Shown here piece by piece: positions 1-64,000 of a stretch of 64,000 nucleotides of DNA. The stretch is from Turneriella sp. (lineage in GTDB: Bacteria > Spirochaetota > Leptospiria > Turneriellales > Turneriellaceae), in contig CBDIID010000003.1 in the NCBI GenBank assembly GCA_965279515.1, positions 2,080,001 through 2,144,000 of the forward strand. Reading direction: 5' to 3'. Numbering within the stretch: position 1 is the first letter of the stretch; every line of letters starts with the position of its first letter. The notes under the pieces are model-generated. The model had not been told where the DNA came from. It saw nothing but the letters and a program-made list of their open reading frames with translations, and made no database searches. Made by a program: the position numbers and the translations under genes.

Positions 1-1123
1 GGCCAAGTTTCAGCTCACGATCGGCAAATTGCATCTGTTTCTCCAGCACGGGAAGCTGGTCGGCCTTAAAGTCATCAAACAGTTTTTTCTTCTGCATATA
101 TTCGGCATGCGCAGCGCGGGCCAGTTGTAATACTTCGCGTTGCGTGTACTTGCCTTCATTGCGCGCCGCATCAAGCCTTTTCTCTGCGGCTTCGACCCCG
201 GCTCGATTGGCATTCAAAACAGGAATCGGCACTGTGACCGCGCCTCCATAAAACTGGTTTGCTCCTGGAGTTTCAATGGCCTCCCGCCGGTAAAAAGCAC
301 TGACGCTAACGTCTGGTAAGGGCACACGTTTCTGAAAAGAGACTTCAGCCTCAATACGCGCAAGCAAAACTTTCCTCGATTTGAGGCGACGGTTTCCTTC
401 TCGTACCTTGTTGATAAAATCCACGATATCGATATCGCGCAGGTCAGAAAGCCAGGGTGTAATGACCTTTACCTTTTCTCTTTGATTCAGGTAAACATTC
501 AGCTTTTGCCATGAACTTTCGGATTCCGCAAGCTCCTGATTCAGGGTTTTCTGCAAGGCAATGAGCTGGCTGGAAACAATGTTACGCTGAATGATCTTTG
601 CGGGCGAAGCATAAGCCTGGGCGCGCATATACGTGCGCATAAGAGACATGCGTTTAATGCGCTCTTTGCTATGCGAAGCGCGTAACTCTGCAATTGAAAA
701 AGCATATGCGTAGTACGCCGCCTCGAGCGAGAGCGATTCCGCAAGATCATCGCCTTCAATTTTCTGAATCTCAGCCTCACGCTCGTAAACTTCCAGCTGC
801 TTGCTCATCTTTCCCGGAAAATAAATCGGCTGCGTCACGCGGAAGTCATAGGTCATGTTATTGTTCTGCGTGTCTTTGAGACGCCCCAACTCGGCAGAAA
901 CGATCGGATTCTGCCATGCGGTGGCCTGGCGACCCTGCGCTTCAGTACTTTGTACCTTTAAGCGCTGCGCCTGAATCAGTTCGCTGTGCCCGCGCACGCG
1001 CTCGCTGATCTGCAGCAGCGTAAATTCCGCGCGCTCTTCCGCGCCTTCAGTTTCGATGAGCTCGTTTTCCGCAGCGCCAACCGGCGCAATCAGCAAAATG
1101 CACAGGTACTTCGCAAATCTCAT
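1..1123 (-). CDS. TolC/CzcC-family outer-membrane efflux protein (3' end outside window)
   Basis: Not in ORF track. Hand translation from ATG 1123 gives MRFAKYLCILLIAPVGAA (signal peptide)...ATAWQNPIVSAELG...VTQPIYFPGK...PLPDVSVSAFY...GAVTVPIPVLNANRAGVEAA, the typical twice-repeated OEP motifs. The frame appears open to the window edge. Confidence 0.8.
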   Translation of the reverse strand, partial: MRFAKYLCILLIAPVGAAENELIETEGAEERAEFTLLQISERVRGHSELIQAQRLKVQSTEAQGRQATAWQNPIVSAELGRLKDTQNNNMTYDFRVTQPIYFPGKMSKQLEVYEREAEIQKIEGDDLAESLSLEAAYYAYAFSIAELRASHSKERIKRMSLMRTYMRAQAYASPAKIIQRNIVSSQLIALQKTLNQELAESESSWQKLNVYLNQREKVKVITPWLSDLRDIDIVDFINKVREGNRRLKSRKVLLARIEAEVSFQKRVPLPDVSVSAFYRREAIETPGANQFYGGAVTVPIPVLNANRAGVEAAEKRLDAARNEGKYTQREVLQLARAAHAEYMQKKKLFDDFKADQLPVLEKQMQFADRELKLG

Positions 1124-1153
1124 AACGGCATACCCCCATGGTCAGACATGCTG

Positions 1154-1912
1154 TTAACCAATTCCGGGGCGCTCACCCACACCCTCGAAATAATCGTGAA
1201 AACGTGGGCTAAACCCGGCGCTGGATATTTTTTCATTGCTGATAACTCTCGACCTATCTTTTGCTGCGGGCACAGAGACTCCAAAACGGGCGAGAATCGT
1301 GCTGCGCCATTGCGGTCTGCCGTCGTGGATGTTATAGACACCTGACAGATTCCCGGTAATACATTGCGCTATTGCCGCCACCGCATCGTCCCTGTGGATA
1401 AAATGAATCAATTTATCTTCTTCGTACTTCAGACTATGCTGCCCATAGATTGGCCGGTCGTGGCTATAGAGCCCGGCCAGGCGCAAGACCACCGACTGCG
1501 GTTGCGAGAGAGCAACCGCTTCCGCTTCGAGCAGAATTCGGGCTCTCTCTGTATGAGCTGACCCTGCTTCTTCAGAATAGGTTCCAGGCGCATCGGGATA
1601 TACTGCAGTGCTGGATATATATATATACTGGCGTGCATGTAGTGACTGCAGAAAGTTTTTCTGCGCCGCGACATAGGTCTGCTCATACAGCACGCCGGAT
1701 CTGCTTCCCGGAGCCAGGCAAAAAACTGCGACATCAAAATCGTAGCTGCTGAGCTGCGGCGGCGCCATGATCAGATCACCTTTAACAAATTCAATGCCAT
1801 TCACAGCCTGCGCCGCGGAACGTCTTAAAACAGTGACATGGTGGCCTGCTGCGGCAAATTTTTCCGCAATTTTTGCCCCCAGATAACCATAACCTGCCAG
1901 CAGAATCCGCAC
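1154..1912 (-). CDS. Atypical SDR / NAD-dependent epimerase-dehydratase (YeeZ-like)
   Basis: N-terminal ILLAGYGYLG Rossmann motif, YISSTAVY, VLRLAGLY, FIHRDD, GVYNI. Confidence 0.85.
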   Translation of the reverse strand: MRILLAGYGYLGAKIAEKFAAAGHHVTVLRRSAAQAVNGIEFVKGDLIMAPPQLSSYDFDVAVFCLAPGSRSGVLYEQTYVAAQKNFLQSLHARQYIYISSTAVYPDAPGTYSEEAGSAHTERARILLEAEAVALSQPQSVVLRLAGLYSHDRPIYGQHSLKYEEDKLIHFIHRDDAVAAIAQCITGNLSGVYNIHDGRPQWRSTILARFGVSVPAAKDRSRVISNEKISSAGFSPRFHDYFEGVGERPGIG

Positions 1913-1988
1913 GGGAAGTTCTGCAATCCGGAATCAGGCCAGCGAGAAGAAAGTGACGCCGGCGCTCGCGCATGGTTTTGGACTATGC

Positions 1989-3419
1989 GTGTTCGCCCGC
2001 CTCGACTATGATTTTTTCACCGTCGCTTCTGTCTGTGCGTCTGCCAAACCCTCGCCCTACACACCGGACATCCGCCTTTCTTCCGTTACCAATTCATCGC
2101 TCGAAGTGAAGCCGGGTTCGCTCTTTGTGCCCCTCGCCGACCGGCGTGACGGGCATGATTTTATTGCCGACGCTTTGAGCCACGGAGCCGCGGCGTTTTT
2201 TCTCCAGGAAAACCACCCCATAAAAAAGAAACTCGATGCTGCCGCACTCGCGAAAGCGATTATTGTGGCCGACCCTCTTCTCGCGCTGGGTGCCCTTGCA
2301 CGTTTTCACCGCAACCGTTTCTCGCCCTTCGTTATCGCCGTTACCGGTTCCAACGGCAAAACGACCACGAAAGAAATGCTGGCACAGATTTTCCGGCACG
2401 CCCTGGGCAAGCGCTGCATCGCCACCGAAAAAAACTACAATAACCATATCGGTCTGCCGTTTACGCTATTCTCGATCCGGCGCGACACGCGCGTCGCGGT
2501 GCTCGAGATGGGCATGAACCATGCCGGTGAAATCGCGTATCTCTCGCGCCTCGCGCGTCCCGATGCTGCCGTGATATCCAGCATCGGCCATGCGCACATT
2601 GAGTTCTTCCGTTCGCGCGCCGGCATTGCTGCGGCCAAGGCTGAAATAACCGAAGGGATGACCAGGGGGGGATTCCTCTACCTGCCGGAGGAAATTGCCG
2701 AACTCAAAACTCTCGCACATATCGCGGCGGACAAAAAAATCCAGGTTAAGAAAATTTCTCCGAAACGAGACGGCGCGGTGCGCATCTCTTCCGCAACCGC
2801 GCAGGGCTTTGAACTCAAGATCAGCCGCGAATCCGTGCACTTCCCCCACGCGAATGCCGCCTGGGTTTCGAATTTCGCATTAGCCGCGGCAGTGGCTGCT
2901 GACAATGGCATCGGCAGCGAGGTCATCGCAAAGACAGCAAGGAACTTCAAGCCTGCCGCGGGCAGAATGCAGCTGCGAAGGGTACGCGTCGCGGCGATGC
3001 CGGCTGGCAAGGTTGCGATCAGCCTTACCGTCATCGATGACGGTTACAATGCAAACCCGGATTCCGCGGTATCCTCGATCGATGCCGCAATACAGTTGGC
3101 CGACGGCAAACCTGTAATCTGTGTGTTTGGTGATTTTAAAGAGATGGGTAAATTCAGCCGGGCGCTGCATGCCTGGACGGGTGAGCAGGCCGCGAAAAAA
3201 GGTGTGAGTGCATTTTATGGCGTCGGCCGCGATATGACACATGCGGTCAGGGCGTTTGCCAGAACTTCCGGCAAAAAATTGCGCAGCTACAGCTTTGCGC
3301 GCGAAACGCCTGAGAAGCTGTTAACACAACTCAGGCAAGAATCCAGTGGTTCTGTAATTCTCGTCAAAGGTTCGCGGGCCATGAAAATGGAAGAGATCGT
3401 GGCGGCACTCGCCGGCTGA
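1989..3419 (+). CDS. murF: UDP-N-acetylmuramoyl-tripeptide--D-alanyl-D-alanine ligase
   Basis: VIAVTGSNGKTTTKE, NYNNHIGLP, LEMGMNHAGEI, IDDGYNANP, LVKGSRAMKME. The ORF opens at 1953 but GTG 1989 is the more likely start. Confidence 0.95.
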   Translation: MFARLDYDFFTVASVCASAKPSPYTPDIRLSSVTNSSLEVKPGSLFVPLADRRDGHDFIADALSHGAAAFFLQENHPIKKKLDAAALAKAIIVADPLLALGALARFHRNRFSPFVIAVTGSNGKTTTKEMLAQIFRHALGKRCIATEKNYNNHIGLPFTLFSIRRDTRVAVLEMGMNHAGEIAYLSRLARPDAAVISSIGHAHIEFFRSRAGIAAAKAEITEGMTRGGFLYLPEEIAELKTLAHIAADKKIQVKKISPKRDGAVRISSATAQGFELKISRESVHFPHANAAWVSNFALAAAVAADNGIGSEVIAKTARNFKPAAGRMQLRRVRVAAMPAGKVAISLTVIDDGYNANPDSAVSSIDAAIQLADGKPVICVFGDFKEMGKFSRALHAWTGEQAAKKGVSAFYGVGRDMTHAVRAFARTSGKKLRSYSFARETPEKLLTQLRQESSGSVILVKGSRAMKMEEIVAALAG

Positions 3420-3446
3420 GAAAGATGATACTCGTTCAGCGCTGAT

Positions 3447-3890
3447 ATGGATTCTTTCTCGCGGGCTTTTCTCTACGCGGCTTTGGCTGCGATCGGCAAT
3501 GGCATTTTTGTCTACGGGCAGAAAAAATCCGCCATTTCCGGAAACCCCTTTATCTTTTTGATCTGGTCACTCCTGATTTGCGTCGCACTTCTGGCCTTGT
3601 CTGCGGTATTTTTTCCGAAGGCAGATTATGTCACATACCTCAAAGAAAACTACAAACCCGCGCTGATTTCGGGCGGCGGGCTTTTTCTTACCTATGTGGG
3701 TTTTTATTTTCTCTATGCCGGTTTCGGGGCTTCGTATTATATTCTATACGGCATCCTTTCGATGCTCACAACCTCGATCATCGTCGGCATTGTGGTTTTC
3801 AAAGAGGAATACAACCTGTACTATTTTCTCGCGACCGTCAGTGCGATGGTCACGGTATTTTTGTTCTATCTCGGAAAGAAAGGCCGCTGA
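3447..3890 (+). CDS. EamA/DMT-superfamily small membrane transporter
   Basis: 147 aa with about 5 hydrophobic helices and a G..(V/F)KE motif before the last helix. Confidence 0.7.
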   Translation: MDSFSRAFLYAALAAIGNGIFVYGQKKSAISGNPFIFLIWSLLICVALLALSAVFFPKADYVTYLKENYKPALISGGGLFLTYVGFYFLYAGFGASYYILYGILSMLTTSIIVGIVVFKEEYNLYYFLATVSAMVTVFLFYLGKKGR

Positions 3891-3908
3891 ACCCGGCAAC
3901 ATCCGGCT

Positions 3909-4934
3909 TTACTTATGTTTTGCCAGGTACCACTCGACGGTCTTTCTGATTCCACTCTCAAAATTCTCCGCCGCTTTCCATCCTAATTGTGATTCAATTT
4001 TTGTAGCGTCGATGGCATAACGCCGGTCATGCCCGGGTCGATCGGCAACAAAACTGATCAGTTCCTTGTAATGTGAAATTTTAAGCCCGCGCCCCGCGGG
4101 CGGCGCGATTTCCTGCAACAGGTCGGTAATCGCGCCGACGATTTGCAGGTTATTGCGCTCGTTGCGGCCGCCGATATTGTACGTTTCTCCCGCTTTACCG
4201 CTATGGAATGCCAGATCGATGCCGGTGCAGTGGTCGCGTACAAACAGCCAATCCCTTACGTTTTTGCCGTCGCCATAGATCGGGATTTTTTCGCCAGCCA
4301 GGGCCTTGCGGATAATCGTCGGAATCAGCTTCTCATCGTGCTGGTGCGGGCCATAGTTATTCGAACAGTTGGTAATCACGGTGTTGAGCCCGTATGTGTG
4401 ATGCCATGCGCGCGCGAGAAAATCACTCCCCGCTTTCGATGCGCTGTAAGGGCTATTCGGCGCATACGACGTATCTTCGCGGAATAAACCCGTTTCGCCG
4501 AGCGAACCATAAACTTCATCTGTGGAAACGTGGAGGAATCTGCAATTCTCTTTACCCGTCTTACTTTTGAAGGGAGTCTCCATCCAGTGAGAGCGCGCTG
4601 CCTCCAGAAGGGCGAGAGTTCCCTTGACGTTGGTCTCGATGAAAACGGCAGGCCCGCTGATGGAATTATCGACGTGAGATTCTGCGGCGAAATGCAAGAC
4701 ACCCGTAATATTTTCTTCCGAAAAAAGTTTGTGGAGCAATGCCTGGTCGAGAATGTCGCCTTTCACGAGGCTGTAATGCGGATTACCCTCGAGCGATGCC
4801 AGATACGACGTGTTGGCAGCATAGGTGAGCTTATCGAGGTTAATAATCCTGTAATCCGGATATTTCTCCACCAGGTGCAAAATAAAATTGGAGCCGATAA
4901 ACCCCGCCCCGCCGGTAACCAGAATCGATCTCAT
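3909..4934 (-). CDS. rfbB: dTDP-glucose 4,6-dehydratase
   Basis: VTGGAGFIGSN, DKLTYA, FAAESHVDNSI, HVSTDEVYG, PNSPYSASKA, DRPGHDRRYA. Confidence 0.97.
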   Translation of the reverse strand: MRSILVTGGAGFIGSNFILHLVEKYPDYRIINLDKLTYAANTSYLASLEGNPHYSLVKGDILDQALLHKLFSEENITGVLHFAAESHVDNSISGPAVFIETNVKGTLALLEAARSHWMETPFKSKTGKENCRFLHVSTDEVYGSLGETGLFREDTSYAPNSPYSASKAGSDFLARAWHHTYGLNTVITNCSNNYGPHQHDEKLIPTIIRKALAGEKIPIYGDGKNVRDWLFVRDHCTGIDLAFHSGKAGETYNIGGRNERNNLQIVGAITDLLQEIAPPAGRGLKISHYKELISFVADRPGHDRRYAIDATKIESQLGWKAAENFESGIRKTVEWYLAKHK

Positions 4935-5803
4935 TTTTGTGCTCCTTGAAATGCAACCACAGCATCGGCAAGCGCCGCACGCCAGTGGCGGATGGGAAAA
5001 TCAAATGTGGTGGCAAATTTACGGGACCAGAGTGCGCTATATGCCGGTCGCGGTGTAGGCACGGGATACTCCGAAGTCAGAATAGGTTCAACCGGAGTTT
5101 TAATACCGGCAAACTCCAGAATCGCGCTGGCAAAATCGTACCAGGTCGCGACGCCCGTGTTGCTGAAGTGGAATAATTGCGTTGTCTGCGGTGCAGGTTT
5201 GCCGTGCAGGGCTTGCAGCATATGCCAAAGGCCACGCGCCAGGTCGACAGCATAGGTGGGCGAACCGTGCTGGTCGGCAATGACTGTCAGCTTCGGTTTT
5301 TCTTTGCCCAGCCGTATCATCGTCTTCATAAAGTTTGCGCCGAACTCAGAATAGAGCCAGGCAGTCCTGACAATCGCGCCGGAAACACCCGACTCCATAA
5401 AAGCTTTCTCTCCTGCCGCCTTACTCTCCGCATAGACTCCGATCGGGTGAATAATCTGTGTCTCGTCGATCGGCCGGTTGAAACCGCCATGGAACAGAAA
5501 ATCTGTCGAAATATGGACCAGATATATCTTTTTGTCCGCACAAACTTCCGCGAGATTTTTGACTGCAATACTGTTCACAGCAAAAGCTGCGTCGCGCTGC
5601 TGTTCGGCGAGATCGACCTTTGTGTATGCGGCGGCATTGATGACAAAGTCAACGGGGTGCGCGGAAACAAAATTTGCAATTGCACCCTTAGACTCGAGAT
5701 CGAGTTTATCTTTATCTGCAAAAACAGCCTCGACACCGGGGGCTATTGTCTTGCGCAGACTTGTCCCCAATTGACCATCACCGCCGGTGATCAGAACGCG
5801 CAT
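4931..5803 (-). CDS. rfbD: dTDP-4-dehydrorhamnose reductase
   Basis: GGDGQLG, INAAAYTKVDLAE, HISTDFLF, YAESK, DQHGSPT, RPAYSAL. Confidence 0.95.
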   Translation of the reverse strand: MRVLITGGDGQLGTSLRKTIAPGVEAVFADKDKLDLESKGAIANFVSAHPVDFVINAAAYTKVDLAEQQRDAAFAVNSIAVKNLAEVCADKKIYLVHISTDFLFHGGFNRPIDETQIIHPIGVYAESKAAGEKAFMESGVSGAIVRTAWLYSEFGANFMKTMIRLGKEKPKLTVIADQHGSPTYAVDLARGLWHMLQALHGKPAPQTTQLFHFSNTGVATWYDFASAILEFAGIKTPVEPILTSEYPVPTPRPAYSALWSRKFATTFDFPIRHWRAALADAVVAFQGAQK

Positions 5804-5806
5804 AAT

Positions 5807-6343
5807 TCAGCGAAAGTACAAGGCATCTTTGAATAGCGGCAAAATGCGGTCTTTTTCGGAAGTCTGAATTTCCTTGTCCATGATACGCCAGTCAATGCCT
5901 AACGCCGGGTCATTGAAGAGAATGCCGCGCTCGTGTTCTTTCGAATAAAAATTATCCACCTTGTACTGAAAAATCGCTTTCTCAGAAAGAACGACGAATC
6001 CGTGCGCAAAACCACGCGGCACGAACAGCTGGTTTAACTTCTTATCATCCAACACATAGGAATATACGGCACCAAAATACGGCGAACTCTTACGGATATC
6101 AACAGCGATATCCAGCACTTCACCGAGGGCGACACGCACCAGCTTCGCCTGGGCCATGGGTTCCATCTGGTAATGAAGACCGCGGAGTACACCGCGGCGG
6201 GAAAGTGATTCGTTGTCCTGCACGAAATTTTCGTCGATACCCCATTTCTCAACGAATGTTTTACGGTTATAGGGCTCGAAAAAATAACCACGGTCATCGC
6301 CGTGGACAGCAGGTTCAATCAGTATCGGTTTTGGGTATTTCAC
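5807..6343 (-). CDS. rfbC: dTDP-4-dehydrorhamnose 3,5-epimerase
   Basis: [36 protein letters not shown]. Confidence 0.97.
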
Positions 6344-7224
6344 GTCCTTTTGCTCTCGGCCAAACGCAGCAGATATTTACCGTACTCTATTTTTTCCAAT
6401 GGTTTTGCCAGTTTAATAAGTTGGTCTACTGTGATGTAGCCCTTAATAAAAGCAATCTCTTCGATGCAGGCAACTTTAAGCGCCTGGCGTTTTTCAACGA
6501 GGCTTACAAAATGGCTCGCGTCGAGCAGCGAATCGTGCGTACCCGTGTCGAGCCAGGCATAGCCGCGGCCCATAATATTCACGCGCAATTTTTTTTCGTT
6601 CAGATAAACACGGTTAAGATCGGTGATTTCGAGTTCGCCGCGCGGCGACGGCTTTAATGCTTTTGCCTTTGCTACAACGCTATTATCATAAAAATAAAGC
6701 CCGACCACGGCATAATTACTTTTAGGTTTTGCCGGTTTTTCTTCGATCGACAGGGCATTAAAATCTTTATCGAATTCGACAACCCCGTAGCGCTCAGGGT
6801 CATGCACAGGATACGCAAAAACTTCAGCGCCACCATCGCGCTCCGTACGCTGCACCGCCTGGGTTACCAGTTCCGTCAAATGGTGTCCATGGAAGATGTT
6901 ATCCCCCAGTACCAACGCTGCAGCGTCATCGCCAATAAAATCCGCACCGATGACAAACGCCTGGGCCAGGCCGTCAGGCGATGGTTGTTCTGCATAACTG
7001 AATTTAAGACCCAAATCTTCGCCCGTGCCAAGCAGCTCACGAAAGCGCGGCAGATCAGACGGCGTTGAAATTATCAGAATCTCGCGGATACCTGCGAGCA
7101 TGAGGGCTGAAAGCGGATAATAGATCATCGGCTTATCATAAATCGGCATCAGCTGTTTCGAGATGACGCGTGTCACTGGGTAAAGGCGCGTGCCTGATCC
7201 GCCAGCGAGAATAATGCCTTTCAT
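6340..7224 (-). CDS. rfbA: Glucose-1-phosphate thymidylyltransferase
   Basis: [58 protein letters not shown]. Confidence 0.98.
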
Positions 7225-7226
7225 GG

Positions 7227-7712
7227 CTATCGGCCTTTCTTGCGCGCTCTAGTGCTCTTGGCGGTGCTTTTCTGAGGCGCTGCTTCTATGGGGGCTGACC
7301 TGGTGTCTAGCGGGCGTGGCTGCGGATTGATATGCATACGCCGCCTTGCTGATGCATAGGTCAGAGCCGTAAAAAGGCCTATAATGCCAAGCGCGGCCAA
7401 AACGGCATAATAGAGATAACGAATGCGCTCCGCCGCGACACGCTCTGCGTTACGGCGATAAAGCTCTTCGCTAAGCCAGAAAAGCCGCTGGTCCGCCGCC
7501 GAATGCGATTTTTTGAAGCCGTTGGTAATCTTTTGCAGATCTTCGTCGCTGAAGGCTGCCATACCGGCACGAGCCTTGGCGGTATCGGCTTCGAGGAAGT
7601 TTTTTAACGGCGTCGCCAGCGTCTCGGGCAATGATTCGGGCTCAAACTCGGCCCCTATGTTTGCCAAAACGAAGAGCGATGAAAACAGGATTAATTTATG
7701 TATTAAAGCCAT
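7227..7712 (-). CDS. Hypothetical membrane protein (signal peptide, helical domain, C-terminal TM plus basic tail; possibly CcmD-like)
   Basis: Likely start ATG 7712 ([21 protein letters not shown]), overlapping the ccmC stop. C-terminal [27 protein letters not shown]. Confidence 0.6.
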
Positions 7713-8361
7713 GGGATTGTGACTCCGCCTGTTCCGTACGGAACTTTGCGACCAGAATTGAAACAAAAAGCAGGGTGAAAGCCGAAAAACTGAGCCAGAA
7801 AGCCTTTTTCATCACGGGATCGGCAAGACCCGAGCCGCTCTTTTGCACGAACACGGGCCCCGGATGCGAGGCGGTTTTCCAGATGTAAATTGCCGCAATG
7901 ACCAATACGGCATTCATTACCGCCAGCAACGCCAATACCGCACCGATGCGAGCGCCCTTTTCAAAATCCGATACTGTCGCACGCAGCAATAGATAACCAT
8001 TATACATCATCCACATCACAAAGAAAGAAACAAGCCTTTCATCGCCCCAGTTCCAGAATGTCCCCCACACGGGCTTTGCCCAGAGCGGCCCGGTCACCAG
8101 TACCGTCGTCGTAAACGCCCAGCCGGTTTTGATGAAGGCGCGTGCCCACGCATCGTGGCGCATATTACGGCTGCGCAGGTAACGCACGCTCATCACGGCG
8201 CCACCGATGAATGCGATGAAAGAAACCCAGACGAGCGGCACGTGAAAATAGAAAATGCGCTGCACATTGCCCTGCATGGCGTCGGCAGGTGCCTGCAACA
8301 ACGCAATATTCGCCGCCCACGCACTTAATCCGATGGCTGCAGCCAGAAGCAAATAGTACAT
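7696..8361 (-). CDS. ccmC: Cytochrome c biogenesis heme-handling protein CcmC/CcsA family
   Basis: True start ATG 8361 (MYYLLLAAA). QRIFYFHVP, Trp-rich WWD motif GPLWAKPVWGTFWNWGDERL, second His in ASHPGP. Confidence 0.88.
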   Translation of the reverse strand: MYYLLLAAAIGLSAWAANIALLQAPADAMQGNVQRIFYFHVPLVWVSFIAFIGGAVMSVRYLRSRNMRHDAWARAFIKTGWAFTTTVLVTGPLWAKPVWGTFWNWGDERLVSFFVMWMMYNGYLLLRATVSDFEKGARIGAVLALLAVMNAVLVIAAIYIWKTASHPGPVFVQKSGSGLADPVMKKAFWLSFSAFTLLFVSILVAKFRTEQAESQSHGFNT

Positions 8362-8398
8362 AATCAGGCCTTCACCGCCGCATTGAACCGTACAGCAA

Positions 8399-9439
8399 TT
8401 ACTCGAGCGTGTCGTCTTCGGAGAAAATTGCTGTGATATTAGCCTGCGGAGTGATGTCGAAGCTGTAATTGACCACGGGCACCTTGGGTGCGATGACGCG
8501 GCCGGCAATTTCAAGCACCTCAAGCGGCGATCTTTCTTCGACGATAATCTTATCGCCATTTTCAATCGAGTTGTCGAACGTAGATTTCGGCGCCACGACG
8601 AAAAACGGGATGCGGTGGGCCTTCGCCAGCACCGACAGTGAATAAGTGCCAATCTTGTTCGCCACGTCGCCGTTGGCTGCGATGCGATCTGCCCCGACAA
8701 AAACAGCGTCGATCAGTTTTTTCTGCATCAGGTAGCCGGCCTGTGAGTCGACGGTCAGCGTTACGGGAATTTTCTCTTTCAGTAATTCGAACGCCGTCAA
8801 CCTTGCGCCCTGCAGATACGGCCGTGTCTCGTCGGCATAGACCATATTGATCTTACCCTTTTCATGCAACAGGCGGATAGCCCCCATTGCCGTACCAATG
8901 CCGCCGGTCGCCAGCGACCCCGTATTGCAATGGGTGAGAATATTGTATTTTTCTTTCGGGTATTTTGTGACAAGATATTTCACCGCATTATTAGACATCG
9001 CAAGGCAACGCTCTGCATCGTCATTATGAATCTCGAGTGCTTTCTCGTAGAGCTTCAGAAGCAGCTTCAGATTCGCGTCTTTCGCTTTTGACACGTCGCC
9101 CGCGAAAAACGCCTGCGCAACAGCCAGCATTTCGCGCGTTGCCCACATCAGGTTGACTGCAGTCGGCCGCGAAGCATCGAGTAATTGTTTTTGTTTTTTG
9201 AAGAGGTCGAGCGTGAGCTTTTTATTTTTTTTCGAAGCTTCCCAGCCTGTCAGATACATGCCGTACGCGGCACTGATGCCGATCGCCGGAGCGCCCCGCA
9301 CGACCATCTCTTTGATTGCCCTTGCGACATCGTTGCCATTGTTGCAGGTAACATAGTCGAGCTTATGCGGCAGCAACTTCTGGTTTAAGAGCTGAATCTT
9401 ATCGCGCGCCGTCTTGATAAAAGAAAGATTTGTTTTCAT
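8399..9439 (-). CDS. mtnA: S-methyl-5-thioribose-1-phosphate isomerase
   Basis: MVVRGAPAIG, SRPTAVNL, LTHCNTGSLAT, DETRPYLQGARLT, VGADRIAANGDVANKIGTY. Confidence 0.96.
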   Translation of the reverse strand: MKTNLSFIKTARDKIQLLNQKLLPHKLDYVTCNNGNDVARAIKEMVVRGAPAIGISAAYGMYLTGWEASKKNKKLTLDLFKKQKQLLDASRPTAVNLMWATREMLAVAQAFFAGDVSKAKDANLKLLLKLYEKALEIHNDDAERCLAMSNNAVKYLVTKYPKEKYNILTHCNTGSLATGGIGTAMGAIRLLHEKGKINMVYADETRPYLQGARLTAFELLKEKIPVTLTVDSQAGYLMQKKLIDAVFVGADRIAANGDVANKIGTYSLSVLAKAHRIPFFVVAPKSTFDNSIENGDKIIVEERSPLEVLEIAGRVIAPKVPVVNYSFDITPQANITAIFSEDDTLE

Positions 9440-9464
9440 ACTTCTCCTGAAAGGGAACGGTGGG

Positions 9465-10997
<1,533 letters not shown>

Positions 10998-11027
10998 TTA
11001 TGGCCAAAACCGGAATTTTTGACAGGG

Positions 11028-11033
11028 TGTAAA
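11028..11033 (-). promoter_or_regulatory. TTTACA -35-like hexamer 30 nt upstream of lysS start (putative leaderless promoter)
   Basis: Minus strand cTTTACA-N30-ATG with no SD. The same geometry recurs before several other genes. Confidence 0.5.
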
Positions 11034-11046
11034 GGAGGCTTGGCCG

Positions 11047-12561
11047 CTATGTCTTGGCTGACATCTTACTCAGCGTTATGGGCAGATAAAAAAAGTCCTG
11101 CCCCAGGAAGCGCAGAATCTTCACATGGTAGAGGTACGAAATCTCGGTTTCGACAAAATGCCCCAGCGTGCGCACGTCATGGATATTGAGGGCACGCAGC
11201 AGGGCCTGGTCGCGTTTGATCTTAACCAGTAGGCGCAGCTGGTGCTCCTGCCATTCGGAGCGTACATTTTCGAGCAGGCGCTCGTAAGCGGAGAAACTAT
11301 TACGGTCTGTGCGGGTCAGCTGTGTATAGACGTTTTCATCCCACCAGTCCTTGAGCACATATTTGACGTATTCAAATGGCAACTCGCGCACCATCTGGTT
11401 GCGTTTGAGATGCCGGTGCACGTAACCGGTGCGGCCAACGCGCATGAAGTGTGTACAGACCTTCACAAAAAACACAGGGCCGAAGTGGTAGAGAAACAGA
11501 TTGTAGTCGGCCTCGGTGAGATTGTGCTGCTGCATGAGCAAGGTATCGCGGGTGAACTGGAAATAACTCATAAGAAATGTACGATACTCGCCCACCCTGT
11601 CTTTGTTGCGCGCCGCCGAAATAAATTTGCGGATAATGTCCTGGCGCAATGCATCGTCTTCAGCACCGAGATGCGTCTCGACGTAAATGCTGCGTTTAAC
11701 CTTGGCCTCTTCTAGCTGAAAACGCGCTTCACTGATTTCCAGGACATGCGCATGCGTCTGGTTGAAATGTTCACTGCCGCGGGTATCAAGAATATAGGGT
11801 GACTTGATCGCGGTGTCCCGGTGCTCCTTGACGGGTTCGGCCACGCGCGTTTTCGCATCGGCCTTCGGCACCGTTGCAAAACTTTCGATGATTCCTGACA
11901 GATCTTCGCGGAAAATCGCCGAATACGTATATTGAATCTGGCTGGTATATTCGCCGCGGATCGTCACCTTGCCGCCGGTGATTTGCTCAGAACTCGCCTT
12001 GAGCAGGTAAGCGAGACGGCGCAACAGCAGGTTTGTCAGGTTACAGAGATCGATGCGCGGATAAACACGGTAAATCAAAACCTGTTCGAGAAAATGTTTC
12101 TCGCCGCTCGGTGGATTAAAAGCCTCGAAAAGGTTGGCGACTTTCCACCAGTGCTCCGTCACCTCCATATTAAATTCTTTTATGACCTCATAAGAACGGA
12201 TCAGCTTGCAGAACTCCATCTTCGGGTCTTCAATATCCGAATCGGCAAAATGGTTATAATACTCGCGCTGCGCTGAAGATTCGAGAGCGCGACTCGCCAG
12301 CTCGCCTTCGACGTGGCCATAGAGGCGCATGATGCCCACCAGCGCCGCGTCGATTTCTTTGATATTTTTATTGATGTCCTTGCGGGTCTCAGGCGGCGCA
12401 GAGGCGAGAAATTTCTGCACATTGTCCGCATTGACAAGATGTGCCTCGAGGCCCTTGAGAAAACCGCCCTTAAAAGGAAGCAGATGCTTCGCGCACTCGA
12501 CGGAATCTGTGGGGCTTACGGCATCGTAATTAAATTCCGGTTGATAAGAAAACGCGCCCAG
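11047..12561 (-). CDS. Conserved-looking hypothetical cytoplasmic protein (~500 aa)
   Basis: Long ORF (track 11047..12678) between the AsmA-like gene and lysS, with no recognisable motif. Start uncertain: an in-frame CTG at 12561 follows GGAGG. Confidence 0.7.
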   Translation of the reverse strand: MGAFSYQPEFNYDAVSPTDSVECAKHLLPFKGGFLKGLEAHLVNADNVQKFLASAPPETRKDINKNIKEIDAALVGIMRLYGHVEGELASRALESSAQREYYNHFADSDIEDPKMEFCKLIRSYEVIKEFNMEVTEHWWKVANLFEAFNPPSGEKHFLEQVLIYRVYPRIDLCNLTNLLLRRLAYLLKASSEQITGGKVTIRGEYTSQIQYTYSAIFREDLSGIIESFATVPKADAKTRVAEPVKEHRDTAIKSPYILDTRGSEHFNQTHAHVLEISEARFQLEEAKVKRSIYVETHLGAEDDALRQDIIRKFISAARNKDRVGEYRTFLMSYFQFTRDTLLMQQHNLTEADYNLFLYHFGPVFFVKVCTHFMRVGRTGYVHRHLKRNQMVRELPFEYVKYVLKDWWDENVYTQLTRTDRNSFSAYERLLENVRSEWQEHQLRLLVKIKRDQALLRALNIHDVRTLGHFVETEISYLYHVKILRFLGQDFFYLPITLSKMSAKT

Positions 12562-12562
12562 G

Positions 12563-15500
12563 TTATCCTCCGGCGTTGGCGGCAGGCGCACTGTAAACGC
12601 TGGCCTCGTCAGAGATGCGCTGAAAAAATTCCGGAATATTGATACGCCGGTTTTTGATTTCGTCGGGCGAAGCGGCAAGGTAACCGAAGAATTTCTTACT
12701 CATCGGAATATCCGAATAGACGAAACCATCCCTGAAAACAATGTCCATTTTTTTAGGCACGGTCGTGTTCGCGGCCAATGTATTTACAAGGCCCGAACTC
12801 TTTGGCATGACCGCCTTCATTACTGTATCGGCAAATTCAGGCCCGATTCTGAAAATCGAAATATAACCATTGAGGTTTTCGATAGGTTTATCCAGCCTGT
12901 TCCCCGTAAAAAGCATGTCGATTCTGAGCTTGCCATCGGTAATATTTTCTGCCTTTTCCTTAAGCAACAGCGGCTTTAAATCAATATCTTTGATCTGGAT
13001 AGTCGACGAATATTCCATCTCGCTGGGTCGCAGTCTCCCCAAATTGAACAATGTGTCTGAAATGGTGACGACGCCGTTCAACGTATACATCTGCATTACG
13101 GGCATCACGAAGACATTATCTTTGTACTCCATCGATGCACCGACAGCCGGATAGTTGCCGCGGGGATAAACAAGATTGAGCCATTCTTTTTTATTGTTCG
13201 GATCGGGAATATCAATGCCCGCTATAGAAAAATTGTATTCGCGGTTAAAATTATAGTTCTTTATAATGTGCTCTTTGTTCCCTGCGCGGAGATTCAGCGT
13301 CTTTTTCAGCTTTAGGTCGTGCCTGAACGGAAATATCATGTTGACCTTGTTTATGCGTACGTCCTTATTGCGAAAACTGAGATCTTCGATCTTAATTTTT
13401 CCGTTGACGATAGTGTCCTTGGCTGTACCTGCCAGCGAAAAAACACCGACGAGAAAAGTATCATCGAGAATTTCACTTTCTTCTTTTTTAGAAAGCTCAA
13501 TCTTAAACCGCATATCGGGCACCGGAACGGTGACGCGCCGCTCGCGGCCTGTTTTCGGATCGGTCTCGATATCGACCCCCTGCCGAAGCGCACCGTCGAG
13601 AGAAACCAGCAAAGCCTGCCTGAGCCCCGTGATGGTAAACTGGTCGAGGTAAGTTACCGCGGGGGTCAGGCGCGTCTTAGCGTTAATCACGATATCATCC
13701 AAATGGATGTCAGGAAAAGCGACGTGTGTTGTATGAACAACGGCGGTTTCACCACCCGCAATCGTCACCGCCGTTTCGCCGTCGGCCCTCATGGTGCGCC
13801 CCGGGCTTACGGCGGCGATCTGTGTGCCAATCGTCTCTTGGAGCGCCACCGGCATACTCAGAACCAGAGCCTTAAAACCAATCGTCAACGCATCGAGATT
13901 GTAATTCACTTTGATGCCCTGTGTTTTCTCAATCGTCACGCGCGATTTGAGTTCGACCGCAGGGTTATAATCTTTGTCTTTATCGGTAAATGCAATCACC
14001 GGCAGATTGACCGAGATCTGCTTGAAATCCTCGCTACTCTTAACCGCGCCTTTAACATTGAAATCGATGCGATTGACGCCGGATTTACCCCGGTCAACAA
14101 AATAATATAACTGCGGCGAGAATACGCGCAGGGCAATGGCAAGATTTTGGGGAGATTCGCCGATGGCGCTGAAAGTCGTATTGATCTGGCCCTGGGCATT
14201 GCCCGACGCAAAGGGTGTTAAGTCAAAGCCGCGCAGCGAGAAATTCACTGCGGTCTTTTTCTCTTCGAGCGATGCGTCGAGACCGACACCGGCACCGTTG
14301 ATCACACCCTTGAGTTTTGCTTCTGCTTTTTTAATGGGCAGCGGCTTTCTTTTCTGATCGACAAATGCCGCATGATCAAACTCGAGGGTGGGAATCGAAA
14401 TGTTGAGGTTCCCCTTTCGTACCTGAACACGCTCAAGCATAATGCCGCCCCGATCGTCGACCGTATCGCCGCGGATGACAACGGTGGTTGGCTTCACCGA
14501 AAAATACCCCGAATAGGAAGGATCGCGCTGACCCGTCAGGCCCGACACAACCCTGAAAACTTCGCCGAGATTCACACGCGAGGCTCCCGTCTGAATATCG
14601 ATGCTACGGCCCGGCGTTAAAACCTTCTCGCCGCTACCGGTAAGCGTAAGCAACGTATCACCCAGAAATTTGATGATAAAATTCCCGATCTTCAAACGAT
14701 CTTCTTTGGCATTATACTCTATCTTGTGATCGACGAGAAAGGATAGATTCTGGGCAGCACGGCCCGCAAGCGCCACAGGGATTTTATCCTGAGCAAAATG
14801 CATATTGGAAACGAACTCAGGCCGCTTAGACTGGCCGTCGTAAAACAGCCGCCAGAACAGGTCGAGCTTTGTACTAACCCGCGCGGGCGGGCCCTGGAAT
14901 GAGATATCGATCGTCTTTTGCGGATTCAGCTCGATCACCAGCGCGTTTAACAGCGCTACCGCATCCGCAGGGTTCCGCGTATCGATTTTATTGAAATCCC
15001 GCGTCAGCAGCGAGAAGTTGAAGTTAAAATTTTTGAGATGCGCATACTGCCGCACCTTATTCGAAGCATCCTGGGCATCGAGTGTGAAGTTAAAATTCTC
15101 CAGAATAAAGCGGGCGAAAATCTGCACGTCAAAGAACCAGGAAACGACGGAGTTATTTCCCGGCGGGGACTCTGGTTCTTCTTTCTCAGGCTCTCTCTTT
15201 TTGGACGGCTTCATCAGCGCCTGCACGCTCATGATATTTTTTTTCTGGTCGATAAAGACCTCGGCGTCTTTAAATGCAATTTCATGCACGCCGAATTTAC
15301 CGCGAAAAAACCCGTAGACGTTATAAAGAAGATTAATCTCGCGCGCCTTGAGTATGGGCGTCTGTTTGAAGCCCGCGGGCGGGTGCACCACGACATTACG
15401 GAACTTAAAACCACGAAACAGCGAGGCCTCCTCTATTTTGATTTCAATTTTTCCGTTGGTATTCTCGGCAAATTGTTTTACGATCAGCGGCTCCAGAAAG

Positions 15501-15655
15501 GATGGCCGCATCACATAATTATAACCGGCAATGATTGTTATAAATACCGCGAGAAAAAAATATCCGGCTACTTTGCGCGTAATCCGGAAGATTTTTGAGA
15601 TTTTCCCCCGCGGCTGGGTCGTCGCTGTCACCTCGCCGTCGGGAAATTGCTGCAT
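12563..15655 (-). CDS. AsmA-like/YdbH-like large envelope protein (N-terminal TM anchor, beta-rich body)
   Basis: 1030 aa with a single N-terminal TM, an AsmA-like N-terminus (IEIKIEEASLFRGFKFRNVVV...ILKAREINL) and long amphipathic beta-strand repeats. Confidence 0.65.
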   Translation of the reverse strand: MQQFPDGEVTATTQPRGKISKIFRITRKVAGYFFLAVFITIIAGYNYVMRPSFLEPLIVKQFAENTNGKIEIKIEEASLFRGFKFRNVVVHPPAGFKQTPILKAREINLLYNVYGFFRGKFGVHEIAFKDAEVFIDQKKNIMSVQALMKPSKKREPEKEEPESPPGNNSVVSWFFDVQIFARFILENFNFTLDAQDASNKVRQYAHLKNFNFNFSLLTRDFNKIDTRNPADAVALLNALVIELNPQKTIDISFQGPPARVSTKLDLFWRLFYDGQSKRPEFVSNMHFAQDKIPVALAGRAAQNLSFLVDHKIEYNAKEDRLKIGNFIIKFLGDTLLTLTGSGEKVLTPGRSIDIQTGASRVNLGEVFRVVSGLTGQRDPSYSGYFSVKPTTVVIRGDTVDDRGGIMLERVQVRKGNLNISIPTLEFDHAAFVDQKRKPLPIKKAEAKLKGVINGAGVGLDASLEEKKTAVNFSLRGFDLTPFASGNAQGQINTTFSAIGESPQNLAIALRVFSPQLYYFVDRGKSGVNRIDFNVKGAVKSSEDFKQISVNLPVIAFTDKDKDYNPAVELKSRVTIEKTQGIKVNYNLDALTIGFKALVLSMPVALQETIGTQIAAVSPGRTMRADGETAVTIAGGETAVVHTTHVAFPDIHLDDIVINAKTRLTPAVTYLDQFTITGLRQALLVSLDGALRQGVDIETDPKTGRERRVTVPVPDMRFKIELSKKEESEILDDTFLVGVFSLAGTAKDTIVNGKIKIEDLSFRNKDVRINKVNMIFPFRHDLKLKKTLNLRAGNKEHIIKNYNFNREYNFSIAGIDIPDPNNKKEWLNLVYPRGNYPAVGASMEYKDNVFVMPVMQMYTLNGVVTISDTLFNLGRLRPSEMEYSSTIQIKDIDLKPLLLKEKAENITDGKLRIDMLFTGNRLDKPIENLNGYISIFRIGPEFADTVMKAVMPKSSGLVNTLAANTTVPKKMDIVFRDGFVYSDIPMSKKFFGYLAASPDEIKNRRINIPEFFQRISDEASVYSAPAANAGG

Positions 15656-15815
15656 CGTACCGGTTGCCTCAGTGGTTCAGGAACTCTCGGCAAGCTGCGT
15701 TGACGGGGCAGAGGCTAAAAGCGCGAAAAGCCCCGAAAAAAACCACGATTCCGGATTTTTGATGCTGGCTCTTCTTTGATCTGCCGTTCATAAAGATACG
15801 AAGGCTTATATCGTT

Positions 15816-16373
15816 ATGATCGCCTGTAAAGCACGATTCCTCTTCTTCTGCCTGGCCTTTTGGGCTGCGGGCGGAGCTATCGCTGCGCAGGATTATCTGA
15901 TTCCGCCACTCTATGAATTCGACAACCGGGTTCAGGATTACACGCAGAGGCACCTGAGCGACAATGTGCGCTTTCTGCTGTTTCGCTCAGAATTCAGCGT
16001 GCTACAGACGGGTTATGCAAGCAACTCGGGTAACCTGACAAACATCCAGATCAGTTCTGACTTCGCGCAGATGGCTAAGCTGGGCGCGACAGGGCTCATG
16101 CCCGATGGCATCGACCGCGATCTATACAACGCTGAACGTTTTACAGTACGCCTTTACGAGAGCATGGCCCGGCGCTGGGAGAGACTCAACCCGATTCCCG
16201 GGCTCTATTATGACGTGATTATCCGCAGTGCAGCGTACCCGTTTATCTTCATGGAATCCCTCGACCGCTATGCGTTCGATTTCGGCACTTTTCCGTTCAC
16301 GGACGACCTGAAATTCCGGCAGACAAATCTCTACCAACGCCAGTTCGCCTTCGGCTTCAGGATTATTTTTTAG
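15816..16373 (+). CDS. Hypothetical exported protein (signal peptide; C-terminal Phe, beta-signal-like FAFGFRIIF)
   Basis: Signal peptide FLFFCLAFWAAGGAIAA. Its stop abuts the convergent hisZ stop. Confidence 0.6.
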   Translation: MIACKARFLFFCLAFWAAGGAIAAQDYLIPPLYEFDNRVQDYTQRHLSDNVRFLLFRSEFSVLQTGYASNSGNLTNIQISSDFAQMAKLGATGLMPDGIDRDLYNAERFTVRLYESMARRWERLNPIPGLYYDVIIRSAAYPFIFMESLDRYAFDFGTFPFTDDLKFRQTNLYQRQFAFGFRIIF

Positions 16374-17330
16374 TTAGAAGCTCAGTAAGTCGAGGGCAAA
16401 ACCGCAGGCGCCGGCTTCGACGTTGGCGTAACGTTTTACCAGGTCGTTGTACACGCCGCCGCGCACCATCGGCTCGGTAAAACCTGGCACAAAGGTTTCG
16501 AAATAAATGCCGGTATAATAGCTGCTGCGCGGTTCACAGAGCGGCTGCCAGAATGCTTCGAGTTTTTCTTTTTCGAGGCCAGCGACGATGCCATGCACTG
16601 CATCGGCCACAACATTGAGTATGGCGCGGATTTCCTCTGGTAACGATTTTACCGCCGCAGGGATCTCTTGCCCCGCCGCGGGATAAAATAACCACAGCGC
16701 GAGTTTTTCAGCATCACTTTGGGGAACGCCCAGCTTTTCGGCGAGAAAGCCGCTCAGAAACGGCACATCGCGGCGCCGTTCTCCATCCAGATAGTCTTTT
16801 CCCCCCAGTCGGGCAAAGGCATTGTGCAACCGGACATCACCGATCTGTGTCGCAGATCTCAGGCCAAAAACATCGCTGAGAATTTTACGGCTGATGCGAA
16901 TGAGCTCAGGCAGGGCGTCATCCGCCTTATGCCCTACAACCTCGCAGCCGATCTGGTAAATTTCGCGCGGCAACGGATAGTTTTTACGCACGTCTTTGTA
17001 GACAGGTGCCGCGTAGAAAAATTTGCGCAGGTTCTGGCCTGCCCTGTTCTCAATCTGCCGCACATAGCCTTTAATCACTTGCGCCGTGATATCATTGCGC
17101 AGGGCGAGGCGCTCACCGCTGTTGTCCTTCATGCTGAACATTTCGCTGTGCGTACCCTCGGCGAAGGTTTCGGGAAAATCCACCATCGCCGGCATAATGC
17201 GCTCGAAACCCTGCGCACGCAGAATATCCTGCGCGGCGCGCGACGCCTTTTCGAGCGCTGCCGTCGCTTCGACGTCGTACATACTGAAGCCATAAGGCGA
17301 TGAAACTTTGCGGTAGGCTTCGGTGCTCAT
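16374..17330 (-). CDS. hisZ: ATP phosphoribosyltransferase regulatory subunit (HisZ, HisRS-like)
   Basis: GERLALRNDITAQV, REIYQIGCE, YYTGIYFE, RGGVYNDL, ACGFALDL. 318 aa, lacking the HisRS anticodon domain. Confidence 0.85.
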   Translation of the reverse strand: MSTEAYRKVSSPYGFSMYDVEATAALEKASRAAQDILRAQGFERIMPAMVDFPETFAEGTHSEMFSMKDNSGERLALRNDITAQVIKGYVRQIENRAGQNLRKFFYAAPVYKDVRKNYPLPREIYQIGCEVVGHKADDALPELIRISRKILSDVFGLRSATQIGDVRLHNAFARLGGKDYLDGERRRDVPFLSGFLAEKLGVPQSDAEKLALWLFYPAAGQEIPAAVKSLPEEIRAILNVVADAVHGIVAGLEKEKLEAFWQPLCEPRSSYYTGIYFETFVPGFTEPMVRGGVYNDLVKRYANVEAGACGFALDLLSF

Positions 17331-19426
17331 GTCAGTTCCTCGAGGGCAATCAGGTTGCGCACCGCCGAGAGCGTATGGTTGAGTAGTGCCAACCGGTTAT
17401 TGCGGATTTTTGCATCCTCATGGTTCACCATGACCTTATTAAAGAAGGCATCGACCGTCGGCTTACCCGCGGCAAATTCTGCAAAAATCGCGCCGTAATC
17501 GCGCGCCGGTTTTTCAACGAGCGCGTGCAGCCTGGCAGCGAATTCAAAGAGAGTTTTTTCTTCCGGTTCCGCAAAAAGGCCGGTATCGACTTTGAGCGCA
17601 TCTTTCGCTTCAGAAGCAATATTTGCCATCCGCTTGAAAGCTGTAAGCAGGGCATCAAAACCAGCGCGATCTTTTTCGGCGATGCTTTTCAGCGCCGAGG
17701 CCCGGGTAAAGAGATCGTAGGCATCGTCTGATCCCGAGAAAATCGCGGCGCGCGTGAGTTTCTTATCAAAACCCTCGCCCTCGAAGATGGTGACAAGGCG
17801 CGCCTTGAGAAACTGCAGAATCTTCGCCGTATTCTCTTTAATTTCTGCTTCGGATAATTTCCTGTATTCTGTATAGATTTTGAGCGAAGCCGAGATCAGG
17901 CTTTCCAGCGAAAGACTGATCTTTTCAGCGACCAGAATCTGAATGACGTAAAGGCTCTGCCTGCGGATAGCAAACGGGTCGGCGCTTGCTGTCGGTTCCT
18001 TGCCGAGCACGAATGCCGCGAGCATGTTATCCCACTTGTCGGCGAGCGACATGAGGGCGCCGAGGCGGGTCTTCGGCAAATCGTCACCCTGGAAGCGCGG
18101 CAAATAATGCTCGTGAATCGCCGTACAGATGTCATCAGCAACGCCACCGCGCTTTGCATACACTGCACCGATCTCACCCTGAAGGTGATCGAACTCGAAG
18201 ACCAGCGCCGTCGTGAGGTCGGCCTTAATAAGGCGCGCCGCTTCTTGCAACGTCGCTGCCGGCACTGTCTTGCCGCCAAAGAGGCCGGCAAACGCGGCGA
18301 TGCGGTCGACCTTCTCGCGGTAGGTGCCGAGGCCCTCGTGAAAAACAATCTGCTTCAGGTCGTCGACACGTTCGATCAGCGGCCGCTTCAAATCTTCATC
18401 GTAGAAAAACGCGCCGTCTGAAAGCCGCGAGCGCAGCACACGTTCGTTGCCTTCGCGGATATTCTTCACCGCCGCTGCACCCGAGATGTCTGCATTCGTC
18501 ACAACCAGGAATGTATTGCTGAGTTTTCCATCTGAAGTACGCAGACCAAAATAACGTTGGTGCTGGTTCATTTCAGAAAGAATAACACCATCGGGTAACC
18601 GCAGGTTATCGGCGCTGAAAGAGCCGACCACGATGCCAGGGCGCTCGACGAGATAATTCACTTCGTCGAGCAGCGCGCTGTTTTCAACGAGGGCAAGTTT
18701 TTCTTTCGCTGCAGCGTCCCTCAGCAGCCCCAGGATTTTTTCACGGCGCGTGCGCGGTTCAACGTAAATCTGGTGCGTCGCCAGTGTTTCGGCATAGGCA
18801 GAGGCGGCTTTAAGGGGAATCGCTTCCTTATCCAAAATAAAATGCCCGCGCACAGGGCGCTTTGGCACAAACTCAAGCACGGTATCTTTGAGCGCCGTCG
18901 CATCTAAATCCCACTCGGTATTGCCGTATTTCAGGTAATAACCGGCGATCGGCCGCGCGTACACGGTCGGCAAATCGCCCCAGCGCATCGAGCGCGGAAA
19001 ACGGTAACCCGACACGAGATCGTGCAGGAGCTTGGGTAAAACTTCGCGCAGCGATTTACCGGTGCGCGTCACAGTCGCCGTAGCATAGGCACCCTTGCCC
19101 GCATCTTTGAATTCAATCTTCTCGGGCGCAATACCCGCCTTCTTCGCAAAACCGATCAGCGCGGGGGATGGTTTACCGTCGGGGCCGATGGCGACACTTT
19201 GTGCAGGCCCCTGCAGGGTTTCGGTGACATCTTCGCCGCGCTCAGCAATACCCGCCACCGTGAAAGCGATACGGCGCGCAGTGGCAAAAATTTTTACTTC
19301 TTTATAAGATAACGCTGTTGATTTGAGAAGCTGCGGCAACCGCTTTTCCCAATCGGCAAAGAGGTTTTTCTGGTACGCTGCGGGTATCTCTTCAGTGGCG
19401 AGTTCAAAAAGAAGGGTATCTTCCAC
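17327..19426 (-). CDS. glyS: Glycine--tRNA ligase beta subunit
   Basis: LLFELATEEIPA, FPRSMRWG, GNERVLRSRLSDGAFFY, EHYLPR, ADPFAIRR, FFNKVMVN, IRNNRLALL. Confidence 0.97.
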   Translation of the reverse strand: MEDTLLFELATEEIPAAYQKNLFADWEKRLPQLLKSTALSYKEVKIFATARRIAFTVAGIAERGEDVTETLQGPAQSVAIGPDGKPSPALIGFAKKAGIAPEKIEFKDAGKGAYATATVTRTGKSLREVLPKLLHDLVSGYRFPRSMRWGDLPTVYARPIAGYYLKYGNTEWDLDATALKDTVLEFVPKRPVRGHFILDKEAIPLKAASAYAETLATHQIYVEPRTRREKILGLLRDAAAKEKLALVENSALLDEVNYLVERPGIVVGSFSADNLRLPDGVILSEMNQHQRYFGLRTSDGKLSNTFLVVTNADISGAAAVKNIREGNERVLRSRLSDGAFFYDEDLKRPLIERVDDLKQIVFHEGLGTYREKVDRIAAFAGLFGGKTVPAATLQEAARLIKADLTTALVFEFDHLQGEIGAVYAKRGGVADDICTAIHEHYLPRFQGDDLPKTRLGALMSLADKWDNMLAAFVLGKEPTASADPFAIRRQSLYVIQILVAEKISLSLESLISASLKIYTEYRKLSEAEIKENTAKILQFLKARLVTIFEGEGFDKKLTRAAIFSGSDDAYDLFTRASALKSIAEKDRAGFDALLTAFKRMANIASEAKDALKVDTGLFAEPEEKTLFEFAARLHALVEKPARDYGAIFAEFAAGKPTVDAFFNKVMVNHEDAKIRNNRLALLNHTLSAVRNLIALEELT

Positions 19427-19475
19427 CTAAGCAAAACGGCCTTTCCAGACGACGCGTAAAGTCGAAACATGCCGC
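19427..19475. promoter_or_regulatory. Overlapping divergent putative leaderless promoters for glyS and the OsmC-family gene
   Basis: Minus-strand TTTACG (19455-19460) is 28 nt from the glyS GTG. Plus-strand TTTCCA (19442-19447) is 28 nt from the OsmC-family ATG. Both lie in a 49-bp gap with no SD. Confidence 0.5.
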
Positions 19476-19865
19476 ATGCCAGATACAGCCAACGTTGCCG
19501 GTAAATCAGAAGGCGCGAAGTACAGGGTGCGCATCGCCGCCGGCAAAAACGAAGTCATCGCCGACGAACCCGTCGAAAAGGGCGGTGGCGATACCGGCAT
19601 GTCACCCTACCAGTTGCTGCTGTCGTCTCTTGCCGCCTGCACCGCCATCACGGTGCGGATGTACGCTGAGCGCAAGGGCTGGGATACCGGAGAAATCGCT
19701 GTCGACGTGGCCTTTGAAACGGAAAAGGGCGACACCAAAATTACCAGAAAACTGACCTTCGGCAAAACCCTCGGCGACGCTGAACACGAACGGCTGATCG
19801 CTGTCGCCAATGCCTGCCCGGTTCATAAAATTCTGACCGGTAAAATCGCGGTTTCCACGAGTTAA
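19476..19865 (+). CDS. OsmC/Ohr-family (YhfA-like) protein
   Basis: IADEPVEKGGGDTGMSPYQLLLSSLAACT and ANACPVHKIL (two conserved Cys). Confidence 0.92.
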   Translation: MPDTANVAGKSEGAKYRVRIAAGKNEVIADEPVEKGGGDTGMSPYQLLLSSLAACTAITVRMYAERKGWDTGEIAVDVAFETEKGDTKITRKLTFGKTLGDAEHERLIAVANACPVHKILTGKIAVSTS

Positions 19866-19981
19866 AATTCCCGCGTCCGATCCCAGGTTTTCAAACGTAA
19901 TTTATAGGTTGCAGCCCATGTTTATTCCGATAAACCTGCACCAGTTTGGGAAACCCAAATAATATCACAGGAGACACACTA

Positions 19982-20443
19982 ATGAAGAAATTCCAATTTC
20001 TCTCTCGATTGGCCATCGCAGCGGTTTTCGTTGCCGGCGCATCCGCTTTTGCCGACGCCAAAGCAGATGCTAAAGCAGAACGCCGCGCGGCAGCCATCGC
20101 CGAAGTAAAACAGCTTTTAGCTGATTTGACCGGCGAAACCAACAAGCTGAACGATGCACTCGTTGCGGCACAAAAAGGCAAAGAAGTGGTTCAGGCACTC
20201 GACGCATGGGCAAACGCTCTCGACGCTTTCAAAAAAAAGGCGAAAGCCCTGGAATCCAAAAAAGGCTTTAAATTCCTGAAGAAGAAAGAACCACCAGAAG
20301 AAATCAAACCCGACCTCGAAGCATTCATGACATCCGTACAAACAATGTCAGGCAACCTGCAGACAAAAGTGGAACTGTTCAAAGAAAATCCAAAGTTCCA
20401 GAAGCGCATGCAGCAAGTTCTCGCAAAGCTGAAAGATCTCTAA
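19982..20443 (+). CDS. Hypothetical secreted all-helical protein
   Basis: SD GGAGA before ATG 19982, signal peptide MKKFQFLSRLAIAAVFVAGASAFA, Lys/Ala-rich helices. Confidence 0.75.
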   Translation: MKKFQFLSRLAIAAVFVAGASAFADAKADAKAERRAAAIAEVKQLLADLTGETNKLNDALVAAQKGKEVVQALDAWANALDAFKKKAKALESKKGFKFLKKKEPPEEIKPDLEAFMTSVQTMSGNLQTKVELFKENPKFQKRMQQVLAKLKDL

Positions 20444-20449
20444 AACAAC

Positions 20450-20495
20450 TTGCGGGTCGCGGGCCAAAAACCCGCGCGCCGCAAAACTATTTTTC
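20450..20495 (+). terminator. Probable intrinsic terminator
   Basis: Imperfect GC stem ttgcgg-gtcgcggg/cccgcg-cgccgcaa just after the stop, followed by a T-rich stretch. Confidence 0.5.
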
Positions 20496-20573
20496 CCGAT
20501 TTAGTATTAATTCCGTTCTCCTTTCCCGCACATTTTAGTTTACACACTCTCTCCCGCTCATGTGCTGTTAGGC

Positions 20574-22157
20574 ATGTCAGACGCTGATCAGTACGTTCTT
20601 GCCATCGATTTGGGTACCTCTGGCCCCAAAGTCGCGATTGTCAGCGAGAGCGGCAAGGTCCTGCACTGCGAAGTCGAAGCAACTGAACTCATTCTGCTTG
20701 ATGGCGGCGGCGCCGAGCAAGACCCCGATGACTGGTGGCAAAAGATCTGCGCCGCGTCAAAAAGACTCATCGCCAAAAATCTCGTTCCACTCGATCGCAT
20801 CACTTCTGTCGCCGTTACTTCGCAGTGGTCGGGTACCGTTGCCGTCGATAAATCCGGCAAACATCTCTATAATTCGATCATTTGGATGGATTCCCGCGGC
20901 GCAAAACATGTCGCGCAGGTCATGGACGGCCTCGTCAAATTCCAGGGCTATGACGTCGTCAAGCTCGCGCAGTGGATTCTGCTCACCGCGGGCATGCCTG
21001 GCCTCTCGGGCAAAGATTCGCTCGCCCATGTGCTCTTCATCAAAAATGAAATGCCCGATCTCTACGCGAAGACCTACAAATTTCTCGAACCGAAAGATTA
21101 CCTGAACCTGCGTCTCAGCGGCAAATTTGCTGCTGCTCAGGATTCGATCGCCCTCCACTGGGTTACCGACAACCGCGATCTCAGCAAGGTCCACTACCAT
21201 CCCGGGCTGATACAGACGACCGGCCTCGATGTGAAAAAACTCCCCGATCTCTACAGTTCGACCGATGTGCTGGGAAAAATCTTACCCGATGTCGCCCGTG
21301 AGCTCGGCATCTCTGAGAGCACGATGGTGGTTATGGGTACGCCGGATGTCCAGTCTGCGGCGCTGGGTTCGGGTGCTGTTGAAGATTATGCCGCGCACCT
21401 GTACATCGGTACATCCTCATGGCTCACCTGCCACGTGCCGTTCAAGAAGACATCAGCCGAATACAACATGGCAACGATTCCCTCGGCCGTACCGGGCAGA
21501 TACCTCGTCGGCAATGAACACGAAACCGCGGGGTATTGCCTCACCTACCTGCGCGATAAAATCTTTTATCCCAAAGATGCCATCACACCCGAAGGCGCCC
21601 CGAAAGATGCTTACCAGAAATTCAACGATCTCGCCGCAACGATCGCTCCGGGCAGCGACAAACTGATTTTTACGCCGTGGCTCATCGGCGAACGCACACC
21701 GGTAGAAGACCACACGATACGCGGCGGCTTCTTCAATATGTCGCTCTCAACGACGCGCGCACACATGGTGCGTGCGGTCTTTGAAGGCGTGGCCTACAAC
21801 TCGCGCTGGTTACTTGACGCCGTCGAAGATTTTATCGGCCGCAAGATCGAATATATCAACATGATCGGCGGCGGCGCGCGCTCAGACCTCTGGTGCCAGA
21901 TCCACGCCGACATTCTCAACCGCGAAATACGCCAGGTTGCCGACGCCGTCGAAGCAAATGTGCGCGGTGTCGCATTACTTGCAGGGGTCTCGCAAGGGCG
22001 CTTTAAATTCAAAGACCTTTCGAGCCGCGTGGCAATCGCAAAAACGTATAAACCGATCGCCGCAAACCGCAAGATTTACGACGAGCTTTATACCGAATTT
22101 AAGAATGTCTACACCGCTCACAAGAAAATACATGAGAGAATGAATAAAACACATTAG
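20574..22157 (+). CDS. FGGY-family carbohydrate kinase (xylulokinase-like)
   Basis: LAIDLGTSGPK, AEQDPDDWW, IIWMDSRG, YIGTSSW, PWLIGERTP, RAVFEGVA, IGGGARSDLWCQI. Likely start ATG 20574. Confidence 0.92.
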   Translation: MSDADQYVLAIDLGTSGPKVAIVSESGKVLHCEVEATELILLDGGGAEQDPDDWWQKICAASKRLIAKNLVPLDRITSVAVTSQWSGTVAVDKSGKHLYNSIIWMDSRGAKHVAQVMDGLVKFQGYDVVKLAQWILLTAGMPGLSGKDSLAHVLFIKNEMPDLYAKTYKFLEPKDYLNLRLSGKFAAAQDSIALHWVTDNRDLSKVHYHPGLIQTTGLDVKKLPDLYSSTDVLGKILPDVARELGISESTMVVMGTPDVQSAALGSGAVEDYAAHLYIGTSSWLTCHVPFKKTSAEYNMATIPSAVPGRYLVGNEHETAGYCLTYLRDKIFYPKDAITPEGAPKDAYQKFNDLAATIAPGSDKLIFTPWLIGERTPVEDHTIRGGFFNMSLSTTRAHMVRAVFEGVAYNSRWLLDAVEDFIGRKIEYINMIGGGARSDLWCQIHADILNREIRQVADAVEANVRGVALLAGVSQGRFKFKDLSSRVAIAKTYKPIAANRKIYDELYTEFKNVYTAHKKIHERMNKTH

Positions 22158-22164
22158 GAACACC

Positions 22165-23706
22165 ATGGATCCACAACTCATTGCCGAATACCAAAAGAAA
22201 TTCCCCGAGGTTTTTGCCTTCGTAGAAGGTATCCTCGAACGCTTTCCCGAGCTCGACCGCTTCATTAAATCACAAGGCATTGTGCGCGACCAGATCGATG
22301 CCCAGGCCAAAGAAGTGCTCGAGACGATCGCAAAAGACATGAAACCTTACCGCGACCAGTACGAGGTCCATGCCCGCTTGCCTAAAGAAGGTGTCGCGCG
22401 GCCTGAAGTCCTGAAAGAGCTCAAAGAGATGCGCGATCTAGAGCGTAAAAAATGGAAAGAAGGCTACGTATCGGGCGCTGTCTACCACGGCGACGATGAG
22501 CATATCGAGTATATGAATAACGCCTACACGATACATTCGCAGTCGAATCCCCTGCACTCCGATCTCTGGCCCAGCGCCAGCAAGTTCGAAGCGGAGATCA
22601 TTTCGATGACCGCCGGCATGCTCAGTGAAGGTGCTCCCGAAAGCGTGCGCGCAGGTATCTGCGGTTCGGTATCTTCTGGCGGTACCGAGAGCATCCTTTT
22701 GGCGATGAAAACCTACCGCGATATGGCTTTTGAGGAGCGCGGTGTGCGCAATCCGGAAATGGTGTTGCCGACAACTGCACACGTGGCATTCCACAAAGCG
22801 GCACAATATTTTAAGATCAAGATTCGCTACGTAAACTTTGACAGCAATTTCCGGGCGAACCTCGACGAAGTCAGAAAAGCGATCAATAGTAATACTGTCG
22901 TCGTCGTTGGCTCAGCACCCGCTTTCCCCCATGGCATTGTCGACCCCATCGAAGAGATGTCCAATCTCGCGCTCTCGAAAAAAATTCCGTTCCACACCGA
23001 CGCCTGCCTCGGCGGCTATATTCTGCCTTGGGCAAAAAAACTCGGCTATGATGTGCCTAAATTCGATTTCTCGCTGCCCGGTGTGACATCGATTTCGGTG
23101 GACACACACAAGTACGGTTACGCAGCGAAAGGCACTTCGGTGATTCTCTACCGCAACGCGAAAATCCGCCACCACCAGTTCTTTACCTCAACTAACTGGC
23201 CGGGGGGGATGTACTTCTCACCCACATTCGCCGGTTCACGCCCGGGCGGCCTTTCGGCCGCATGCTGGGCGGCGCTGGTTTCGATCGGTGAAAAGGGTTA
23301 TCTCGACGCTGCGAAAAAAATCATGACAGCCGCCGATTACGTCAAAGCCGAAATCAAAAAAATTCCCGAACTGAAACTCCTCGGCAACCCGCTCTATGTC
23401 ATCGCCTTTGCGTCAGACACCATAGACATCTACAAGGTCATGGAACAGATGACGCATAAGGGTTATTCACTCAACGGTCTGCATCGCCCTGCCTGTGTGC
23501 ATATTGCACTCACACTGCGCCATGCAGAACCCGGTGTAGCAGAACGTTTCATCGAAGACCTCAAGGCTGCCGTAGCTTATGTGAAAGCAAACCCTTCCGA
23601 AAAGGGCAGCTCGGCACCGATCTACGGCATGGCTGCATCACTGCCGGTGCGCAGCGTCGTCGGCGATTTACTGAAAACTTATATGGACGCTTATTATAAA
23701 GTGTAA
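22165..23706 (+). CDS. Sphingosine-1-phosphate lyase-like PLP-dependent enzyme
   Basis: GYVSGAVYHG, SNPLHSDLWP, SGGTESILLA, SAPAFPHGIVDPIE, HTDACLGG, SISVDTHKYGYAAKG (PLP Lys), PTFAGSRPGG, APIYG. Confidence 0.9.
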   Translation: MDPQLIAEYQKKFPEVFAFVEGILERFPELDRFIKSQGIVRDQIDAQAKEVLETIAKDMKPYRDQYEVHARLPKEGVARPEVLKELKEMRDLERKKWKEGYVSGAVYHGDDEHIEYMNNAYTIHSQSNPLHSDLWPSASKFEAEIISMTAGMLSEGAPESVRAGICGSVSSGGTESILLAMKTYRDMAFEERGVRNPEMVLPTTAHVAFHKAAQYFKIKIRYVNFDSNFRANLDEVRKAINSNTVVVVGSAPAFPHGIVDPIEEMSNLALSKKIPFHTDACLGGYILPWAKKLGYDVPKFDFSLPGVTSISVDTHKYGYAAKGTSVILYRNAKIRHHQFFTSTNWPGGMYFSPTFAGSRPGGLSAACWAALVSIGEKGYLDAAKKIMTAADYVKAEIKKIPELKLLGNPLYVIAFASDTIDIYKVMEQMTHKGYSLNGLHRPACVHIALTLRHAEPGVAERFIEDLKAAVAYVKANPSEKGSSAPIYGMAASLPVRSVVGDLLKTYMDAYYKV

Positions 23707-23794
23707 GTGTCCCCACCCCCTGCCCCTCCCCGCATGCGGGGAGGGGAGCATGGGGGCCTCCCCCGTTTACGGGGGAGGTTGGGAGGGGGACACT
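23706..23794. repeat. GC-rich REP/MITE-like palindromic element (two inverted hairpin units inside 9-bp terminal IRs)
   Basis: AGTGTCCCC (23706-14) / GGGGACACT (23786-94). Perfect 24-bp palindrome at 23723-23746. 10-bp stem CCTCCCCCGT-TT-ACGGGGGAGG at 23757-23778. Confidence 0.8.
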
Positions 23795-24723
23795 GAAGCC
23801 GCATCAGCCCTTAAAACGCCCGTTTTGGAAAAAACGCCTCGCGACTTCTTGAATTCCACACCGTCGCCCTCGCCGAGCAGCAGCATATAGTCGCTGCGGC
23901 CTGAGATCGCAATCGAGTCTTTGATCATTTCCATTTCGCGGCCGCCGCGGCGGTAGAAGGTGCTGTGATGTATGGGTATCATGTAACGTGCGCCGCAGTC
24001 GCGGTAGATCTGCAGAGCTCCATAAGGATTCACATGCACGGCATTGCCAATACCCCCTGAAGTAAAACCTCCTGCTGGTCCTACGGGAATTAACGCAACG
24101 TCGATTTTATAATCGCGCTTGAGATTACGGAAATATTCTTCATGGTAACCGGTGTCGCCGGCAAAGAATACCGTGATGCCTTTGTATTCAATGATATAGC
24201 CGGTATAGGGTTCGCCATCCCACAGATTATCGACCAGCATGCGCCCGCCAAAATGCCGCACCGGTACAGAGGTGATTTTCAGACCATTTTCTTCGTGCGA
24301 ATAGCCCGGGCTTGCGGGATGCTCATGACGGGCCACGGAGTGCGGTGTATAATTAAAACCGCTCGGTGGCGCGAACAAGTGCCCCGAGCCGCGCAGCACA
24401 CGCAGCGAAGGCGCGTCGAGATGATCGAAATGGTTGTGCGAGATGACAATCGCATCGACGGGTTTGACCGAGGCGACATCGATGCCAGGCTCGCTGAGAC
24501 GTTTGACAACTGTGCCGGTACGGTCTGAAAAATTCGGGTCGGTGATAATCCACTTATCGTAGAGGCGCATCAGCACCGTCGCATGCCCCACCCAGTAAAA
24601 CTCAATCTTCTCAGGCGCTGAGACCAGCTGCGGTGCGGGTTTACCGGTTTTGACAGTGCCCGAAAAATTGCCGCAGGCGGCCAGAAACGTCAAAAACAGA
24701 GGAGGCCAGCAAAGGTTGCGCAT
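23767..24723 (-). CDS. Metallo-beta-lactamase-fold hydrolase lipoprotein (NAPE-PLD/RomA-like)
   Basis: Lipobox FLAAC, WVGHAT, ITDPNFS, ISHNHFDHLD, FFAGDTGY, MIPIHHSTF. Confidence 0.88.
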   Translation of the reverse strand: MRNLCWPPLFLTFLAACGNFSGTVKTGKPAPQLVSAPEKIEFYWVGHATVLMRLYDKWIITDPNFSDRTGTVVKRLSEPGIDVASVKPVDAIVISHNHFDHLDAPSLRVLRGSGHLFAPPSGFNYTPHSVARHEHPASPGYSHEENGLKITSVPVRHFGGRMLVDNLWDGEPYTGYIIEYKGITVFFAGDTGYHEEYFRNLKRDYKIDVALIPVGPAGGFTSGGIGNAVHVNPYGALQIYRDCGARYMIPIHHSTFYRRGGREMEMIKDSIAISGRSDYMLLLGEGDGVEFKKSRGVFSKTGVLRADAASVSPSQPPP

Positions 24724-24765
24724 ATTGTCTAGACGCAAATATAACAAAAATATTGTATCGGGAAC

Positions 24766-25818
24766 TTATTCGATGCCGATCCGCTGTTCACCGCCATAGC
24801 GGTAAAAGCCTTCGGTCTCTTCCTGGGCAATAGTCTCGGCTTCGGCGCCGAAATATTTCTTCCTTAATGCATCCAGCGCTGCCGCGTCACCGGCAACCTT
24901 CGACCGTTCGGTAAGGTAGGTTTTGCCCTGTGCCCAACGCGACTCGCGGTCGCGGTCGAGTGTCTCCCAGCGTTCGAGCGTCACAGCATCCATGCCCATT
25001 TCGGTGCGCACGGTCCGAAGCGCATGCCGCTGCTGTGTGGGAGAGAGGGCCTTGAGGTCGGCCTGAACCGATTGCAAGAGTGAATTCGTGATTTCCTGCT
25101 GGTGGCGTTCGAGGTAGGCCCTGGCTTCGGCGCCAAAAGTTTCGTTGAGGGTATTTTTGAAATAGCTCAGCTTGGCGTTGATATCCTTCCCCTTCGCATC
25201 GCGTATCTCTTCGAGGGCGTTCTGCATGGTCGTCGCCCTGATCTCGGCGGCGAAAATTTCTTTTGCGTTATCGTCGCCGAATAAACTGGTGCGCATTTCG
25301 GCCAAAGCCTTTTGCCGATCCTTGCGGCTCATCTTGTCGAGCCGGTCTTTGTTGCGCGTGAGCCAGTCGTTGTATTTGACCAGCGATGACAGCTGATCGA
25401 AAAGTTTATTGGCCAGATTCGGGAATGCGGCGCCCGCAAGTTCGTTCACGCAGGCGACCCAATCATTGGGTTGTTCCTTCTGGCAGAGCCGCATGAGATC
25501 TTCGAGCATCTTGATCTGCAGATAGCCGCGGTGGATATTCTTACCCCACTTCTCGCGCAACAGGGCAATTTTCTGTTCGAATGTCAGCTCACCGACGATG
25601 CGCTTCTGGCCCGTCTCCGTAAGTTCGTATTGGATTTTTTCAATCGCCGATTCCTGGTAGGCGCGTATTGCGCGTGGGTGGCTTTGCAGATTTTTTAGCT
25701 GGCGAATAGCGTCGGAATCGCGGTTAGCGAAATAGAAAATGACCGCCCCGACTAACAGGCCGCCCATAATACCAAGCCAAATGGATTTATTCTTCACGGG
25801 GGTTGTTAAGGGGGCCAC
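24766..25818 (-). CDS. Probable lipase-specific foldase (Lif/LimK-like chaperone)
   Basis: Directly downstream of the lipase. N-terminal TM, all-helical, with Lif-like segments MRTSLFGDDNAKEIFAAE, ERWETLDRDRESRW and LRKKYFGAEA. Confidence 0.7.
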   Translation of the reverse strand: MAPLTTPVKNKSIWLGIMGGLLVGAVIFYFANRDSDAIRQLKNLQSHPRAIRAYQESAIEKIQYELTETGQKRIVGELTFEQKIALLREKWGKNIHRGYLQIKMLEDLMRLCQKEQPNDWVACVNELAGAAFPNLANKLFDQLSSLVKYNDWLTRNKDRLDKMSRKDRQKALAEMRTSLFGDDNAKEIFAAEIRATTMQNALEEIRDAKGKDINAKLSYFKNTLNETFGAEARAYLERHQQEITNSLLQSVQADLKALSPTQQRHALRTVRTEMGMDAVTLERWETLDRDRESRWAQGKTYLTERSKVAGDAAALDALRKKYFGAEAETIAQEETEGFYRYGGEQRIGIE

Positions 25819-25830
25819 AGGCCCCCTTAA
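25806..25830 (-). promoter_or_regulatory. Perfect 11-bp hairpin covering SD and GTG start of the foldase gene
   Basis: Minus strand TTAAGGGGGCC-TGT-GGCCCCCTTAA, beginning 5 nt after the lipase stop. Confidence 0.65.
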
Positions 25831-25835
25831 TCTAA

Positions 25836-26933
25836 TTAGTCTTTCGCCGCGACAAAGTCAATGATCGCCGCGTAGAATTCCATCTCGTCGAATGTGTCAG
25901 GCGGAACGCCCACCACATCGAGATGATCCTGGTTGATGATACTCGAGCTCGATGTCATCTGGATCGACGTCGGGTTATTGAGATCAGACACATAACCTGT
26001 TGTAGAATCCTGGGTGATGTAATCGAGGCAGAGTGTGCATGAATTGTGTTTCAGGCGATAACCCATCTGCTGCGAGTTGATACCGACCAGACCGTCGTCG
26101 TCGAGATCTGTCGCCGTACCGTTACCCTTGCCGGCAGCACCATCGTTGTCGCAGTCATCCACACAATAGCCGTTGCCATCGATGTTGATGAAACCATTAC
26201 GCAGCAAGAACAGCGCCGGGTTCACCGAAACACCTGTCTGTGCTGTGACGAACGAACCGTAGTACGCCGCGTACGTTGCACTGACGGGGTTCGCCACGTT
26301 GAAAGCTTTCGCCCCCGTGGTCACTCCGTCTGTTGCACTGTAGTCGTTATACACGAGCTGCTTCGCACCTGCAAAGGCATCGCTGCCGCTGCGGTAGATG
26401 GTGTTTCCGTAAATCGTTGCCAAAGCCGCCACGACATTCGTGACGCCGGGCTTCAGGTCGAGAATATACTTCGCGACGGGTGATCCGCGGTGGGGAGAAG
26501 AAACAGAAATCAACACTTTGACTACCTGGCGGCCTTTACGTTGGTAAAGAACCTTTGCCGCCTTGCGGATATCCAAACCGCCCTGCGAATGCCCCACGAG
26601 GTTGATGTAACTCACACCCTGCGAAGTCATATACGATTCAATCTGGTTCGCGATGTCGAGACCGCGTACTTCGGAGGACTGAAAAGCGTATGTCGCTGTC
26701 TGGTAAGCCTTTTGCGAGCTGCTTATATTACCGTTGCAGGTAATTTCGAGAAACTCATCACAAGGATCGCCGACAAAAACACCGTAGTCATCCCCCCAAT
26801 AGGAATAGCCCAGAATGTCGTCAAAACCCGCCATGCCATGGGCGAAGACCACCGGGTATGTGGTTTTCGCGGCCGCTGCTGAAACTGCCGCAGGAACTGC
26901 GGCAAAAAGGAATGCGATCAACATTTTTCGCAT
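25836..26933 (-). CDS. Secreted triacylglycerol lipase (family I-like alpha/beta hydrolase)
   Basis: Signal peptide, TTYPVVFAHGMAGF, NLVGHSQGG (nucleophile elbow), SVSSPHRGS, DDGLV, QDHLDVVG. Cys-rich insertions. Confidence 0.93.
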   Translation of the reverse strand: MRKMLIAFLFAAVPAAVSAAAAKTTYPVVFAHGMAGFDDILGYSYWGDDYGVFVGDPCDEFLEITCNGNISSSQKAYQTATYAFQSSEVRGLDIANQIESYMTSQGVSYINLVGHSQGGLDIRKAAKVLYQRKGRQVVKVLISVSSPHRGSPVAKYILDLKPGVTNVVAALATIYGNTIYRSGSDAFAGAKQLVYNDYSATDGVTTGAKAFNVANPVSATYAAYYGSFVTAQTGVSVNPALFLLRNGFINIDGNGYCVDDCDNDGAAGKGNGTATDLDDDGLVGINSQQMGYRLKHNSCTLCLDYITQDSTTGYVSDLNNPTSIQMTSSSSIINQDHLDVVGVPPDTFDEMEFYAAIIDFVAAKD

Positions 26934-27060
26934 CGGTAAAGTTCTCCCTCACGTATTGGTAACGACAGGGTGCCTAGGCACCGTGGCCAACCAAGCCCCG
27001 AAGGCTTCGGGCTGACCATGTACTATTGGCGGCCTGATAGTTCGCGGGCCAAAATTAAGG

Positions 27061-27074
27061 TGAACGAACGTTCA
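27061..27074. promoter_or_regulatory. Palindromic operator-like site TGAAC-N4-GTTCA in the divergent lipase / 27136 intergenic region
   Basis: TGAACGAACGTTCA seen directly. The regulator is unknown. Confidence 0.45.
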
Positions 27075-27135
27075 TGTCCATAAAAAATTCTCTACTTTAC
27101 GCGCCGTTTCATAGCCGGTCGGCGTCTAAATTAGC

Positions 27136-28326
27136 ATGGTTCGCTTACCGATCGTGAAACTGTACTTATCTGGCCTACTGCTCATCGCTGTGACGGCACT
27201 GGGTGCACAAGCAGCAAAGCCGGATGTAAAACCGGAAACAAAGCCTGCAGCTCCTGCAGTTAAAGAAGTCAAAGCCGAAACAAAACCAGAAGTTAAACCC
27301 GCGGCGAAACCGGAAAATAAACCGGAAACGAAACCGCCTGAAAAAACGGAAGCCAAAACCTTCAAGAGCGACGTGCCCATTGTGATCGAAGCCGATAAGT
27401 CGACCGCAACCGTTGGGCCCGCGATCAAGAAACTGATCTTCATCGATTTTTATAATGAGTCGAACAACCCCAACGCCAAATGGATGGTCGACTCGATCGG
27501 CGAATCGATTTTTGAACTCACGAAAAATAAATATAATTATTCGCGCATTCCCAACAAGGTCTGGCGCGAATACGCGACGCAGAAAAATTTCAAACCCGAA
27601 GACTTTTATAATACCGAAAAACTCCAGGCGATGGGCTATGCGCTGAAGGTGGATGGCATCATTTTCGGAAAGTTTATCACGACCGAAGAAAACATCCAGA
27701 TCAGCGGCAAGATTCTCTCCGTCGTCGACAAAGAAATCATCGCGGAAAAAAACGTCACTGTGCCGTTCTCGAGCCAGATGTTCGAAGATGTGCAGGATGT
27801 CTCGGAGACCCTGGGCAGCCGCATCAAAGACCTGTTCTTCCCGTCAGACCGCGGCGCATTGTGGCGGTCAGCCCTTCTGCCGGGCTGGGGACAATACTAT
27901 AAACAACGCAAAACCTGGGGGTATATCTACGGCGGCGTCATTGGCACGGGTGCAGCGTTCTCACTGTTCTCGCTCATCATGTTACAATCGTCGAAGCGCG
28001 CTTATGAAAATTACAATCCTGACCATGTCGTCACGCCCAACAATGAATTCGGCATCAAAGACCCGGCGGCGGCGCAGGCACAGTTCGCCAAGCTCGAAGA
28101 TACCGCCAACCAATGGTACCAGATTACCATGATCAGCGCCAGCATCACGCTGGGCATCTATCTCTGGCATCTTTTCGATGCCTGGTTCTTCGAAGGCAGT
28201 TATACCGAGATCGCGAAGGGCGGCACTGCACTGAATGGCCGCGGTGGGGATAACCTCCTGGGGGCGAATATCCGCATTAGCAGCGACCGGGATCCCCTGT
28301 CGATCCGCATCGGCTTCGCATTTTGA
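27136..28326 (+). CDS. Exported protein: K/P/E-rich linker, CsgG/TolB_N-like alpha/beta domain, DUF5683-like C-terminal membrane domain
   Basis: Signal peptide, IFIDFYNES...LKVDGIIFGKF...IQISGKILSV, ALWRSALLPGWGQYY, IYLWHLFDAW, ends IRIGFAF. Confidence 0.7.
   Translation: MVRLPIVKLYLSGLLLIAVTALGAQAAKPDVKPETKPAAPAVKEVKAETKPEVKPAAKPENKPETKPPEKTEAKTFKSDVPIVIEADKSTATVGPAIKKLIFIDFYNESNNPNAKWMVDSIGESIFELTKNKYNYSRIPNKVWREYATQKNFKPEDFYNTEKLQAMGYALKVDGIIFGKFITTEENIQISGKILSVVDKEIIAEKNVTVPFSSQMFEDVQDVSETLGSRIKDLFFPSDRGALWRSALLPGWGQYYKQRKTWGYIYGGVIGTGAAFSLFSLIMLQSSKRAYENYNPDHVVTPNNEFGIKDPAAAQAQFAKLEDTANQWYQITMISASITLGIYLWHLFDAWFFEGSYTEIAKGGTALNGRGGDNLLGANIRISSDRDPLSIRIGFAF
27215..27350 (+). repeat. Imperfect 12-bp coding repeats (KPxx peptide)
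   Basis: KPDVKPETKPAA...KPEVKPAAKPENKPETKPPEK, built from aaaccggaa/aaaccagaa units. Confidence 0.7.
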
Positions 28327-28418
28327 GGATTTTTTGCCGGACGTTTATCCTATAGCCGATAAGATAAGGTGCGGGATGTTACCGATCATCCGCTCCCGCG
28401 TTTTACTGTTATACTAAT

Positions 28419-31400
28419 ATGGAAGTTTTTGGGCGCGGCAGGCGAGTCTTTCGCCCCGTTTTTACGGGGTTTATTATTGTCACATTTGCCGCGTCGTGTT
28501 CCTTCCTTAAACTAGACAAAGATAAGAACTGCCTGAACGAGACCTCGGGCTGTTTTAAGCCTGATAAGACCCCACCTAAACTTGCCCAGGCAATTCCAGA
28601 CCCGGCGCAGAACGTCAACGCGCTGCCAACAGTAGACCTGGTCTTCTCCGAAGAGCCCAAAGACGGTGATAACATCAATAACTACACGCTTGATAAATCA
28701 GGGGGGGCCGTTAACATGCAGCTGCTCTCCGTCGAGAAGGTGAACAGCAACACCTATCGATTGCGCTTTGGTGGATCCGTCAACAACGGCCCCATTACCA
28801 TTGGCTTTGCGGCACTCCGGGACTATGGCGGCAATTCGATGAGCAATCCGGCCATGGTTACCTATACAGGTAACGTTACGATGAGTGTCGATATCACCGT
28901 CGACGGCGACCGCAAAGGTGTCAGCCCAGCAGGCTACCCTAACGTGGTCATGCACTTCAAGCATAACTATTACACCGATGCCAGCAATAACTGGGATATC
29001 CGCTCTGTATCAGGCTCTGTCGCCGATTGTGCACTGGGCACGTCGATCAACAGCGGAACGGGGCTGCCAAACTCACAGACTATCGATCAGACAATTTTGC
29101 AGGCCTCATTCGCGAACGGACAGAACATGATCGTGGTCTGTGTGAAAAATACCGTGAATCCCGCGGCGCAAGCGGTTGGCTACTGGCCGATACTTAAACC
29201 CACAGCTACGTTTACGTGGAATATTACTCCACCCAATGATAGCAGTTTCCGCGACCCCGTTGCCGTCAGCGTCACATGCGGCCCGAATAAAGACAAGATA
29301 ATTATGCGGTCCGCCGTGCAGCAAAACACGAATCCCGCAGACCCTAACCCGCTGCCTTCTTTCAATGCCGACGGCTCCATCAATAACGGTTCGCTTTATG
29401 CCGCGGGACTCATGGCAGAAAATCCCGCAAATCCCACACACAGCAAATTCAGTTTCAGTTGCATCGACATCGCGGGCAGAATAAGCACGCCCCCTTTGGC
29501 TGCTTATCATTATTATATCGACAATACGATACCGGCCGTGAACATGCTGCCCGACCCCAACTATCACGATTTCATTTCATCGGTCGTGGGCTCTTTTAAC
29601 ACCACGACGCTGAAATTCAGCACAGACCAAACGAGCAAAACTTATAACATAAGGAAGGGCGGAACTACCTGCGACTTGGGTGGTGACGGCACACTCATTA
29701 CCTCCGGAACCACAGACCCCACTCCGGGAAATCCAACATCGGTCATACTCGATACCAGTACCGCAAACCATTTCACCACTGCGAACACCACGTACGATGT
29801 GCGTGTCTGCATTGCTGGCACGGGTGTTTCATGGGGCATGGCCTACCTGCAAATTACGCGCGATGACAATGTGCCGACGATTACGCCTAACATCGTCGGT
29901 GGCTCGTACGGGGTCATACAGAGTGTTCTTTTCACATGTACTGATAACCAGAGTATCATGGGTTATGAAAGTACGGAACTGGCAGGCTCCACAGCCCCTG
30001 TCGCACCCTCCGGCCCTGTTTATTCGGGAGGCACTTTTCCGTTGCCGGGTAAGGAATTCACTGGAACATTTACGCCGACGGATGCCAGCACGACCATTAT
30101 CCGTTATATGTGCGTCGACAAAGCCAACAATAAATCCACGATTGGCCAGCAGCAATACAGAGTTGATTCAACCCTGCCGAATGTTAACCTTGTCAGCAAT
30201 GAGCGCACCTCGCTCAGCGGTAACGCGGGTGCATACGCAACGTCGCAGCTCATTTGGAACTCGACAAGAGGATCGCTCCCCTATGAGATCCGGCGTTCCG
30301 GTAACTGCAATGGCGGTCCTGCCGGCGATGCGGCGAACACCATTCTCTCCGGTACGACCCCGGTATCCGTAAGCGGGGTTTATCCCAATGTCATCTCTAC
30401 GCTGACGGCGGCAATGTTTCCCACAAATGCGGTAACCTATAACCTGAAGATATGTGTTTTCAATTACCTCGGTACGCCCAGCTATCAGCCCACAGCGCTC
30501 TCTGTACTCCGGGATGATGGCTATCCAACCTTCGCAGGGCTTACTGCGATCGCATCGACCGGTGGGGCAAATTTCACCGTGAGCTGGAATGCCGCTACGG
30601 ATGCAAACTCCGGACCTGCCTTTTACAACATCTACATAGCCACCGCTCCGGGAGGACCATACAATACTGTCAGTTATACCGCAGCGCATCCCGCCACGAG
30701 CATCAATATCACGGTACCGAATCCAGCGCAGACATACTATCTCATCGCCGGAGCCGTGGATATCGCCGGCAACGAAACCAAGGTCACCGCAGCAGAACTT
30801 TCGTCAAAACCCACCATCACCCTCGTCGTTGCGGGACTCGATACCGCAAACAGCAAGACATTCAGCCTGACCGACGGCAGCGCCTCCCAAACCATTACCA
30901 CAAATGCAACGAGCACATGGGCAACGACGCTCGGCATGAATGCGACCTATAACTTTCAGATTACCGCGCAACCTGTCGGCCAGGTCTGCGGCATAAGACA
31001 AAAACAATTCGGTGCATTGGTTTCTGACCTCACTGTCAACGTCGACTGCACGAACGGCCAGATGGTCGCCGGCCGTTTCCAGCAGGTAAAAGCTTCGAAT
31101 GTCAGCTACATGCTTTACCGCGCATCGAGTACGGCGCTAGCCTCGTCGCAGACCAACCCTACATCACTGATCTATGCCGCGGGTTATATCTTTTACGGAA
31201 ACTACGCCGACTGCGATGGCGGCACTCCGGGAAATCAGTATTGCCTTTTCAAAGTTCCTGCAACATCGGGCTCCGTGGCGACGCATGTTACAGGGATAAC
31301 GGCACCGGTACGCGGTGTAACTACCGACGGCACGAGTATTTATTACAGTGTCGAATCACCCAACAATGGAATATACAAAGTCCCTATCGCAGGCGGAACT

Positions 31401-34400
31401 TCTACCTTGCTGACAAATGCGATCACTTCACCATATGGCATCGCCACGGACGGCAATTATCTCTATGTCTGTGGGGCCGGTGCTCTGACGATTCGCCGCA
31501 TTGACCTTGCTACCGGAACAATCGCAGATATCGCGGGTCCATTGGCAAATTATCCGCTGGGTATCGAAGTCGTCGGCACCGATCTTTATTTTACCACATG
31601 GGGTACGCACGCGATCTACAAGGTGCCCAAATCAGGCGGATCACCCACGGTGGTCTTTGGCAGCTCCGGAACTTCGGGCATGCAGGACGGCAATGGAACC
31701 GGCGCACTCTTAAATCAGCCGCACGACCTTGTCTACGACGGCGTCGATAACCTGTACTTCGCAGAGTACGGCGGCAACCGCATGAAAAAGGCCAAACTCT
31801 CGACGGGCAGGGTGATTACACTTTTAGGCGATGGCTCGGCAGCCTTCTCGCTGGGCGGAGGCGCCTCCGCCAAGGTGCAAAATCCCGTTGGCATCACCAG
31901 CGACGGCAAACGTATCTTTCTGAGTAACCATAACGCCGGTTCGAGCGTGGTGCGTATCGCCGATCAAAATAATGTCGGCTACTGGCCACTCAATGCCCAG
32001 CCCTCTGACTTCAGTAGCGATGGTTTCAACGGATCTTTCGATATGACGCCGACCGGCAGCCATACGGTAGTACCGGGTCGTTACAACGAAGCGAACGGAG
32101 CTTATCGCTTTGATGGCTCCTCGACCTGGTTTTCGACCCCACACCAAAACCAGTTCAATCTGAGCAGTGCCTATACGATTAGCGCGTGGATCAACACCAA
32201 CAGCACAGCAAGCCAGCGTATCGTCGACAAGACTACTGCAGGTGCAGCCAACGGCTATGTACTCGATATCGTCTCTAACCGTTATCGCCTGATCCATGGC
32301 GTATCGGTATCGACCGAATTGGTCTCTAACAGCATAGTGACGACGGGCACGTGGGTGCAAGTGCTCGCGACATATTCACAGCTGGAAAAACGCGCGCGCA
32401 TCTATATCAACGGCCACCTCGACGCCGAGCAAATTTTCGGCACTTCTGCTTCGACACCCAGCAATACCCTGGCGCTGCGCATCGGCTCAGATTCCAATAA
32501 TGCCAATGTATTCAGCGGCGCGATGGCGGCTGTACGGATTTATGGCCGGGTTCTCAACGATGCCGAAATCAATGAACTTGCGCAGGATGCAAGCCCAGCC
32601 CAGGTCGGTAACTCCTACAATACCGGTCCCACAGAAGCCGCAGTTATTTTCCAGTTTACCGGCGGCACTGCAGGGAATGCAAATATGACAAGCTCCGGCC
32701 CATCGGGTAACGGGCTTACTCCCTTATGCAGCAGCCCGATCGGCAAGGATGGGGATGCAGCTGGTTCTTGTTATCTTGACGGTAACAACAACCTCGTTAC
32801 CTCAAGTGGCGGCAGCGCGGGAACTCCATGGGGTAGCGCCCCGCGTACCCTTTGCATCTGGTTCAATCCACAGCGGATTCCCGCCAATGACGTGCTCATC
32901 GCCCATGGAAACCCGGTAGCTCCCAATTTCCGCGGCTTTGGCATTACGCTGCTCAACGGTGCGCAGATCCAGTTTTTCAACTGGGGCGGACCGAATGTGG
33001 TCTACAATTATCCGGTTCAACTCAACACGTGGCAGCATGTCTGTGGCACAGCGACGGGGAACACGGTTGAAATGTTCATGAACGGCGCATCTCTCGGCGC
33101 GAATAGCGGCGGCATCGGAACCTTAAATACGGTGAATGACGCCGGATCGGTATTATCTCTGGGTTCGGCACTCGACGGAAATTCTGCCTTGATGTTCCAG
33201 GGCACCATCGACGATGCGCGCATCTATAATAAAGTTCTTACCGCGGCGGAAATCCGCCAGTTGGCCACGCAAGTACCGACGGGACTTGTTGCGCGCTATG
33301 ATTTCAACGGGGACACGAACGATGTCAGCGGCCTGGGGAATAATCTGACCAATAGCGGCGCGACTGCCAGCACCGATCGTTTCGGCATACCAAACGGGGC
33401 CTATCGTTTCAACGGTGCGAATAACCTCATGATAAATTCTTCGACCTCGCTGCCGTTTGCCACGGGCAACTTCGACAGAACAATGTGCTTCTGGGGGCGC
33501 GCCGATCAGGCCCTCAGCGGCGTCCGCATCGGCGTCGCTTATGGCAACAGCTCTACGAATCAGACCTCTCAGATCGGTTTCAACACCCTTAACACCAGTT
33601 CGCCTACAACGTTAGGCTGCGCCTATGGTGCGCCGTGTTCGCCGGCGGGATACATCCACCAGAATACATGGCACCATGTATGTATGGTTGTCAACGCGAC
33701 CAACGCACAAATGTACCTGAATGGCGGCACTCTTGACACCAATGGCGCCGGCGCTGGCACCACTGTTTCTGCAACCGCCTGGAATACACCGGCGGGTCCC
33801 CTTGTCATCGGCAGCTTCAACGGGCAATACTGGTTTCCCGGCGACATGGATGATATCCGGATTTACAACCGTGCGCTTTCGGCTACCGAGATTCAGGCTC
33901 TCGTACAGCAGCCGAACAAAAGGATCTATGTCACAGCGAACACTTACAGCGGTGATCTTAGAAATGGTGGCGCAGGCACAGGTGTGGCAGGCGCTGATAT
34001 CAAGTGCAACGCCGCAGATGCAAATAAGCCAGCGACGGGTGTTTATAAAGCGATGCTTGGCGATGGTTTGAATCGTCGCGCTTGCACCTCGGGTTACTGT
34101 GCAAGCGGTGGAGTCACGGAGGGTATCGATTGGGTACTGAGACCCAATGTAACTTACACAACCAGTGGGGGTACGCTTCCCATCTTTACCGCTGACTGGA
34201 ACGGTTCCTGGAACTTCCTCGGAGCCGCCCCCACAGGTGGAAACTTTCTTAATGCGGTCAGCGCTACAGCTGTGACGCCATGGACGGGAATGACATTTAA
34301 CTGGAGTACCGATGCGGCTTGTGGTCACTGGGATGGCATTGCCACATCGGATGATAAGGGAGTCTTTGGGCGTGCGAATTCCACGTCCCAGCCAGCGAGC

Positions 34401-34499
34401 ACCGGGGGCGTACTCTATGAATTGTGGACGGGCAACACGACGGGAACCATGGTGTCTTGCCTGGCTTCCTCGTATCCGCTCTACTGCGTCGAGCAGTAG
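28419..34499 (+). CDS. Giant surface lipoprotein 1 (Ig-like/Fn3 stalk, NHL propeller, 3 LamG, C-terminal DUF1554/Len-like domain)
   Basis: Lipobox FAAS-C27, DKTPP..FSEE Ig domain, CIDIAG/CVDKAN modules, SWNAATD Fn3, NHL repeats (PYGIATDG, PVGITSDG), three RIY..L..EI LamG ends, tip GADIKCN..YKAML..DWVLRPN..LYCVEQ. Confidence 0.9.
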   Translation: MEVFGRGRRVFRPVFTGFIIVTFAASCSFLKLDKDKNCLNETSGCFKPDKTPPKLAQAIPDPAQNVNALPTVDLVFSEEPKDGDNINNYTLDKSGGAVNMQLLSVEKVNSNTYRLRFGGSVNNGPITIGFAALRDYGGNSMSNPAMVTYTGNVTMSVDITVDGDRKGVSPAGYPNVVMHFKHNYYTDASNNWDIRSVSGSVADCALGTSINSGTGLPNSQTIDQTILQASFANGQNMIVVCVKNTVNPAAQAVGYWPILKPTATFTWNITPPNDSSFRDPVAVSVTCGPNKDKIIMRSAVQQNTNPADPNPLPSFNADGSINNGSLYAAGLMAENPANPTHSKFSFSCIDIAGRISTPPLAAYHYYIDNTIPAVNMLPDPNYHDFISSVVGSFNTTTLKFSTDQTSKTYNIRKGGTTCDLGGDGTLITSGTTDPTPGNPTSVILDTSTANHFTTANTTYDVRVCIAGTGVSWGMAYLQITRDDNVPTITPNIVGGSYGVIQSVLFTCTDNQSIMGYESTELAGSTAPVAPSGPVYSGGTFPLPGKEFTGTFTPTDASTTIIRYMCVDKANNKSTIGQQQYRVDSTLPNVNLVSNERTSLSGNAGAYATSQLIWNSTRGSLPYEIRRSGNCNGGPAGDAANTILSGTTPVSVSGVYPNVISTLTAAMFPTNAVTYNLKICVFNYLGTPSYQPTALSVLRDDGYPTFAGLTAIASTGGANFTVSWNAATDANSGPAFYNIYIATAPGGPYNTVSYTAAHPATSINITVPNPAQTYYLIAGAVDIAGNETKVTAAELSSKPTITLVVAGLDTANSKTFSLTDGSASQTITTNATSTWATTLGMNATYNFQITAQPVGQVCGIRQKQFGALVSDLTVNVDCTNGQMVAGRFQQVKASNVSYMLYRASSTALASSQTNPTSLIYAAGYIFYGNYADCDGGTPGNQYCLFKVPATSGSVATHVTGITAPVRGVTTDGTSIYYSVESPNNGIYKVPIAGGTSTLLTNAITSPYGIATDGNYLYVCGAGALTIRRIDLATGTIADIAGPLANYPLGIEVVGTDLYFTTWGTHAIYKVPKSGGSPTVVFGSSGTSGMQDGNGTGALLNQPHDLVYDGVDNLYFAEYGGNRMKKAKLSTGRVITLLGDGSAAFSLGGGASAKVQNPVGITSDGKRIFLSNHNAGSSVVRIADQNNVGYWPLNAQPSDFSSDGFNGSFDMTPTGSHTVVPGRYNEANGAYRFDGSSTWFSTPHQNQFNLSSAYTISAWINTNSTASQRIVDKTTAGAANGYVLDIVSNRYRLIHGVSVSTELVSNSIVTTGTWVQVLATYSQLEKRARIYINGHLDAEQIFGTSASTPSNTLALRIGSDSNNANVFSGAMAAVRIYGRVLNDAEINELAQDASPAQVGNSYNTGPTEAAVIFQFTGGTAGNANMTSSGPSGNGLTPLCSSPIGKDGDAAGSCYLDGNNNLVTSSGGSAGTPWGSAPRTLCIWFNPQRIPANDVLIAHGNPVAPNFRGFGITLLNGAQIQFFNWGGPNVVYNYPVQLNTWQHVCGTATGNTVEMFMNGASLGANSGGIGTLNTVNDAGSVLSLGSALDGNSALMFQGTIDDARIYNKVLTAAEIRQLATQVPTGLVARYDFNGDTNDVSGLGNNLTNSGATASTDRFGIPNGAYRFNGANNLMINSSTSLPFATGNFDRTMCFWGRADQALSGVRIGVAYGNSSTNQTSQIGFNTLNTSSPTTLGCAYGAPCSPAGYIHQNTWHHVCMVVNATNAQMYLNGGTLDTNGAGAGTTVSATAWNTPAGPLVIGSFNGQYWFPGDMDDIRIYNRALSATEIQALVQQPNKRIYVTANTYSGDLRNGGAGTGVAGADIKCNAADANKPATGVYKAMLGDGLNRRACTSGYCASGGVTEGIDWVLRPNVTYTTSGGTLPIFTADWNGSWNFLGAAPTGGNFLNAVSATAVTPWTGMTFNWSTDAACGHWDGIATSDDKGVFGRANSTSQPASTGGVLYELWTGNTTGTMVSCLASSYPLYCVEQ

Positions 34500-34536
34500 T
34501 CCAGACCTGTAAAAAAGAACAGTCTCGACTCGCCAT

Positions 34537-34553
34537 TAGGCACTCTCATTGCT
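34537..34553 (+). promoter_or_regulatory. Putative sigma54 (-24/-12) promoter of giant lipoprotein 2
   Basis: TAGGCAC-TCTCA-TTGCT matches the TGGCAC-N5-TTGCW consensus with exact GG-N10-GC spacing. Confidence 0.55.
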
Positions 34554-34626
34554 GCAGTAAATTCAGAAAATGTTGGACACCTTGTGGAGGGCGGTTCAGT
34601 ATAATGCTAAAAGGGCGTACCCCACG

Positions 34627-37600
34627 ATGAAATCAGTAGCGCACTTTTTCACCTTGGTCTACGCTGGCATCGTCTTGTCCTGTTCGGGCCTAAAGCTCGA
34701 CAAGGATTCAAATTGTATCAATCAATCCTCCGGGTGCTTTCGCGCCGATAAAACCCCACCCGAATTCCGTCAGGCCGTCGACCCGCTCCCCTATCTCCCG
34801 GGAAACAACACAATTTCGACGCTGGCGAAAGTCGATATCATGTTCTCTGAAGAACTCAATAATCCGAAAACTTCCGATTTTATCTTCAGCGGACCAGGCA
34901 CAGGAACCAGCGGCATCAAAGTCAACGCCATTGAAAAAATCGACAAGTATACATACCGCCTTCTGGTTTCCGCTTCGCTCGAAACCGGAAATATCTTTCT
35001 CGATTTTCCCAATCTGAAAGATTACAATGGAAATCCGATCACCGGCAATACGCAAATTAATTATTATGGCAACGTCGATATCGCGGTGCCTTTTACTGTT
35101 AATCGAAATGGCCTCAGCAGCAGTTCGGGTTATAGTCAAATCGATGTGAATTGGAGCTATACATACGTACCGCCGACAGCGAGTACAACCATCTACACCG
35201 TGAAATTGACGAACGGTTCGACCGACTGCAATACGGCGTCGGCGTTGGCCTGGTCTGGAGTCGGTACGCCGATACCGAGCCCCGCTGCAGGTTCAACGGT
35301 AACTTCGGGCACTTCGTATTCTTTTTCCATCGACACCAACGACGTAACAACTTCGGGTGATCAGGTACTGCTGATCTGCGTATCGAACGCAACACACAAC
35401 AAGCGCGGCACGGCCGCGATATCTTTCTTACAGAACAGCAGCGCGCCAACCACGACACTGTCGCCGACCTTCGGCCCTTCGGGTAGCCCTAAAGCTCTGA
35501 CATTTACCTGCGCTCCCTACATGGATAAAATCATCTACAGCTCGGATTTTACATCAGGCAACGGTGTCGATCCGCTAGTGGGATCTCCCACCGATCCGAC
35601 CTTTAATGCCGCAACGGGCGCGGTGACTTCAGGCAGTTTATACGACGCGGCCAGTAAGCCGCTCACTCCCTACATCGCAGACCCGACTCATTCGCGGTTT
35701 GAATTCCGCTGCATCGACCGAGCCGGTAATATCGAAGCGATCAAAAATTCGGGTAATCTGAACACGGAAACCTATGTCGTCGACAGCACCTTGCCTGAAG
35801 TTACGATCACGCACGTGTACCGGGCGACCACAACCCGCGAAATTACCGGGCTCAGCAATAAAGCCCTTGCACATCAATCTGCCGATATTATCTGGCACAC
35901 CAATCAGGTTACTAAGCCATTTTCGCTGCGTAAAGGTTCTACCAGTTGCCTTGCTGCTGACGGAACTCTCGTTACATCCGGAACTACGCCTGGTGTCGCA
36001 AATCAGGATATCACAACGACTATTTCATACAATAGTTCAGGCATCGCCGTTGGCACAAACGACCTGCGCCTGTGCGTCCAAAACGGAGGTTCCTATGGTC
36101 AGGATACGCGGACGATTATCCGGACCACGGACAACCATACACCCACGACCACCGTAAACGTCGGTGGTGGTAGTTATGGAACTGTACAAAATATCGTTGT
36201 GACTTGCAATGATACGAATCCCGAAGGTGTCATTTACGATGCCAGTTCTGCCGATGGCGCTACAGTACCAACGCCGCCCACAGGGCCACTCTATAGCCCG
36301 ATAGGTGTCCGCATTTCCGGCCTAGATCATTTAAGTCCCATTACGCTTCTGAACCAAAAAACCACGACCATAAACTGGCGCTGCATCGATGTCGGCGGTA
36401 ACGAGAGTACTTTGGGTACTGCGACGTATACGATAGATTCGGTAATTCCGCTCGTGAATGTCACATACTTCGAGCGCCCTTCCGTCAGTAATCTCGCGGG
36501 CGCCTACCCCAGCGTTCAGATGAACTGGACGACAGACAAGCCGGGATTGCAGTATGAAATCCGCAATTCGGGTAATTGCAATGGCGGTTTCGGAGGCGGA
36601 GGTACAGCAACACGGTATTCCGGCACCGCAGCGGCATCGAATAGCCAAAACCTCAGTATTGCCAGCGGCGATTTCCCGGTCGTCGGCAATACGTACAATA
36701 TCAAGGTCTGCGTTTTTAATGCCGCGAATATTGCCGGTTACCAGACGACTGCGAACGATGTCACTCGCGATGAGACACGGCCCGTTATTGGCGATCCATC
36801 CACAACCAATACCCCTGTAAATTCAACTAACTTCACCATTTCGTGGAATGCTGCCAGCGACAATGTCGGCGTCGCCGCATACCGGATTTTTCGCTCGGTA
36901 ACTTCGGGAGTCTACGGTTCAACTCCCGACTACACCGCCGTCAGTACTTCGACGACGCTCACCATGCCCGACACGCAGAAATACTTTCTGCGCGTCGTGC
37001 CGATCGACGCTGCGGGCAACGTTCCGGTGACTCCGGCAAACTATACAGAAATTTCCACAAAGCCGGATATCCGGCTAATCATCTCGGGCCTGAGCGGCAC
37101 AATAAAAATCAACGATGGCGCGCAGGCAGACCAAAGTTTCGCGGCCAATATCCCCGGCCCGGGAAGTCTTTGGAACACGCCGCTGACGCTTGGCCAAAAT
37201 TATGCCTTCAGCATCACGCAGCAACCCGCAGGGCAACTCTGCGCGATACGCGAAAAACAATTTGGCTCGCTGTCAGGCGACCTGACGATCACAGTGAATT
37301 GTGCCGTCGGTTATATTACCGGTGGTACGTACCTGCAAATACCGCCCGCGCCTGTTAACTACATGCTCTACCGCGGCAGGGCGTCGACAGACGTAGCGAG
37401 ATCGGTCTCAGGAGTTTCCGGTGCTTTTGTTTCATCAGGTATCGCCATCACCAGCAGTGGAACTTCATTTGTTACGGACCCTGGTACGAGTCAGATTTAC
37501 CGCATCTCAGGCAGCTCACTCATCAGCGTCGCCGGCAACGGCAGTATAGCGGGCATTGCGGACGGTAACGGAGCCGCGGCAACATTTCACAATCCGAGTT

Positions 37601-40600
37601 ACATCTCTTCTGACGGAACGAACATTTATATTTCCCAGGTCGGCAGTAGCCTTGGCAGCAACACCAATGACGGCATCCGTAAACTGGACCCGGCCGGCAA
37701 CGTCACAACGTTGGTGAGCGGCGCTGCCGTGCTTGACCCTGAAGGGATCGTCGTCTTGGGCAACACGCTCTACTGGGCGAACCGCAATTCGCATCAAGTG
37801 AAAGCGTTGGATATCACCACAGGAGTTGTTTCGGTATTCGCAGGCACTGGCACCCTGGGTGCGTCAGATGGCCCAGGCAGCACAGCCACTTTCAACCAAC
37901 CGATGGGTTTGACTGCCTTGGGCGGCAAGCTCTATGTAACGGAATTTGGAAATCACCGCATTCGGGTGATTAACATCTCATCGCAGGCGGTGAGTACACT
38001 GATGGGCAGTAGCGCCGGTGCAGTCGACGGTACGGTCTCCGTGGCTAAATTTAACGGGCCTTCAGGAATCACAACAGATGGTTTCGATTTATATGTTACC
38101 GACTATATAGGCCGTACTGTGAGGCGCATCCGCCTCGACCGCAATGGCGGCAGCAACCACATTGCCTCAACCATCGTGGGCAGCGGGGCAACGGGCGGGG
38201 CCAACGGTATCGGCACAGTGGCCACCTTTACAGGGCCCGTGGCCATCGCCACGAATGGCAGACAGCTTTTTGTCTCTGATGAGGGTAATGGAACCATCCG
38301 CAAAATTGCTGATTGGGGCGCAGTGGGCTACTGGCCCAATAACTTTGGTAACCAGCAAGAGTATGCATCCGACATCGGTTCGCCCCTGACTGGCAGTTTA
38401 ACAGGCTCGATTTCCGATACAAGCACTGCTGACAGGTACAATAATGCCGGCGGAGCACAAAATCTGCAGGGCGCGGAATACGTGACAGCAAGCGCGACAG
38501 GCGTGACGGGCACCGCCTGTAACGCAACGCTTGCTGCATGGTATAAACCGAGCTCGCTCGCTGCCTCGCAGGGGATTGCCTACAACGGAAATAGCGGCAA
38601 CAGTGGCTTTGGTCTCATGTTCGACGCGACCACCGGCATCCGCGGCCTGCTGGGTGGCGTTGTGTGGATACCGGCCGTAGGCAACAGCTTCATGCCTCCG
38701 CTAAATCAATGGACACACGTCACATTGCGGTGCTCATCTGGTAACCGCTGGACTCTTTTCATTAACGGCCATAAACTCGCCGACAGCGTTAACTCCCCGC
38801 TGTCGAATCCTTTGGGCCAAATGACAATCGGGCGCGATACGATTTCCGCATACGTCAACGGGTCTGTTACAGACATACGGTTATACAACCGCTCGCTCGA
38901 CGAGGGTGAAATTAACGAACTGGCGCAGGACGCTTCGACCAGCATTGCTGTAACTGGCATCAGCCGTAATGCAGGAGCCACAGGTTTATTGACGCATTTC
39001 GAAATGGATAACGGCTCACTTGCTGATTCAGGCGCGATAAACACCCCGATCGTCAGCTCGAACGGCACTCTCGTTACTGGGAAGGACGGCGATACGAACG
39101 GAGCTTACTCGTTCAGCGCGGCATCCAGCCAATACCAGGCGACGTCATCCATCATCGCTGACGGTGCATCCGCGAATGGTGAAATCACTGTCGCGGCGTG
39201 GGTCAGCCCGACGGCATTGCCATCTGTGGGCTCTGTGTACCTGATCGCCTCACACTACTCGGCGTCGGATACAGCCCGTGGCTATTACTTTGAGTACTTT
39301 AACAATGGCGGCACACAGCAGCTCTACTGGACACCATCGGGCGGGTCCGGTGCTTATACGACCAACATCAGCATGCCGCTCAACACCTGGTCGCACGTTG
39401 CGGTAACACATACGGGAACCACTGCGACAATTTACGTAAACGGTCAGGCCATGCCGACGGCACAGGTTTCGCCGCGCCCCTTGGCACAGACGACCGTAGC
39501 GACGCCGATCTATGTGGGCAGGCGCGACGACGGTCTCCTCACCGACGGGAAGGTCGACGATGTGCGCATCTACAACAATGCGCTATCCGCATGGCAAATT
39601 CGTCAACTCGCTACAAACATTCCGACGGGGCTTGTCGCCCGCTATGATTTCACGGGAGATCGTAGCGACATCAGCGGTTTCGGACAAGACCTCAGCAACA
39701 ACGGAGCAAACCTGGGTACGGATCGCTTCGGCCTCGCCAATGCCGCCGCTACATTCAACGGCAGCTCGAACTTCGACGGAGCGATGGCAAACTTCCCTTT
39801 GGGTAACTCACCACGCACGGTCTGCGCGTGGACGAACCCAACCGCATTGTCCGCTGCATTTTCCGAAGTGGTCATGTATGGAGTGAATGGGACATCACAA
39901 GGATGGGGCTTCGGCATGGATGGCTCCGCGACACCGCCTTATGGGCGCATGTTCATATTGGATACCGCCGGAGATTTAGCATACAATCTACCGCATGGCT
40001 TGAACGTTTGGAGGCACATGTGCGCCACGTACAGCGGCGCAACGGAACAGCTCTTTGTCGATGGTACCGCGGTTGCAAGTAAGCCCGTTACATTGGCAAC
40101 GGCATCGGGTACACTCAAGATCGGCCGCGGTATTTTCGCAGGTGCCGACTATTTTACCGGAAGCATTGACGATGTGCGGATCTACAACCGCGCGCTAACG
40201 AATACAGAAATTCAAACATTACTGCAGCAGCCGAATAAGCGTATCGTCCTCAGCGGCCCGACGATGCAAGGTGATATGGGTGGATCGCCTTCAGGCATCA
40301 ACGGGGCGGATCAGCGATGCCCTGGCGGTTATAAAGCGCTTATTGTGGACGGAGCAGTTCGCAGAGCGTGTACGAGTCCAAACTGCACAACAAGCGGCAT
40401 TAGCGAAAATATTCAGTGGGTTATCCGCCCCAATATCACATATCTGCGGGGTGATTTATTCACCATTATCGGTACGGCAAATTTTAACGGTATTGTCCCG
40501 CTACCTTTGACAACGAGCATCACCGGCGCTGCCGATACGGCCTGGACGGGGTTAGAAATTGACTGGACCACAAATAGCAATACCTGCGGCGACTGGTCAT

Positions 40601-40713
40601 CTATCGGCTCTTTGGGACAATATGGTTCGGGAAGCTCTACCGGTGGTTTCTCCATATCCACCACCAGCACCCTATGCTTGAGCGCACTATCGGTGTATTG
40701 CGTTGAGCAGTAA
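34627..40713 (+). CDS. Giant surface lipoprotein 2 (paralog; same architecture, DUF1554/Len-like tip)
   Basis: Likely start ATG 34627 (MKSVAHFFTLVYAGIVLS-C). Same module order as protein 1. Ends GADQRC..YKALIVD..WVIRPN..VYCVEQ. Confidence 0.9.
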   Translation: MKSVAHFFTLVYAGIVLSCSGLKLDKDSNCINQSSGCFRADKTPPEFRQAVDPLPYLPGNNTISTLAKVDIMFSEELNNPKTSDFIFSGPGTGTSGIKVNAIEKIDKYTYRLLVSASLETGNIFLDFPNLKDYNGNPITGNTQINYYGNVDIAVPFTVNRNGLSSSSGYSQIDVNWSYTYVPPTASTTIYTVKLTNGSTDCNTASALAWSGVGTPIPSPAAGSTVTSGTSYSFSIDTNDVTTSGDQVLLICVSNATHNKRGTAAISFLQNSSAPTTTLSPTFGPSGSPKALTFTCAPYMDKIIYSSDFTSGNGVDPLVGSPTDPTFNAATGAVTSGSLYDAASKPLTPYIADPTHSRFEFRCIDRAGNIEAIKNSGNLNTETYVVDSTLPEVTITHVYRATTTREITGLSNKALAHQSADIIWHTNQVTKPFSLRKGSTSCLAADGTLVTSGTTPGVANQDITTTISYNSSGIAVGTNDLRLCVQNGGSYGQDTRTIIRTTDNHTPTTTVNVGGGSYGTVQNIVVTCNDTNPEGVIYDASSADGATVPTPPTGPLYSPIGVRISGLDHLSPITLLNQKTTTINWRCIDVGGNESTLGTATYTIDSVIPLVNVTYFERPSVSNLAGAYPSVQMNWTTDKPGLQYEIRNSGNCNGGFGGGGTATRYSGTAAASNSQNLSIASGDFPVVGNTYNIKVCVFNAANIAGYQTTANDVTRDETRPVIGDPSTTNTPVNSTNFTISWNAASDNVGVAAYRIFRSVTSGVYGSTPDYTAVSTSTTLTMPDTQKYFLRVVPIDAAGNVPVTPANYTEISTKPDIRLIISGLSGTIKINDGAQADQSFAANIPGPGSLWNTPLTLGQNYAFSITQQPAGQLCAIREKQFGSLSGDLTITVNCAVGYITGGTYLQIPPAPVNYMLYRGRASTDVARSVSGVSGAFVSSGIAITSSGTSFVTDPGTSQIYRISGSSLISVAGNGSIAGIADGNGAAATFHNPSYISSDGTNIYISQVGSSLGSNTNDGIRKLDPAGNVTTLVSGAAVLDPEGIVVLGNTLYWANRNSHQVKALDITTGVVSVFAGTGTLGASDGPGSTATFNQPMGLTALGGKLYVTEFGNHRIRVINISSQAVSTLMGSSAGAVDGTVSVAKFNGPSGITTDGFDLYVTDYIGRTVRRIRLDRNGGSNHIASTIVGSGATGGANGIGTVATFTGPVAIATNGRQLFVSDEGNGTIRKIADWGAVGYWPNNFGNQQEYASDIGSPLTGSLTGSISDTSTADRYNNAGGAQNLQGAEYVTASATGVTGTACNATLAAWYKPSSLAASQGIAYNGNSGNSGFGLMFDATTGIRGLLGGVVWIPAVGNSFMPPLNQWTHVTLRCSSGNRWTLFINGHKLADSVNSPLSNPLGQMTIGRDTISAYVNGSVTDIRLYNRSLDEGEINELAQDASTSIAVTGISRNAGATGLLTHFEMDNGSLADSGAINTPIVSSNGTLVTGKDGDTNGAYSFSAASSQYQATSSIIADGASANGEITVAAWVSPTALPSVGSVYLIASHYSASDTARGYYFEYFNNGGTQQLYWTPSGGSGAYTTNISMPLNTWSHVAVTHTGTTATIYVNGQAMPTAQVSPRPLAQTTVATPIYVGRRDDGLLTDGKVDDVRIYNNALSAWQIRQLATNIPTGLVARYDFTGDRSDISGFGQDLSNNGANLGTDRFGLANAAATFNGSSNFDGAMANFPLGNSPRTVCAWTNPTALSAAFSEVVMYGVNGTSQGWGFGMDGSATPPYGRMFILDTAGDLAYNLPHGLNVWRHMCATYSGATEQLFVDGTAVASKPVTLATASGTLKIGRGIFAGADYFTGSIDDVRIYNRALTNTEIQTLLQQPNKRIVLSGPTMQGDMGGSPSGINGADQRCPGGYKALIVDGAVRRACTSPNCTTSGISENIQWVIRPNITYLRGDLFTIIGTANFNGIVPLPLTTSITGAADTAWTGLEIDWTTNSNTCGDWSSIGSLGQYGSGSSTGGFSISTTSTLCLSALSVYCVEQ

Positions 40714-40750
40714 GGACGGTTTTGGAGTGTGTAAAAAACTGGACACCTTA

Positions 40751-40767
40751 CAGGCACGGATTGAGCA
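40751..40767 (+). promoter_or_regulatory. Possible weaker sigma54-type site upstream of giant lipoprotein 3
   Basis: CAGGCACG-GATT-GAGCA keeps GG-N10-GC spacing, but the -12 element deviates from TTGC. Confidence 0.3.
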
Positions 40768-40791
40768 TAAGATACAGTTCGGGATTAACCT

Positions 40792-43700
40792 ATGCTAACG
40801 AACATGGAAAAAAACCTCGAGTCAAAATTGATACAGCCGGGCGCGGCTCTCCGGTTGGCGTTTTTCTCCACATTGCTCCTTGCGGCCTCATGCTCCGGAT
40901 TAAAGCTCGATAAAGATACCAACTGCCTGAACGAAAAATCCGGCTGCTTCAAGGCAGATAAGACCGCCCCCAAAGTAATCGACTATGTAAGCGAACCACC
41001 GCCGGATAGTAACGGCAAGATCAGCAGCCTCGCCTACGTCGATGTTACATTCTCTGAAGAGCCTAAGGGCGCTGACATCGCAACGAATTATGCCTTTGAA
41101 AATAATACCCAGGGAGGAGATTTAATTGTCACGTCAGTGCAGAAGCTGAGCGATTATAAGTACCGTATCTTCGCTGCTGGCAATGTCGGCGATGGTGCTT
41201 TCACTTTGAATTATTCCAAGCTGATCGATTATGCCGGCAATCACATCGACACCTTGGCAAAGCCGGTGGTCATGAACGGCAGCTCAAAATTTATCATCAG
41301 CGCCAACATCGATCATCTGGGTGTCAGTAGCGGCGGTGGTTATGCGAATATCACACTCTCCTTTTCTCACAATTATTCGGCCGACCAAACCAATAACAAT
41401 AGTTATGAAGTAAGAATTACCAGCGGCGCGGCGCAATGCGTTAATACAGACCCAACACCAAGCGTAGGCGTTCCGATTGGCTCGTCACTGGCAGCGGGGA
41501 GTACAATCACTTTAACGAATATTCCCTCCGGGAACTTCGCGATAGGTCAGAACCGCATCGTCGTCTGCGTCAAGAACCAGGTGAACCCATCCGCTGTGGC
41601 AACCTGGTCGTCGTCCGTATACCGTTTTGACAATTCGCCTGCGATTACGACTGGTTTTTCACCAGTCGCTGACGCATACCAGGCTTCGAGTCCTCTGACG
41701 ATAACATGCACCGGATTTAACTCAAAGATTGTCTACACCAGTGAATGGTTACAATCCGGTGCTCCTGCAAATCCGGCCACGCCAACTTTTGACGGTAGCG
41801 GAAATCCGGGCACAGGGAACCTTTACACTAATCCTATCCCCATAAGCAACAATGGAAATCCGACAAACTGGAAATTTTCATGGCGCTGTATAGATATCGC
41901 TGGTAATCAAAGCAGCCTCACATCGAATGTAGCTTACACGATCGATAGCACGCTGCCGGGTGTGATGGTAAATCTTGATTCGAGCTATCGTGCGTTCGTC
42001 TCAACGATCGGAGGATATAGTTCGACGACGTTGAATTTCACTTCGGATCAGGCGAACCATCAATACAACATTGCAAGTGGAACAACTTTGTGTTCTCCTG
42101 GCGGTGGCGGGACTTCTCTCATCGGATCTGGCCCCTTTTACACCAACGCAAGCGCAAACGGTGCAAATCCTCCGCAAGTAATTCCCGCCGGTTCTTTCAC
42201 ATCGGTGAGTCCAGCCGTAAATCACGTGCGTATCTGCGTTCAGGGAACGGTCTCAACGGTTTGGGGGACTGCATACCTGCAGATCATCCGCGATGATACC
42301 GCGCCCAGTGTTGCGGCAAATACACCGACAGGAAGCTATGGGGCACTTCAGGATGTTACTTTCACGTGCAACGACCCGGATTTTCATGGAGACAAAGTCG
42401 CATACACGATCGCAACACAAACCGGCTCCATCGCCCCTGCTATACCGCCATTAGACCCGACATTTAATGCCACGACCGGCGATATCACAAACGGTTTTGA
42501 ACAGACAGGCCCCTACAGTCCCCCCGACCAGTCGACGACGATTGTAAAATTTAAGTGTATCGATAAGGCCGGCAACCAATCGTCGGTGCAAACCACCCAG
42601 TACACCATCGACGCGACATTGCCAGCCGTGAATTTCGTTTCGCAGAACCATGCGGGCATAAGCTCGACCGCAGGGGCATTTGCGAGCGCCGACGTCGTGT
42701 GGAATGCCAACCGTGCCGGCCTTCAATACCGCGTTCGTAGGGTGGCGAATTGCAATCACGCGGGCGATCCGGGAAATACCATTCTTTCAGGGACGACGCC
42801 CACCGTGGGTACGAATATTACCAGCAATCTGACGACGGCGATGTTACCGACTAACAATAACCAGTATCCGATTCGGTTGTGCGTATTCAACTATGCAAAC
42901 CAATCGACATACCAATCGACAAATGTAACAGTCACACGCGACGACACGCCGCCGACGATCCTTGCGGCAAACCTGACGCCAACGATCACCGCTGCGGGCG
43001 GAACTAATTACACTATTTCATGGAATGCCGCCGATGACACGGCGGGCTCGGGTGTAGCTTTTTACCGCATCTTTCGCGATGGGGCTATGACCCCGACATT
43101 TCCCGGGTATCCCAATACCCCCGACTATATCGCTGTGGCAACTGCCGGAACCAATTCGGCAACCATCGCGATGCCCGATGCCTCGAAATATTACCTGCGC
43201 ATTGTTCCTGTAGATGCCGCGGGCAATGTCATGGCACTCGCGGCGTCTTATAATGTTATAGCTACGAGACTTAACCTCATTGTCAGCGTCACAGGTTATA
43301 CAACCGGCGCCGGTGATTTCCGCGTGCAACAGGGCGGCGATACGCTCGCTTTTAATACCACACCGGGAGGCACCCAGACATTTGCAACCGGGTTCACACC
43401 CGGCAGTTCTTACAGCGTATCGATTACGGCGCAGCCCACAAACCAGATTTGCTCTTTTGTGCCGAAGCAGTTCGGTACAATTACGAGCGATCTGACACTG
43501 CAGGTACAATGCCTTCAGGGTCAATGGGTTGGAGGTAACTACCGGGCCACGCCTCCCGTTCCGCTCAATTATCTGCTCTACCGCGGCAAAGTCACGACCC
43601 TTGCGGGCAACGGCGTTGCAGGTTTCGTAGATAATGGAACCGGGACCTCAGCGCAATTTCAGAATCCCGAGTTTTTGGTTTATTTGAACAATGCGTTGTA

Positions 43701-46700
43701 TGTGGCGGATTCCAATAACAGAAGAGTGAGGAGAGTTGACCTGACGGGTTCTTATGCGGTAACAACAACCGCGGGTTCGGCAACCGCGGCTGCTGGCGAT
43801 ACAACCGACGACGGCGCGTGCACAACGGCAAAATTCGGCGTCATGACCGCCATCGCAACCGATGGCGTGAATTTATACACCGGCGAATACAGTCCGGCAC
43901 GACGCATCCGCAAGATTTCTGACTTTGCGGGCACCTGCACCGTGAGTACTTTTGCGGGAGCGGGCCCCTATGGTTATACCGATGGTCCCGCGGCAACAGC
44001 GCAGTTCTCCGATATTTACAGCCTCGTTAGCGATGGTACGAGCCTTTTTGTCAGTGAAAACGGGAATAACCGTATCCGCAAAATAGATCTCGCAACCGGG
44101 ACCGTTTCAACAATCGCGGGCAACGGAGCGGCGGCGAGCGTCGACTCAGGCATCGGAACATCCGCTTCCTTTAACTCCCCTACCGGAATGACCGTCATCG
44201 GTACCGACCTCTATCTTGGCGATGTCTGCTGGACCTGCTCCGGCAACAATGGCAACACGATACGTAAAATTTCCCTCATCGCGCCTTACCCAGTCACAAC
44301 CGTTGCTGGCGTTGGGGGAACTGCGGCTTTGGCCGATGGCCCGGGAAGTACCGCAAAGTTCAACACTCCCATCGCACTCACGACTGACGGCACATCCATC
44401 TTTGTTGCCGACCTGAACAATTCGGTCATCCGCCGTATCGATCCGAAAAACGGCTACCGGGTTTCGACGCTTGCGGGGAGCACCGCTTGGGGCCATGCTG
44501 ACGGTACAGGGCCTGCTGCTGTCATCAACAGATCGCATGGCATTGCGACCGACGGTCGCAGGCTCTACTTTGGAGAATGGGGCGGCCATCGCATCAAAAA
44601 GCTCGAGGATGCAGGCCTTGTCGGTTACTGGGCGATTAATCCGGGGGTGAATCCCAACGACTACAGTAGCGACAATACGGCATCGCTGCATGGTTCGGTT
44701 TTGGGTGGTCCATTGAGTACTCTAGCCGACCGGTTCGGAAATGCGAATAAGGCAAGTTTATTTAACGGCACGAGCCAAAGCATTTCAGCCAGTGCAACCG
44801 GACTGCCGACCGGCAATGCCCCGCGCACGATGTGCGCGTGGGTAAAACCAACGGCAGCGCCGACCGCGGGGCATTTGATCGCGACCTACGGCAATCCATC
44901 TGTGAACCAATCCTTTGGGTTATATCAGTCGTATGTGAGTGGTGTTGAAAACGTAGGTTTAACCGGTTACGCACAGGATGTTGTGGTACCTTATATCCTT
45001 TCTACAACCAAATGGACCCATCTCTGCGCTTGGGCAAACGGGACGACCGGAAAGTTATTTCTTAACGGCAAAGTGATTGGCTCGTATGCGAACACCTTCG
45101 CCACCGGCAGCACCGGGCTGCGCATCGGCGCACAGCAGGGAAATACGCAGTATTTTGGCGGAGGTATTGCCGACGTGCGTATCTACAATCGCGCACTGAG
45201 CGAAGGCGAAATAAACGAATTGGCACAAGATGCCGCATCTGCACAAGTCGGTCAGACCTTCAGCACGGGCGGAACCGGGCTCCTGGCACATTATACACTG
45301 GCAAATTCCACAGCACCACAGGGACCAGTTGGTAGCTCACTAAGCGCTGCTGGTTCGGGAGGCTCGTTAATTACCGGCAAGGATGGCGCACCGAATGGGG
45401 CTTTTTATTATGACGGTGGCGGCTATCATTTTACAAATGCTTATGCCGGACTCCCCGTCGGCAATGCACCTCGCACACATTGCGGTTGGGTTCGACCAGC
45501 GAATAAGATTGCCACGGGCCAGTATTTTACCTTGCTGCAGTATGGCCTCAACGGTACGAATCAGAAATCCGGCTTATGGCTGCGTGACAATGCGGGCGTA
45601 AAAAAGCTGGTCAATGGCGGCGGCGGCAATGACCATGAGGCAACTTTTAACTTCCCCATCAACACATGGATTCATGTCTGCAATACGTACGATGGCACCA
45701 ACTCTTCGCTCTATGCTAACGGGCAACTTCTGGACACGGCCTCTTATCCGGCGTGGAATACCCAAGCCGGGGCGCTTGGCTTAGGCCGAGACCTGCCCAC
45801 TGCGGGATTTCTAACCGGGGGCCTTGCGGATATTCGAATTTATGATAATGCCTTAACCGCAAACCAGATACGCCAACTCGCTACGCAGGTACCGGCAGGC
45901 CTCGTGTTACGCATCGATACAAATGGAGATTTTAATGATGTCAGCGGTTTCGGCAACAGCCTGGTGAGCAACCCAGGGACTCTTGTCGCGGGGCGCCGCG
46001 GTATCGCCAGCACGGCCTACCGTTTCGTCGCACCGCAGCAGGCGCAAATAGCGCATGCCGCGGAAATCATGCAGCAAACTGATATCACTTGGTCTTTTTG
46101 GATGAAATCGCCGGATATGAGTAGCGTGGTCGGACAGATTTTGGGGAAATATGTCGTGACGCCGAACTCTGGCTGGGTAATTAAGTACGATCAGGTCAAT
46201 TACGCTCACGGATGGACAGTTGGCACAGCGGGTAACGGGGCTTTCAGCAATTCGCATCCCGTACCCTCAAACAATGTCTGGAACCATTATGCCTATGTCC
46301 GCTCCGGAGCGGGTTTGACCATTTATATAAATGGTGTTTCTTACAGTAATATAACGGCAGGAAACGGTACCGCAATTATTCCTAATACTGTAGATCTCAA
46401 TATCGGTCTCAACGCAGGTAGCGGAGATGTCAGTCTTCAAGATGTGCGCATCTACAACCGGGCTCTTTCGACAAGTGAAGTACAGGCACTTACCGGATAT
46501 CATGCGGTGCAAAGTGCGAGCGGACTGAGCCTTCACGTTCAGGCGGATACTTTCTCCAATTTAAGCGACGGCAATGCGATTACCACAAACTGGCGCAATT
46601 CCGTTATACAGACACCAGCGTCGGGAAGCGGCACGGTTGCGGGCAATCCCCGCTATGTCAGCGGCACGAGCAGCCTTTTGGGGGGCATGCCAGCAGTAGA

Positions 46701-47223
46701 ATTCGACGGTACGGCCGGAAAATATTTCGATTTCGGATTCCCCACGTATACGTACTCCGGGGTAACCGTATGCACCGCCGCAACCCGTAAGGGCAATAGC
46801 TACCGGGGCCTTGTCGAGAAGCGCGGCGCTACGGCGACGACGAATAGCTGGGGCATGTTGACAGATTTGCCCACAAGCGCGCTGAAATTTGAAATGGATT
46901 CAACTGCATCGGCGGAGGTTGTGACAGCCATCGCAGACGATACTCCCGCAATTTACTGCGTCGTCAGCGGAGCGGGGAATTTGCTGAGCAGTTACCTGAA
47001 CGGACAGGCCTCGTCTTCTGTTTCCAAAACCATTATGTCTGGCTCAAACGCCGACAGACTGGTCGTCGGTTCACGATTCGATTTGGCAAGTTCGTACTAC
47101 GGGCAGATCGGTGAAGTCTTCGTTATGACTAAAGATGCCTCGGCAGCGGAACGCCGCATCGCCGAATGTTATCTTTCTGCGAAGTACTCAATTCCGATGA
47201 CTGGTGGAGCCGTTTGCCCCTAG
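40792..47223 (+). CDS. Giant surface lipoprotein 3 (paralog; tip is a different LamG-like jelly-roll, not DUF1554)
   Basis: Lipobox LAAS-C with the same stalk/NHL/LamG order. C-terminus LSLHVQADT..PAVEFDG..YYGQIGEVFV..ERRIAECYLSAKYSI. Start may be ATG 40804. Confidence 0.9.
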   Translation: MLTNMEKNLESKLIQPGAALRLAFFSTLLLAASCSGLKLDKDTNCLNEKSGCFKADKTAPKVIDYVSEPPPDSNGKISSLAYVDVTFSEEPKGADIATNYAFENNTQGGDLIVTSVQKLSDYKYRIFAAGNVGDGAFTLNYSKLIDYAGNHIDTLAKPVVMNGSSKFIISANIDHLGVSSGGGYANITLSFSHNYSADQTNNNSYEVRITSGAAQCVNTDPTPSVGVPIGSSLAAGSTITLTNIPSGNFAIGQNRIVVCVKNQVNPSAVATWSSSVYRFDNSPAITTGFSPVADAYQASSPLTITCTGFNSKIVYTSEWLQSGAPANPATPTFDGSGNPGTGNLYTNPIPISNNGNPTNWKFSWRCIDIAGNQSSLTSNVAYTIDSTLPGVMVNLDSSYRAFVSTIGGYSSTTLNFTSDQANHQYNIASGTTLCSPGGGGTSLIGSGPFYTNASANGANPPQVIPAGSFTSVSPAVNHVRICVQGTVSTVWGTAYLQIIRDDTAPSVAANTPTGSYGALQDVTFTCNDPDFHGDKVAYTIATQTGSIAPAIPPLDPTFNATTGDITNGFEQTGPYSPPDQSTTIVKFKCIDKAGNQSSVQTTQYTIDATLPAVNFVSQNHAGISSTAGAFASADVVWNANRAGLQYRVRRVANCNHAGDPGNTILSGTTPTVGTNITSNLTTAMLPTNNNQYPIRLCVFNYANQSTYQSTNVTVTRDDTPPTILAANLTPTITAAGGTNYTISWNAADDTAGSGVAFYRIFRDGAMTPTFPGYPNTPDYIAVATAGTNSATIAMPDASKYYLRIVPVDAAGNVMALAASYNVIATRLNLIVSVTGYTTGAGDFRVQQGGDTLAFNTTPGGTQTFATGFTPGSSYSVSITAQPTNQICSFVPKQFGTITSDLTLQVQCLQGQWVGGNYRATPPVPLNYLLYRGKVTTLAGNGVAGFVDNGTGTSAQFQNPEFLVYLNNALYVADSNNRRVRRVDLTGSYAVTTTAGSATAAAGDTTDDGACTTAKFGVMTAIATDGVNLYTGEYSPARRIRKISDFAGTCTVSTFAGAGPYGYTDGPAATAQFSDIYSLVSDGTSLFVSENGNNRIRKIDLATGTVSTIAGNGAAASVDSGIGTSASFNSPTGMTVIGTDLYLGDVCWTCSGNNGNTIRKISLIAPYPVTTVAGVGGTAALADGPGSTAKFNTPIALTTDGTSIFVADLNNSVIRRIDPKNGYRVSTLAGSTAWGHADGTGPAAVINRSHGIATDGRRLYFGEWGGHRIKKLEDAGLVGYWAINPGVNPNDYSSDNTASLHGSVLGGPLSTLADRFGNANKASLFNGTSQSISASATGLPTGNAPRTMCAWVKPTAAPTAGHLIATYGNPSVNQSFGLYQSYVSGVENVGLTGYAQDVVVPYILSTTKWTHLCAWANGTTGKLFLNGKVIGSYANTFATGSTGLRIGAQQGNTQYFGGGIADVRIYNRALSEGEINELAQDAASAQVGQTFSTGGTGLLAHYTLANSTAPQGPVGSSLSAAGSGGSLITGKDGAPNGAFYYDGGGYHFTNAYAGLPVGNAPRTHCGWVRPANKIATGQYFTLLQYGLNGTNQKSGLWLRDNAGVKKLVNGGGGNDHEATFNFPINTWIHVCNTYDGTNSSLYANGQLLDTASYPAWNTQAGALGLGRDLPTAGFLTGGLADIRIYDNALTANQIRQLATQVPAGLVLRIDTNGDFNDVSGFGNSLVSNPGTLVAGRRGIASTAYRFVAPQQAQIAHAAEIMQQTDITWSFWMKSPDMSSVVGQILGKYVVTPNSGWVIKYDQVNYAHGWTVGTAGNGAFSNSHPVPSNNVWNHYAYVRSGAGLTIYINGVSYSNITAGNGTAIIPNTVDLNIGLNAGSGDVSLQDVRIYNRALSTSEVQALTGYHAVQSASGLSLHVQADTFSNLSDGNAITTNWRNSVIQTPASGSGTVAGNPRYVSGTSSLLGGMPAVEFDGTAGKYFDFGFPTYTYSGVTVCTAATRKGNSYRGLVEKRGATATTNSWGMLTDLPTSALKFEMDSTASAEVVTAIADDTPAIYCVVSGAGNLLSSYLNGQASSSVSKTIMSGSNADRLVVGSRFDLASSYYGQIGEVFVMTKDASAAERRIAECYLSAKYSIPMTGGAVCP

Positions 47224-47231
47224 ACTACAAC

Positions 47232-49874
47232 CTATTTTTCGAGGCGTAAAACGCTGGCGTACTGTTTAGCCTTAGCATCCGGAGCCATTGGTAGCGCATT
47301 ATTTCGCCCCTCTAAGAAGTACGGAATCTGGTCGCGGTAGTGTTTCGATGAACCGTTGCCTGAAACGCCTGTATGAACAATGAGCTCAGCCGGTTCAGGA
47401 CGATTGAAATCCACCACAAAGCGCATCGCGGGGATTACAAATGTGTCGAAATTCTCGCCCCAGGCATAGTGCGCAACGTTGATCGTATGGCTGTCGCCCT
47501 GGTAGGCAACGGGGCCGTGGTTCAGGTACCATGACGCGAGACCCAGATCTTTCGTCAGGTCGTTGCGCCAGTAGATCTTGTGCAGCTTTTCCCAGCGCCA
47601 TCTTTCGGGCGCACCCATTGCATCGCCGCAATACTCGTAGGCATCGGCGAGCGCGAGGGCAAACATGTCCGCGCGCGTTTCTTTTTGCGGGGTTCTGATG
47701 TCGTCAAAGAACGGGCTCTCTTCACGGCCGAGAATATGATCCTGCGGGGCATTGTACGAGCGCAGGTTGGTATCGATGAAATTTTTCCATAGCGGACTGT
47801 CGATCTCGAGCTCGTCGCCGAAGACGTTGCGCGTGAAGACATGGTAAAAGGCGCCGATCAGAGCGCCACCCTGTGAATCTTTCGTCATCGTATTATCGAA
47901 TTTCGCGAGCAGCTGGAGCGCCGCCTGTGCACGCTTTTGCTTTTTTTCAGGCAGTTTTGTTATCGCGGTATTCAGCTCGCCTTCGAGCGCCTTGAATGCA
48001 AGCAGGGTTTTTTCTGCCATGCGTGAATAGAGATCGAGCTGCATCTTTTTCGTTTCTTCCGCCGACCAGTCGTCTCTTTTAGAAAGCAGATCGGCAATAC
48101 GCTCGCCGCGCTCGGGGCTGTACCAGACGCCGCTGATCTGACGCGTATCGTCTTTGGGTACAGTGCGCTCGTTGGCCGTCACCAAAAAGCCCGCTTCGGG
48201 ATTTTCTTTGTGCGGCTGGCGGTCAAAAGGTAAGAAGGATTTCCAACGGTAGCCTTCTGCGGCGATCGAGGGCAACTGGCCTGTGCCCTTGGTGCGGACG
48301 GGAATTTTACCCGTTGTCTGCCAGGCGATATTCTCGCCGTCGCTGTAGACGAGGTTCAGGTAAATCGAATGGATCTTGCTTGTGGCCTTGCGGAAATCGG
48401 CCATCGTTGCAGCCGAACCCATTTCATAGATGCCGATGCCGGCGGTGTCGCCGTCTTGCAGCGACCAGCGCATGGCAAAATGCGTTTGAGTTTTCATGCC
48501 GACGGGAACCAGCGGAGTCAGCTGTTTTACATCGAGCTGGCTGACGGCATCGCTCACCAGCGGGCCATTACCGGTAAAGCGCAGGGTGATATCCTTATCA
48601 CGGCCGAAGCGCACTTTGAAGTGCTCGGTCGTTTCGCGCACCGGCGCCCACGTATTATCCGGTTTGAGGTACAATGTTTTGCCATTTTCAGACCTAATAG
48701 TTTCGATGAAGAGATCCTGGCAATCGGCTTCGACCATCGTTGCGCCCCAGGCGATATTGCCGTTGTAACCGAGCTGGATATAAGGCTGGCCCGCAATCGT
48801 AACGCCCGCCGCTTTGTATGTCGGCGAATCGATGCTCATCATCGACCAGATCGATGGAATCGTGATCGGCAGGTGGGTATCGTTAGCGAGAATGGTTTTG
48901 CCCCCCTTCGTTTTCTTTCCGGAAATGACCCAGTTGTTTGAAGCGGGCATGCCAGTGCGGAAAATTTTGTCGAGGTCAGTCAGCACATCGTGCAGGCGGT
49001 CTGTGTGCGGCGAGAGATCCCACGCGAGCTTCTTGTCGATCTTCTGCGCTTCGGCAAAGGGAATCGGTTCGTCCTGGTAGGTCGGCACGAGCCATGCCGC
49101 TTTTTCGGCGCCGAGCTTTTTCGCGGCATCTAAGAAGAAGAGTTCTTCATTGATATTGAGTGCCAGGCCGAACGACAGCGCTCCGAAAACATAACCGCAA
49201 TCGTAGATCGTCCAGGGCTCGGGAGTATAACCTGTCAGCACAAACTCGAGCGGCAGGTTGCTGTGCGTTTTGAGAAAGGCGTTTACACCCGCGGCATACG
49301 CTTCGAGGGGCGCACGGTTTTTTGCGGGCATTTTATCGATCGCACGATCGACGTTGCGCTTGATACCGACCGAGCGCATATAGACGTCGACGGGCAGCAT
49401 TTTGGAACCCGCGAGTTCAGCGAGTCGCCCCGTAACGGCGAGTTTGGTCGAATACATCTGCCACAGGCGGTCGGTGGCCGAAGCATAACCGGCGCCGAAA
49501 AAGGCATCCTGTTCGTTGTCGGCTTTGATGAGGGGGACTCCCAACTCGTCGCGCGCGATGGTGACGCCGCTGATGAGGCCTTCGATCTTGATCGTGCCGG
49601 TTTCGCTGACGACAGAACGGCGGGCCTTATAGAAAAGATAGATCAGCGCAATGAGCACGACGGCAACAATGCCGATCAGCAGGCGCTTAAAAAATTTCCG
49701 CTTACCAGAAACCGGTGCATCCATCGAGCCTGAGCCGGAAGCCGATTGTGGTAATGTGCGTATGATGGCGCCTGTGGCGGCGCCTTCAGAATCGCGTCCG
49801 GTATTGCTGCGCGAACGACCGGTCTGCTTGCTGGCCTTCGCTGGCTTTCGCGATGGGGTGGATTTTCTTGCCAT
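47232..49874 (-). CDS. Penicillin acylase-family Ntn hydrolase (QuiP/AHL-acylase-like), membrane anchored
   Basis: VTIARDELGVPLI, GYASATDRLWQM, autocleavage site MPA/SNNWVISG, ILANDTHL, GYNGNIAWG, AMRFVVD, HYRDQ. Confidence 0.92.
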   Translation of the reverse strand: MARKSTPSRKPAKASKQTGRSRSNTGRDSEGAATGAIIRTLPQSASGSGSMDAPVSGKRKFFKRLLIGIVAVVLIALIYLFYKARRSVVSETGTIKIEGLISGVTIARDELGVPLIKADNEQDAFFGAGYASATDRLWQMYSTKLAVTGRLAELAGSKMLPVDVYMRSVGIKRNVDRAIDKMPAKNRAPLEAYAAGVNAFLKTHSNLPLEFVLTGYTPEPWTIYDCGYVFGALSFGLALNINEELFFLDAAKKLGAEKAAWLVPTYQDEPIPFAEAQKIDKKLAWDLSPHTDRLHDVLTDLDKIFRTGMPASNNWVISGKKTKGGKTILANDTHLPITIPSIWSMMSIDSPTYKAAGVTIAGQPYIQLGYNGNIAWGATMVEADCQDLFIETIRSENGKTLYLKPDNTWAPVRETTEHFKVRFGRDKDITLRFTGNGPLVSDAVSQLDVKQLTPLVPVGMKTQTHFAMRWSLQDGDTAGIGIYEMGSAATMADFRKATSKIHSIYLNLVYSDGENIAWQTTGKIPVRTKGTGQLPSIAAEGYRWKSFLPFDRQPHKENPEAGFLVTANERTVPKDDTRQISGVWYSPERGERIADLLSKRDDWSAEETKKMQLDLYSRMAEKTLLAFKALEGELNTAITKLPEKKQKRAQAALQLLAKFDNTMTKDSQGGALIGAFYHVFTRNVFGDELEIDSPLWKNFIDTNLRSYNAPQDHILGREESPFFDDIRTPQKETRADMFALALADAYEYCGDAMGAPERWRWEKLHKIYWRNDLTKDLGLASWYLNHGPVAYQGDSHTINVAHYAWGENFDTFVIPAMRFVVDFNRPEPAELIVHTGVSGNGSSKHYRDQIPYFLEGRNNALPMAPDAKAKQYASVLRLEK

Positions 49875-49967
49875 GACAGGAAAAAAAGTGAAAAAAAGAC
49901 AGGGCGTAAAGAGATTCGGGCAATAAATGAGACTTTACGACCCAGGCGCCCGGGCCAAGGCTAGTTA
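49875..49967. promoter_or_regulatory. Divergent putative leaderless promoters (TTTACG hexamers)
   Basis: Minus-strand TTTACG at 49905-49910 is 30 nt from the acylase ATG. Plus-strand TTTACG at 49934-49939 is 28 nt from ATG 49968. Confidence 0.5.
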
Positions 49968-50510
49968 ATGAAATTCCTCAAACGGCTGGGTATAAGCTTC
50001 GGCGCGATCATCGCGGTGGTGTTGATTATTCCCCTGTTCACAAAGGACGAATACGCCGTCGTGCGTGAGGTGACCGTTAACCGCACGAAAGAAGATGTCT
50101 TCGCATACATAAAACTGCTCAAAAACCAGGATAATTTCAGCGTCTGGGCCAACATGGACAAGAACATGAGGAAATCCTACTCAGGCACAGACGGCACCGT
50201 CGGCTTTGTTTCAGCCTGGGAAAGCCAGAATAACCAGGTCGGTGCGGGCCAGCAGGAGATTAAGAAGATTCTGCCCGGCGAGCGCATCGACTATGAGCTC
50301 CGGTTTCTGAAGCCTATGAAGGCGACGAACCAGGCGTATATGAAAGTCGAGAGCGTCGGCGATAAACAGACAAAGGTCTTCTGGGGCTTTCAGGCAAAAA
50401 CCCCCTACCCGTTCAACCTAATGCTGCTGTTTTTCGACGCCGAGGCGATGATTGGTAAGGCTTTTGACGAGGGCCTGGGTAACCTGAAAAAGCTTCTCGA
50501 AAAGAAGTAA
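49968..50510 (+). CDS. SRPBCC/polyketide-cyclase-family protein with N-terminal TM
   Basis: YAVVREVTVN, VFAYIKLLKNQDNFSVW, GTDGTVGFVSAWES, RIDYELRFLKP, GLGNLKKLLE. Confidence 0.9.
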   Translation: MKFLKRLGISFGAIIAVVLIIPLFTKDEYAVVREVTVNRTKEDVFAYIKLLKNQDNFSVWANMDKNMRKSYSGTDGTVGFVSAWESQNNQVGAGQQEIKKILPGERIDYELRFLKPMKATNQAYMKVESVGDKQTKVFWGFQAKTPYPFNLMLLFFDAEAMIGKAFDEGLGNLKKLLEKK

Positions 50511-50560
50511 CGCTGCGGATACACTGCTTTACGCGGTGTCTAAATCCCCGGCAATGCCGT

Positions 50561-51169
50561 ATGCAGGCTAGCCCCTTTACCTCACATCCATGGCATGGCG
50601 TGGCCATCGGTAAAGAAGCGCCGCAGATCGTAACGGCATTTATCGAAATTGTGCCGTCGGATACGATTAAGTACGAAATCGATAAAGCCTCGGGCCTCAT
50701 GAAGGTCGATCGCCCCCAGAAATATTCATCGCTCTGCCCCACACTTTACGGCTTTATTCCACAGACCTACTGCGACGATAACGTCCGCCTGCTCGCCAAT
50801 GACAAGAAGGTCGAGCGCGGCGACCGTGACCCGCTCGATATCTGCGTGTTCACCGAGCGCGCGATTGCCGCGAACGGCTTTCTAGTGCGCGCGCGGCCGA
50901 TCGGTGGGCTCCGGCTGATCGATGATAAAGAGGCCGACGATAAAATTATCTCCGTTATGGCGGATGACCCGCTTTATGCAAAAATACAAACGCTCAAAGA
51001 CATGCCCGAGGCGCTCATCGACCGTATTCGCCACTACTTTCTGACCTATAAAGATTTTCCGGGACGCCAGCAAAAAGTCGAAATCGGCAAAGTCTATGAG
51101 CGCGACGAGGCGCTCGAAGTCATCGCGGCGTCGATTGCCGACTATGATTCCAAATTCAAAGGCGAATAA
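50561..51169 (+). CDS. ppa: Inorganic pyrophosphatase (family I)
   Basis: HPWHG, IKYEIDK, YGFIPQTY, GDRDPLDICV, EADDKII, HYFLTYK. Confidence 0.95.
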   Translation: MQASPFTSHPWHGVAIGKEAPQIVTAFIEIVPSDTIKYEIDKASGLMKVDRPQKYSSLCPTLYGFIPQTYCDDNVRLLANDKKVERGDRDPLDICVFTERAIAANGFLVRARPIGGLRLIDDKEADDKIISVMADDPLYAKIQTLKDMPEALIDRIRHYFLTYKDFPGRQQKVEIGKVYERDEALEVIAASIADYDSKFKGE

Positions 51170-51174
51170 CCGGT

Positions 51175-53070
51175 ATGATCAGTTTACAAAACATTGGGAT
51201 GTCTTACGGCGAACGCGACCTGTTCACTAAGGTGTCAGTACAGTTAAACGAAGGTGTGCGTTACGGTATCACGGGCGCGAACGGTTCCGGGAAATCCACG
51301 CTGTTAAAACTCATCGCCGGGCGCGACGTACCCACCGAAGGCAAAATCGATATCCAAAAGGGTACGCGCATTGCTTACCTCGAACAGAACCTGCCACTTG
51401 AATCGGGACAGACAGCGATCGAGATCGTGATCGGCGGCGATGAAATTCTCGCAAAGGCGCTCGCCGAGCGTGACAATGCCGATGCCGACCCCGCGCATGC
51501 GGGTGAGATCGAAGAGATCATCATGTCGCGTGAAGGTTACCGCGCCGAATCAGAAGCGGCACGCCTGCTGTCGGGCCTCGGGCTTCCCGACGAAGTGCAT
51601 ACGATTCCGGCGAATAAACTATCGGGCGGGCAGCTGATGCGCGCGCTCTTGGCGCGCTCACTCTTCGCGAAGGGCGAAGTGCTGCTGCTCGACGAACCCA
51701 CCAACCACTTGGACATGCCGGGCATCAAATGGCTCGAGAATTTTATCCTCTATGAATTCCAGGGCATGCTCTTACTCATCACGCACGACCGCGGTTTTTT
51801 ATCGGCGCTGTCTGAACAGATTCTCGACGTCGACTACAAGACCGTCACGATCTTCAACATGAATTACAACCGCTTTGTCGGCGCGCGTACACTGGCATCC
51901 GAACAAAAGGAACGCGAGGCCGAAGCGGCAAAAAGAAAGATCGCCGAACTGACCGAGTTCATCGACCGTTTCAAGGCAAAGGCCTCGAAAGCACGCCAGG
52001 CGCAGTCACGGGTGAAACAGGTCGAAAAGATCGAAGTACCCGAGATTATTCCCTCTTCACGCCGCAAGCCATCTTTTAACTTTCGTTACGAGCGTGAATC
52101 GGGGCGCGATGTTTTGAACATACACAATGTCGCGATGCAGTTCACAGACACCCCGCTTTTCACCGGGGCGGAATTTCTCTTGCGCAAGGGCGACAAGGCC
52201 GCAATCATTGGGCCCAACGGCCACGGCAAAACGACACTCCTCAAAATCATCGCCGGTGAACTGAAGCCCATCGGTGGCACCGTACAATTCGGCCATGAGG
52301 CCCGCCTGGGTTATTATGCTCAGGTGCACGCGGAACTCCGCAAACTGCAAGAGCCGCTGCACGAACATCTGCACCAGCTGCACCGCGAAAAAGCCGTCAA
52401 GGACGTGCGCGGTTCGCTCGGCCTCATGCTCTTCGAGGGCGACGAACAAAAGAAAAAGCTGTCTGCGCTTTCGGGCGGTGAGATGGCGCGATTCGTGTTT
52501 GCGGATCTCATGCTGCAAAAGCCCAATTTTCTTGTGCTCGACGAACCCACGAACCACCTGGACATCGAAGGCATTGAAGCGCTCGAAGACGCGCTCGCCA
52601 CTTACGAGGGCACCGTACTCATGGTGAGCCACGACCGTGCATTTATTAAGCGTGTCTGCACGCGCGTATTTGAGCTCAAAAATGGCAGTGTCAAAGAGCT
52701 CAATGCGGGTGTACGCGCACTCGAAGCAATGGAAGCTGATGAAGACAAGCCTGCACCGACGGCGCGCCAGAAAGCCGAAGCGGCCATAGTAGCCGAGGTC
52801 AACGGAAACGGCCAAAATGGCTATGGTGACCGCAAGAAACAGAAGAGCGAAGCCGGTAAAACGCAGACACGCATCAAAAAACTCGAAGAAGCCATCGCGT
52901 CGCATGAAGCGACGATTGCCGAACTCGACGCACTGTTTGCCGACGGTGAACGTGTGCAATCGCTCACGCCGGATGACATACGCATAAAATCGGCCGAACG
53001 CGCAAACCTGCAAAAGCAGCTCGACGAAAGCGTCGCCGAATGGGAAAGCCTGCACGCTACTTCGGCTTAA
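51175..53070 (+). CDS. ABC-F family ribosome-associated ATPase
   Basis: Two NBDs (GANGSGKST/LSGG/LDEPTNHLD and GPNGHGKTT/LSGGE/LDEPTNHLD), PtIM linker FKAKASKARQAQSR, C-terminal coiled coil, no TM. Confidence 0.95.
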   Translation: MISLQNIGMSYGERDLFTKVSVQLNEGVRYGITGANGSGKSTLLKLIAGRDVPTEGKIDIQKGTRIAYLEQNLPLESGQTAIEIVIGGDEILAKALAERDNADADPAHAGEIEEIIMSREGYRAESEAARLLSGLGLPDEVHTIPANKLSGGQLMRALLARSLFAKGEVLLLDEPTNHLDMPGIKWLENFILYEFQGMLLLITHDRGFLSALSEQILDVDYKTVTIFNMNYNRFVGARTLASEQKEREAEAAKRKIAELTEFIDRFKAKASKARQAQSRVKQVEKIEVPEIIPSSRRKPSFNFRYERESGRDVLNIHNVAMQFTDTPLFTGAEFLLRKGDKAAIIGPNGHGKTTLLKIIAGELKPIGGTVQFGHEARLGYYAQVHAELRKLQEPLHEHLHQLHREKAVKDVRGSLGLMLFEGDEQKKKLSALSGGEMARFVFADLMLQKPNFLVLDEPTNHLDIEGIEALEDALATYEGTVLMVSHDRAFIKRVCTRVFELKNGSVKELNAGVRALEAMEADEDKPAPTARQKAEAAIVAEVNGNGQNGYGDRKKQKSEAGKTQTRIKKLEEAIASHEATIAELDALFADGERVQSLTPDDIRIKSAERANLQKQLDESVAEWESLHATSA

Positions 53071-53797
53071 TGGCAGGATGAAACAGGTCCCGCATCTTTA
53101 TGGCTTCGGGATCGATCATCTGAATCACCAGGCCGCCGACCGCGGCTAAAACCAAAGTGATCACAAACGGCCAGATGGTCGCGCGGAAGGTGCTCTGCAT
53201 CCAGTCTTTTCTTTGCTCGCGCTTCGCCATGCGGTAAAACCCGACGCTGACCAGAGCCTCGAAAGTAATTTCAAAGATCAGTTCGGGTGCGATATAAACC
53301 ACGTAGAACGAAGAGATAAAAATACCGAAAAGTATGATGATGCCAATGACGAATGGCACCGCATCGCCGTCGCTGAAAAGATCGCCGATATCAGGAAGAC
53401 CTGAACCTCCTGAATCTGCGGACACGGACGAAGCCGCATCGACGACGTCGACCGCCGTTTCGATGGCATCGCCGACACTGTCGCCATCGGCGTTGTCCAG
53501 TGTCGCCGCCACACGTTGCCGGATGATGTCTTTTTCATGACTGATGGAATAGAACCAGTAAATCAAAATGCGCATATAGAGGAAAAAAGCGGCATAGGCA
53601 AAAAGCGCAGCCAGCGAATAACGCAGCCACATCGCCTGCACGCCGCACTTCAGGAGCAGAAACGATGTACCGAGCCCGGTCACGAGCGTCGCCGTCACGA
53701 TCAGGAAAACCTTGAGGCGCGGACTGCCCTGCAGGAGAATATGGTCGCGCGCGCGTTTGCGCAGAACATTCAGATCGGGGGGCATTTTTGTTTTCAT
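53057..53797 (-). CDS. Hypothetical integral membrane protein
   Basis: Several hydrophobic helices flanking an acidic Gly/Asp/Ser loop. VYIAPELIFE motif. Confidence 0.75.
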   Translation of the reverse strand: MKTKMPPDLNVLRKRARDHILLQGSPRLKVFLIVTATLVTGLGTSFLLLKCGVQAMWLRYSLAALFAYAAFFLYMRILIYWFYSISHEKDIIRQRVAATLDNADGDSVGDAIETAVDVVDAASSVSADSGGSGLPDIGDLFSDGDAVPFVIGIIILFGIFISSFYVVYIAPELIFEITFEALVSVGFYRMAKREQRKDWMQSTFRATIWPFVITLVLAAVGGLVIQMIDPEAIKMRDLFHPAIKPK

Positions 53798-53801
53798 CGG
53801 G

Positions 53802-54707
53802 TTACCTTAAGGTTTTTTCGAAACAAACCGCCGTCGGGTCGCTTTGCCATTTACCAAAAGATTCAATCCGCCCGAACCCGGCTTTTTCATAGAAGCGGAT
53901 GGCCTCGGGTTGGGGCTCACCGGCGCGTAGCTTAATTCTTTGAAAGCGGTTATGCTGGGCGAAACGTTCGGCGACAGCCACCAGGCGTTGCGCGAGTCCC
54001 GTACCGCGAAAGTCTGGTGCAACATACATAACATCGAGTTCGGCTTCGGTTTCCGTAAAGGGATAGAGGCCGATGCTACCAACCGGGTTCCCTCCGGAAT
54101 AGGCAATCCACAGACCGGCACGTGGCGCAGCAAAGGGTTTGAAGTTCATAGGATTCGGCGCTTTAAAGCCATAACGCGTTTGTATTTCAGTCCAGAGTGC
54201 ATCCAGCACATCGCTCATGCCGGCCGCATGCTCCATGGCGCGTACGATCGGCACATAGGCGCCGATCGGCTTTAACTTCTGATCGTAGTTCTGCAAATAC
54301 GCTTCCCCGCCATTGCAGTTCTCCGGCGAAATGATGTCTTTGAGTTCGGTGATGCGCCCGTCTGCGATGCGCGCTGAAGAATCACCCATGAGCAGAAAAT
54401 CGGGCGCGCCCTTCAGCTTATACGTCGCCTGCCAGCCAAAAAGGATTTCATCGCCGCGTAATCTCGGCCGTCCTGTTTCAGAGACGATGCGTTCGTCGAA
54501 GCGGCGATCAAATTCATTGCAGATTTTCCGGAACTGTGTTTGGATCGCCGCGCGGGTTTTCCATGTACCGGTAAAGGGCGGTGCGCCTTCGACGCTGTAC
54601 GTTGCATCGGCGCTGAAATACGGATCGAGTACGCTCCAGTCATCGCTGTCATAGGCGACCTCGAACGCTTCGAGATAGGCGAGCAGGGTTCGCAGCGGAG
54701 AAACCAT
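53802..54707 (-). CDS. SnoaL/NTF2-like domain fused to GNAT acetyltransferase
   Basis: Start ATG 54707 overlaps the MAPEG stop (TGATG). N-terminal FEVAYDSDDWS..YFSADATY..DGRITELKD. C-terminal ELDVMYVAPDFRGTGLA..AIRFYEKAGF. Confidence 0.8.
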   Translation of the reverse strand: MVSPLRTLLAYLEAFEVAYDSDDWSVLDPYFSADATYSVEGAPPFTGTWKTRAAIQTQFRKICNEFDRRFDERIVSETGRPRLRGDEILFGWQATYKLKGAPDFLLMGDSSARIADGRITELKDIISPENCNGGEAYLQNYDQKLKPIGAYVPIVRAMEHAAGMSDVLDALWTEIQTRYGFKAPNPMNFKPFAAPRAGLWIAYSGGNPVGSIGLYPFTETEAELDVMYVAPDFRGTGLAQRLVAVAERFAQHNRFQRIKLRAGEPQPEAIRFYEKAGFGRIESFGKWQSDPTAVCFEKTLR

Positions 54708-55120
54708 CAGAGTATCCCCGCGGCGACAGCAAATAGCACCGGTATCAATCCCACAGCGAGCGCCCAAACTGTTGAACGCGCGGTGGCTAAATCAGCGATG
54801 TAGAATGTGCTGTAGATAAGCCGCAGCGCCACATAGGCGACGGCGAGCATGTCTATCAGCATGAGAGGCCCGCGTTGCACCTGGGCAATGATCACCGCTG
54901 CGGCAAAAGGCGCGAAGGATTCGTAAGAATTTAACTGCGCCTGGTGGGCACGGCGGCGCCAGCCGGTGAGGCGATCCGCCGACTTCCGCGGATCCCGGTT
55001 GTCATAACCGGCACTCCAGCGCGAAGTCATATTCCGCTCAGGTAAACCCGTGAGAAAAAGCAATACATAAGGAATCACGCCGACACATAACACAGACCAA
55101 TACGCGACGCTCATATTCAT
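54707..55120 (-). CDS. MAPEG-family membrane protein
   Basis: YDNRDPR, GWRRRAHQAQLNSYESFAPFAAAV, RLIYSTFYIAD. Confidence 0.9.
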   Translation of the reverse strand: MNMSVAYWSVLCVGVIPYVLLFLTGLPERNMTSRWSAGYDNRDPRKSADRLTGWRRRAHQAQLNSYESFAPFAAAVIIAQVQRGPLMLIDMLAVAYVALRLIYSTFYIADLATARSTVWALAVGLIPVLFAVAAGIL

Positions 55121-55178
55121 ACGGCGGATAAAAACACAACAACAGCCGGCAGAAGATGGTTTCGAAACATAGGTTAAA

Positions 55179-55913
55179 TCAGTTTTGGAGACGTAGCGCC
55201 TTTAGATTTGCCAACCCCGGCACAGAGGCAAATTTTTCGGCCAGAATATCCAGTTCATGAAAAAACCAGGCGGCAACACCACGGCTTGTATCAGAACCGA
55301 TAATACCGTGCTGCATCACATAACGGAAAGCGACGATTCCATGCTCGAAAAACGCGGCCTTCTCGATGCGCTCGTATTTAGCTACCGCGTGATGCCATGC
55401 CCCTGGGTTTTCAGCCTCGCTCTTACCGATGCGATCGCAAAAGCCGATATGCTTTTTCTCATCGGCTGCAACTGCGAGAAAAGTGTCCGCGCCGAAGGCA
55501 TCATATGGCCTGAGAGCTTCGGCAATAATCGGGAACTGTTCAACCCCCCGCACTTCGATCGCGCGCAGCATCGCGTAGAGCTCAACCACGGTATTGGCAT
55601 CGCCGGCATTCGCATCGAACTTTGTGCCCATGCGACGGATGATCTGCAACTCGTCGGGGATTTTTTCCGCGGTCATGCCCATGCGGTGCAGGCATTCCTG
55701 GAAGAGACCCGCATGACGCTCCTCATCGGCCTGGTGCGCACGCACAAGCTTTTTGAATTCCATATTTTCGACACGCTCGGCAAGCATGTCAAAAACACCG
55801 TGCTCGTCGCCCTGTTCGGCGGCGATGGCAAAGCTGTAAATATGGCGGCGACCGGCCGGCGTCGCAGCGAGGCCTGACCAGAAGTTTCTGAATGCAAAAT
55901 GAAATAAATTCAT
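55179..55913 (-). CDS. Ferritin-like (di-iron four-helix) protein
   Basis: Paired E...DExxH motifs: AEQGDE/HQADEERH and IEVRG/ADEKKH. Confidence 0.8.
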   Translation of the reverse strand: MNLFHFAFRNFWSGLAATPAGRRHIYSFAIAAEQGDEHGVFDMLAERVENMEFKKLVRAHQADEERHAGLFQECLHRMGMTAEKIPDELQIIRRMGTKFDANAGDANTVVELYAMLRAIEVRGVEQFPIIAEALRPYDAFGADTFLAVAADEKKHIGFCDRIGKSEAENPGAWHHAVAKYERIEKAAFFEHGIVAFRYVMQHGIIGSDTSRGVAAWFFHELDILAEKFASVPGLANLKALRLQN

Positions 55914-55985
55914 TGAATCCCTGGCCCGGCATTCATGTCTTGTGGCCGCGCGTCAAGCTTGATCGCTTCGGCGTTTTCTTACCAC

Positions 55986-56921
55986 CTAAAATGCGCGGAC
56001 AACTGCTACCCGCGTTGCGTCGTCGGTACGCTTTGAGCTATCCAAGGATGGACCGACCCCGAGAAAGACAAATCGAACATTCTCTTCTGCCGGCTCGCTG
56101 CGGACAAACATCTTTTCATAACTTGGGCCTGTAATCAGTATATCGAGAAGTGCGATGGCATAAGTGGCGAGCAGCACGTAAGACGAATAGCCGCGCACTT
56201 TTTTCCAGGTTTGCGCCCGGTCATAGTAGGTATCAAAATCTGTGACGGCGTTCTCGTACGTAGTCATGTTGCTGCTGTAAAAAAACTGACCGAAAAACAG
56301 GCCAATAGCAGAACCAACCCAGAGTGTGCCGTAAATGGCACCTCGCCACTGCTTCGCATAAAGATGCCCGGCACCCGGAGCCAGCGCAGTCAAACCGACC
56401 ATCAGGCCATAATCTTTTCTCTGATAAGGCCTGCTGGCTTTCTGGGCAGGGGCGGGAATAGAGGCCACCGATGTCACCGGCAACCCGGTGGTGAGATTTT
56501 CCACGAGCTTGCCTGAAGATGCGGTTATAGCTGCTTTATCTTCTATGATAATTTCTTCGGCCTTGATATATTTTTTTCCCGCAACGTCTAATATCTTCGC
56601 GCTCAAAGTATATTGGTCAAAAGCATGGTCGATCTTACCGACTACCATATGAGTACAACCGAGCGCCCGCCCGACTGCGGCAAGACATGTCTCCGCCGAG
56701 CAGGAATCGACATAACCGATCTGGTCGTTACTCACCACGTCGAATTTTTCGGTCTTGATCAGGGCGATGCGAATACGTTCGGTAATAAATTCAGCTTCGG
56801 CGGGTTTGATTTTTTTTCCCGCCTCGAATTGCATGACAGCAATACGTTCGCGTGCCACCAGAGAATGCATGGCCGTAAAGAAAAGAGCTGTAATACAGCA
56901 GAGTTTAATTGATGATGACAT
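55986..56921 (-). CDS. Exported CsgG/TolB_N-like + DUF5683-like protein (same architecture as 27136 gene)
   Basis: Likely start ATG 56921. Signal peptide, RIAVMQF..C....C.AAVGRALGC..MVVGKI..YTLSAKILDV, ALAPGAGHLYA, YAIALLDI, ends VVRAF. Confidence 0.7.
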   Translation of the reverse strand: MSSSIKLCCITALFFTAMHSLVARERIAVMQFEAGKKIKPAEAEFITERIRIALIKTEKFDVVSNDQIGYVDSCSAETCLAAVGRALGCTHMVVGKIDHAFDQYTLSAKILDVAGKKYIKAEEIIIEDKAAITASSGKLVENLTTGLPVTSVASIPAPAQKASRPYQRKDYGLMVGLTALAPGAGHLYAKQWRGAIYGTLWVGSAIGLFFGQFFYSSNMTTYENAVTDFDTYYDRAQTWKKVRGYSSYVLLATYAIALLDILITGPSYEKMFVRSEPAEENVRFVFLGVGPSLDSSKRTDDATRVAVVRAF

Positions 56922-57078
56922 TGTTAATTTTATGATTGTTATTTTCGGTCGACTCACCCAAAGCGAGCGACGGCAAACTTGCGCCGGTAAAGATCGCGAC
57001 AGTGAAATCACTGGTTGCTGAGTTACCCTGGTTCTTCACCGTCACCTGGAGATTATGAGCCTGGATAAACTTGGGCAT
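56905..57078 (-). pseudogene. 57-aa CARDB/Ig-like domain remnant (below ORF-track threshold)
   Basis: Hand translation MPKFIQAHNLQVTVKNQGNSATSDFTVAIFTGASLPSLALGESTENNNHKINNVIIN. It carries the CARDB hallmarks VTVKNQG, LAxGES and ESxExNN with the middle missing. Confidence 0.6.
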
Positions 57079-57104
57079 CGGCGCGATTCGCTCAGGTGCG
57101 ATAG

Positions 57105-57131
57105 CCTGTCACCCGATTGTCGGGTTGCAGG
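57105..57131 (-). terminator. Hairpin downstream of amidase operon (possible terminator)
   Basis: CCTG-tc-ACCCGA-TTG-TCGGGT-tg-CAGG, with no strong U tract. Confidence 0.3.
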
Positions 57132-57167
57132 GTATGCTCGTTTTACAGCAGGTAGTTAATTTTTCAG

Positions 57168-58385
57168 TTACACCTGCGGATGCAACTGGTGCCACGTTGT
57201 GGCATGCTGAATAACCTCTGCAACCTGTAATAATTTGCCATCGTCGCCCTGCCTGCCGACAATCTGCAGGCCTACAGGCAATCCCTTCGCGTCCAATCCG
57301 CAGGGAATGGAAATCGCGGGCAGACCGAAATAATTGGCGAAAAAAGTATTCTGCGGCGAAAGCGCCTTCGGGTTTTTCTCCGCTTGAGCGAGAGTTAAAA
57401 CTCCATGAGCGAGCGTCGGCAGAACCAGCACATCGACATCGGCAAAGATTGCGGCATTCGCGGCTTCCCTGAATTTCTGTATCTGAAGCATATTGGGATT
57501 TTCTTCGAACGGCGCCAGCGTCTCCAAAGTGGGATATCCCACTTTTTGCAGGGCGGCAACCGCGGCGGCAAAGGGCTTGCGGACATCTTCGTCTGCGCCG
57601 AAATTTTTTACGATACCCAAACGCAGCGAGGAATCTAAGCGAACCTCGGCATCGGCGACGTATTTTGAACCGGTCAGCGCGTCGGCGACCAGCGTCACGC
57701 CGACGGCGTCGCGCGCCATGATGCCGACAGCCGCGAGTTGCAGAATGACCTCTTCTGCTTTTTCGCCGTCGAGAATGCCTGTATTGTCGATCAGACCCCA
57801 GGTGCACTTGTAACCGACGACACCACAGCATGCCGCGGGCAGGCGCGTCGAGCCAATGGCGTCGGTATCAACCGTCGCATAACACATACCCGCCGCGACG
57901 GCCGCGCCCGAACCACCCGATGAACCGCCGGCGATGTAATCGGTATTCCACGGGTTCTTCACCGCACCGAAAAAACTTTGCGCTGAAGTCGTGCCCATCG
58001 CCAGCTCGTGCATGTTGGTTTTACCGATGAGGATAGCCCCTGCAGCTTTGAGCTTTTGCACTGCCACGGCGTCCTTTTGCGGAATGCGATCTTTGAAATA
58101 TTGGAAGGCCGCCGTGGTCTTGACCCCCGCGGTGTCGTACATGTCTTTGAAAGCGATGGGAATACCATGCAGCGGCCCGCGGTAATTGCCCGCGGCGATT
58201 TCTTTCTCTGCCTCAAGTGCAGCCGCACGGGCCTTGCCCGGCAGCACTGTGATGAAGGCATTGAATTTCGCGTTCAATGCCTCGATGCGTTCGAGGCATG
58301 CTTCGGTTACCTCGACCGGAGATATTTTTCCGCTGCGGATAAGTTCCGCCGTTTCGTAGAGGGTGAGGCAATGCAGGTTTTTCAT
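57168..58385 (-). CDS. Amidase signature family enzyme
   Basis: GPLHGIPIAFKD, IGKTNMHE, NPWN, GGSSGGS, DTDAIGSTRLPA, GLPVGLQIVG. 405 aa, shorter than typical. Confidence 0.92.
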   Translation of the reverse strand: MKNLHCLTLYETAELIRSGKISPVEVTEACLERIEALNAKFNAFITVLPGKARAAALEAEKEIAAGNYRGPLHGIPIAFKDMYDTAGVKTTAAFQYFKDRIPQKDAVAVQKLKAAGAILIGKTNMHELAMGTTSAQSFFGAVKNPWNTDYIAGGSSGGSGAAVAAGMCYATVDTDAIGSTRLPAACCGVVGYKCTWGLIDNTGILDGEKAEEVILQLAAVGIMARDAVGVTLVADALTGSKYVADAEVRLDSSLRLGIVKNFGADEDVRKPFAAAVAALQKVGYPTLETLAPFEENPNMLQIQKFREAANAAIFADVDVLVLPTLAHGVLTLAQAEKNPKALSPQNTFFANYFGLPAISIPCGLDAKGLPVGLQIVGRQGDDGKLLQVAEVIQHATTWHQLHPQV

Positions 58386-58906
58386 TTTGTCACGGTCTTA
58401 CCACCGAGCATAGCATCGAGCCGCTTGTAGCTCGTCTCCATGCCGGTTTCCATGCCGGTCTGCATCACCATCTGGCGCACTTCGGCCGAAGGATAATGGC
58501 AGACCAGCGTCATCAGCGTCATGTCGCCATCGCTCGTCAGCACGAGGGTATTCAGCGCAGCGCCTGGATCTTCAGGCGCGTTCGCATTGAAGGCGACCAT
58601 GTCGGGGATGAAACTTTCTGTGTTCACGAGGCGCCCGGGCGCGGCGATCTCTTTGAATACCCCGTGCATTCCGAACGTGGCGCGCTCAGCATGTTTCCAT
58701 GAATAGAGGTACTTGCCGCCGACCTTGAGATCGACGTCGCAGCGGTCGAACTGCCAGCCGTCGGGGCCCAATAGCCAGCGGCGCATCAGCTCGGGTTTCG
58801 TGTGGCAGTCATAAACTAGTTCGCGCGGTGCGGCGAAGTGGCGCGTGAACACCACTTCGGTTTCGCCTTTCAGTTCGAGCTTCAGTTCTTTCTGCAGCGA
58901 AGTCAT
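58382..58906 (-). CDS. SRPBCC (Aha1/CalC-like) protein
   Basis: FTRHFAAPRELVYDCHTKPELMRRW, VDLKVGGKY, GMETSYKRLD. Confidence 0.92.
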   Translation of the reverse strand: MTSLQKELKLELKGETEVVFTRHFAAPRELVYDCHTKPELMRRWLLGPDGWQFDRCDVDLKVGGKYLYSWKHAERATFGMHGVFKEIAAPGRLVNTESFIPDMVAFNANAPEDPGAALNTLVLTSDGDMTLMTLVCHYPSAEVRQMVMQTGMETGMETSYKRLDAMLGGKTVTK

Positions 58907-59421
58907 ACAAGCTCCGCCAGTAATTTATCGAGTTCGCGGCAGCATTCTGCCATGCCATCGGGGCCCGCACCAGATTCAAGCACCATCTTGCGCACTTCGG
59001 CCGAAGCATATTTACACACATGTGTCATCAGGGTCGCATTGCCTTCAGTGGTAAACGTGCGCGATTCGACAGTAGCATTCGGGTCTTCGGGAGTATTCGG
59101 ATCGAAGGTAGACAAATCCATGGCGTAATTCTCGGTATTCGCGAACTTTTCAGGCACAACCACCTCTACGAATTTTCCATAAACGCCCATGGCGCCGCCT
59201 TTTGAGTCAACGTAGGCATATAGGTATTTGCCGCCCACTTTCAGGTTTTGCGCGCGTATATCAAGCGTCGTGCCAGGCGGACCGATCAGCCAGCGGCGCA
59301 TCAGCTCGGGTTTCGTATGGCAGTCGAATACCAGTTCGCGCGGCGCTTCGAAATAGCGCGTCACCACGACCTCGTTCTCGCCGCGCAGTTCTACCTTCAG
59401 TTCCTTTTGTTCTGTTTTCAT
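58903..59421 (-). CDS. SRPBCC (Aha1/CalC-like) protein, tandem paralog
   Basis: TRYFEAPRELVFDCHTKPELMRRW. 29-bp DNA identity with its neighbour (59288-59316 vs 58773-58801). Confidence 0.92.
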   Translation of the reverse strand: MKTEQKELKVELRGENEVVVTRYFEAPRELVFDCHTKPELMRRWLIGPPGTTLDIRAQNLKVGGKYLYAYVDSKGGAMGVYGKFVEVVVPEKFANTENYAMDLSTFDPNTPEDPNATVESRTFTTEGNATLMTHVCKYASAEVRKMVLESGAGPDGMAECCRELDKLLAELV

Positions 59422-59834
59422 TTTGTTCCTCTCTTTTTATTTTGCTTCGATTTTATTTTTTTTAAATTTTCTTCCACGCGGAATTTCACCATCTTTTCGA
59501 TCAGCTTAAGCGGCATCTTTTCATCTAACGGAAACTGCACCGAGCCCTTGCCGACCTTGTACTTTGCTAGTGCCTTGTCGAATTCGTTATGCCCGCTGGG
59601 CGTGGCATAGAAGCCGATATGGTTTTTATAACCCGCGAAATAGACGAGGATGCCATGCAGTTCAAAGGCAGGCATCGCATAACTGATTTTTTCGATGGCC
59701 TGGGGAGCAGCCCGCTTCACCGCGGCGCGTACCTGCTGCAAAATTTTTTTCGTTTCGGCCGGGAATTTCTGTATATAGGCGTCGACAGAAGCGGGAATTT
59801 CCCCGCTCGCCTTACTATTTGCCTTTGGTTTCAT
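59418..59834 (-). CDS. DUF1801/YdhG-like (iron-chaperone-family) protein
   Basis: VDAYI, EKISYAMPAF, VYFAGYKNHIGFY, KGSVQFPLD. Confidence 0.9.
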   Translation of the reverse strand: MKPKANSKASGEIPASVDAYIQKFPAETKKILQQVRAAVKRAAPQAIEKISYAMPAFELHGILVYFAGYKNHIGFYATPSGHNEFDKALAKYKVGKGSVQFPLDEKMPLKLIEKMVKFRVEENLKKIKSKQNKKRGTK

Positions 59835-60162
59835 TTTTATCCTTCAGCGCCTTGAGTTCTTCCAGGACCGCATCGAGCGCCTTGTAGCGTTTTTCCCAAA
59901 ACCGCCGGTATTTCTCGAGCCAATGCGTTGCATCGGCGAGCGGCTGCGCCTCTAGCTTGCGCATGCGCTTCTGCGCCACTATAGTTGTCGAAACAAGCCC
60001 GGCCTCTTCGAGCACCTTGAGGTGGCGCGAGATGGCGGGCTGGCTCATCTTGAAGGGTTTCACCAGTTCATTCACGGATTTTTGCCCCTGGGCAAGACGC
60101 ATGAGTATGGCCCGCCGGGTCGGGTCAGAAAGGGCTGCAAAAGTGGCGTCGAGGGCTTTCAT
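59815..60162 (-). CDS. ArsR/SmtB-family transcriptional regulator
   Basis: LDATFAALSDPTRRAIL, SQPAISRHLKVLEEAGLV, WLEKYRRFW. No Cys metal site. Confidence 0.93.
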   Translation of the reverse strand: MKALDATFAALSDPTRRAILMRLAQGQKSVNELVKPFKMSQPAISRHLKVLEEAGLVSTTIVAQKRMRKLEAQPLADATHWLEKYRRFWEKRYKALDAVLEELKALKDKNETKGK

Positions 60163-60166
60163 TTAA

Positions 60167-60215
60167 TTACCAATTGGTTATATAACCATACACGCATATA
60201 CAAGCAGATTGTCAA
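60167..60215 (-). promoter_or_regulatory. ArsR operon promoter/operator: TTGACA -35 and overlapping palindromes
   Basis: TTGACA (60215-60210), perfect palindrome TGGTTATATAACCA (60175-60188) overlapping ACCAATTGGT (60169-60178). Confidence 0.65.
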
Positions 60216-60236
60216 GCAGTTGAAATCAAAAGGCAA

Positions 60237-60251
60237 TGGCACCTGTTGTGC
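60237..60251 (+). promoter_or_regulatory. Putative sigma54 promoter upstream of the PAS kinase, inside a 10-bp inverted repeat
   Basis: TGGCAC-CTGTT-GTGC (GG-N10-GC), flanked by AAAAGGCAAT (60228-37) and ATTGCCTTTT (60257-66). Confidence 0.4.
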
Positions 60252-60400
60252 GCGGGATTGCCTTTTCTGGTATGCAGCATGGAATCTGGTTATGCCATAG
60301 CGTGAATCCTCCGATTTTGCTGCGTTTTTCTGTAGCTATCTTTTCAAAGTCGCCGGCTTTAAACAAAAATTTTTCCTTTAACGCGAACGTGTATGGCTGC

Positions 60401-63400
60401 ATGCGCGCGGGAGGCCGATTGAATTCACAAATACTCAAAGCCGAGGCATTACAGGCGGCAATCCTCAACAGTAGTCATTTCTCAAGCATCGCCACCGATG
60501 CCAAAGGTGTCATCCAGGTCTTCAATGTCGGCGCCGAGCACATGCTGGGTTACCGCAGCGAAGACGTCGTCGACAAGATGACGCCTGCCGAGCTCTCTGA
60601 TCCGCAGGAAATCCGCGCCCGCGCCGGGGCGCTGAGCCGCGAATTCGGTACCACGATTACAGCGGGATTCGAAGCCCTGATCTATAAGGCAGCCCATGGC
60701 ATCGAAGATATCTACGAACTGACAAAAATCCGCAAAGACGGTAGCCGGTTTCCGGCAGTTGTTTCTGTTACGGCGCTGCGCGATGCGCAGGAAAACATCA
60801 TCGGTTACCTTCTGATCGGCACCGACAATACCGCGCACAAAACCGCCGAAAATGCCCTGCATGCAAGCGAAGCCCTTGGCGAAGCCATTATTGCCTCGGC
60901 GATGGATGCCATCATCTCTATCGATGGCGATTATAACATTTCTGTATTTAATCAGGCTGCAGAAAAAATGTTTGGTTATAGCGCCGCGCAGGTATGCGGA
61001 ACAGGCCTCGAAAGACTCATGCCATTGCGCTTTCGCGCAAAACATAACGACCATATCCGCGATTTTGCGCGGACCAAAACGACCGCACGGTCCATGGGGC
61101 ATCTGGGGAAAATCTACGGCCTGCGCGCTAATGGCGAGGAGTTCCCTATGGAAGTTGCCATTTCGCAGATGCAGCTCCATGGCAATAGAAAATTCACGGC
61201 CATTATCCGGGATACCACAGAACGCATCAAAACGGAGATGGAATTAGCCAAGACACAGGCCCGGTTTCAGGCGTTCTTTGACCTCGACCTGATCGGCATG
61301 GCAATATCGTCACCCGAAAGAAGATTGTTAAATGCAAACAGCCAGCTCTGCCGCATTCTCGGCTACGAGCGCGATGAGCTGATGGGCCTGACCTGGTCGC
61401 AGATGACTCATGCGGACGACCTTGCGGCCGACGAGGCTTTCTTTGAGCGTATGGGGCGTGAAGAAATCGACGCCTATTCCCGGGAAAAAAGGTTCGTCCG
61501 TAAAGACGGGAAAATCCTGCATGCAAAGATTTCCGTACGCTGCGTTAGGCTACCCGACGGCACGATTGATTACCTTTTGGGGCTGTTCGAAGATATCTCA
61601 CCGCGCATCGAAGCCGAATTGGCCCGGTATAAAGAGGCCGAACGCTTTGCGCAGGTGGTCGAAAACATCGGCGAAGTTTTCTGGCTGACCGACCTGGAAA
61701 AGAACCAGATGATTTACCTGAGCCCCCAGTATGAAAAAATCTGGGGAAGACCTGTAAGCAGTCTGTACGAGTCGCTCGAGTCATGGCCGGCAACACTCCA
61801 TGCCGAAGATCGCGCCAGGGTTATGGAAGCCAGGAAAGCGCAGATCGAAGGCACCTACAATATTGAATACAGAATACTGCGCCCCGACGGGGAAATCCGC
61901 TGGGTGCATGACAAGGCTTTTCCCGTCAGGGACGAGAACAACAAAATATACCGCATCGCTGGCGTTGTGGCTGATATAACAGACAGGTTACAGGCAGAAC
62001 ATGATCTGAAAGAGTCGGAGGCAGGATACCGCCGGCTCTTTGAGGCCGCCAAAGACGGTATCCTTATACTGAATGCCGACACCGGTGAAATCCAGGATGT
62101 CAATCCCTTCCTCGCAGATTTATTGGGGTATTCGCATGCGGATTTTATCGGTAAACAGCTTTGGCAAATCGGGGCATTCAAGGATATTCCGGCAAACAAG
62201 ACCAATCTCGCGGAACTGCAGCAGAACCGCTATATACGCTATGAAAACCTTCCCCTCAGAACCATAAAAGGTGATCACATCTTTGTCGAATTTGTCAGCA
62301 ACTCTTATGAAGTCAACGGTCGGCAGGTCATTCAATGTAATATAAGGGATATCAGCGAACGCCGCAAGGCGGCCACGGCCCTGCGCAAATCCACCGATTT
62401 ACTCAAGGCAGTCGTCGCCAATGCGCCCCTGCGCATCTTCTGGAAAGACCGTGATCTGAATTACCTGGGATGTAACCTGTTGTTTGCACAAGACGCCGGC
62501 GAAACAGATCTCGACCAGATCATCGGGAAATCAGATTTTGAAATGAGCTGGAAAGACCAGGCCACAGCGTACCGGGCCGACGACGAAGCGGTACTCGATT
62601 CCGGCAAACCCAAGCTGGCATTTGAAGAACGCCAGACCAAACAGGACGGCAGCAGTCTCTGGCTGAGAACCTCTAAAGTGCCGTTGCGGGATGAAAACGA
62701 TCACGTCATCGGTATCTTAGGTATCTACGAAGATATTACTGAAAGCAAGCGCGCGGTTGATGCGGTCAAGGAAAGCGAATCGCGGTTTCGGCAACTTGCG
62801 GAAACGATACAGGAAATTTTCTTCCTCACGGATCCGGAAATGACGCAGATCTTTTATGTCAGTCCCGCCTATACGACGATCACAGGGCGCAGCTGTGAAA
62901 GCCTCTATGCGAATCCGCAAAACTGGCTCACGGGAATTCATCCCGACGATATGCAGCGCGTTTTAGCCGCAGTTGCACCGGGAGGAAAACTAGTCGCTTC
63001 AGATGTGGATTTCCGCCTTAAGGACCTCGCCGGCCACGAACATGCGGTACGCGGCCGCGCTTTTCCGATACTCAACGCCGCGGGCGAAACCTATCGTTTC
63101 GCCGGCCTGATCGAGGATCAAACCCGCCAGAAACACGTCGAACTGCAATTACAGCAGGCGCAGAAAATGGAGGCAATCGGCAGGCTATCCGGGGGAATAG
63201 CGCATGACTTTAATAACCTGCTCACCGTCATTCTCGGCCATGCCTCCATACTGGAAACTCTCGACGAAAACCGGGAGGCTCAGGATTCTGTGGCTGAAAT
63301 CAGAAAAGCGGGGGAACGCGCGGCAGGCCTGACACGACAATTGCTGTTATTCTCGCGGCGCGAAAAACCGCATTTGATTCGTATCAACATAAACACTGCA

Positions 63401-64000
63401 ATTTTAGAAACCACTAAAATGTTGCTGCGCATACTGGGCGAGGACATCCTGCTGGATTTCAAGCCGCTGGCGAAACCCATCTATGTACAGGCCGATGCCG
63501 GTATGCTCGATCAGGTATTGGTGAATCTCGCAGTGAACGCCCGCGACGCCATGCCTAAGGGCGGCCGGCTGACCATCGAAACTGCCATCAGCGAAGTGGA
63601 CGCCGACATGCTGCAACATTCCAACCAGCTTGTCTCAGGCGCCTTTGCCGTACTCTCTGTCAGCGATTCCGGTTGCGGCATACCTGCAGAGATCTTACCT
63701 AAAATTTTTGAACCTTTTTTTACCACCAAGGATGTCGGCAAAGGCACCGGGCTGGGTCTTGCAACGGCATTCGGCATCGTGCAGCAGCACTCCGGGTGGA
63801 TCAAGGTGTATAGCGAGGTCGGATACGGTACAACGTTTCGCGTCTACCTGCCTGTCGATCAGTCGGATGCCGGCGAGCTGCCGGAAAAAAGCCCCCTGAA
63901 ATCGTTGGCCAGGGGAAGCGAAACGCTGCTCGTTGTCGAAGACGAATCCGGCATTCGCACGTTACTTGAAAAATCCCTGTCGGCCCTGGGGTATGAGGTA
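60401..64000 (+). CDS. Soluble multi-PAS hybrid histidine kinase (about 7 PAS/PAC, HisKA, HATPase, start of REC; 3' end outside window)
   Basis: Not in ORF track because there is no stop in the window. Start is ATG 60401 or TTG 60419 (after GGAGG). Repeated RKDG/RPDG PAC motifs, QAQKMEAIGRLSGGIAHDFNNLL, NLAVNARDAM, FEPFFTTK..GKGTGLGL, ETLLVVEDE. Confidence 0.93.
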   Translation, partial: MRAGGRLNSQILKAEALQAAILNSSHFSSIATDAKGVIQVFNVGAEHMLGYRSEDVVDKMTPAELSDPQEIRARAGALSREFGTTITAGFEALIYKAAHGIEDIYELTKIRKDGSRFPAVVSVTALRDAQENIIGYLLIGTDNTAHKTAENALHASEALGEAIIASAMDAIISIDGDYNISVFNQAAEKMFGYSAAQVCGTGLERLMPLRFRAKHNDHIRDFARTKTTARSMGHLGKIYGLRANGEEFPMEVAISQMQLHGNRKFTAIIRDTTERIKTEMELAKTQARFQAFFDLDLIGMAISSPERRLLNANSQLCRILGYERDELMGLTWSQMTHADDLAADEAFFERMGREEIDAYSREKRFVRKDGKILHAKISVRCVRLPDGTIDYLLGLFEDISPRIEAELARYKEAERFAQVVENIGEVFWLTDLEKNQMIYLSPQYEKIWGRPVSSLYESLESWPATLHAEDRARVMEARKAQIEGTYNIEYRILRPDGEIRWVHDKAFPVRDENNKIYRIAGVVADITDRLQAEHDLKESEAGYRRLFEAAKDGILILNADTGEIQDVNPFLADLLGYSHADFIGKQLWQIGAFKDIPANKTNLAELQQNRYIRYENLPLRTIKGDHIFVEFVSNSYEVNGRQVIQCNIRDISERRKAATALRKSTDLLKAVVANAPLRIFWKDRDLNYLGCNLLFAQDAGETDLDQIIGKSDFEMSWKDQATAYRADDEAVLDSGKPKLAFEERQTKQDGSSLWLRTSKVPLRDENDHVIGILGIYEDITESKRAVDAVKESESRFRQLAETIQEIFFLTDPEMTQIFYVSPAYTTITGRSCESLYANPQNWLTGIHPDDMQRVLAAVAPGGKLVASDVDFRLKDLAGHEHAVRGRAFPILNAAGETYRFAGLIEDQTRQKHVELQLQQAQKMEAIGRLSGGIAHDFNNLLTVILGHASILETLDENREAQDSVAEIRKAGERAAGLTRQLLLFSRREKPHLIRININTAILETTKMLLRILGEDILLDFKPLAKPIYVQADAGMLDQVLVNLAVNARDAMPKGGRLTIETAISEVDADMLQHSNQLVSGAFAVLSVSDSGCGIPAEILPKIFEPFFTTKDVGKGTGLGLATAFGIVQQHSGWIKVYSEVGYGTTFRVYLPVDQSDAGELPEKSPLKSLARGSETLLVVEDESGIRTLLEKSLSALGYEV

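Follow-up and report, generated by a model that had tools for sequence, protein, structure and literature searches.

A conserved FGGY kinase–sphingosine-1-phosphate lyase gene pair in Turneriella suggests a bacterial route for breakdown of sphingosine-like lipids

Organization of the kinase–lyase locus

The window analysed here, a 64,000-nucleotide stretch of DNA from Turneriella sp., contains a gene for an FGGY-family kinase followed directly by a gene for a pyridoxal phosphate (PLP) enzyme homologous to sphingosine-1-phosphate (S1P) lyases (Table 1). The first-pass annotation had described the two genes as co-oriented, 7 nt apart and free of sugar genes nearby, and both the open reading frames and the Pfam assignments agree with that description; in the Pfam and NCBIfam view of the locus, no sugar isomerase, epimerase or transporter lies near the pair. 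The upstream neighbours encode an OsmC-like protein, a 165-aa protein of unknown function, GlyS and a HisZ-like protein, whereas genes for an MBL-fold hydrolase (convergent), a protein resembling lipase chaperones and a lipase-like alpha/beta hydrolase lie downstream. Translation of the kinase could also begin at an in-frame GTG (20562), but homologues measure 525–528 aa, which favours the ATG. At the junction of the two genes, an AGGA motif overlaps the kinase stop codon ahead of the lyase gene and is likely the lyase ribosome-binding site.

Table 1. Coordinates of the gene pair and its associated features, numbered from the first letter of the window
Feature	Position	Strand	Details
FGGY-family kinase, 527 aa	20574..22157	+	ATG start; Pfam FGGY_N and FGGY_C
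Spacer between kinase and lyase, 7 nt	22158..22164	+	Sequence reading
S1P lyase homologue, PLP enzyme, 513 aa	22165..23706	+	Pfam Pyridoxal_deC and Aminotran_5
Hairpin followed by a T-rich stretch	20450..20484	+	-22.9 kcal/mol, z -3.05
GC-rich palindromic hairpin	23706..23759	no strand	-38.3 kcal/mol, z -2.6

The pair is bracketed by stable hairpins on either side, an arrangement that fits a two-gene transcription unit. The first hairpin, for which an equally good fold arises in 1 of 200 shuffled sequences, sits between the upstream gene at 19946..20443 and the kinase and is probably the terminator of that upstream gene, in which case the kinase–lyase pair would begin its own transcription unit. 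The second hairpin occupies the interval between the lyase gene and the convergent MBL-fold gene and probably acts as a two-way terminator serving both. A scan for promoters and terminators returns counts similar to those from shuffled sequence, with 4 versus 3.0 promoter-like sites and 6 versus 5.6 terminator-like sites.

Family identity of the two enzymes

Judged by its sequence, the second gene encodes a genuine S1P lyase at the family level, with S1P-type cleavage as its predicted activity. The protein aligns from residue 50 to its end with the lyase of Symbiobacterium thermophilum (StSPL; STH1274; structures 3MAD, 3MAF and 3MAU), scoring 610 bits against 3MAD, and it also matches human SGPL1 (4Q6R, 436 bits), the Burkholderia lyase (5K1R, 407 bits) and yeast Dpl1p (3MC6, 405 bits). 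The N-terminal 50 residues are unaligned and differ from StSPL. S1P lyase (EC 4.1.2.27) is a PLP enzyme of fold type I and group II decarboxylase-like, and the Pfam match of the window protein to PF00282 reaches 61.5 bits. An amino-acid decarboxylase is excluded as the identity of this PLP enzyme: the decarboxylase structures MfnA and GAD score 90 and 64 bits, the MfnA model TIGR03812 gives 228.4 against a cut-off of 299.4, and the residues specific to S1P lyases are retained, so that the lyase assignment made at first pass holds.

All 13 StSPL residues checked are present in the window lyase, as mapped by hand on the StSPL alignment from the residue list in PMC6148460. Specifically, K316 corresponds to the PLP Schiff-base lysine (StSPL K311), and G173, T174, H206, C281, H315 and S358 correspond to the PLP-binding residues G168, T169, H201, C276, H310 and S353. 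The substrate-phosphate residues A105, Y107, N128 and H131 match StSPL A103, Y105, N126 and H129, the last of these being our reading of "His198" (yeast numbering) in PMC6148460. Additionally, a second lysine (K322; StSPL K317) and the pocket tyrosine (Y487; StSPL Y482) are conserved, and the same review gives Y482 the role of fitting the substrate into a hydrophobic pocket. Across 47 paired lyases the 13 residues are invariant or nearly so, with the pocket tyrosine invariant in 47/47. According to PMC3148216, StSPL cleaves S1P both in vitro and in blood, and its authors call its natural role unknown. Like StSPL as described there, the window lyase is a soluble form that lacks the membrane helix of the eukaryotic enzymes, no N-terminal membrane helix being noted among the predictions for it.

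The first gene, as classified from its domain and profile scores, encodes an FGGY-family member of a distinct subfamily outside the xylulokinase equivalog. Pfam finds FGGY_N (PF00370, 140 bits) and FGGY_C (PF02782, 101 bits) as its only domains, with DAGK_cat (PF00781) absent. The kinase falls below every curated cut-off, including those of XylB (TIGR01312; 285.5 against 380.25) and of the xylulokinase model NF011601 (174.3 against 912); its best NCBIfam and PDB matches are nonetheless xylulokinases, and database names of its relatives read "xylulokinase" or "FGGY-family carbohydrate kinase". The closest solved structure, E. coli XylB (2ITM, 147 bits), shares with it the FGGY two-domain architecture, the N-terminal DLGTSG and the catalytic aspartate, D258 being aligned to D233 of XylB, and D12 and T15 of the DxGTS motif are present. 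The two enzymes differ in the substrate loop, which reads QWSG in the window kinase and QMHG in XylB, and around the catalytic aspartate, where GTPDV replaces GGGDN. A structure model of the kinase built from a 12-row alignment is of poor quality, having a mean pLDDT of 65.9, with residues 85–171 and 187–229 below 50.

GlpK is the only other FGGY gene in the genome. Xylose isomerase (TIGR02630) has no match in this genome, which is 99.99% complete, and matches 5 of 14 control genomes. Three DAGK_cat proteins are encoded elsewhere, all unlinked to the pair and the nearest about 140 kb away; one of them (L001) is of YegS/BmrU type, scoring 174 bits where the YegS/Rv2252/BmrU lipid-kinase model requires 119. 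The real long-chain-base kinase of the organism could be among these three, an observation that counts against a sphingoid substrate for the FGGY enzyme. To our knowledge, sphingosine kinases are known solely from the DAGK fold and no FGGY kinase takes a lipid, all characterised members using small polar substrates. The window kinase is predicted to act on the C1 hydroxyl of a 2-amino-1,3-diol, for which a sphingoid base would be the most likely candidate.

Conservation and genomic context of the pair

The lyase adjoins the kinase in 50 of 80 kinase loci distributed over at least seven phyla, with paired loci in Spirochaetota, Chloroflexota, Thermodesulfobacteriota, Myxococcota, Actinomycetota, Planctomycetota, KSB1 and others. 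A Myxococcus sp. (L040) is among the carriers of the pair. The kinase precedes the lyase in 48 of the 50 paired loci, with at most 246 nt between alignment ends. Lyase-first order is seen in L066 and G330. Among 301 Spirochaetota genomes, a kinase lies directly upstream of all 14 class-A lyases (58–62% identity), and each of the five class-B lyases (47–48%) has its own class-B kinase (43–44%) directly upstream. Among 151 Chloroflexota genomes, the class-A kinase is present in all eight that carry a class-A lyase and in none of the 143 that lack one (0/143). Because adjacency and co-occurrence reach 50/80, 14/14, 5/5 and 8/8, the association of the two genes goes far beyond chance. On the kinase tree, the label "lyase next door" requires 9 changes against a shuffle mean of 22.6, and 0 of 500 shuffles are as low. 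The conservation of the pairing, on which the first-pass annotation had made its proposal depend and for which it had pointed to the phylogeny of the kinase clade and its co-occurrence with S1P lyases, is borne out, both in the recurrence across phyla and in the co-occurrence of matching classes.

Apart from the kinase or lyase partner itself, no neighbour is conserved around the pair, and most neighbours of paired loci are unrelated housekeeping genes. The class-C lyase-like genes (43–44% identity) show no kinase at the one locus examined (L096), where the neighbours are a DUF819 gene, a TetR regulator and an MFS transporter. In a literature search with subscription journals outside its coverage, no report was found linking an FGGY kinase to S1P lyase or to sphingoid bases.

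The 30 kinase loci without a lyase include nine with a class-III aminotransferase downstream, accompanied by a RuBisCO-like protein and/or a class II aldolase. The kinases of this sister module are nested in the same subfamily (97* clade) and share its motifs, and at L092 both modules stand side by side in one genome; the sister module is absent from this window. Its partners comprise an MFS transporter, a FucA-like class II aldolase, a GSAM-like aminotransferase and an MtnW-like RuBisCO-like protein (309 bits, cut-off 409), and a split transketolase adjoins the module at L094. The L-fucose, L-rhamnose and 5-deoxyribose routes, which combine a ketose kinase with a class II ketose-1-phosphate aldolase, offer a model for this arrangement. 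Like those routes, the sister module couples kinases of the subfamily with a FucA-like aldolase and/or an MtnW-like protein, families that both act on 2-keto-1-phosphates; unlike them, it adds a GSAM-like class-III aminotransferase, implying an amino substrate. Since the aminotransferase stands beside kinases of the same subfamily, the kinase substrate would be expected to carry an amine. If the subfamily does act on sphingoid bases, the link to aminotransferase, aldolase and RuBisCO-like protein would also provide a lead to the function of an unassigned clade of RuBisCO-like proteins. The MFS transporter, the RuBisCO-like protein, the FucA-like aldolase and the L094 transketolase resemble sugar-phosphate enzymes, a likeness that speaks against the sphingoid reading.

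An amide hydrolase, either a ceramidase or an amidase, flanks the pair in only 4 of the 50 paired loci. Specifically, an ACER-type ceramidase lies directly 3' of the lyase at L045, a divergent neutral ceramidase lies ahead of the kinase at L055, and an amidase lies directly 3' of the lyase at both L032 and L035. In two further genomes, a homologous module that encodes an FGGY kinase, an aldolase, an aminotransferase and an MFS transporter adjoins a same-strand neutral ceramidase, and in a third the homologous kinase module occurs without aminotransferase and aldolase, with the neutral ceramidase on the opposite strand (loci L114–L116). The kinase of these ceramidase-linked modules is about 33% identical to the window kinase, and its motifs differ. 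The present genome encodes four ceramidase-family proteins, two of them neutral ceramidases of PF04734 (515 and 512 bits) and two belonging to PF05875, located 1.4–1.9 Mb from the pair, and neither family is present in any of the 14 control genomes. Within Spirochaetota, neutral ceramidase is found in only 8 of the 14 class-A lyase genomes; of the 287 genomes that lack the pair, 47 encode it too, including 34 that are Leptospira-like and devoid of the lyase. The ceramidase links lend independent support to a sphingolipid reading of the pair. Against that reading count the small number of flanked loci, the distribution of neutral ceramidase in Spirochaetota, the distance of this genome's ceramidases from the pair and the divergence of the ceramidase-linked kinase. 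It is also a point against it that no clear sphingolipid synthesis locus is found in this genome; an alpha-oxoamine synthase (L099) scores 279 bits against the serine palmitoyltransferase (SPT) structure 3A2B and 267 bits against KBL, falls below all NCBIfam cut-offs and has uninformative neighbours.

A candidate route for sphingoid-base breakdown and its alternatives

The adjacency of kinase and lyase suggests an undescribed bacterial route in which sphingosine-like lipids would be phosphorylated and then split. With moderate confidence, we read the pair as a two-gene catabolic module in which a sphingoid-base kinase supplies the lyase with its substrate. According to this scheme, ceramidases would free the sphingoid long-chain base from ceramide, and the FGGY kinase would transfer phosphate from ATP to the C1 hydroxyl of this base, be it sphingosine, sphinganine or an analogue made by bacteria, thereby filling the job of the DAGK-fold sphingosine kinases of eukaryotes. 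The PLP lyase would then cut the C2–C3 bond of the 1-phosphate in a retro-aldol reaction, releasing phosphoethanolamine and a fatty aldehyde that would enter phospholipid and fatty-acid metabolism. The proposed logic is that of the eukaryotic route, in which SPHK1/2 or yeast Lcb4/Lcb5 precede SGPL1 or Dpl1p, and the lyases are homologous. The kinase, in contrast, belongs to FGGY rather than DAGK_cat and would represent a non-homologous replacement; moreover, the two genes here form a putative operon, and the lyase carries no membrane anchor. From the two-step sphingolipid route put forward at first pass, the lyase identity and the conserved pairing are upheld, the ceramidase links add support, and the kinase substrate keeps the status of a prediction.

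Should sphingoid bases prove to be the substrates of this FGGY subfamily, it would bring a new substrate class to a family routinely annotated as xylulokinase and supply the missing kinase step of bacterial sphingolipid breakdown. The pair would then constitute a testable two-enzyme system for recycling sphingolipids of eukaryotic or Bacteroidota source in free-living and sediment microbes, with relatives of Leptospira, Myxococcus and Anaerolineae among the candidate recyclers.

A broader and distinctly more tentative reading takes the whole FGGY subfamily as a new, non-homologous class of sphingoid-base kinases that occurs in many phyla of bacteria as well as in some archaeal bins and feeds two alternative PLP-dependent breakdown routes. 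In the first, the lyase would cleave in the classical way, yielding phosphoethanolamine and a fatty aldehyde. In the second, transamination of the 2-amino-1-phosphate head would give a head resembling that of a ketose-1-phosphate, to be processed by a class II aldolase, a RuBisCO-like protein or both. If true, this reading would mean that microbes widely consume sphingolipids by a system so far undescribed, and it would account for what soluble S1P lyases of bacteria, StSPL among them, do in nature.

The same kinase and lyase roles could instead serve a small, water-soluble 2-amino-polyol, such as a 2-amino-2-deoxy-alditol or a serinol-like compound, with phosphoethanolamine and a short hydroxy-aldehyde as products; we consider this unlikely. 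The lyase itself bears on the question from both sides: its soluble form without a eukaryotic-type membrane helix (PMC3148216) would suit a water-soluble substrate, but StSPL, its closest characterised relative, cleaves long-chain S1P according to the same text, and the hydrophobic-pocket tyrosine is invariant among the paired lyases. The genomic surroundings are similarly divided, as the full set of sister-module partners, from the MFS transporter, the MtnW-like protein and the FucA-like aldolase to the GSAM-like aminotransferase and the L094 transketolase, favours a small amino-polyol, and many carriers are anaerobes without known sphingolipid metabolism, whereas hydrolases of the ceramidase or fatty-amide type lie beside the pair, or beside the sister module, at the seven loci named above. 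With regard to the substrate, the small polar character of the known FGGY substrates agrees with such a compound, but no small 2-amino-1,3-diol that is abundant in nature is known to us, which counts against it.

Considerably less probable is a coupling of the two enzymes other than by breakdown in kinase-then-lyase order, either through a lyase running biosynthetically in the aldol direction or through an FGGY kinase acting on another intermediate, with a YegS-type kinase making the base phosphate. The three DAGK_cat proteins, including L001 with its above-cut-off score, could supply such a kinase, but their genes are unlinked to the pair; likewise, the lyase-first order in L066 and G330 would allow a different direction, but the review PMC6148460 notes that S1PL has no described reverse reaction. 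Additionally, kinase and lyase co-diverge class by class, A with A and B with B, a pattern to be expected of enzymes that act one after the other on a single substrate.

That the first gene encodes a conventional sugar kinase, xylulokinase or otherwise, placed beside the lyase without functional meaning, is very improbable: the best NCBIfam and PDB matches and the database names of relatives point in this direction, but the scores below all curated cut-offs, the lack of a xylose isomerase match in the genome, the adjacency and co-occurrence counts, which rule out chance, and the clustering of the lyase label on the kinase tree all stand against it.

Arrangement of the kinase–lyase pair

The genes for the FGGY kinase and the PLP-dependent lyase both lie on the + strand; as the first-pass annotation had reported, they are co-oriented and separated by 7 nt. 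The spacer is preceded by an AGGA that overlaps the kinase stop codon. Profile searches of the window also uphold its statement that no sugar isomerase, epimerase or transporter lies in the surroundings of the pair. The ATG start of the kinase is preferred over an alternative in-frame GTG at 20562 because relatives measure 525–528 aa. With stable hairpins flanking both sides, the two genes likely form a single two-gene transcription unit, as predicted from sequence; a scan for consensus promoters and terminators around the pair performs no better than on shuffled sequence. The upstream neighbours encode GlyS, HisZ-like and OsmC-like proteins and an unknown protein of 165 aa; a convergent three-gene set lies downstream. 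The genome measures 4.9 Mb (99.99% complete), and among the matches listed the closest named relatives are Turneriella MAGs (kinase 74–76%, lyase 83–86% identity).

Features of the kinase–lyase locus and of other parts of the window
Feature	Position	Strand	Basis or description
Large gene	12563-15655	-	LIC_11026 family
Hairpin, stable	20450-20484		Folding; flank of pair
FGGY kinase, 527 aa	20574..22157	+	ORF with ATG start; Pfam FGGY_N and FGGY_C
PLP enzyme (S1P-lyase homologue), 513 aa	22165..23706	+	ORF; Pfam Pyridoxal_deC and Aminotran_5
Hairpin, stable	23706-23759		Folding; flank of pair
MBL-fold hydrolase, lipase-chaperone-like protein, lipase-like alpha/beta hydrolase	23767-26933	-	Three-gene set directly after lyase
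2026-aa protein	28419-34499	+	Three Laminin_G_3 domains, C-terminal DUF1554

Within the three-gene set, the MBL-fold hydrolase matches Lactamase_B_2 (100 bits), the lipase-chaperone-like protein scores under the Pfam cut-off, and the alpha/beta hydrolase matches Palm_thioest, PGAP1 and DUF676; the first two genes occupy the same place behind the lyase in L004, a Turneriella MAG locus. The products of the LIC_11026-family gene and the Laminin_G_3 gene are Leptospira-type large proteins.

Identity of the two enzymes

The PLP enzyme, named as an S1P lyase in the first-pass annotation, is by sequence comparison a genuine S1P-lyase homologue, with 610 bits to the Symbiobacterium thermophilum enzyme (StSPL, 3MAD; residues 50–513) versus just 90 bits to MfnA decarboxylase structures, and with all 13 listed StSPL residues present. 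Human SGPL1 (436 bits), a Burkholderia enzyme (407) and yeast Dpl1p (405) follow. An identity as MfnA decarboxylase is rejected, the MfnA model scoring 228.4 against a cut-off of 299.4. The residues, listed for the same enzyme as StS1PL in PMC6148460, were mapped by hand on the StSPL alignment, in which the chain index equals the UniProt number + 1, and then checked in the translation. They comprise the PLP cup (G173, T174, H315, S358), the PLP sandwich (C281, H206), the Schiff-base lysine K316 and a second lysine K322, the substrate-phosphate pocket (A105, Y107, N128, H131) and Y487, the pocket tyrosine. A set of 47 lyases of this class was compared, comprising the window enzyme, 45 members taken from the related loci and that of Spirochaetota locus L092; no variation is seen at 11 of the 13 positions, and the other two vary in two rows each. 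Cleavage of S1P by StSPL in vitro and in blood is described in PMC3148216.

Profile scores place the kinase, an FGGY enzyme, outside the curated xylulokinases, an identity rejected with both models under their cut-offs (XylB model TIGR01312, 285.5 against 380.25; NF011601, 174 against 912). The best solved structure, E. coli XylB, reaches just 147 bits; the catalytic aspartate is retained as D258, aligned to XylB D233, and the loops that contact sugar in XylB differ, QMHG being replaced by QWSG and GGGDN by GTPDV. No xylose isomerase is found in the 99.99% complete genome, where the one further FGGY gene clearly encodes GlpK (705 bits). Relatives at 57–60% identity occur in many phyla, mostly under the names 'xylulokinase' or 'FGGY-family carbohydrate kinase', and a 12-row alignment shows a mean column identity of 72% with long invariant motifs, for example HWVTDNR and PFKKT. 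A full-text search, with subscription journals outside its coverage, yielded no link of an FGGY kinase to S1P lyase or sphingoid bases, and the available part of the review PMC6148460 describes sphingosine kinases solely as DAGK-family enzymes. The pathway logic of kinase, then lyase, is already known; the kinase here is non-homologous to the known one.

Conservation of the pairing

Genomic context supports a functional link between kinase and lyase as strongly as such evidence can. On the kinase side, the best 80 of 588 related loci were searched by tblastn with the window lyase, which is matched in 50 of the 80; the order kinase, then lyase, on one strand holds in 48 of these 50, with −6 to 246 nt between alignment ends. 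Locus L016 has an 833-nt gap and locus L066 the reversed order, 12 nt apart. In 25 of the 30 loci lacking a lyase, the DNA available downstream of the kinase extends for at least 1500 nt, enough to reveal a lyase if one were present; L007 and L030, also lyase-less, are not assessable. Clustering all flank ORFs of the same 80 loci reveals no other conserved partner.

Class-A lyases, those close to the window's (58–62% identity), occur in 14 of 301 Spirochaetota genomes, the window's included, always with the kinase directly upstream (14/14). Diverged class-B lyases (47–48%) occupy five genomes of one genus, each directly preceded by a class-B kinase (43–44%; 5/5), and this constant adjacency indicates paired divergence of the two genes. 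A third class, C, is lyase-like (43–44%) and gives 14 matches, none adjoining a kinase among the matches listed, outside which fall 64 weaker Spirochaetota kinase matches. Among 151 Chloroflexota genomes, eight carry class-A lyases and all eight a class-A kinase (53–59% identity); the genes are adjacent in five, one of these in the order lyase, kinase, and the remainder have them on different contigs (one genome) or at contig edges (two). The other 143 contain no kinase of at least 53% identity. In a kinase tree of 80 rows, omitting L004 and L071 (stop inside the match) and with the GlpK of this genome as outgroup, the label for an adjacent lyase needs nine changes, against a shuffle mean of 22.6 and with none of 500 shuffles as low, and is spread across the entire subfamily; kin are not independent, so the tree and co-occurrence figures describe a pattern, not probabilities. 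The pairing seen in the window is conserved across phyla.

Phosphate-pocket positions 105 and 131 differ in classes B and C. The class-B pair, found beside a class-A pair in L093 (G223:C46:181000-191000) and four sister genomes, has T and Q there and the kinase motif QYFVIV in place of QWSGTV, differences that suggest a different head group. The class-C protein of L096 (G016:C2:241000-252000) has L and N, scores 269 bits with the MfnA model (cut-off 299), and is encoded after a DUF819 membrane protein, beside a TetR regulator and an MFS transporter.

Substrate of the kinase

Nine of the 30 lyase-less loci (best 80 of 588), from Smithella, Syntrophaceae and other Thermodesulfobacteriota, carry a sister module in which the kinase is followed by another enzyme set. 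Its class-III aminotransferase is closest to glutamate-1-semialdehyde aminomutases (238 bits; fumonisin aminopentol aminotransferase, 109) and its RuBisCO-like protein to the MtnW enolase (309 bits, under the cut-off of 409); a FucA-like class II aldolase is present in 7/9 loci, an MFS transporter in 9/9 and a TetR regulator in 7/9. The sister-module kinases form a clade (support 100) inside a clade (support 97) shared with lyase-linked Desulfobacterales kinases, and nearly all subfamily motifs are common to both groups. In L092, from one Spirochaetota genome, the lyase pair and the sister module stand side by side in the order kinase, lyase, TetR, kinase, aminotransferase, RuBisCO-like protein, and a further variant (L094) reads TetR, aldolase, aminotransferase, kinase, MFS, adjoining a split transketolase. 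Lyase and aminotransferase are both PLP enzymes acting on amines, and we therefore infer that the kinase substrate has an amine adjacent to the hydroxyl that becomes phosphorylated. The aminotransferase would convert a 2-amino-3,4-dihydroxy-1-phosphate head into a ketose-1-phosphate-like head, the kind of compound on which FucA-like aldolases and MtnW-like proteins act.

Ceramidase or amidase genes adjoin the pair in 4/50 loci. In L045 (Myxococcaceae) the gene immediately after the lyase encodes an ACER-type ceramidase (PF05875), and a P450 gene precedes the kinase; in L055 (Haliangium) a divergent neutral ceramidase precedes the kinase; and in the Anaerolineales loci L032 and L035 the lyase is immediately followed by an amidase-signature enzyme, an alcohol dehydrogenase being placed in front. 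A scan of 119 flank ORFs yields mostly unrelated genes; lipid-flavoured neighbours (aldehyde dehydrogenase, acyl-CoA dehydrogenase, enoyl-CoA hydratase, BAAT-type thioesterase, MMPL and MFS transporters) and sugar-type ones (GH3, polysaccharide lyase) appear once each. In two Spirochaetota genomes (L114, L115), a same-strand cluster joins neutral ceramidase, AraC-type sensor-regulator, FGGY kinase, class II aldolase, class-III aminotransferase and MFS transporter; in a third genome (L116) the ceramidase lies on the strand opposite to that of HAD hydrolase, MFS transporter, kinase and AraC-type regulator, and the scanned ORFs include neither aminotransferase nor aldolase. This module is homologous to the sister module (aminotransferase 45–61%, aldolase 41–50%, MFS 39–48% identity), its kinase being just ~33% identical to the window's, with differing motifs. 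Four ceramidase-family genes are found in the window's genome at 1.4–1.9 Mb from the pair, two for neutral ceramidases (515 and 512 bits) and two for PF05875 members; both families are missing from 14/14 control genomes. Across Spirochaetota, neutral ceramidase PF04734 occurs in 8/14 class-A lyase genomes versus 47/287 others, 34 of these 47 being Leptospira-like and without the lyase, a distribution that counts against a tight ceramidase–pair link.

Because the lyase phosphate pocket is conserved, the lyase chemistry is known and the sister module offers an aminotransferase alternative, the kinase substrate is probably a 2-amino-1,3-diol phosphorylated at C1. That this diol is a long-chain sphingoid base is somewhat favoured by the activity of StSPL, by the lack of variation at the pocket tyrosine and by the ceramidase/amidase links. 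The long-chain-base kinase could possibly be found instead among the genome's three DAGK_cat genes, one of which is a YegS-type lipid kinase, all three being unlinked. The resemblance of the sister module to sugar pathways speaks against a sphingoid base, as do the polar substrates of all known FGGY kinases; a small amino-polyol is an unlikely substrate of the FGGY kinase.

Subfamily kinases (54–55% identity) also occur in L023, L030 and L079, on contigs labelled uncultured archaeon or Candidatus Helarchaeota, where binning errors are possible; no lyase is seen on the flanks available, and in L079 a class-III aminotransferase, sharing 50% identity with its Smithella counterpart, lies upstream. 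In the window's genome, a 462-aa alpha-oxoamine synthase (L099/L109, G000:C3:3360399-3361421) with an N-terminal extension of ~75–100 aa has serine palmitoyltransferase 3A2B as best solved relative (279 bits), narrowly above KBL (267 bits), and its neighbours do not point to a sphingolipid synthesis locus. Locus L117 (G000:C3:3524000-3541000) of the same genome combines an AraC regulator, neutral ceramidase, DUF1801 protein, lactonase-like beta-propeller, GMC oxidoreductase, ACER-type ceramidase and cytochrome c protein of 793 aa. The cluster is reminiscent of SphR/CerN/SphBCD, the genes with which Pseudomonas aeruginosa responds to sphingosine, and may constitute a second, oxidative route for sphingoid bases.

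Follow-up and report, generated by a model that had tools for sequence, protein, structure and literature searches.

The Len and Lig proteins are adhesins of Leptospira, the Lig adhesins carrying tandem Big_2 repeats, and CsgG is a lipoprotein whose membrane beta-hairpins form an oligomeric barrel. Among DUF1554 lipoproteins one table names the protein Lp95 (PMC4109591), and the route by which Leptospira lipoproteins reach the surface is stated as unknown in one report (PMC11358297). In Bacteroidota, according to a preprint, the LPS translocon also exports surface lipoproteins (bioRxiv 10.64898/2026.10.03.756453). Its subunit LptT lies in the outer membrane with two short half-helices and two long helices, contacts strands 1-2 and the beta-taco of LptD at the lateral gate, and is not a homo-oligomer whereas other helical outer-membrane proteins are. 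The same text gives a second copy, LptT2 (fjoh_1207, 62% identity to LptT), reports no export defect for single lptT or lptT2 deletions, and describes LptQ as the anchor of the surface lipoprotein LptR, the two genes being always adjacent. No paper on LptT beyond this preprint was among the matches listed. Slam proteins are likewise encoded beside lipoproteins, their presumed cargo, which share one domain; Slam consists of a TPR part and a 14-stranded DUF560 barrel and reads the barrel domain of its cargo (PMC5449769).

The locus and its giant lipoproteins

In a window of 64,000 nucleotides from a Turneriella genome (contig CBDIID010000003.1, positions 2,080,001 to 2,144,000), a gene for a protein of 396 aa (27136-28326), here called the partner, is followed by those of three giant lipoproteins, G1 (28419-34499, 2026 aa), G2 (34570-40713, 2047 aa, Met20 being possibly the true start) and G3 (40792-47223, 2143 aa). 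These four genes are real, and the initial annotation, which had described one exported protein and three co-oriented giants, was right in this respect, as all four reading frames and all features given below lie on the plus strand. The gaps between them measure 92, 70 and 78 bp. Positions 27200-47199 are covered without any difference by a single contig of a public run, although that contig may itself be the source of assembly GCA_965279515.1. Scans for promoters (17 vs. 18.0) and terminators (22 vs. 19.7) stayed at chance level, and a single operon is not supported.

The giants share 33-34% amino acid identity in pairs over about 1960-2160 columns. Their longest DNA match is 104 bp at 74%, in keeping with the earlier remark that no long DNA identity was visible. 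The module order, also noted earlier, is common to all three: lipid cysteine, Ig stalk, propeller, three LamG domains and tip. A cysteine stands behind a hydrophobic stretch at residue 27 in G1, 38 in G2 and 34 in G3. In G1 the predicted lipid Cys27 and the tether motif C-x-N-C-L-N-x4-C-F lie within 28497-28556, and the motif recurs in G2 (34681-34740) and G3 (40891-40950). The stalk of G1 (28578-31067) comprises about eight Ig-like domains, namely a Big_5-like domain, alternating two-Cys modules, an Fn3-like domain and a QPxxQxC module that occurs once per giant. Pfam matches in the stalk are weak (Big_5, E 0.038; fn3, E 0.025). The AlphaFold model of G1 residues 27-916 is an all-beta chain (pLDDT 84) in which eight Ig-like domains may be read by eye, and Foldseek matched the stalk to generic multi-Ig chains alone (TM <0.3). 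The head of G1 (31116-33923) is a beta-propeller followed by three LamG domains; Laminin_G_3 matches three stretches in every giant, while the propellers match DUF5050 in G1 and NHL in G2 and G3, G3 having in addition a weak, teneurin-like TEN_NHL match. The tips are DUF1554, a Len-type domain, in G1 (33963-34496, Pfam E 3e-23) and G2 (40288-40710), and a weak fourth LamG-type domain in G3 (about 46504-47220).

With Len, Lp95 and Lig the giants have in common the DUF1554 tips (G1 and G2) and the build of an Ig-stalked lipoprotein, but they are far larger, and each has a propeller as well as LamG domains, three or four in number. The LenA/LenB model NF047482 reached 43.8 bits against a cut-off of 300, in the G2 tip only, and Pfam found no Big_2 in the giants. 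The NCBIfam models of TafC, OmpL47 and LIC11435 were also considered and dropped, their matches falling far under the cut-offs. Copies of the giants have exchanged heads and stalks with one another. The family was found in 17 of the 19 genomes of the window's own family and in none of 21 genomes of other families, seven of which are Leptospira-like. The giants thus form a new family of predicted adhesins that is restricted to one lineage and whose heads can be exchanged.

The partner protein and the LptT family

The partner consists of a signal peptide without a lipobox, a Pro/Lys-rich linker, a TolB_N-fold domain, a DUF5683 unit and a tail ending in Phe. Its N-terminal domain (residues 97-236, 27424-27843), predicted to be periplasmic, has the alpha/beta fold common to CsgG, HfaB, TolB_N, LpoB, FlgT, PelC and FlgO. 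It is closest to TolB 1c5k (VIA; Z 12.8, rmsd 2.6, 121 aligned), followed by FlgT (Z 11.9), PelC (Z 10.1) and CsgG (Z 8.5, rmsd 4.7, 123 aligned), and a sequence profile relates it to LpoB (E 7e-4). The TolB_N half of the earlier label "CsgG/TolB_N-like" holds (Z 12.8), whereas the likeness to CsgG is one of fold only: the identity of the domain to proteins of this fold is 8-16%, and the partner has neither the lipobox nor membrane-spanning beta-hairpins. A CsgG or curli channel was rejected, there being no Cys in the signal region and only short strands in the modelled domain. A Slam or T11SS protein was rejected as well, Pfam giving DUF5683 only and the model showing an alpha/beta domain and helices with no barrel; the genome-wide search with PF04575 (Slam), which matched none of its controls, carries no weight.

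The DUF5683 unit (residues 237-349, 27844-28182; Pfam E 3e-8, 34.1 bits for a cut-off of 26.7) is modelled as two short and two long helices (152-161, 165-169, 173-205 and 224-265 of the model, each with pLDDT >90). The "membrane hairpin" of the initial annotation is thus kept as a membrane part, but as a four-helix unit of LptT type rather than a simple hairpin. Mean hydropathy over 19 residues is 1.46 and 1.53 in two of the helices; the corresponding values in the Bacteroidota family are 1.0 and 1.67. A fold search with this part in PDB copies lacking the LptT entries gave no solved match, only generic helical hairpins (Z ~8), and so weighs neither way. The model caps the helical hairpin with a small beta-hairpin (28024-28056) which probably faces outside. 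It occurs in partners of type A cargo but not in the chief clade of partners for type B, a pattern made up of one type B clade and one outlier and so of no statistical weight. The protein ends in a putative alternating strand resembling an outer-membrane beta-signal (28294-28323, modelled with low confidence, pLDDT <50), and its terminal Phe is found in 57 of 65 homologues.

DUF5683 is very likely the LptT family. The identification comes through synteny and paralogue identity in relatives of F. johnsoniae and not through the LptT sequence, and the preprint text on LptT nowhere uses the term DUF (bioRxiv 10.64898/2026.10.03.756453). Two stand-alone DUF5683 genes, 58-62% identical, occur in four of five Flavobacterium genomes. 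In two of these four the second copy, an amylase (GH13, CBM26 and T9SS tail), a GH97 gene and a GH13 lipoprotein gene are consecutive, which is the order expected from Fjoh_1208 and Fjoh_1210/SusG and thus points, indirectly, to LptT2 being a DUF5683 protein. The partner's C-terminal portion aligns with the parB-adjacent family of Bacteroidota (hhalign, 97.7%, E 2e-12, 110 columns), and a profile derived from the partner matches 73 of 76 Bacteroidota DUF5683 copies at E<1e-3. No paper on DUF5683 function was found in the openly searchable literature. A DUF5683 protein of P. gingivalis is listed among outer-membrane-vesicle proteins, its localisation being given as unknown, and one homologue has been named a TM2-domain membrane protein.

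The partner resembles LptT in its DUF5683 unit, in the half-helix and long-helix topology, in being exported and ending in Phe, and in its tie to surface-lipoprotein biogenesis; moreover LptT is described as a binding site for other translocon subunits, as the partner putatively is for cargo. It is not an LptT orthologue in the sense of a stand-alone gene beside parB. LptT is stand-alone, essential, next to parB and not linked to cargo, whereas the partner is fused to a TolB_N domain, multiplied and placed before motif lipoproteins. Among stand-alone copies of Bacteroidota 73/76 lie downstream of parB and 0/76 precede a motif lipoprotein, and other uses of DUF5683 besides the cargo-paired role therefore exist. 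The chromosomal parB of the Turneriella genome has no DUF5683 gene alongside, and of the seven DUF5683 matches in this genome five are fusions to TolB_N, the other two standing in tandem ahead of a lipoprotein. All 13 Leptospira-like genomes searched contain DUF5683 genes, some of which precede lipoproteins with a partial motif. Judged from these comparisons and from the model, the partner is very likely a helical protein of the LptT family, likely sits in the outer membrane, and is more probably an anchor or an adaptor than an export pore of CsgG type. This sharpens the export, anchoring or assembly factor suggested at first.

Linkage of the partner to a tether motif

A lipoprotein of type A (35 cases) or type B (six) is encoded directly downstream of 41 of 53 distinct partner genes, as compared with 365 of 2814 same-strand neighbours that pass a loose lipobox filter; nine of the 53 have no motif lipoprotein directly downstream, five of these lacking any lipoprotein. 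Conversely, by hand count, 41 of 50 genes with motif and Ig domains adjoin a partner or sit in a partner-headed array, and six are orphans. The genomes are kin, so that these counts and those of the motif are not independent. A single partner can stand in front of one to four giants in a row, and partners also head lipoproteins of 360-1200 aa bearing other heads, natural cargo ranging from 150 to 2150 aa. The pairing is found at five separate loci in the Turneriella genome and was kept through a head-to-head rearrangement (L029, L030). The same motif and pairing occur in other spirochaete groups and in the phylum Bacteroidota. Flanking the orthologous loci are unrelated and equally conserved genes (lipase, penicillin amidase).

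What the partner tracks is the N-terminal tether motif and not the giants as such. Just after the lipid Cys it reads N-C-L-N/D here and N-x-x-D-P in the other spirochaete groups and Bacteroidota. Residues N11, C12, N14 and C19 are invariant in 44 aligned N-termini, a set chosen by this motif, and the pattern was defined after a first inspection of part of the data. In the Turneriella genome the motif is found in none of 16 lipoproteins following TolB_N genes without DUF5683; about 16 sister pairs there combine this periplasmic domain with ends that look like barrels. Where TolB_N+DUF5683 genes are more distantly related, 8 of 13 neighbouring lipoproteins have the motif. A set gathered after the prediction had it in 5/7 lipoproteins, including 3/3 for TolB_N+DUF5683 genes of other spirochaete groups, and 13 of its 20 loci had no lipoprotein next. 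The prediction of a complex of the partner with G1 residues 28-161 scored 0.53 against 0.00 for the best control, which is in a weak band: 18 of 157 solved complexes passed with a score of 0.60 or lower, and so did both mismatches (two of 215) that passed at all. In these runs at least 95% of the contacts agreed and the partner had a pLDDT of 86.

The proposal of a new lipoprotein family with a dedicated, co-encoded partner is upheld by this linkage (41/53), a check that the initial annotation had suggested. Among the matches listed from the openly searchable literature there was no paper describing the family or the pair, and none on the tether motif.

Docking, export and other readings

We favour, at a little short of an even chance, a reading in which the partner is an outer-membrane protein of the DUF5683/LptT family that binds the tether and docks the giant predicted adhesins on the cell surface. 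The giants would receive their lipid and their disulfide bonds in the periplasm and then pass through the outer membrane along a general route, likely that of the Lpt translocon. In the outer membrane the partner would hold its TolB_N-fold domain in the periplasm, possibly coupled there to the cell wall or to Tol-Pal, the two half-helices lying in the inner leaflet and the helical hairpin pointing outward. The hairpin region, the putative site, would grip the tether and so add a protein anchor next to the lipid, in the manner of LptQ with LptR. Both LptQ and the partner are candidate or known outer-membrane proteins encoded beside a surface lipoprotein and anchoring through an outer part, although LptQ forms an 8-stranded barrel within the translocon and the partner is helical, with a periplasmic domain and 2000-aa cargo. 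The eight-Ig stalk would raise the propeller, LamG and DUF1554 head, and recombination would exchange heads and vary what is bound. More tentatively, LptT-family proteins may form a cross-phylum, motif-coded system whose fused periplasmic domains differ, in which a tether is read and the cargo is loaded onto the LptD translocon or held after export. Its tether, put forward just as tentatively, would be N-x-x-D-P, here in the disulfide-stapled form N-C-L-N.

Less likely, though the main rival, is that the partner is an export adaptor, an LptT-like unit at the LptD lateral gate which recruits motif lipoproteins to the LPS translocon and releases them after export; each paralogue would then be a cargo-specific adaptor and the motif an export signal. 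The described contacts of LptT with LptD and the export of surface lipoproteins by that translocon (bioRxiv 10.64898/2026.10.03.756453) speak for it, as does the set of DUF5683 matches in the genome, none of them beside the chromosomal parB. Up to four giants per partner suit a reusable adaptor no less than they suit a one-to-one anchor, and a partner encoded elsewhere could serve the orphans in trans. The genome has homologues of LptA, LptB and LptC, but no LptD candidate was found with PF19838, PF04453, PF03968 or an LptA profile, an absence that carries no weight because such Pfam models also miss Leptospira-like LptD (PF04453 in four Leptospira-like genomes). Against the adaptor, the barrel-ended sister pairs look like interchangeable anchors on the same periplasmic domain, and the outward tip differs by cargo type.

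A periplasmic or inner-membrane complex, in which a two-helix inner-membrane partner, or binding at the periplasmic face, keeps the giants from ever being surface-exposed, is quite improbable. The two hydrophobic helices, the TM2-domain name and the periplasmic folds of LpoB, PelC and TolB agree with it, but the hydropathy is within the range of the Bacteroidota family, whose member LptT is placed in the outer membrane; the terminal Phe is conserved, and a long Ig stalk with swapped LamG and DUF1554 heads would fit an outward role. Still less probable is that the partner makes a pore of its own, its CsgG/PelC-like domains forming rings and its helices a Wza-like channel, as an analogue of Slam or curli. 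The fold is common to the ring-forming FlgT, PelC and CsgG, other helical outer-membrane proteins are described as homo-oligomeric, and adjacency to lipoproteins is also seen in Slam (185 of 353 homologues, PMC5449769). However, the model has no membrane beta-hairpins or barrel, LptT is described as no homo-oligomer (bioRxiv 10.64898/2026.10.03.756453), and by analogy a cargo with many Cys probably crosses partly folded and would need a wide channel. From Slam the partner also differs in having no barrel or TPR part and in cargo that share the tether. Least probable of all is the absence of any physical link, the locus being a co-regulated or co-inherited island of surface genes and the partner serving another outer-membrane machine. 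The equally conserved lipase and penicillin amidase, the cargo-free partners and the orphan giants would suit this, but pairing at five loci, kept through rearrangement, and the same motif pairing in other spirochaete groups and Bacteroidota argue against it.

If the cross-phylum, motif-coded system is real, it would provide the surface-lipoprotein pathway that is missing in Leptospiria, as well as a sequence tag by which surface display could be predicted from genomes. With a motif some ten residues long, cargo between 150 and 2150 aa in size and the barrel-ended sister pairs as negative controls, anchor and adaptor can be told apart. The locus links the question of how Leptospira lipoproteins reach the surface to the LptT family, placed in Bacteroidota at the gate of a lipoprotein-exporting LPS translocon; it gives DUF5683 a likely family and may offer a second use for helical outer-membrane proteins, a very rare class.

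The array and its giant lipoproteins

Four co-oriented ORFs, as set out in the initial annotation, were found on the + strand between 27136 and 47223. These are the partner gene (27136-28326, 396 aa), which encodes an exported protein, and three giant lipoprotein genes, G1 (28419-34499, 2026 aa), G2 (34570-40713, 2047 aa) and G3 (40792-47223, 2143 aa), with intergenic gaps of 70-92 bp. The GC content of the region is about that of the rest of the window, and 27200-47199 shows zero differences to one contig of a public run, possibly the assembly's own source. The giants are 33-34% identical in pairs and their longest DNA match is 104 bp, which agrees with the annotated lack of long DNA identity. 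By Pfam each giant contains three LamG domains and an NHL or related propeller, DUF1554 is present in G1 and G2, and the C-terminal end of G3 is a weak match to a fourth LamG-type domain. The model of G1 residues 27-916 (AlphaFold, 24 sequences, pLDDT 84) is an all-beta chain which can be read as eight Ig-like domains, and a Foldseek comparison of this stalk with known structures returned generic multi-Ig proteins only. An adhesion or lectin role is predicted solely from the domain content and from background on LamG and Len proteins. Sequences closely related to the partner and to G1 carry the names Turneriella or Spirochaetota.

On the - strand, a lipase with its chaperone (24766-26933) points away from the partner gene, and a penicillin amidase (47232-49874) runs toward G3. 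Both border the array in several congeneric genomes and are taken as synteny only.

On sequence comparison the giants are mosaics, as seen in the arrays of the related genomes G005, G007, G002, G011 and G001 and in G1 of the window. The second giant of G005 resembles first-position giants in tether and stalk (73-83%) and the third giant of G007 in Ig8, propeller and LamG (83-99%). G1 and the first giant of G001 are 80-86% alike in the head and about 46% in the stalk, with the head/stalk junction near the Fn3/Ig8 boundary. The tip order along the arrays looks fixed, with a DUF1554 tip on the first giant in 6/7 genomes and a LamG-type tip on the last in 5/5 genomes that have at least two complete giants. 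Three damaged genes, a second giant with a frameshift (L001:11204-17348) and, in L017 and L036, a small cargo gene that is broken and a partner that is frameshifted, may reflect real decay or assembly error.

Linkage and the tether motif

The window's own genome encodes five proteins combining TolB_N and DUF5683, and a lipoprotein gene is directly downstream in 5/5, four of type A and one of a variant kind, type B. The type A N-terminus is C-x-N-C-L-N-x4-C-F followed by an Ig domain. The linkage anticipated by the initial annotation was also found elsewhere. Loci L001-L060 and the own loci gave 56 full-length partner genes, 53 of them distinct, and directly downstream of these 53 stand type A genes in 35 cases, type B in 6, a contig edge in 3 and neither in 9; the overlap filter dropped one own partner from the 53, and a type A gene follows that one too. 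Of these nine, five lack an adjoining lipoprotein; the others are a partner 666 bp from a contig end, one facing a type A gene head-to-head, one upstream of a different lipoprotein and one with a frameshift. As background, a loose lipobox filter was passed by 365/2814 same-strand neighbours.

The motif and Ig profile was matched from its start by 50 genes in 41 genomes, of which 41 adjoin a partner or sit in a partner-headed array (hand count), 3 extend an array broken across contigs and 6 stand as orphans, counts which are descriptive since genes adjoining partners went into the profile and the genomes are related to one another. Two orphans of the own genome (G000:C3:795673-801441 and 1269879-1273592; 1922 and 1237 aa) carry the full motif with no neighbouring partner. 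At G000:C3:4595238-4607008 a 1211-aa motif lipoprotein comes after a partner, and its stop overlaps the start of a 2265-aa protein whose beginning looks RHS/YD-like by eye. The orthologous site across the genus holds arrays of one to four giants. A count in other taxa, proposed initially, placed the type A family of the giants in 17/19 own-family genomes (weak Ig-only matches included) versus 0/21 others.

The tether motif is a short stretch after the predicted lipid cysteine. Distant TolB_N+DUF5683 loci comprised 17 rows, mostly from two genomes of one family, with 2 at contig edges. A lipoprotein adjoins 13 of the remaining 15, showing N-x-x-D-P soon after the Cys in 8, a near form in 2 and none in 3; the type A tether aligns with N-x-x-D-P as a form with two extra cysteines. 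Twenty further DUF5683 loci were considered, namely all 13 low-scoring matches from a 41-genome Bacteroidota-phylum sample, all 5 out-of-class matches from a 121-genome Spirochaetota sample and 2 chosen Leptospira-like loci. Seven have a lipoprotein next (judged by eye), with the motif in five, which include the TolB_N+DUF5683 genes (3/3) and, in a single Bacteroidota-phylum genome, two loci whose N-domain differs. Of the lipoproteins downstream of non-DUF5683 TolB_N genes in the own genome 0/16 carry the motif, and of the genes downstream of stand-alone Bacteroidota DUF5683 copies 0/76. Because these controls lack it, the motif, as judged from the sequences compared, tracks the DUF5683 unit and not the periplasmic domain. 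In the own genome it occurs in 10/605 candidate lipoproteins compared with 1.8 after shuffling (at most 8 over 200 shuffles); five of the ten are in partner operons and two are orphan family members.

At G000:C3:988388-990511 (L233) a tandem pair of DUF5683-like genes whose N-domains are of other types precedes a lipoprotein of 160 aa with a tether close to the motif. Small (360-390 aa) motif lipoproteins with an aromatic W-D tail occur in partner loci at G000:C3:643229-647009 and 3513572-3518782 and in L021, L016, L020, L201 and L203. Phage-tail-fibre-like genes flank these loci (Peptidase_S74 in L021 and L203, Collar in L201), and the small lipoproteins may hold fibres.

The partner and the LptT family

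The partner model (AlphaFold, 104 sequences, pLDDT 88.6) predicts an alpha/beta domain followed by two short and two long helices, the long pair joined through a small beta-hairpin, and then a tail that is disordered; the C-terminal residue is Phe in 57/65 homologues. The hairpin tip is kept in partners of type A cargo and missing from the main type B clade, a pattern of one or two events only. The alpha/beta domain best matches TolB_N (Z 12.8, rmsd 2.6, 121 aligned) and also FlgT, LpoB and PelC, and the helical part is DUF5683 in Pfam. Of the CsgG-like character first proposed, a lower fold match (Z 8.5) stands, but the partner is neither CsgG nor Slam because it has no lipobox and no barrel. 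The papers found to mention DUF5683 do not give its function; a P. gingivalis member is among the outer-membrane-vesicle proteins of one published list.

According to a 2026 preprint, surface lipoproteins are exported by the Bacteroidota LPS translocon, which includes the helical outer-membrane protein LptT, with two long transmembrane helices jutting outside and two short helices entering from the periplasm; its text names no Pfam family for LptT, and gives LptT2 as fjoh_1207 (62% identity to LptT) and SusG as Fjoh_1210 (10.64898/2026.10.03.756453). A second preprint gives Fjoh_1208 the modules GH13 and CBM26, a beta-trefoil module and also a T9SS tail. Bacteroidota DUF5683 loci were gathered by motif scan (80/120 analysed, gene present in 76), and the first DUF5683 gene is downstream of parB in 73/76. 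Two such genes, 58-62% identical, occur in 4/5 Flavobacterium genomes. In two of these four the second gene is next to one for a GH13+CBM26+T9SS-tail protein, beyond which lie GH97 and a GH13 lipoprotein (SusG_C match in one of the two), the order of fjoh_1207-1210. At this place the third genome holds GH97 with a lipoprotein fragment, and the fourth holds different genes. DUF5683 is very likely the LptT family, on the indirect evidence of synteny and paralogue identity in these relatives of F. johnsoniae. The partner C-part aligns with the parB-linked family across all four helices (97.7%, E 2e-12), and the partner belongs to the DUF5683/LptT family but is not an LptT orthologue.

Seven of the 13 low-scoring Bacteroidota-phylum genes (L241, L242, L244, L248, L249, L252, L253) lie downstream of a ~1000-aa protein, probably an Omp85-protease cassette; if DUF5683 is LptT-like, these seven may pack against the Omp85 barrel.

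A proposed anchor or export adaptor

We tentatively favour, at close to an even chance, a partner that is an outer-membrane protein gripping the tether of the giants as an added anchor. The giants would acquire a lipid and travel to the surface along a general pathway, likely Lpt; homologues of LptA, LptB and LptC were found in the genome, and profile searches of it did not locate LptD. The partner would span the outer membrane like LptT, its outer hairpin likely gripping the tether some ten residues away from the lipid and giving the long predicted adhesin a protein anchor, and the TolB_N-fold domain may couple inward. Co-folding of partner residues 95-396 with G1 residues 28-161 scored 0.53 versus 0.00 for the best of three controls, a value in the weak band, as at scores of 0.60 or below the benchmark mark was met by 18 solved pairs and both mismatches (overall 116/157 solved and 2/215 mismatched pairs). 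Three runs share at least 95% of contacts (partner pLDDT 86), and the model lends weak support to binding of the G1 tether region.

The main rival, that the partner docks on LptD like LptT as a cargo-specific export adaptor, is consistent with the single partner per several giants and by the absence of a parB-linked LptT-type gene from the own genome; we consider it unlikely. A periplasmic or inner-membrane complex is improbable, an oligomeric pore formed by the partner slightly more so, and mere co-inheritance of the genes the least probable; all three are less likely than anchor or adaptor.

LptQ, an 8-stranded barrel, anchors the surface lipoprotein LptR and their genes are always adjacent (10.64898/2026.10.03.756453). 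The partner and giants resemble this pair as a proposed anchor encoded next to its lipoproteins, and LptQ-LptR is also a precedent for 21 own-genome genes with a TolB_N-like domain but no DUF5683, mostly with outer-membrane-type C-termini and with a lipoprotein next in 16. Slam and its cargo share the genetic likeness of an outer-membrane gene beside lipoproteins (PMC5449769), but the partner and giants fall outside Slam, CsgG, LenA/B and Lig by their defining structural tests. The leptospiral lipoprotein flippase is stated as unknown in PMC11358297. The giants, the pairing and the motif are undescribed in the literature searched, subscription journals being outside its coverage; the proposal of an undescribed family with a co-encoded partner is supported in part, the CsgG likeness of the partner being one of fold only. 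A general motif-coded display or export system is possible, if doubtful. The pair of outer-membrane partner and surface lipoprotein, as predicted here, is real and conserved and apparently undescribed; it is built around a helical unit of LptT type, and its tether motif recurs across phyla.
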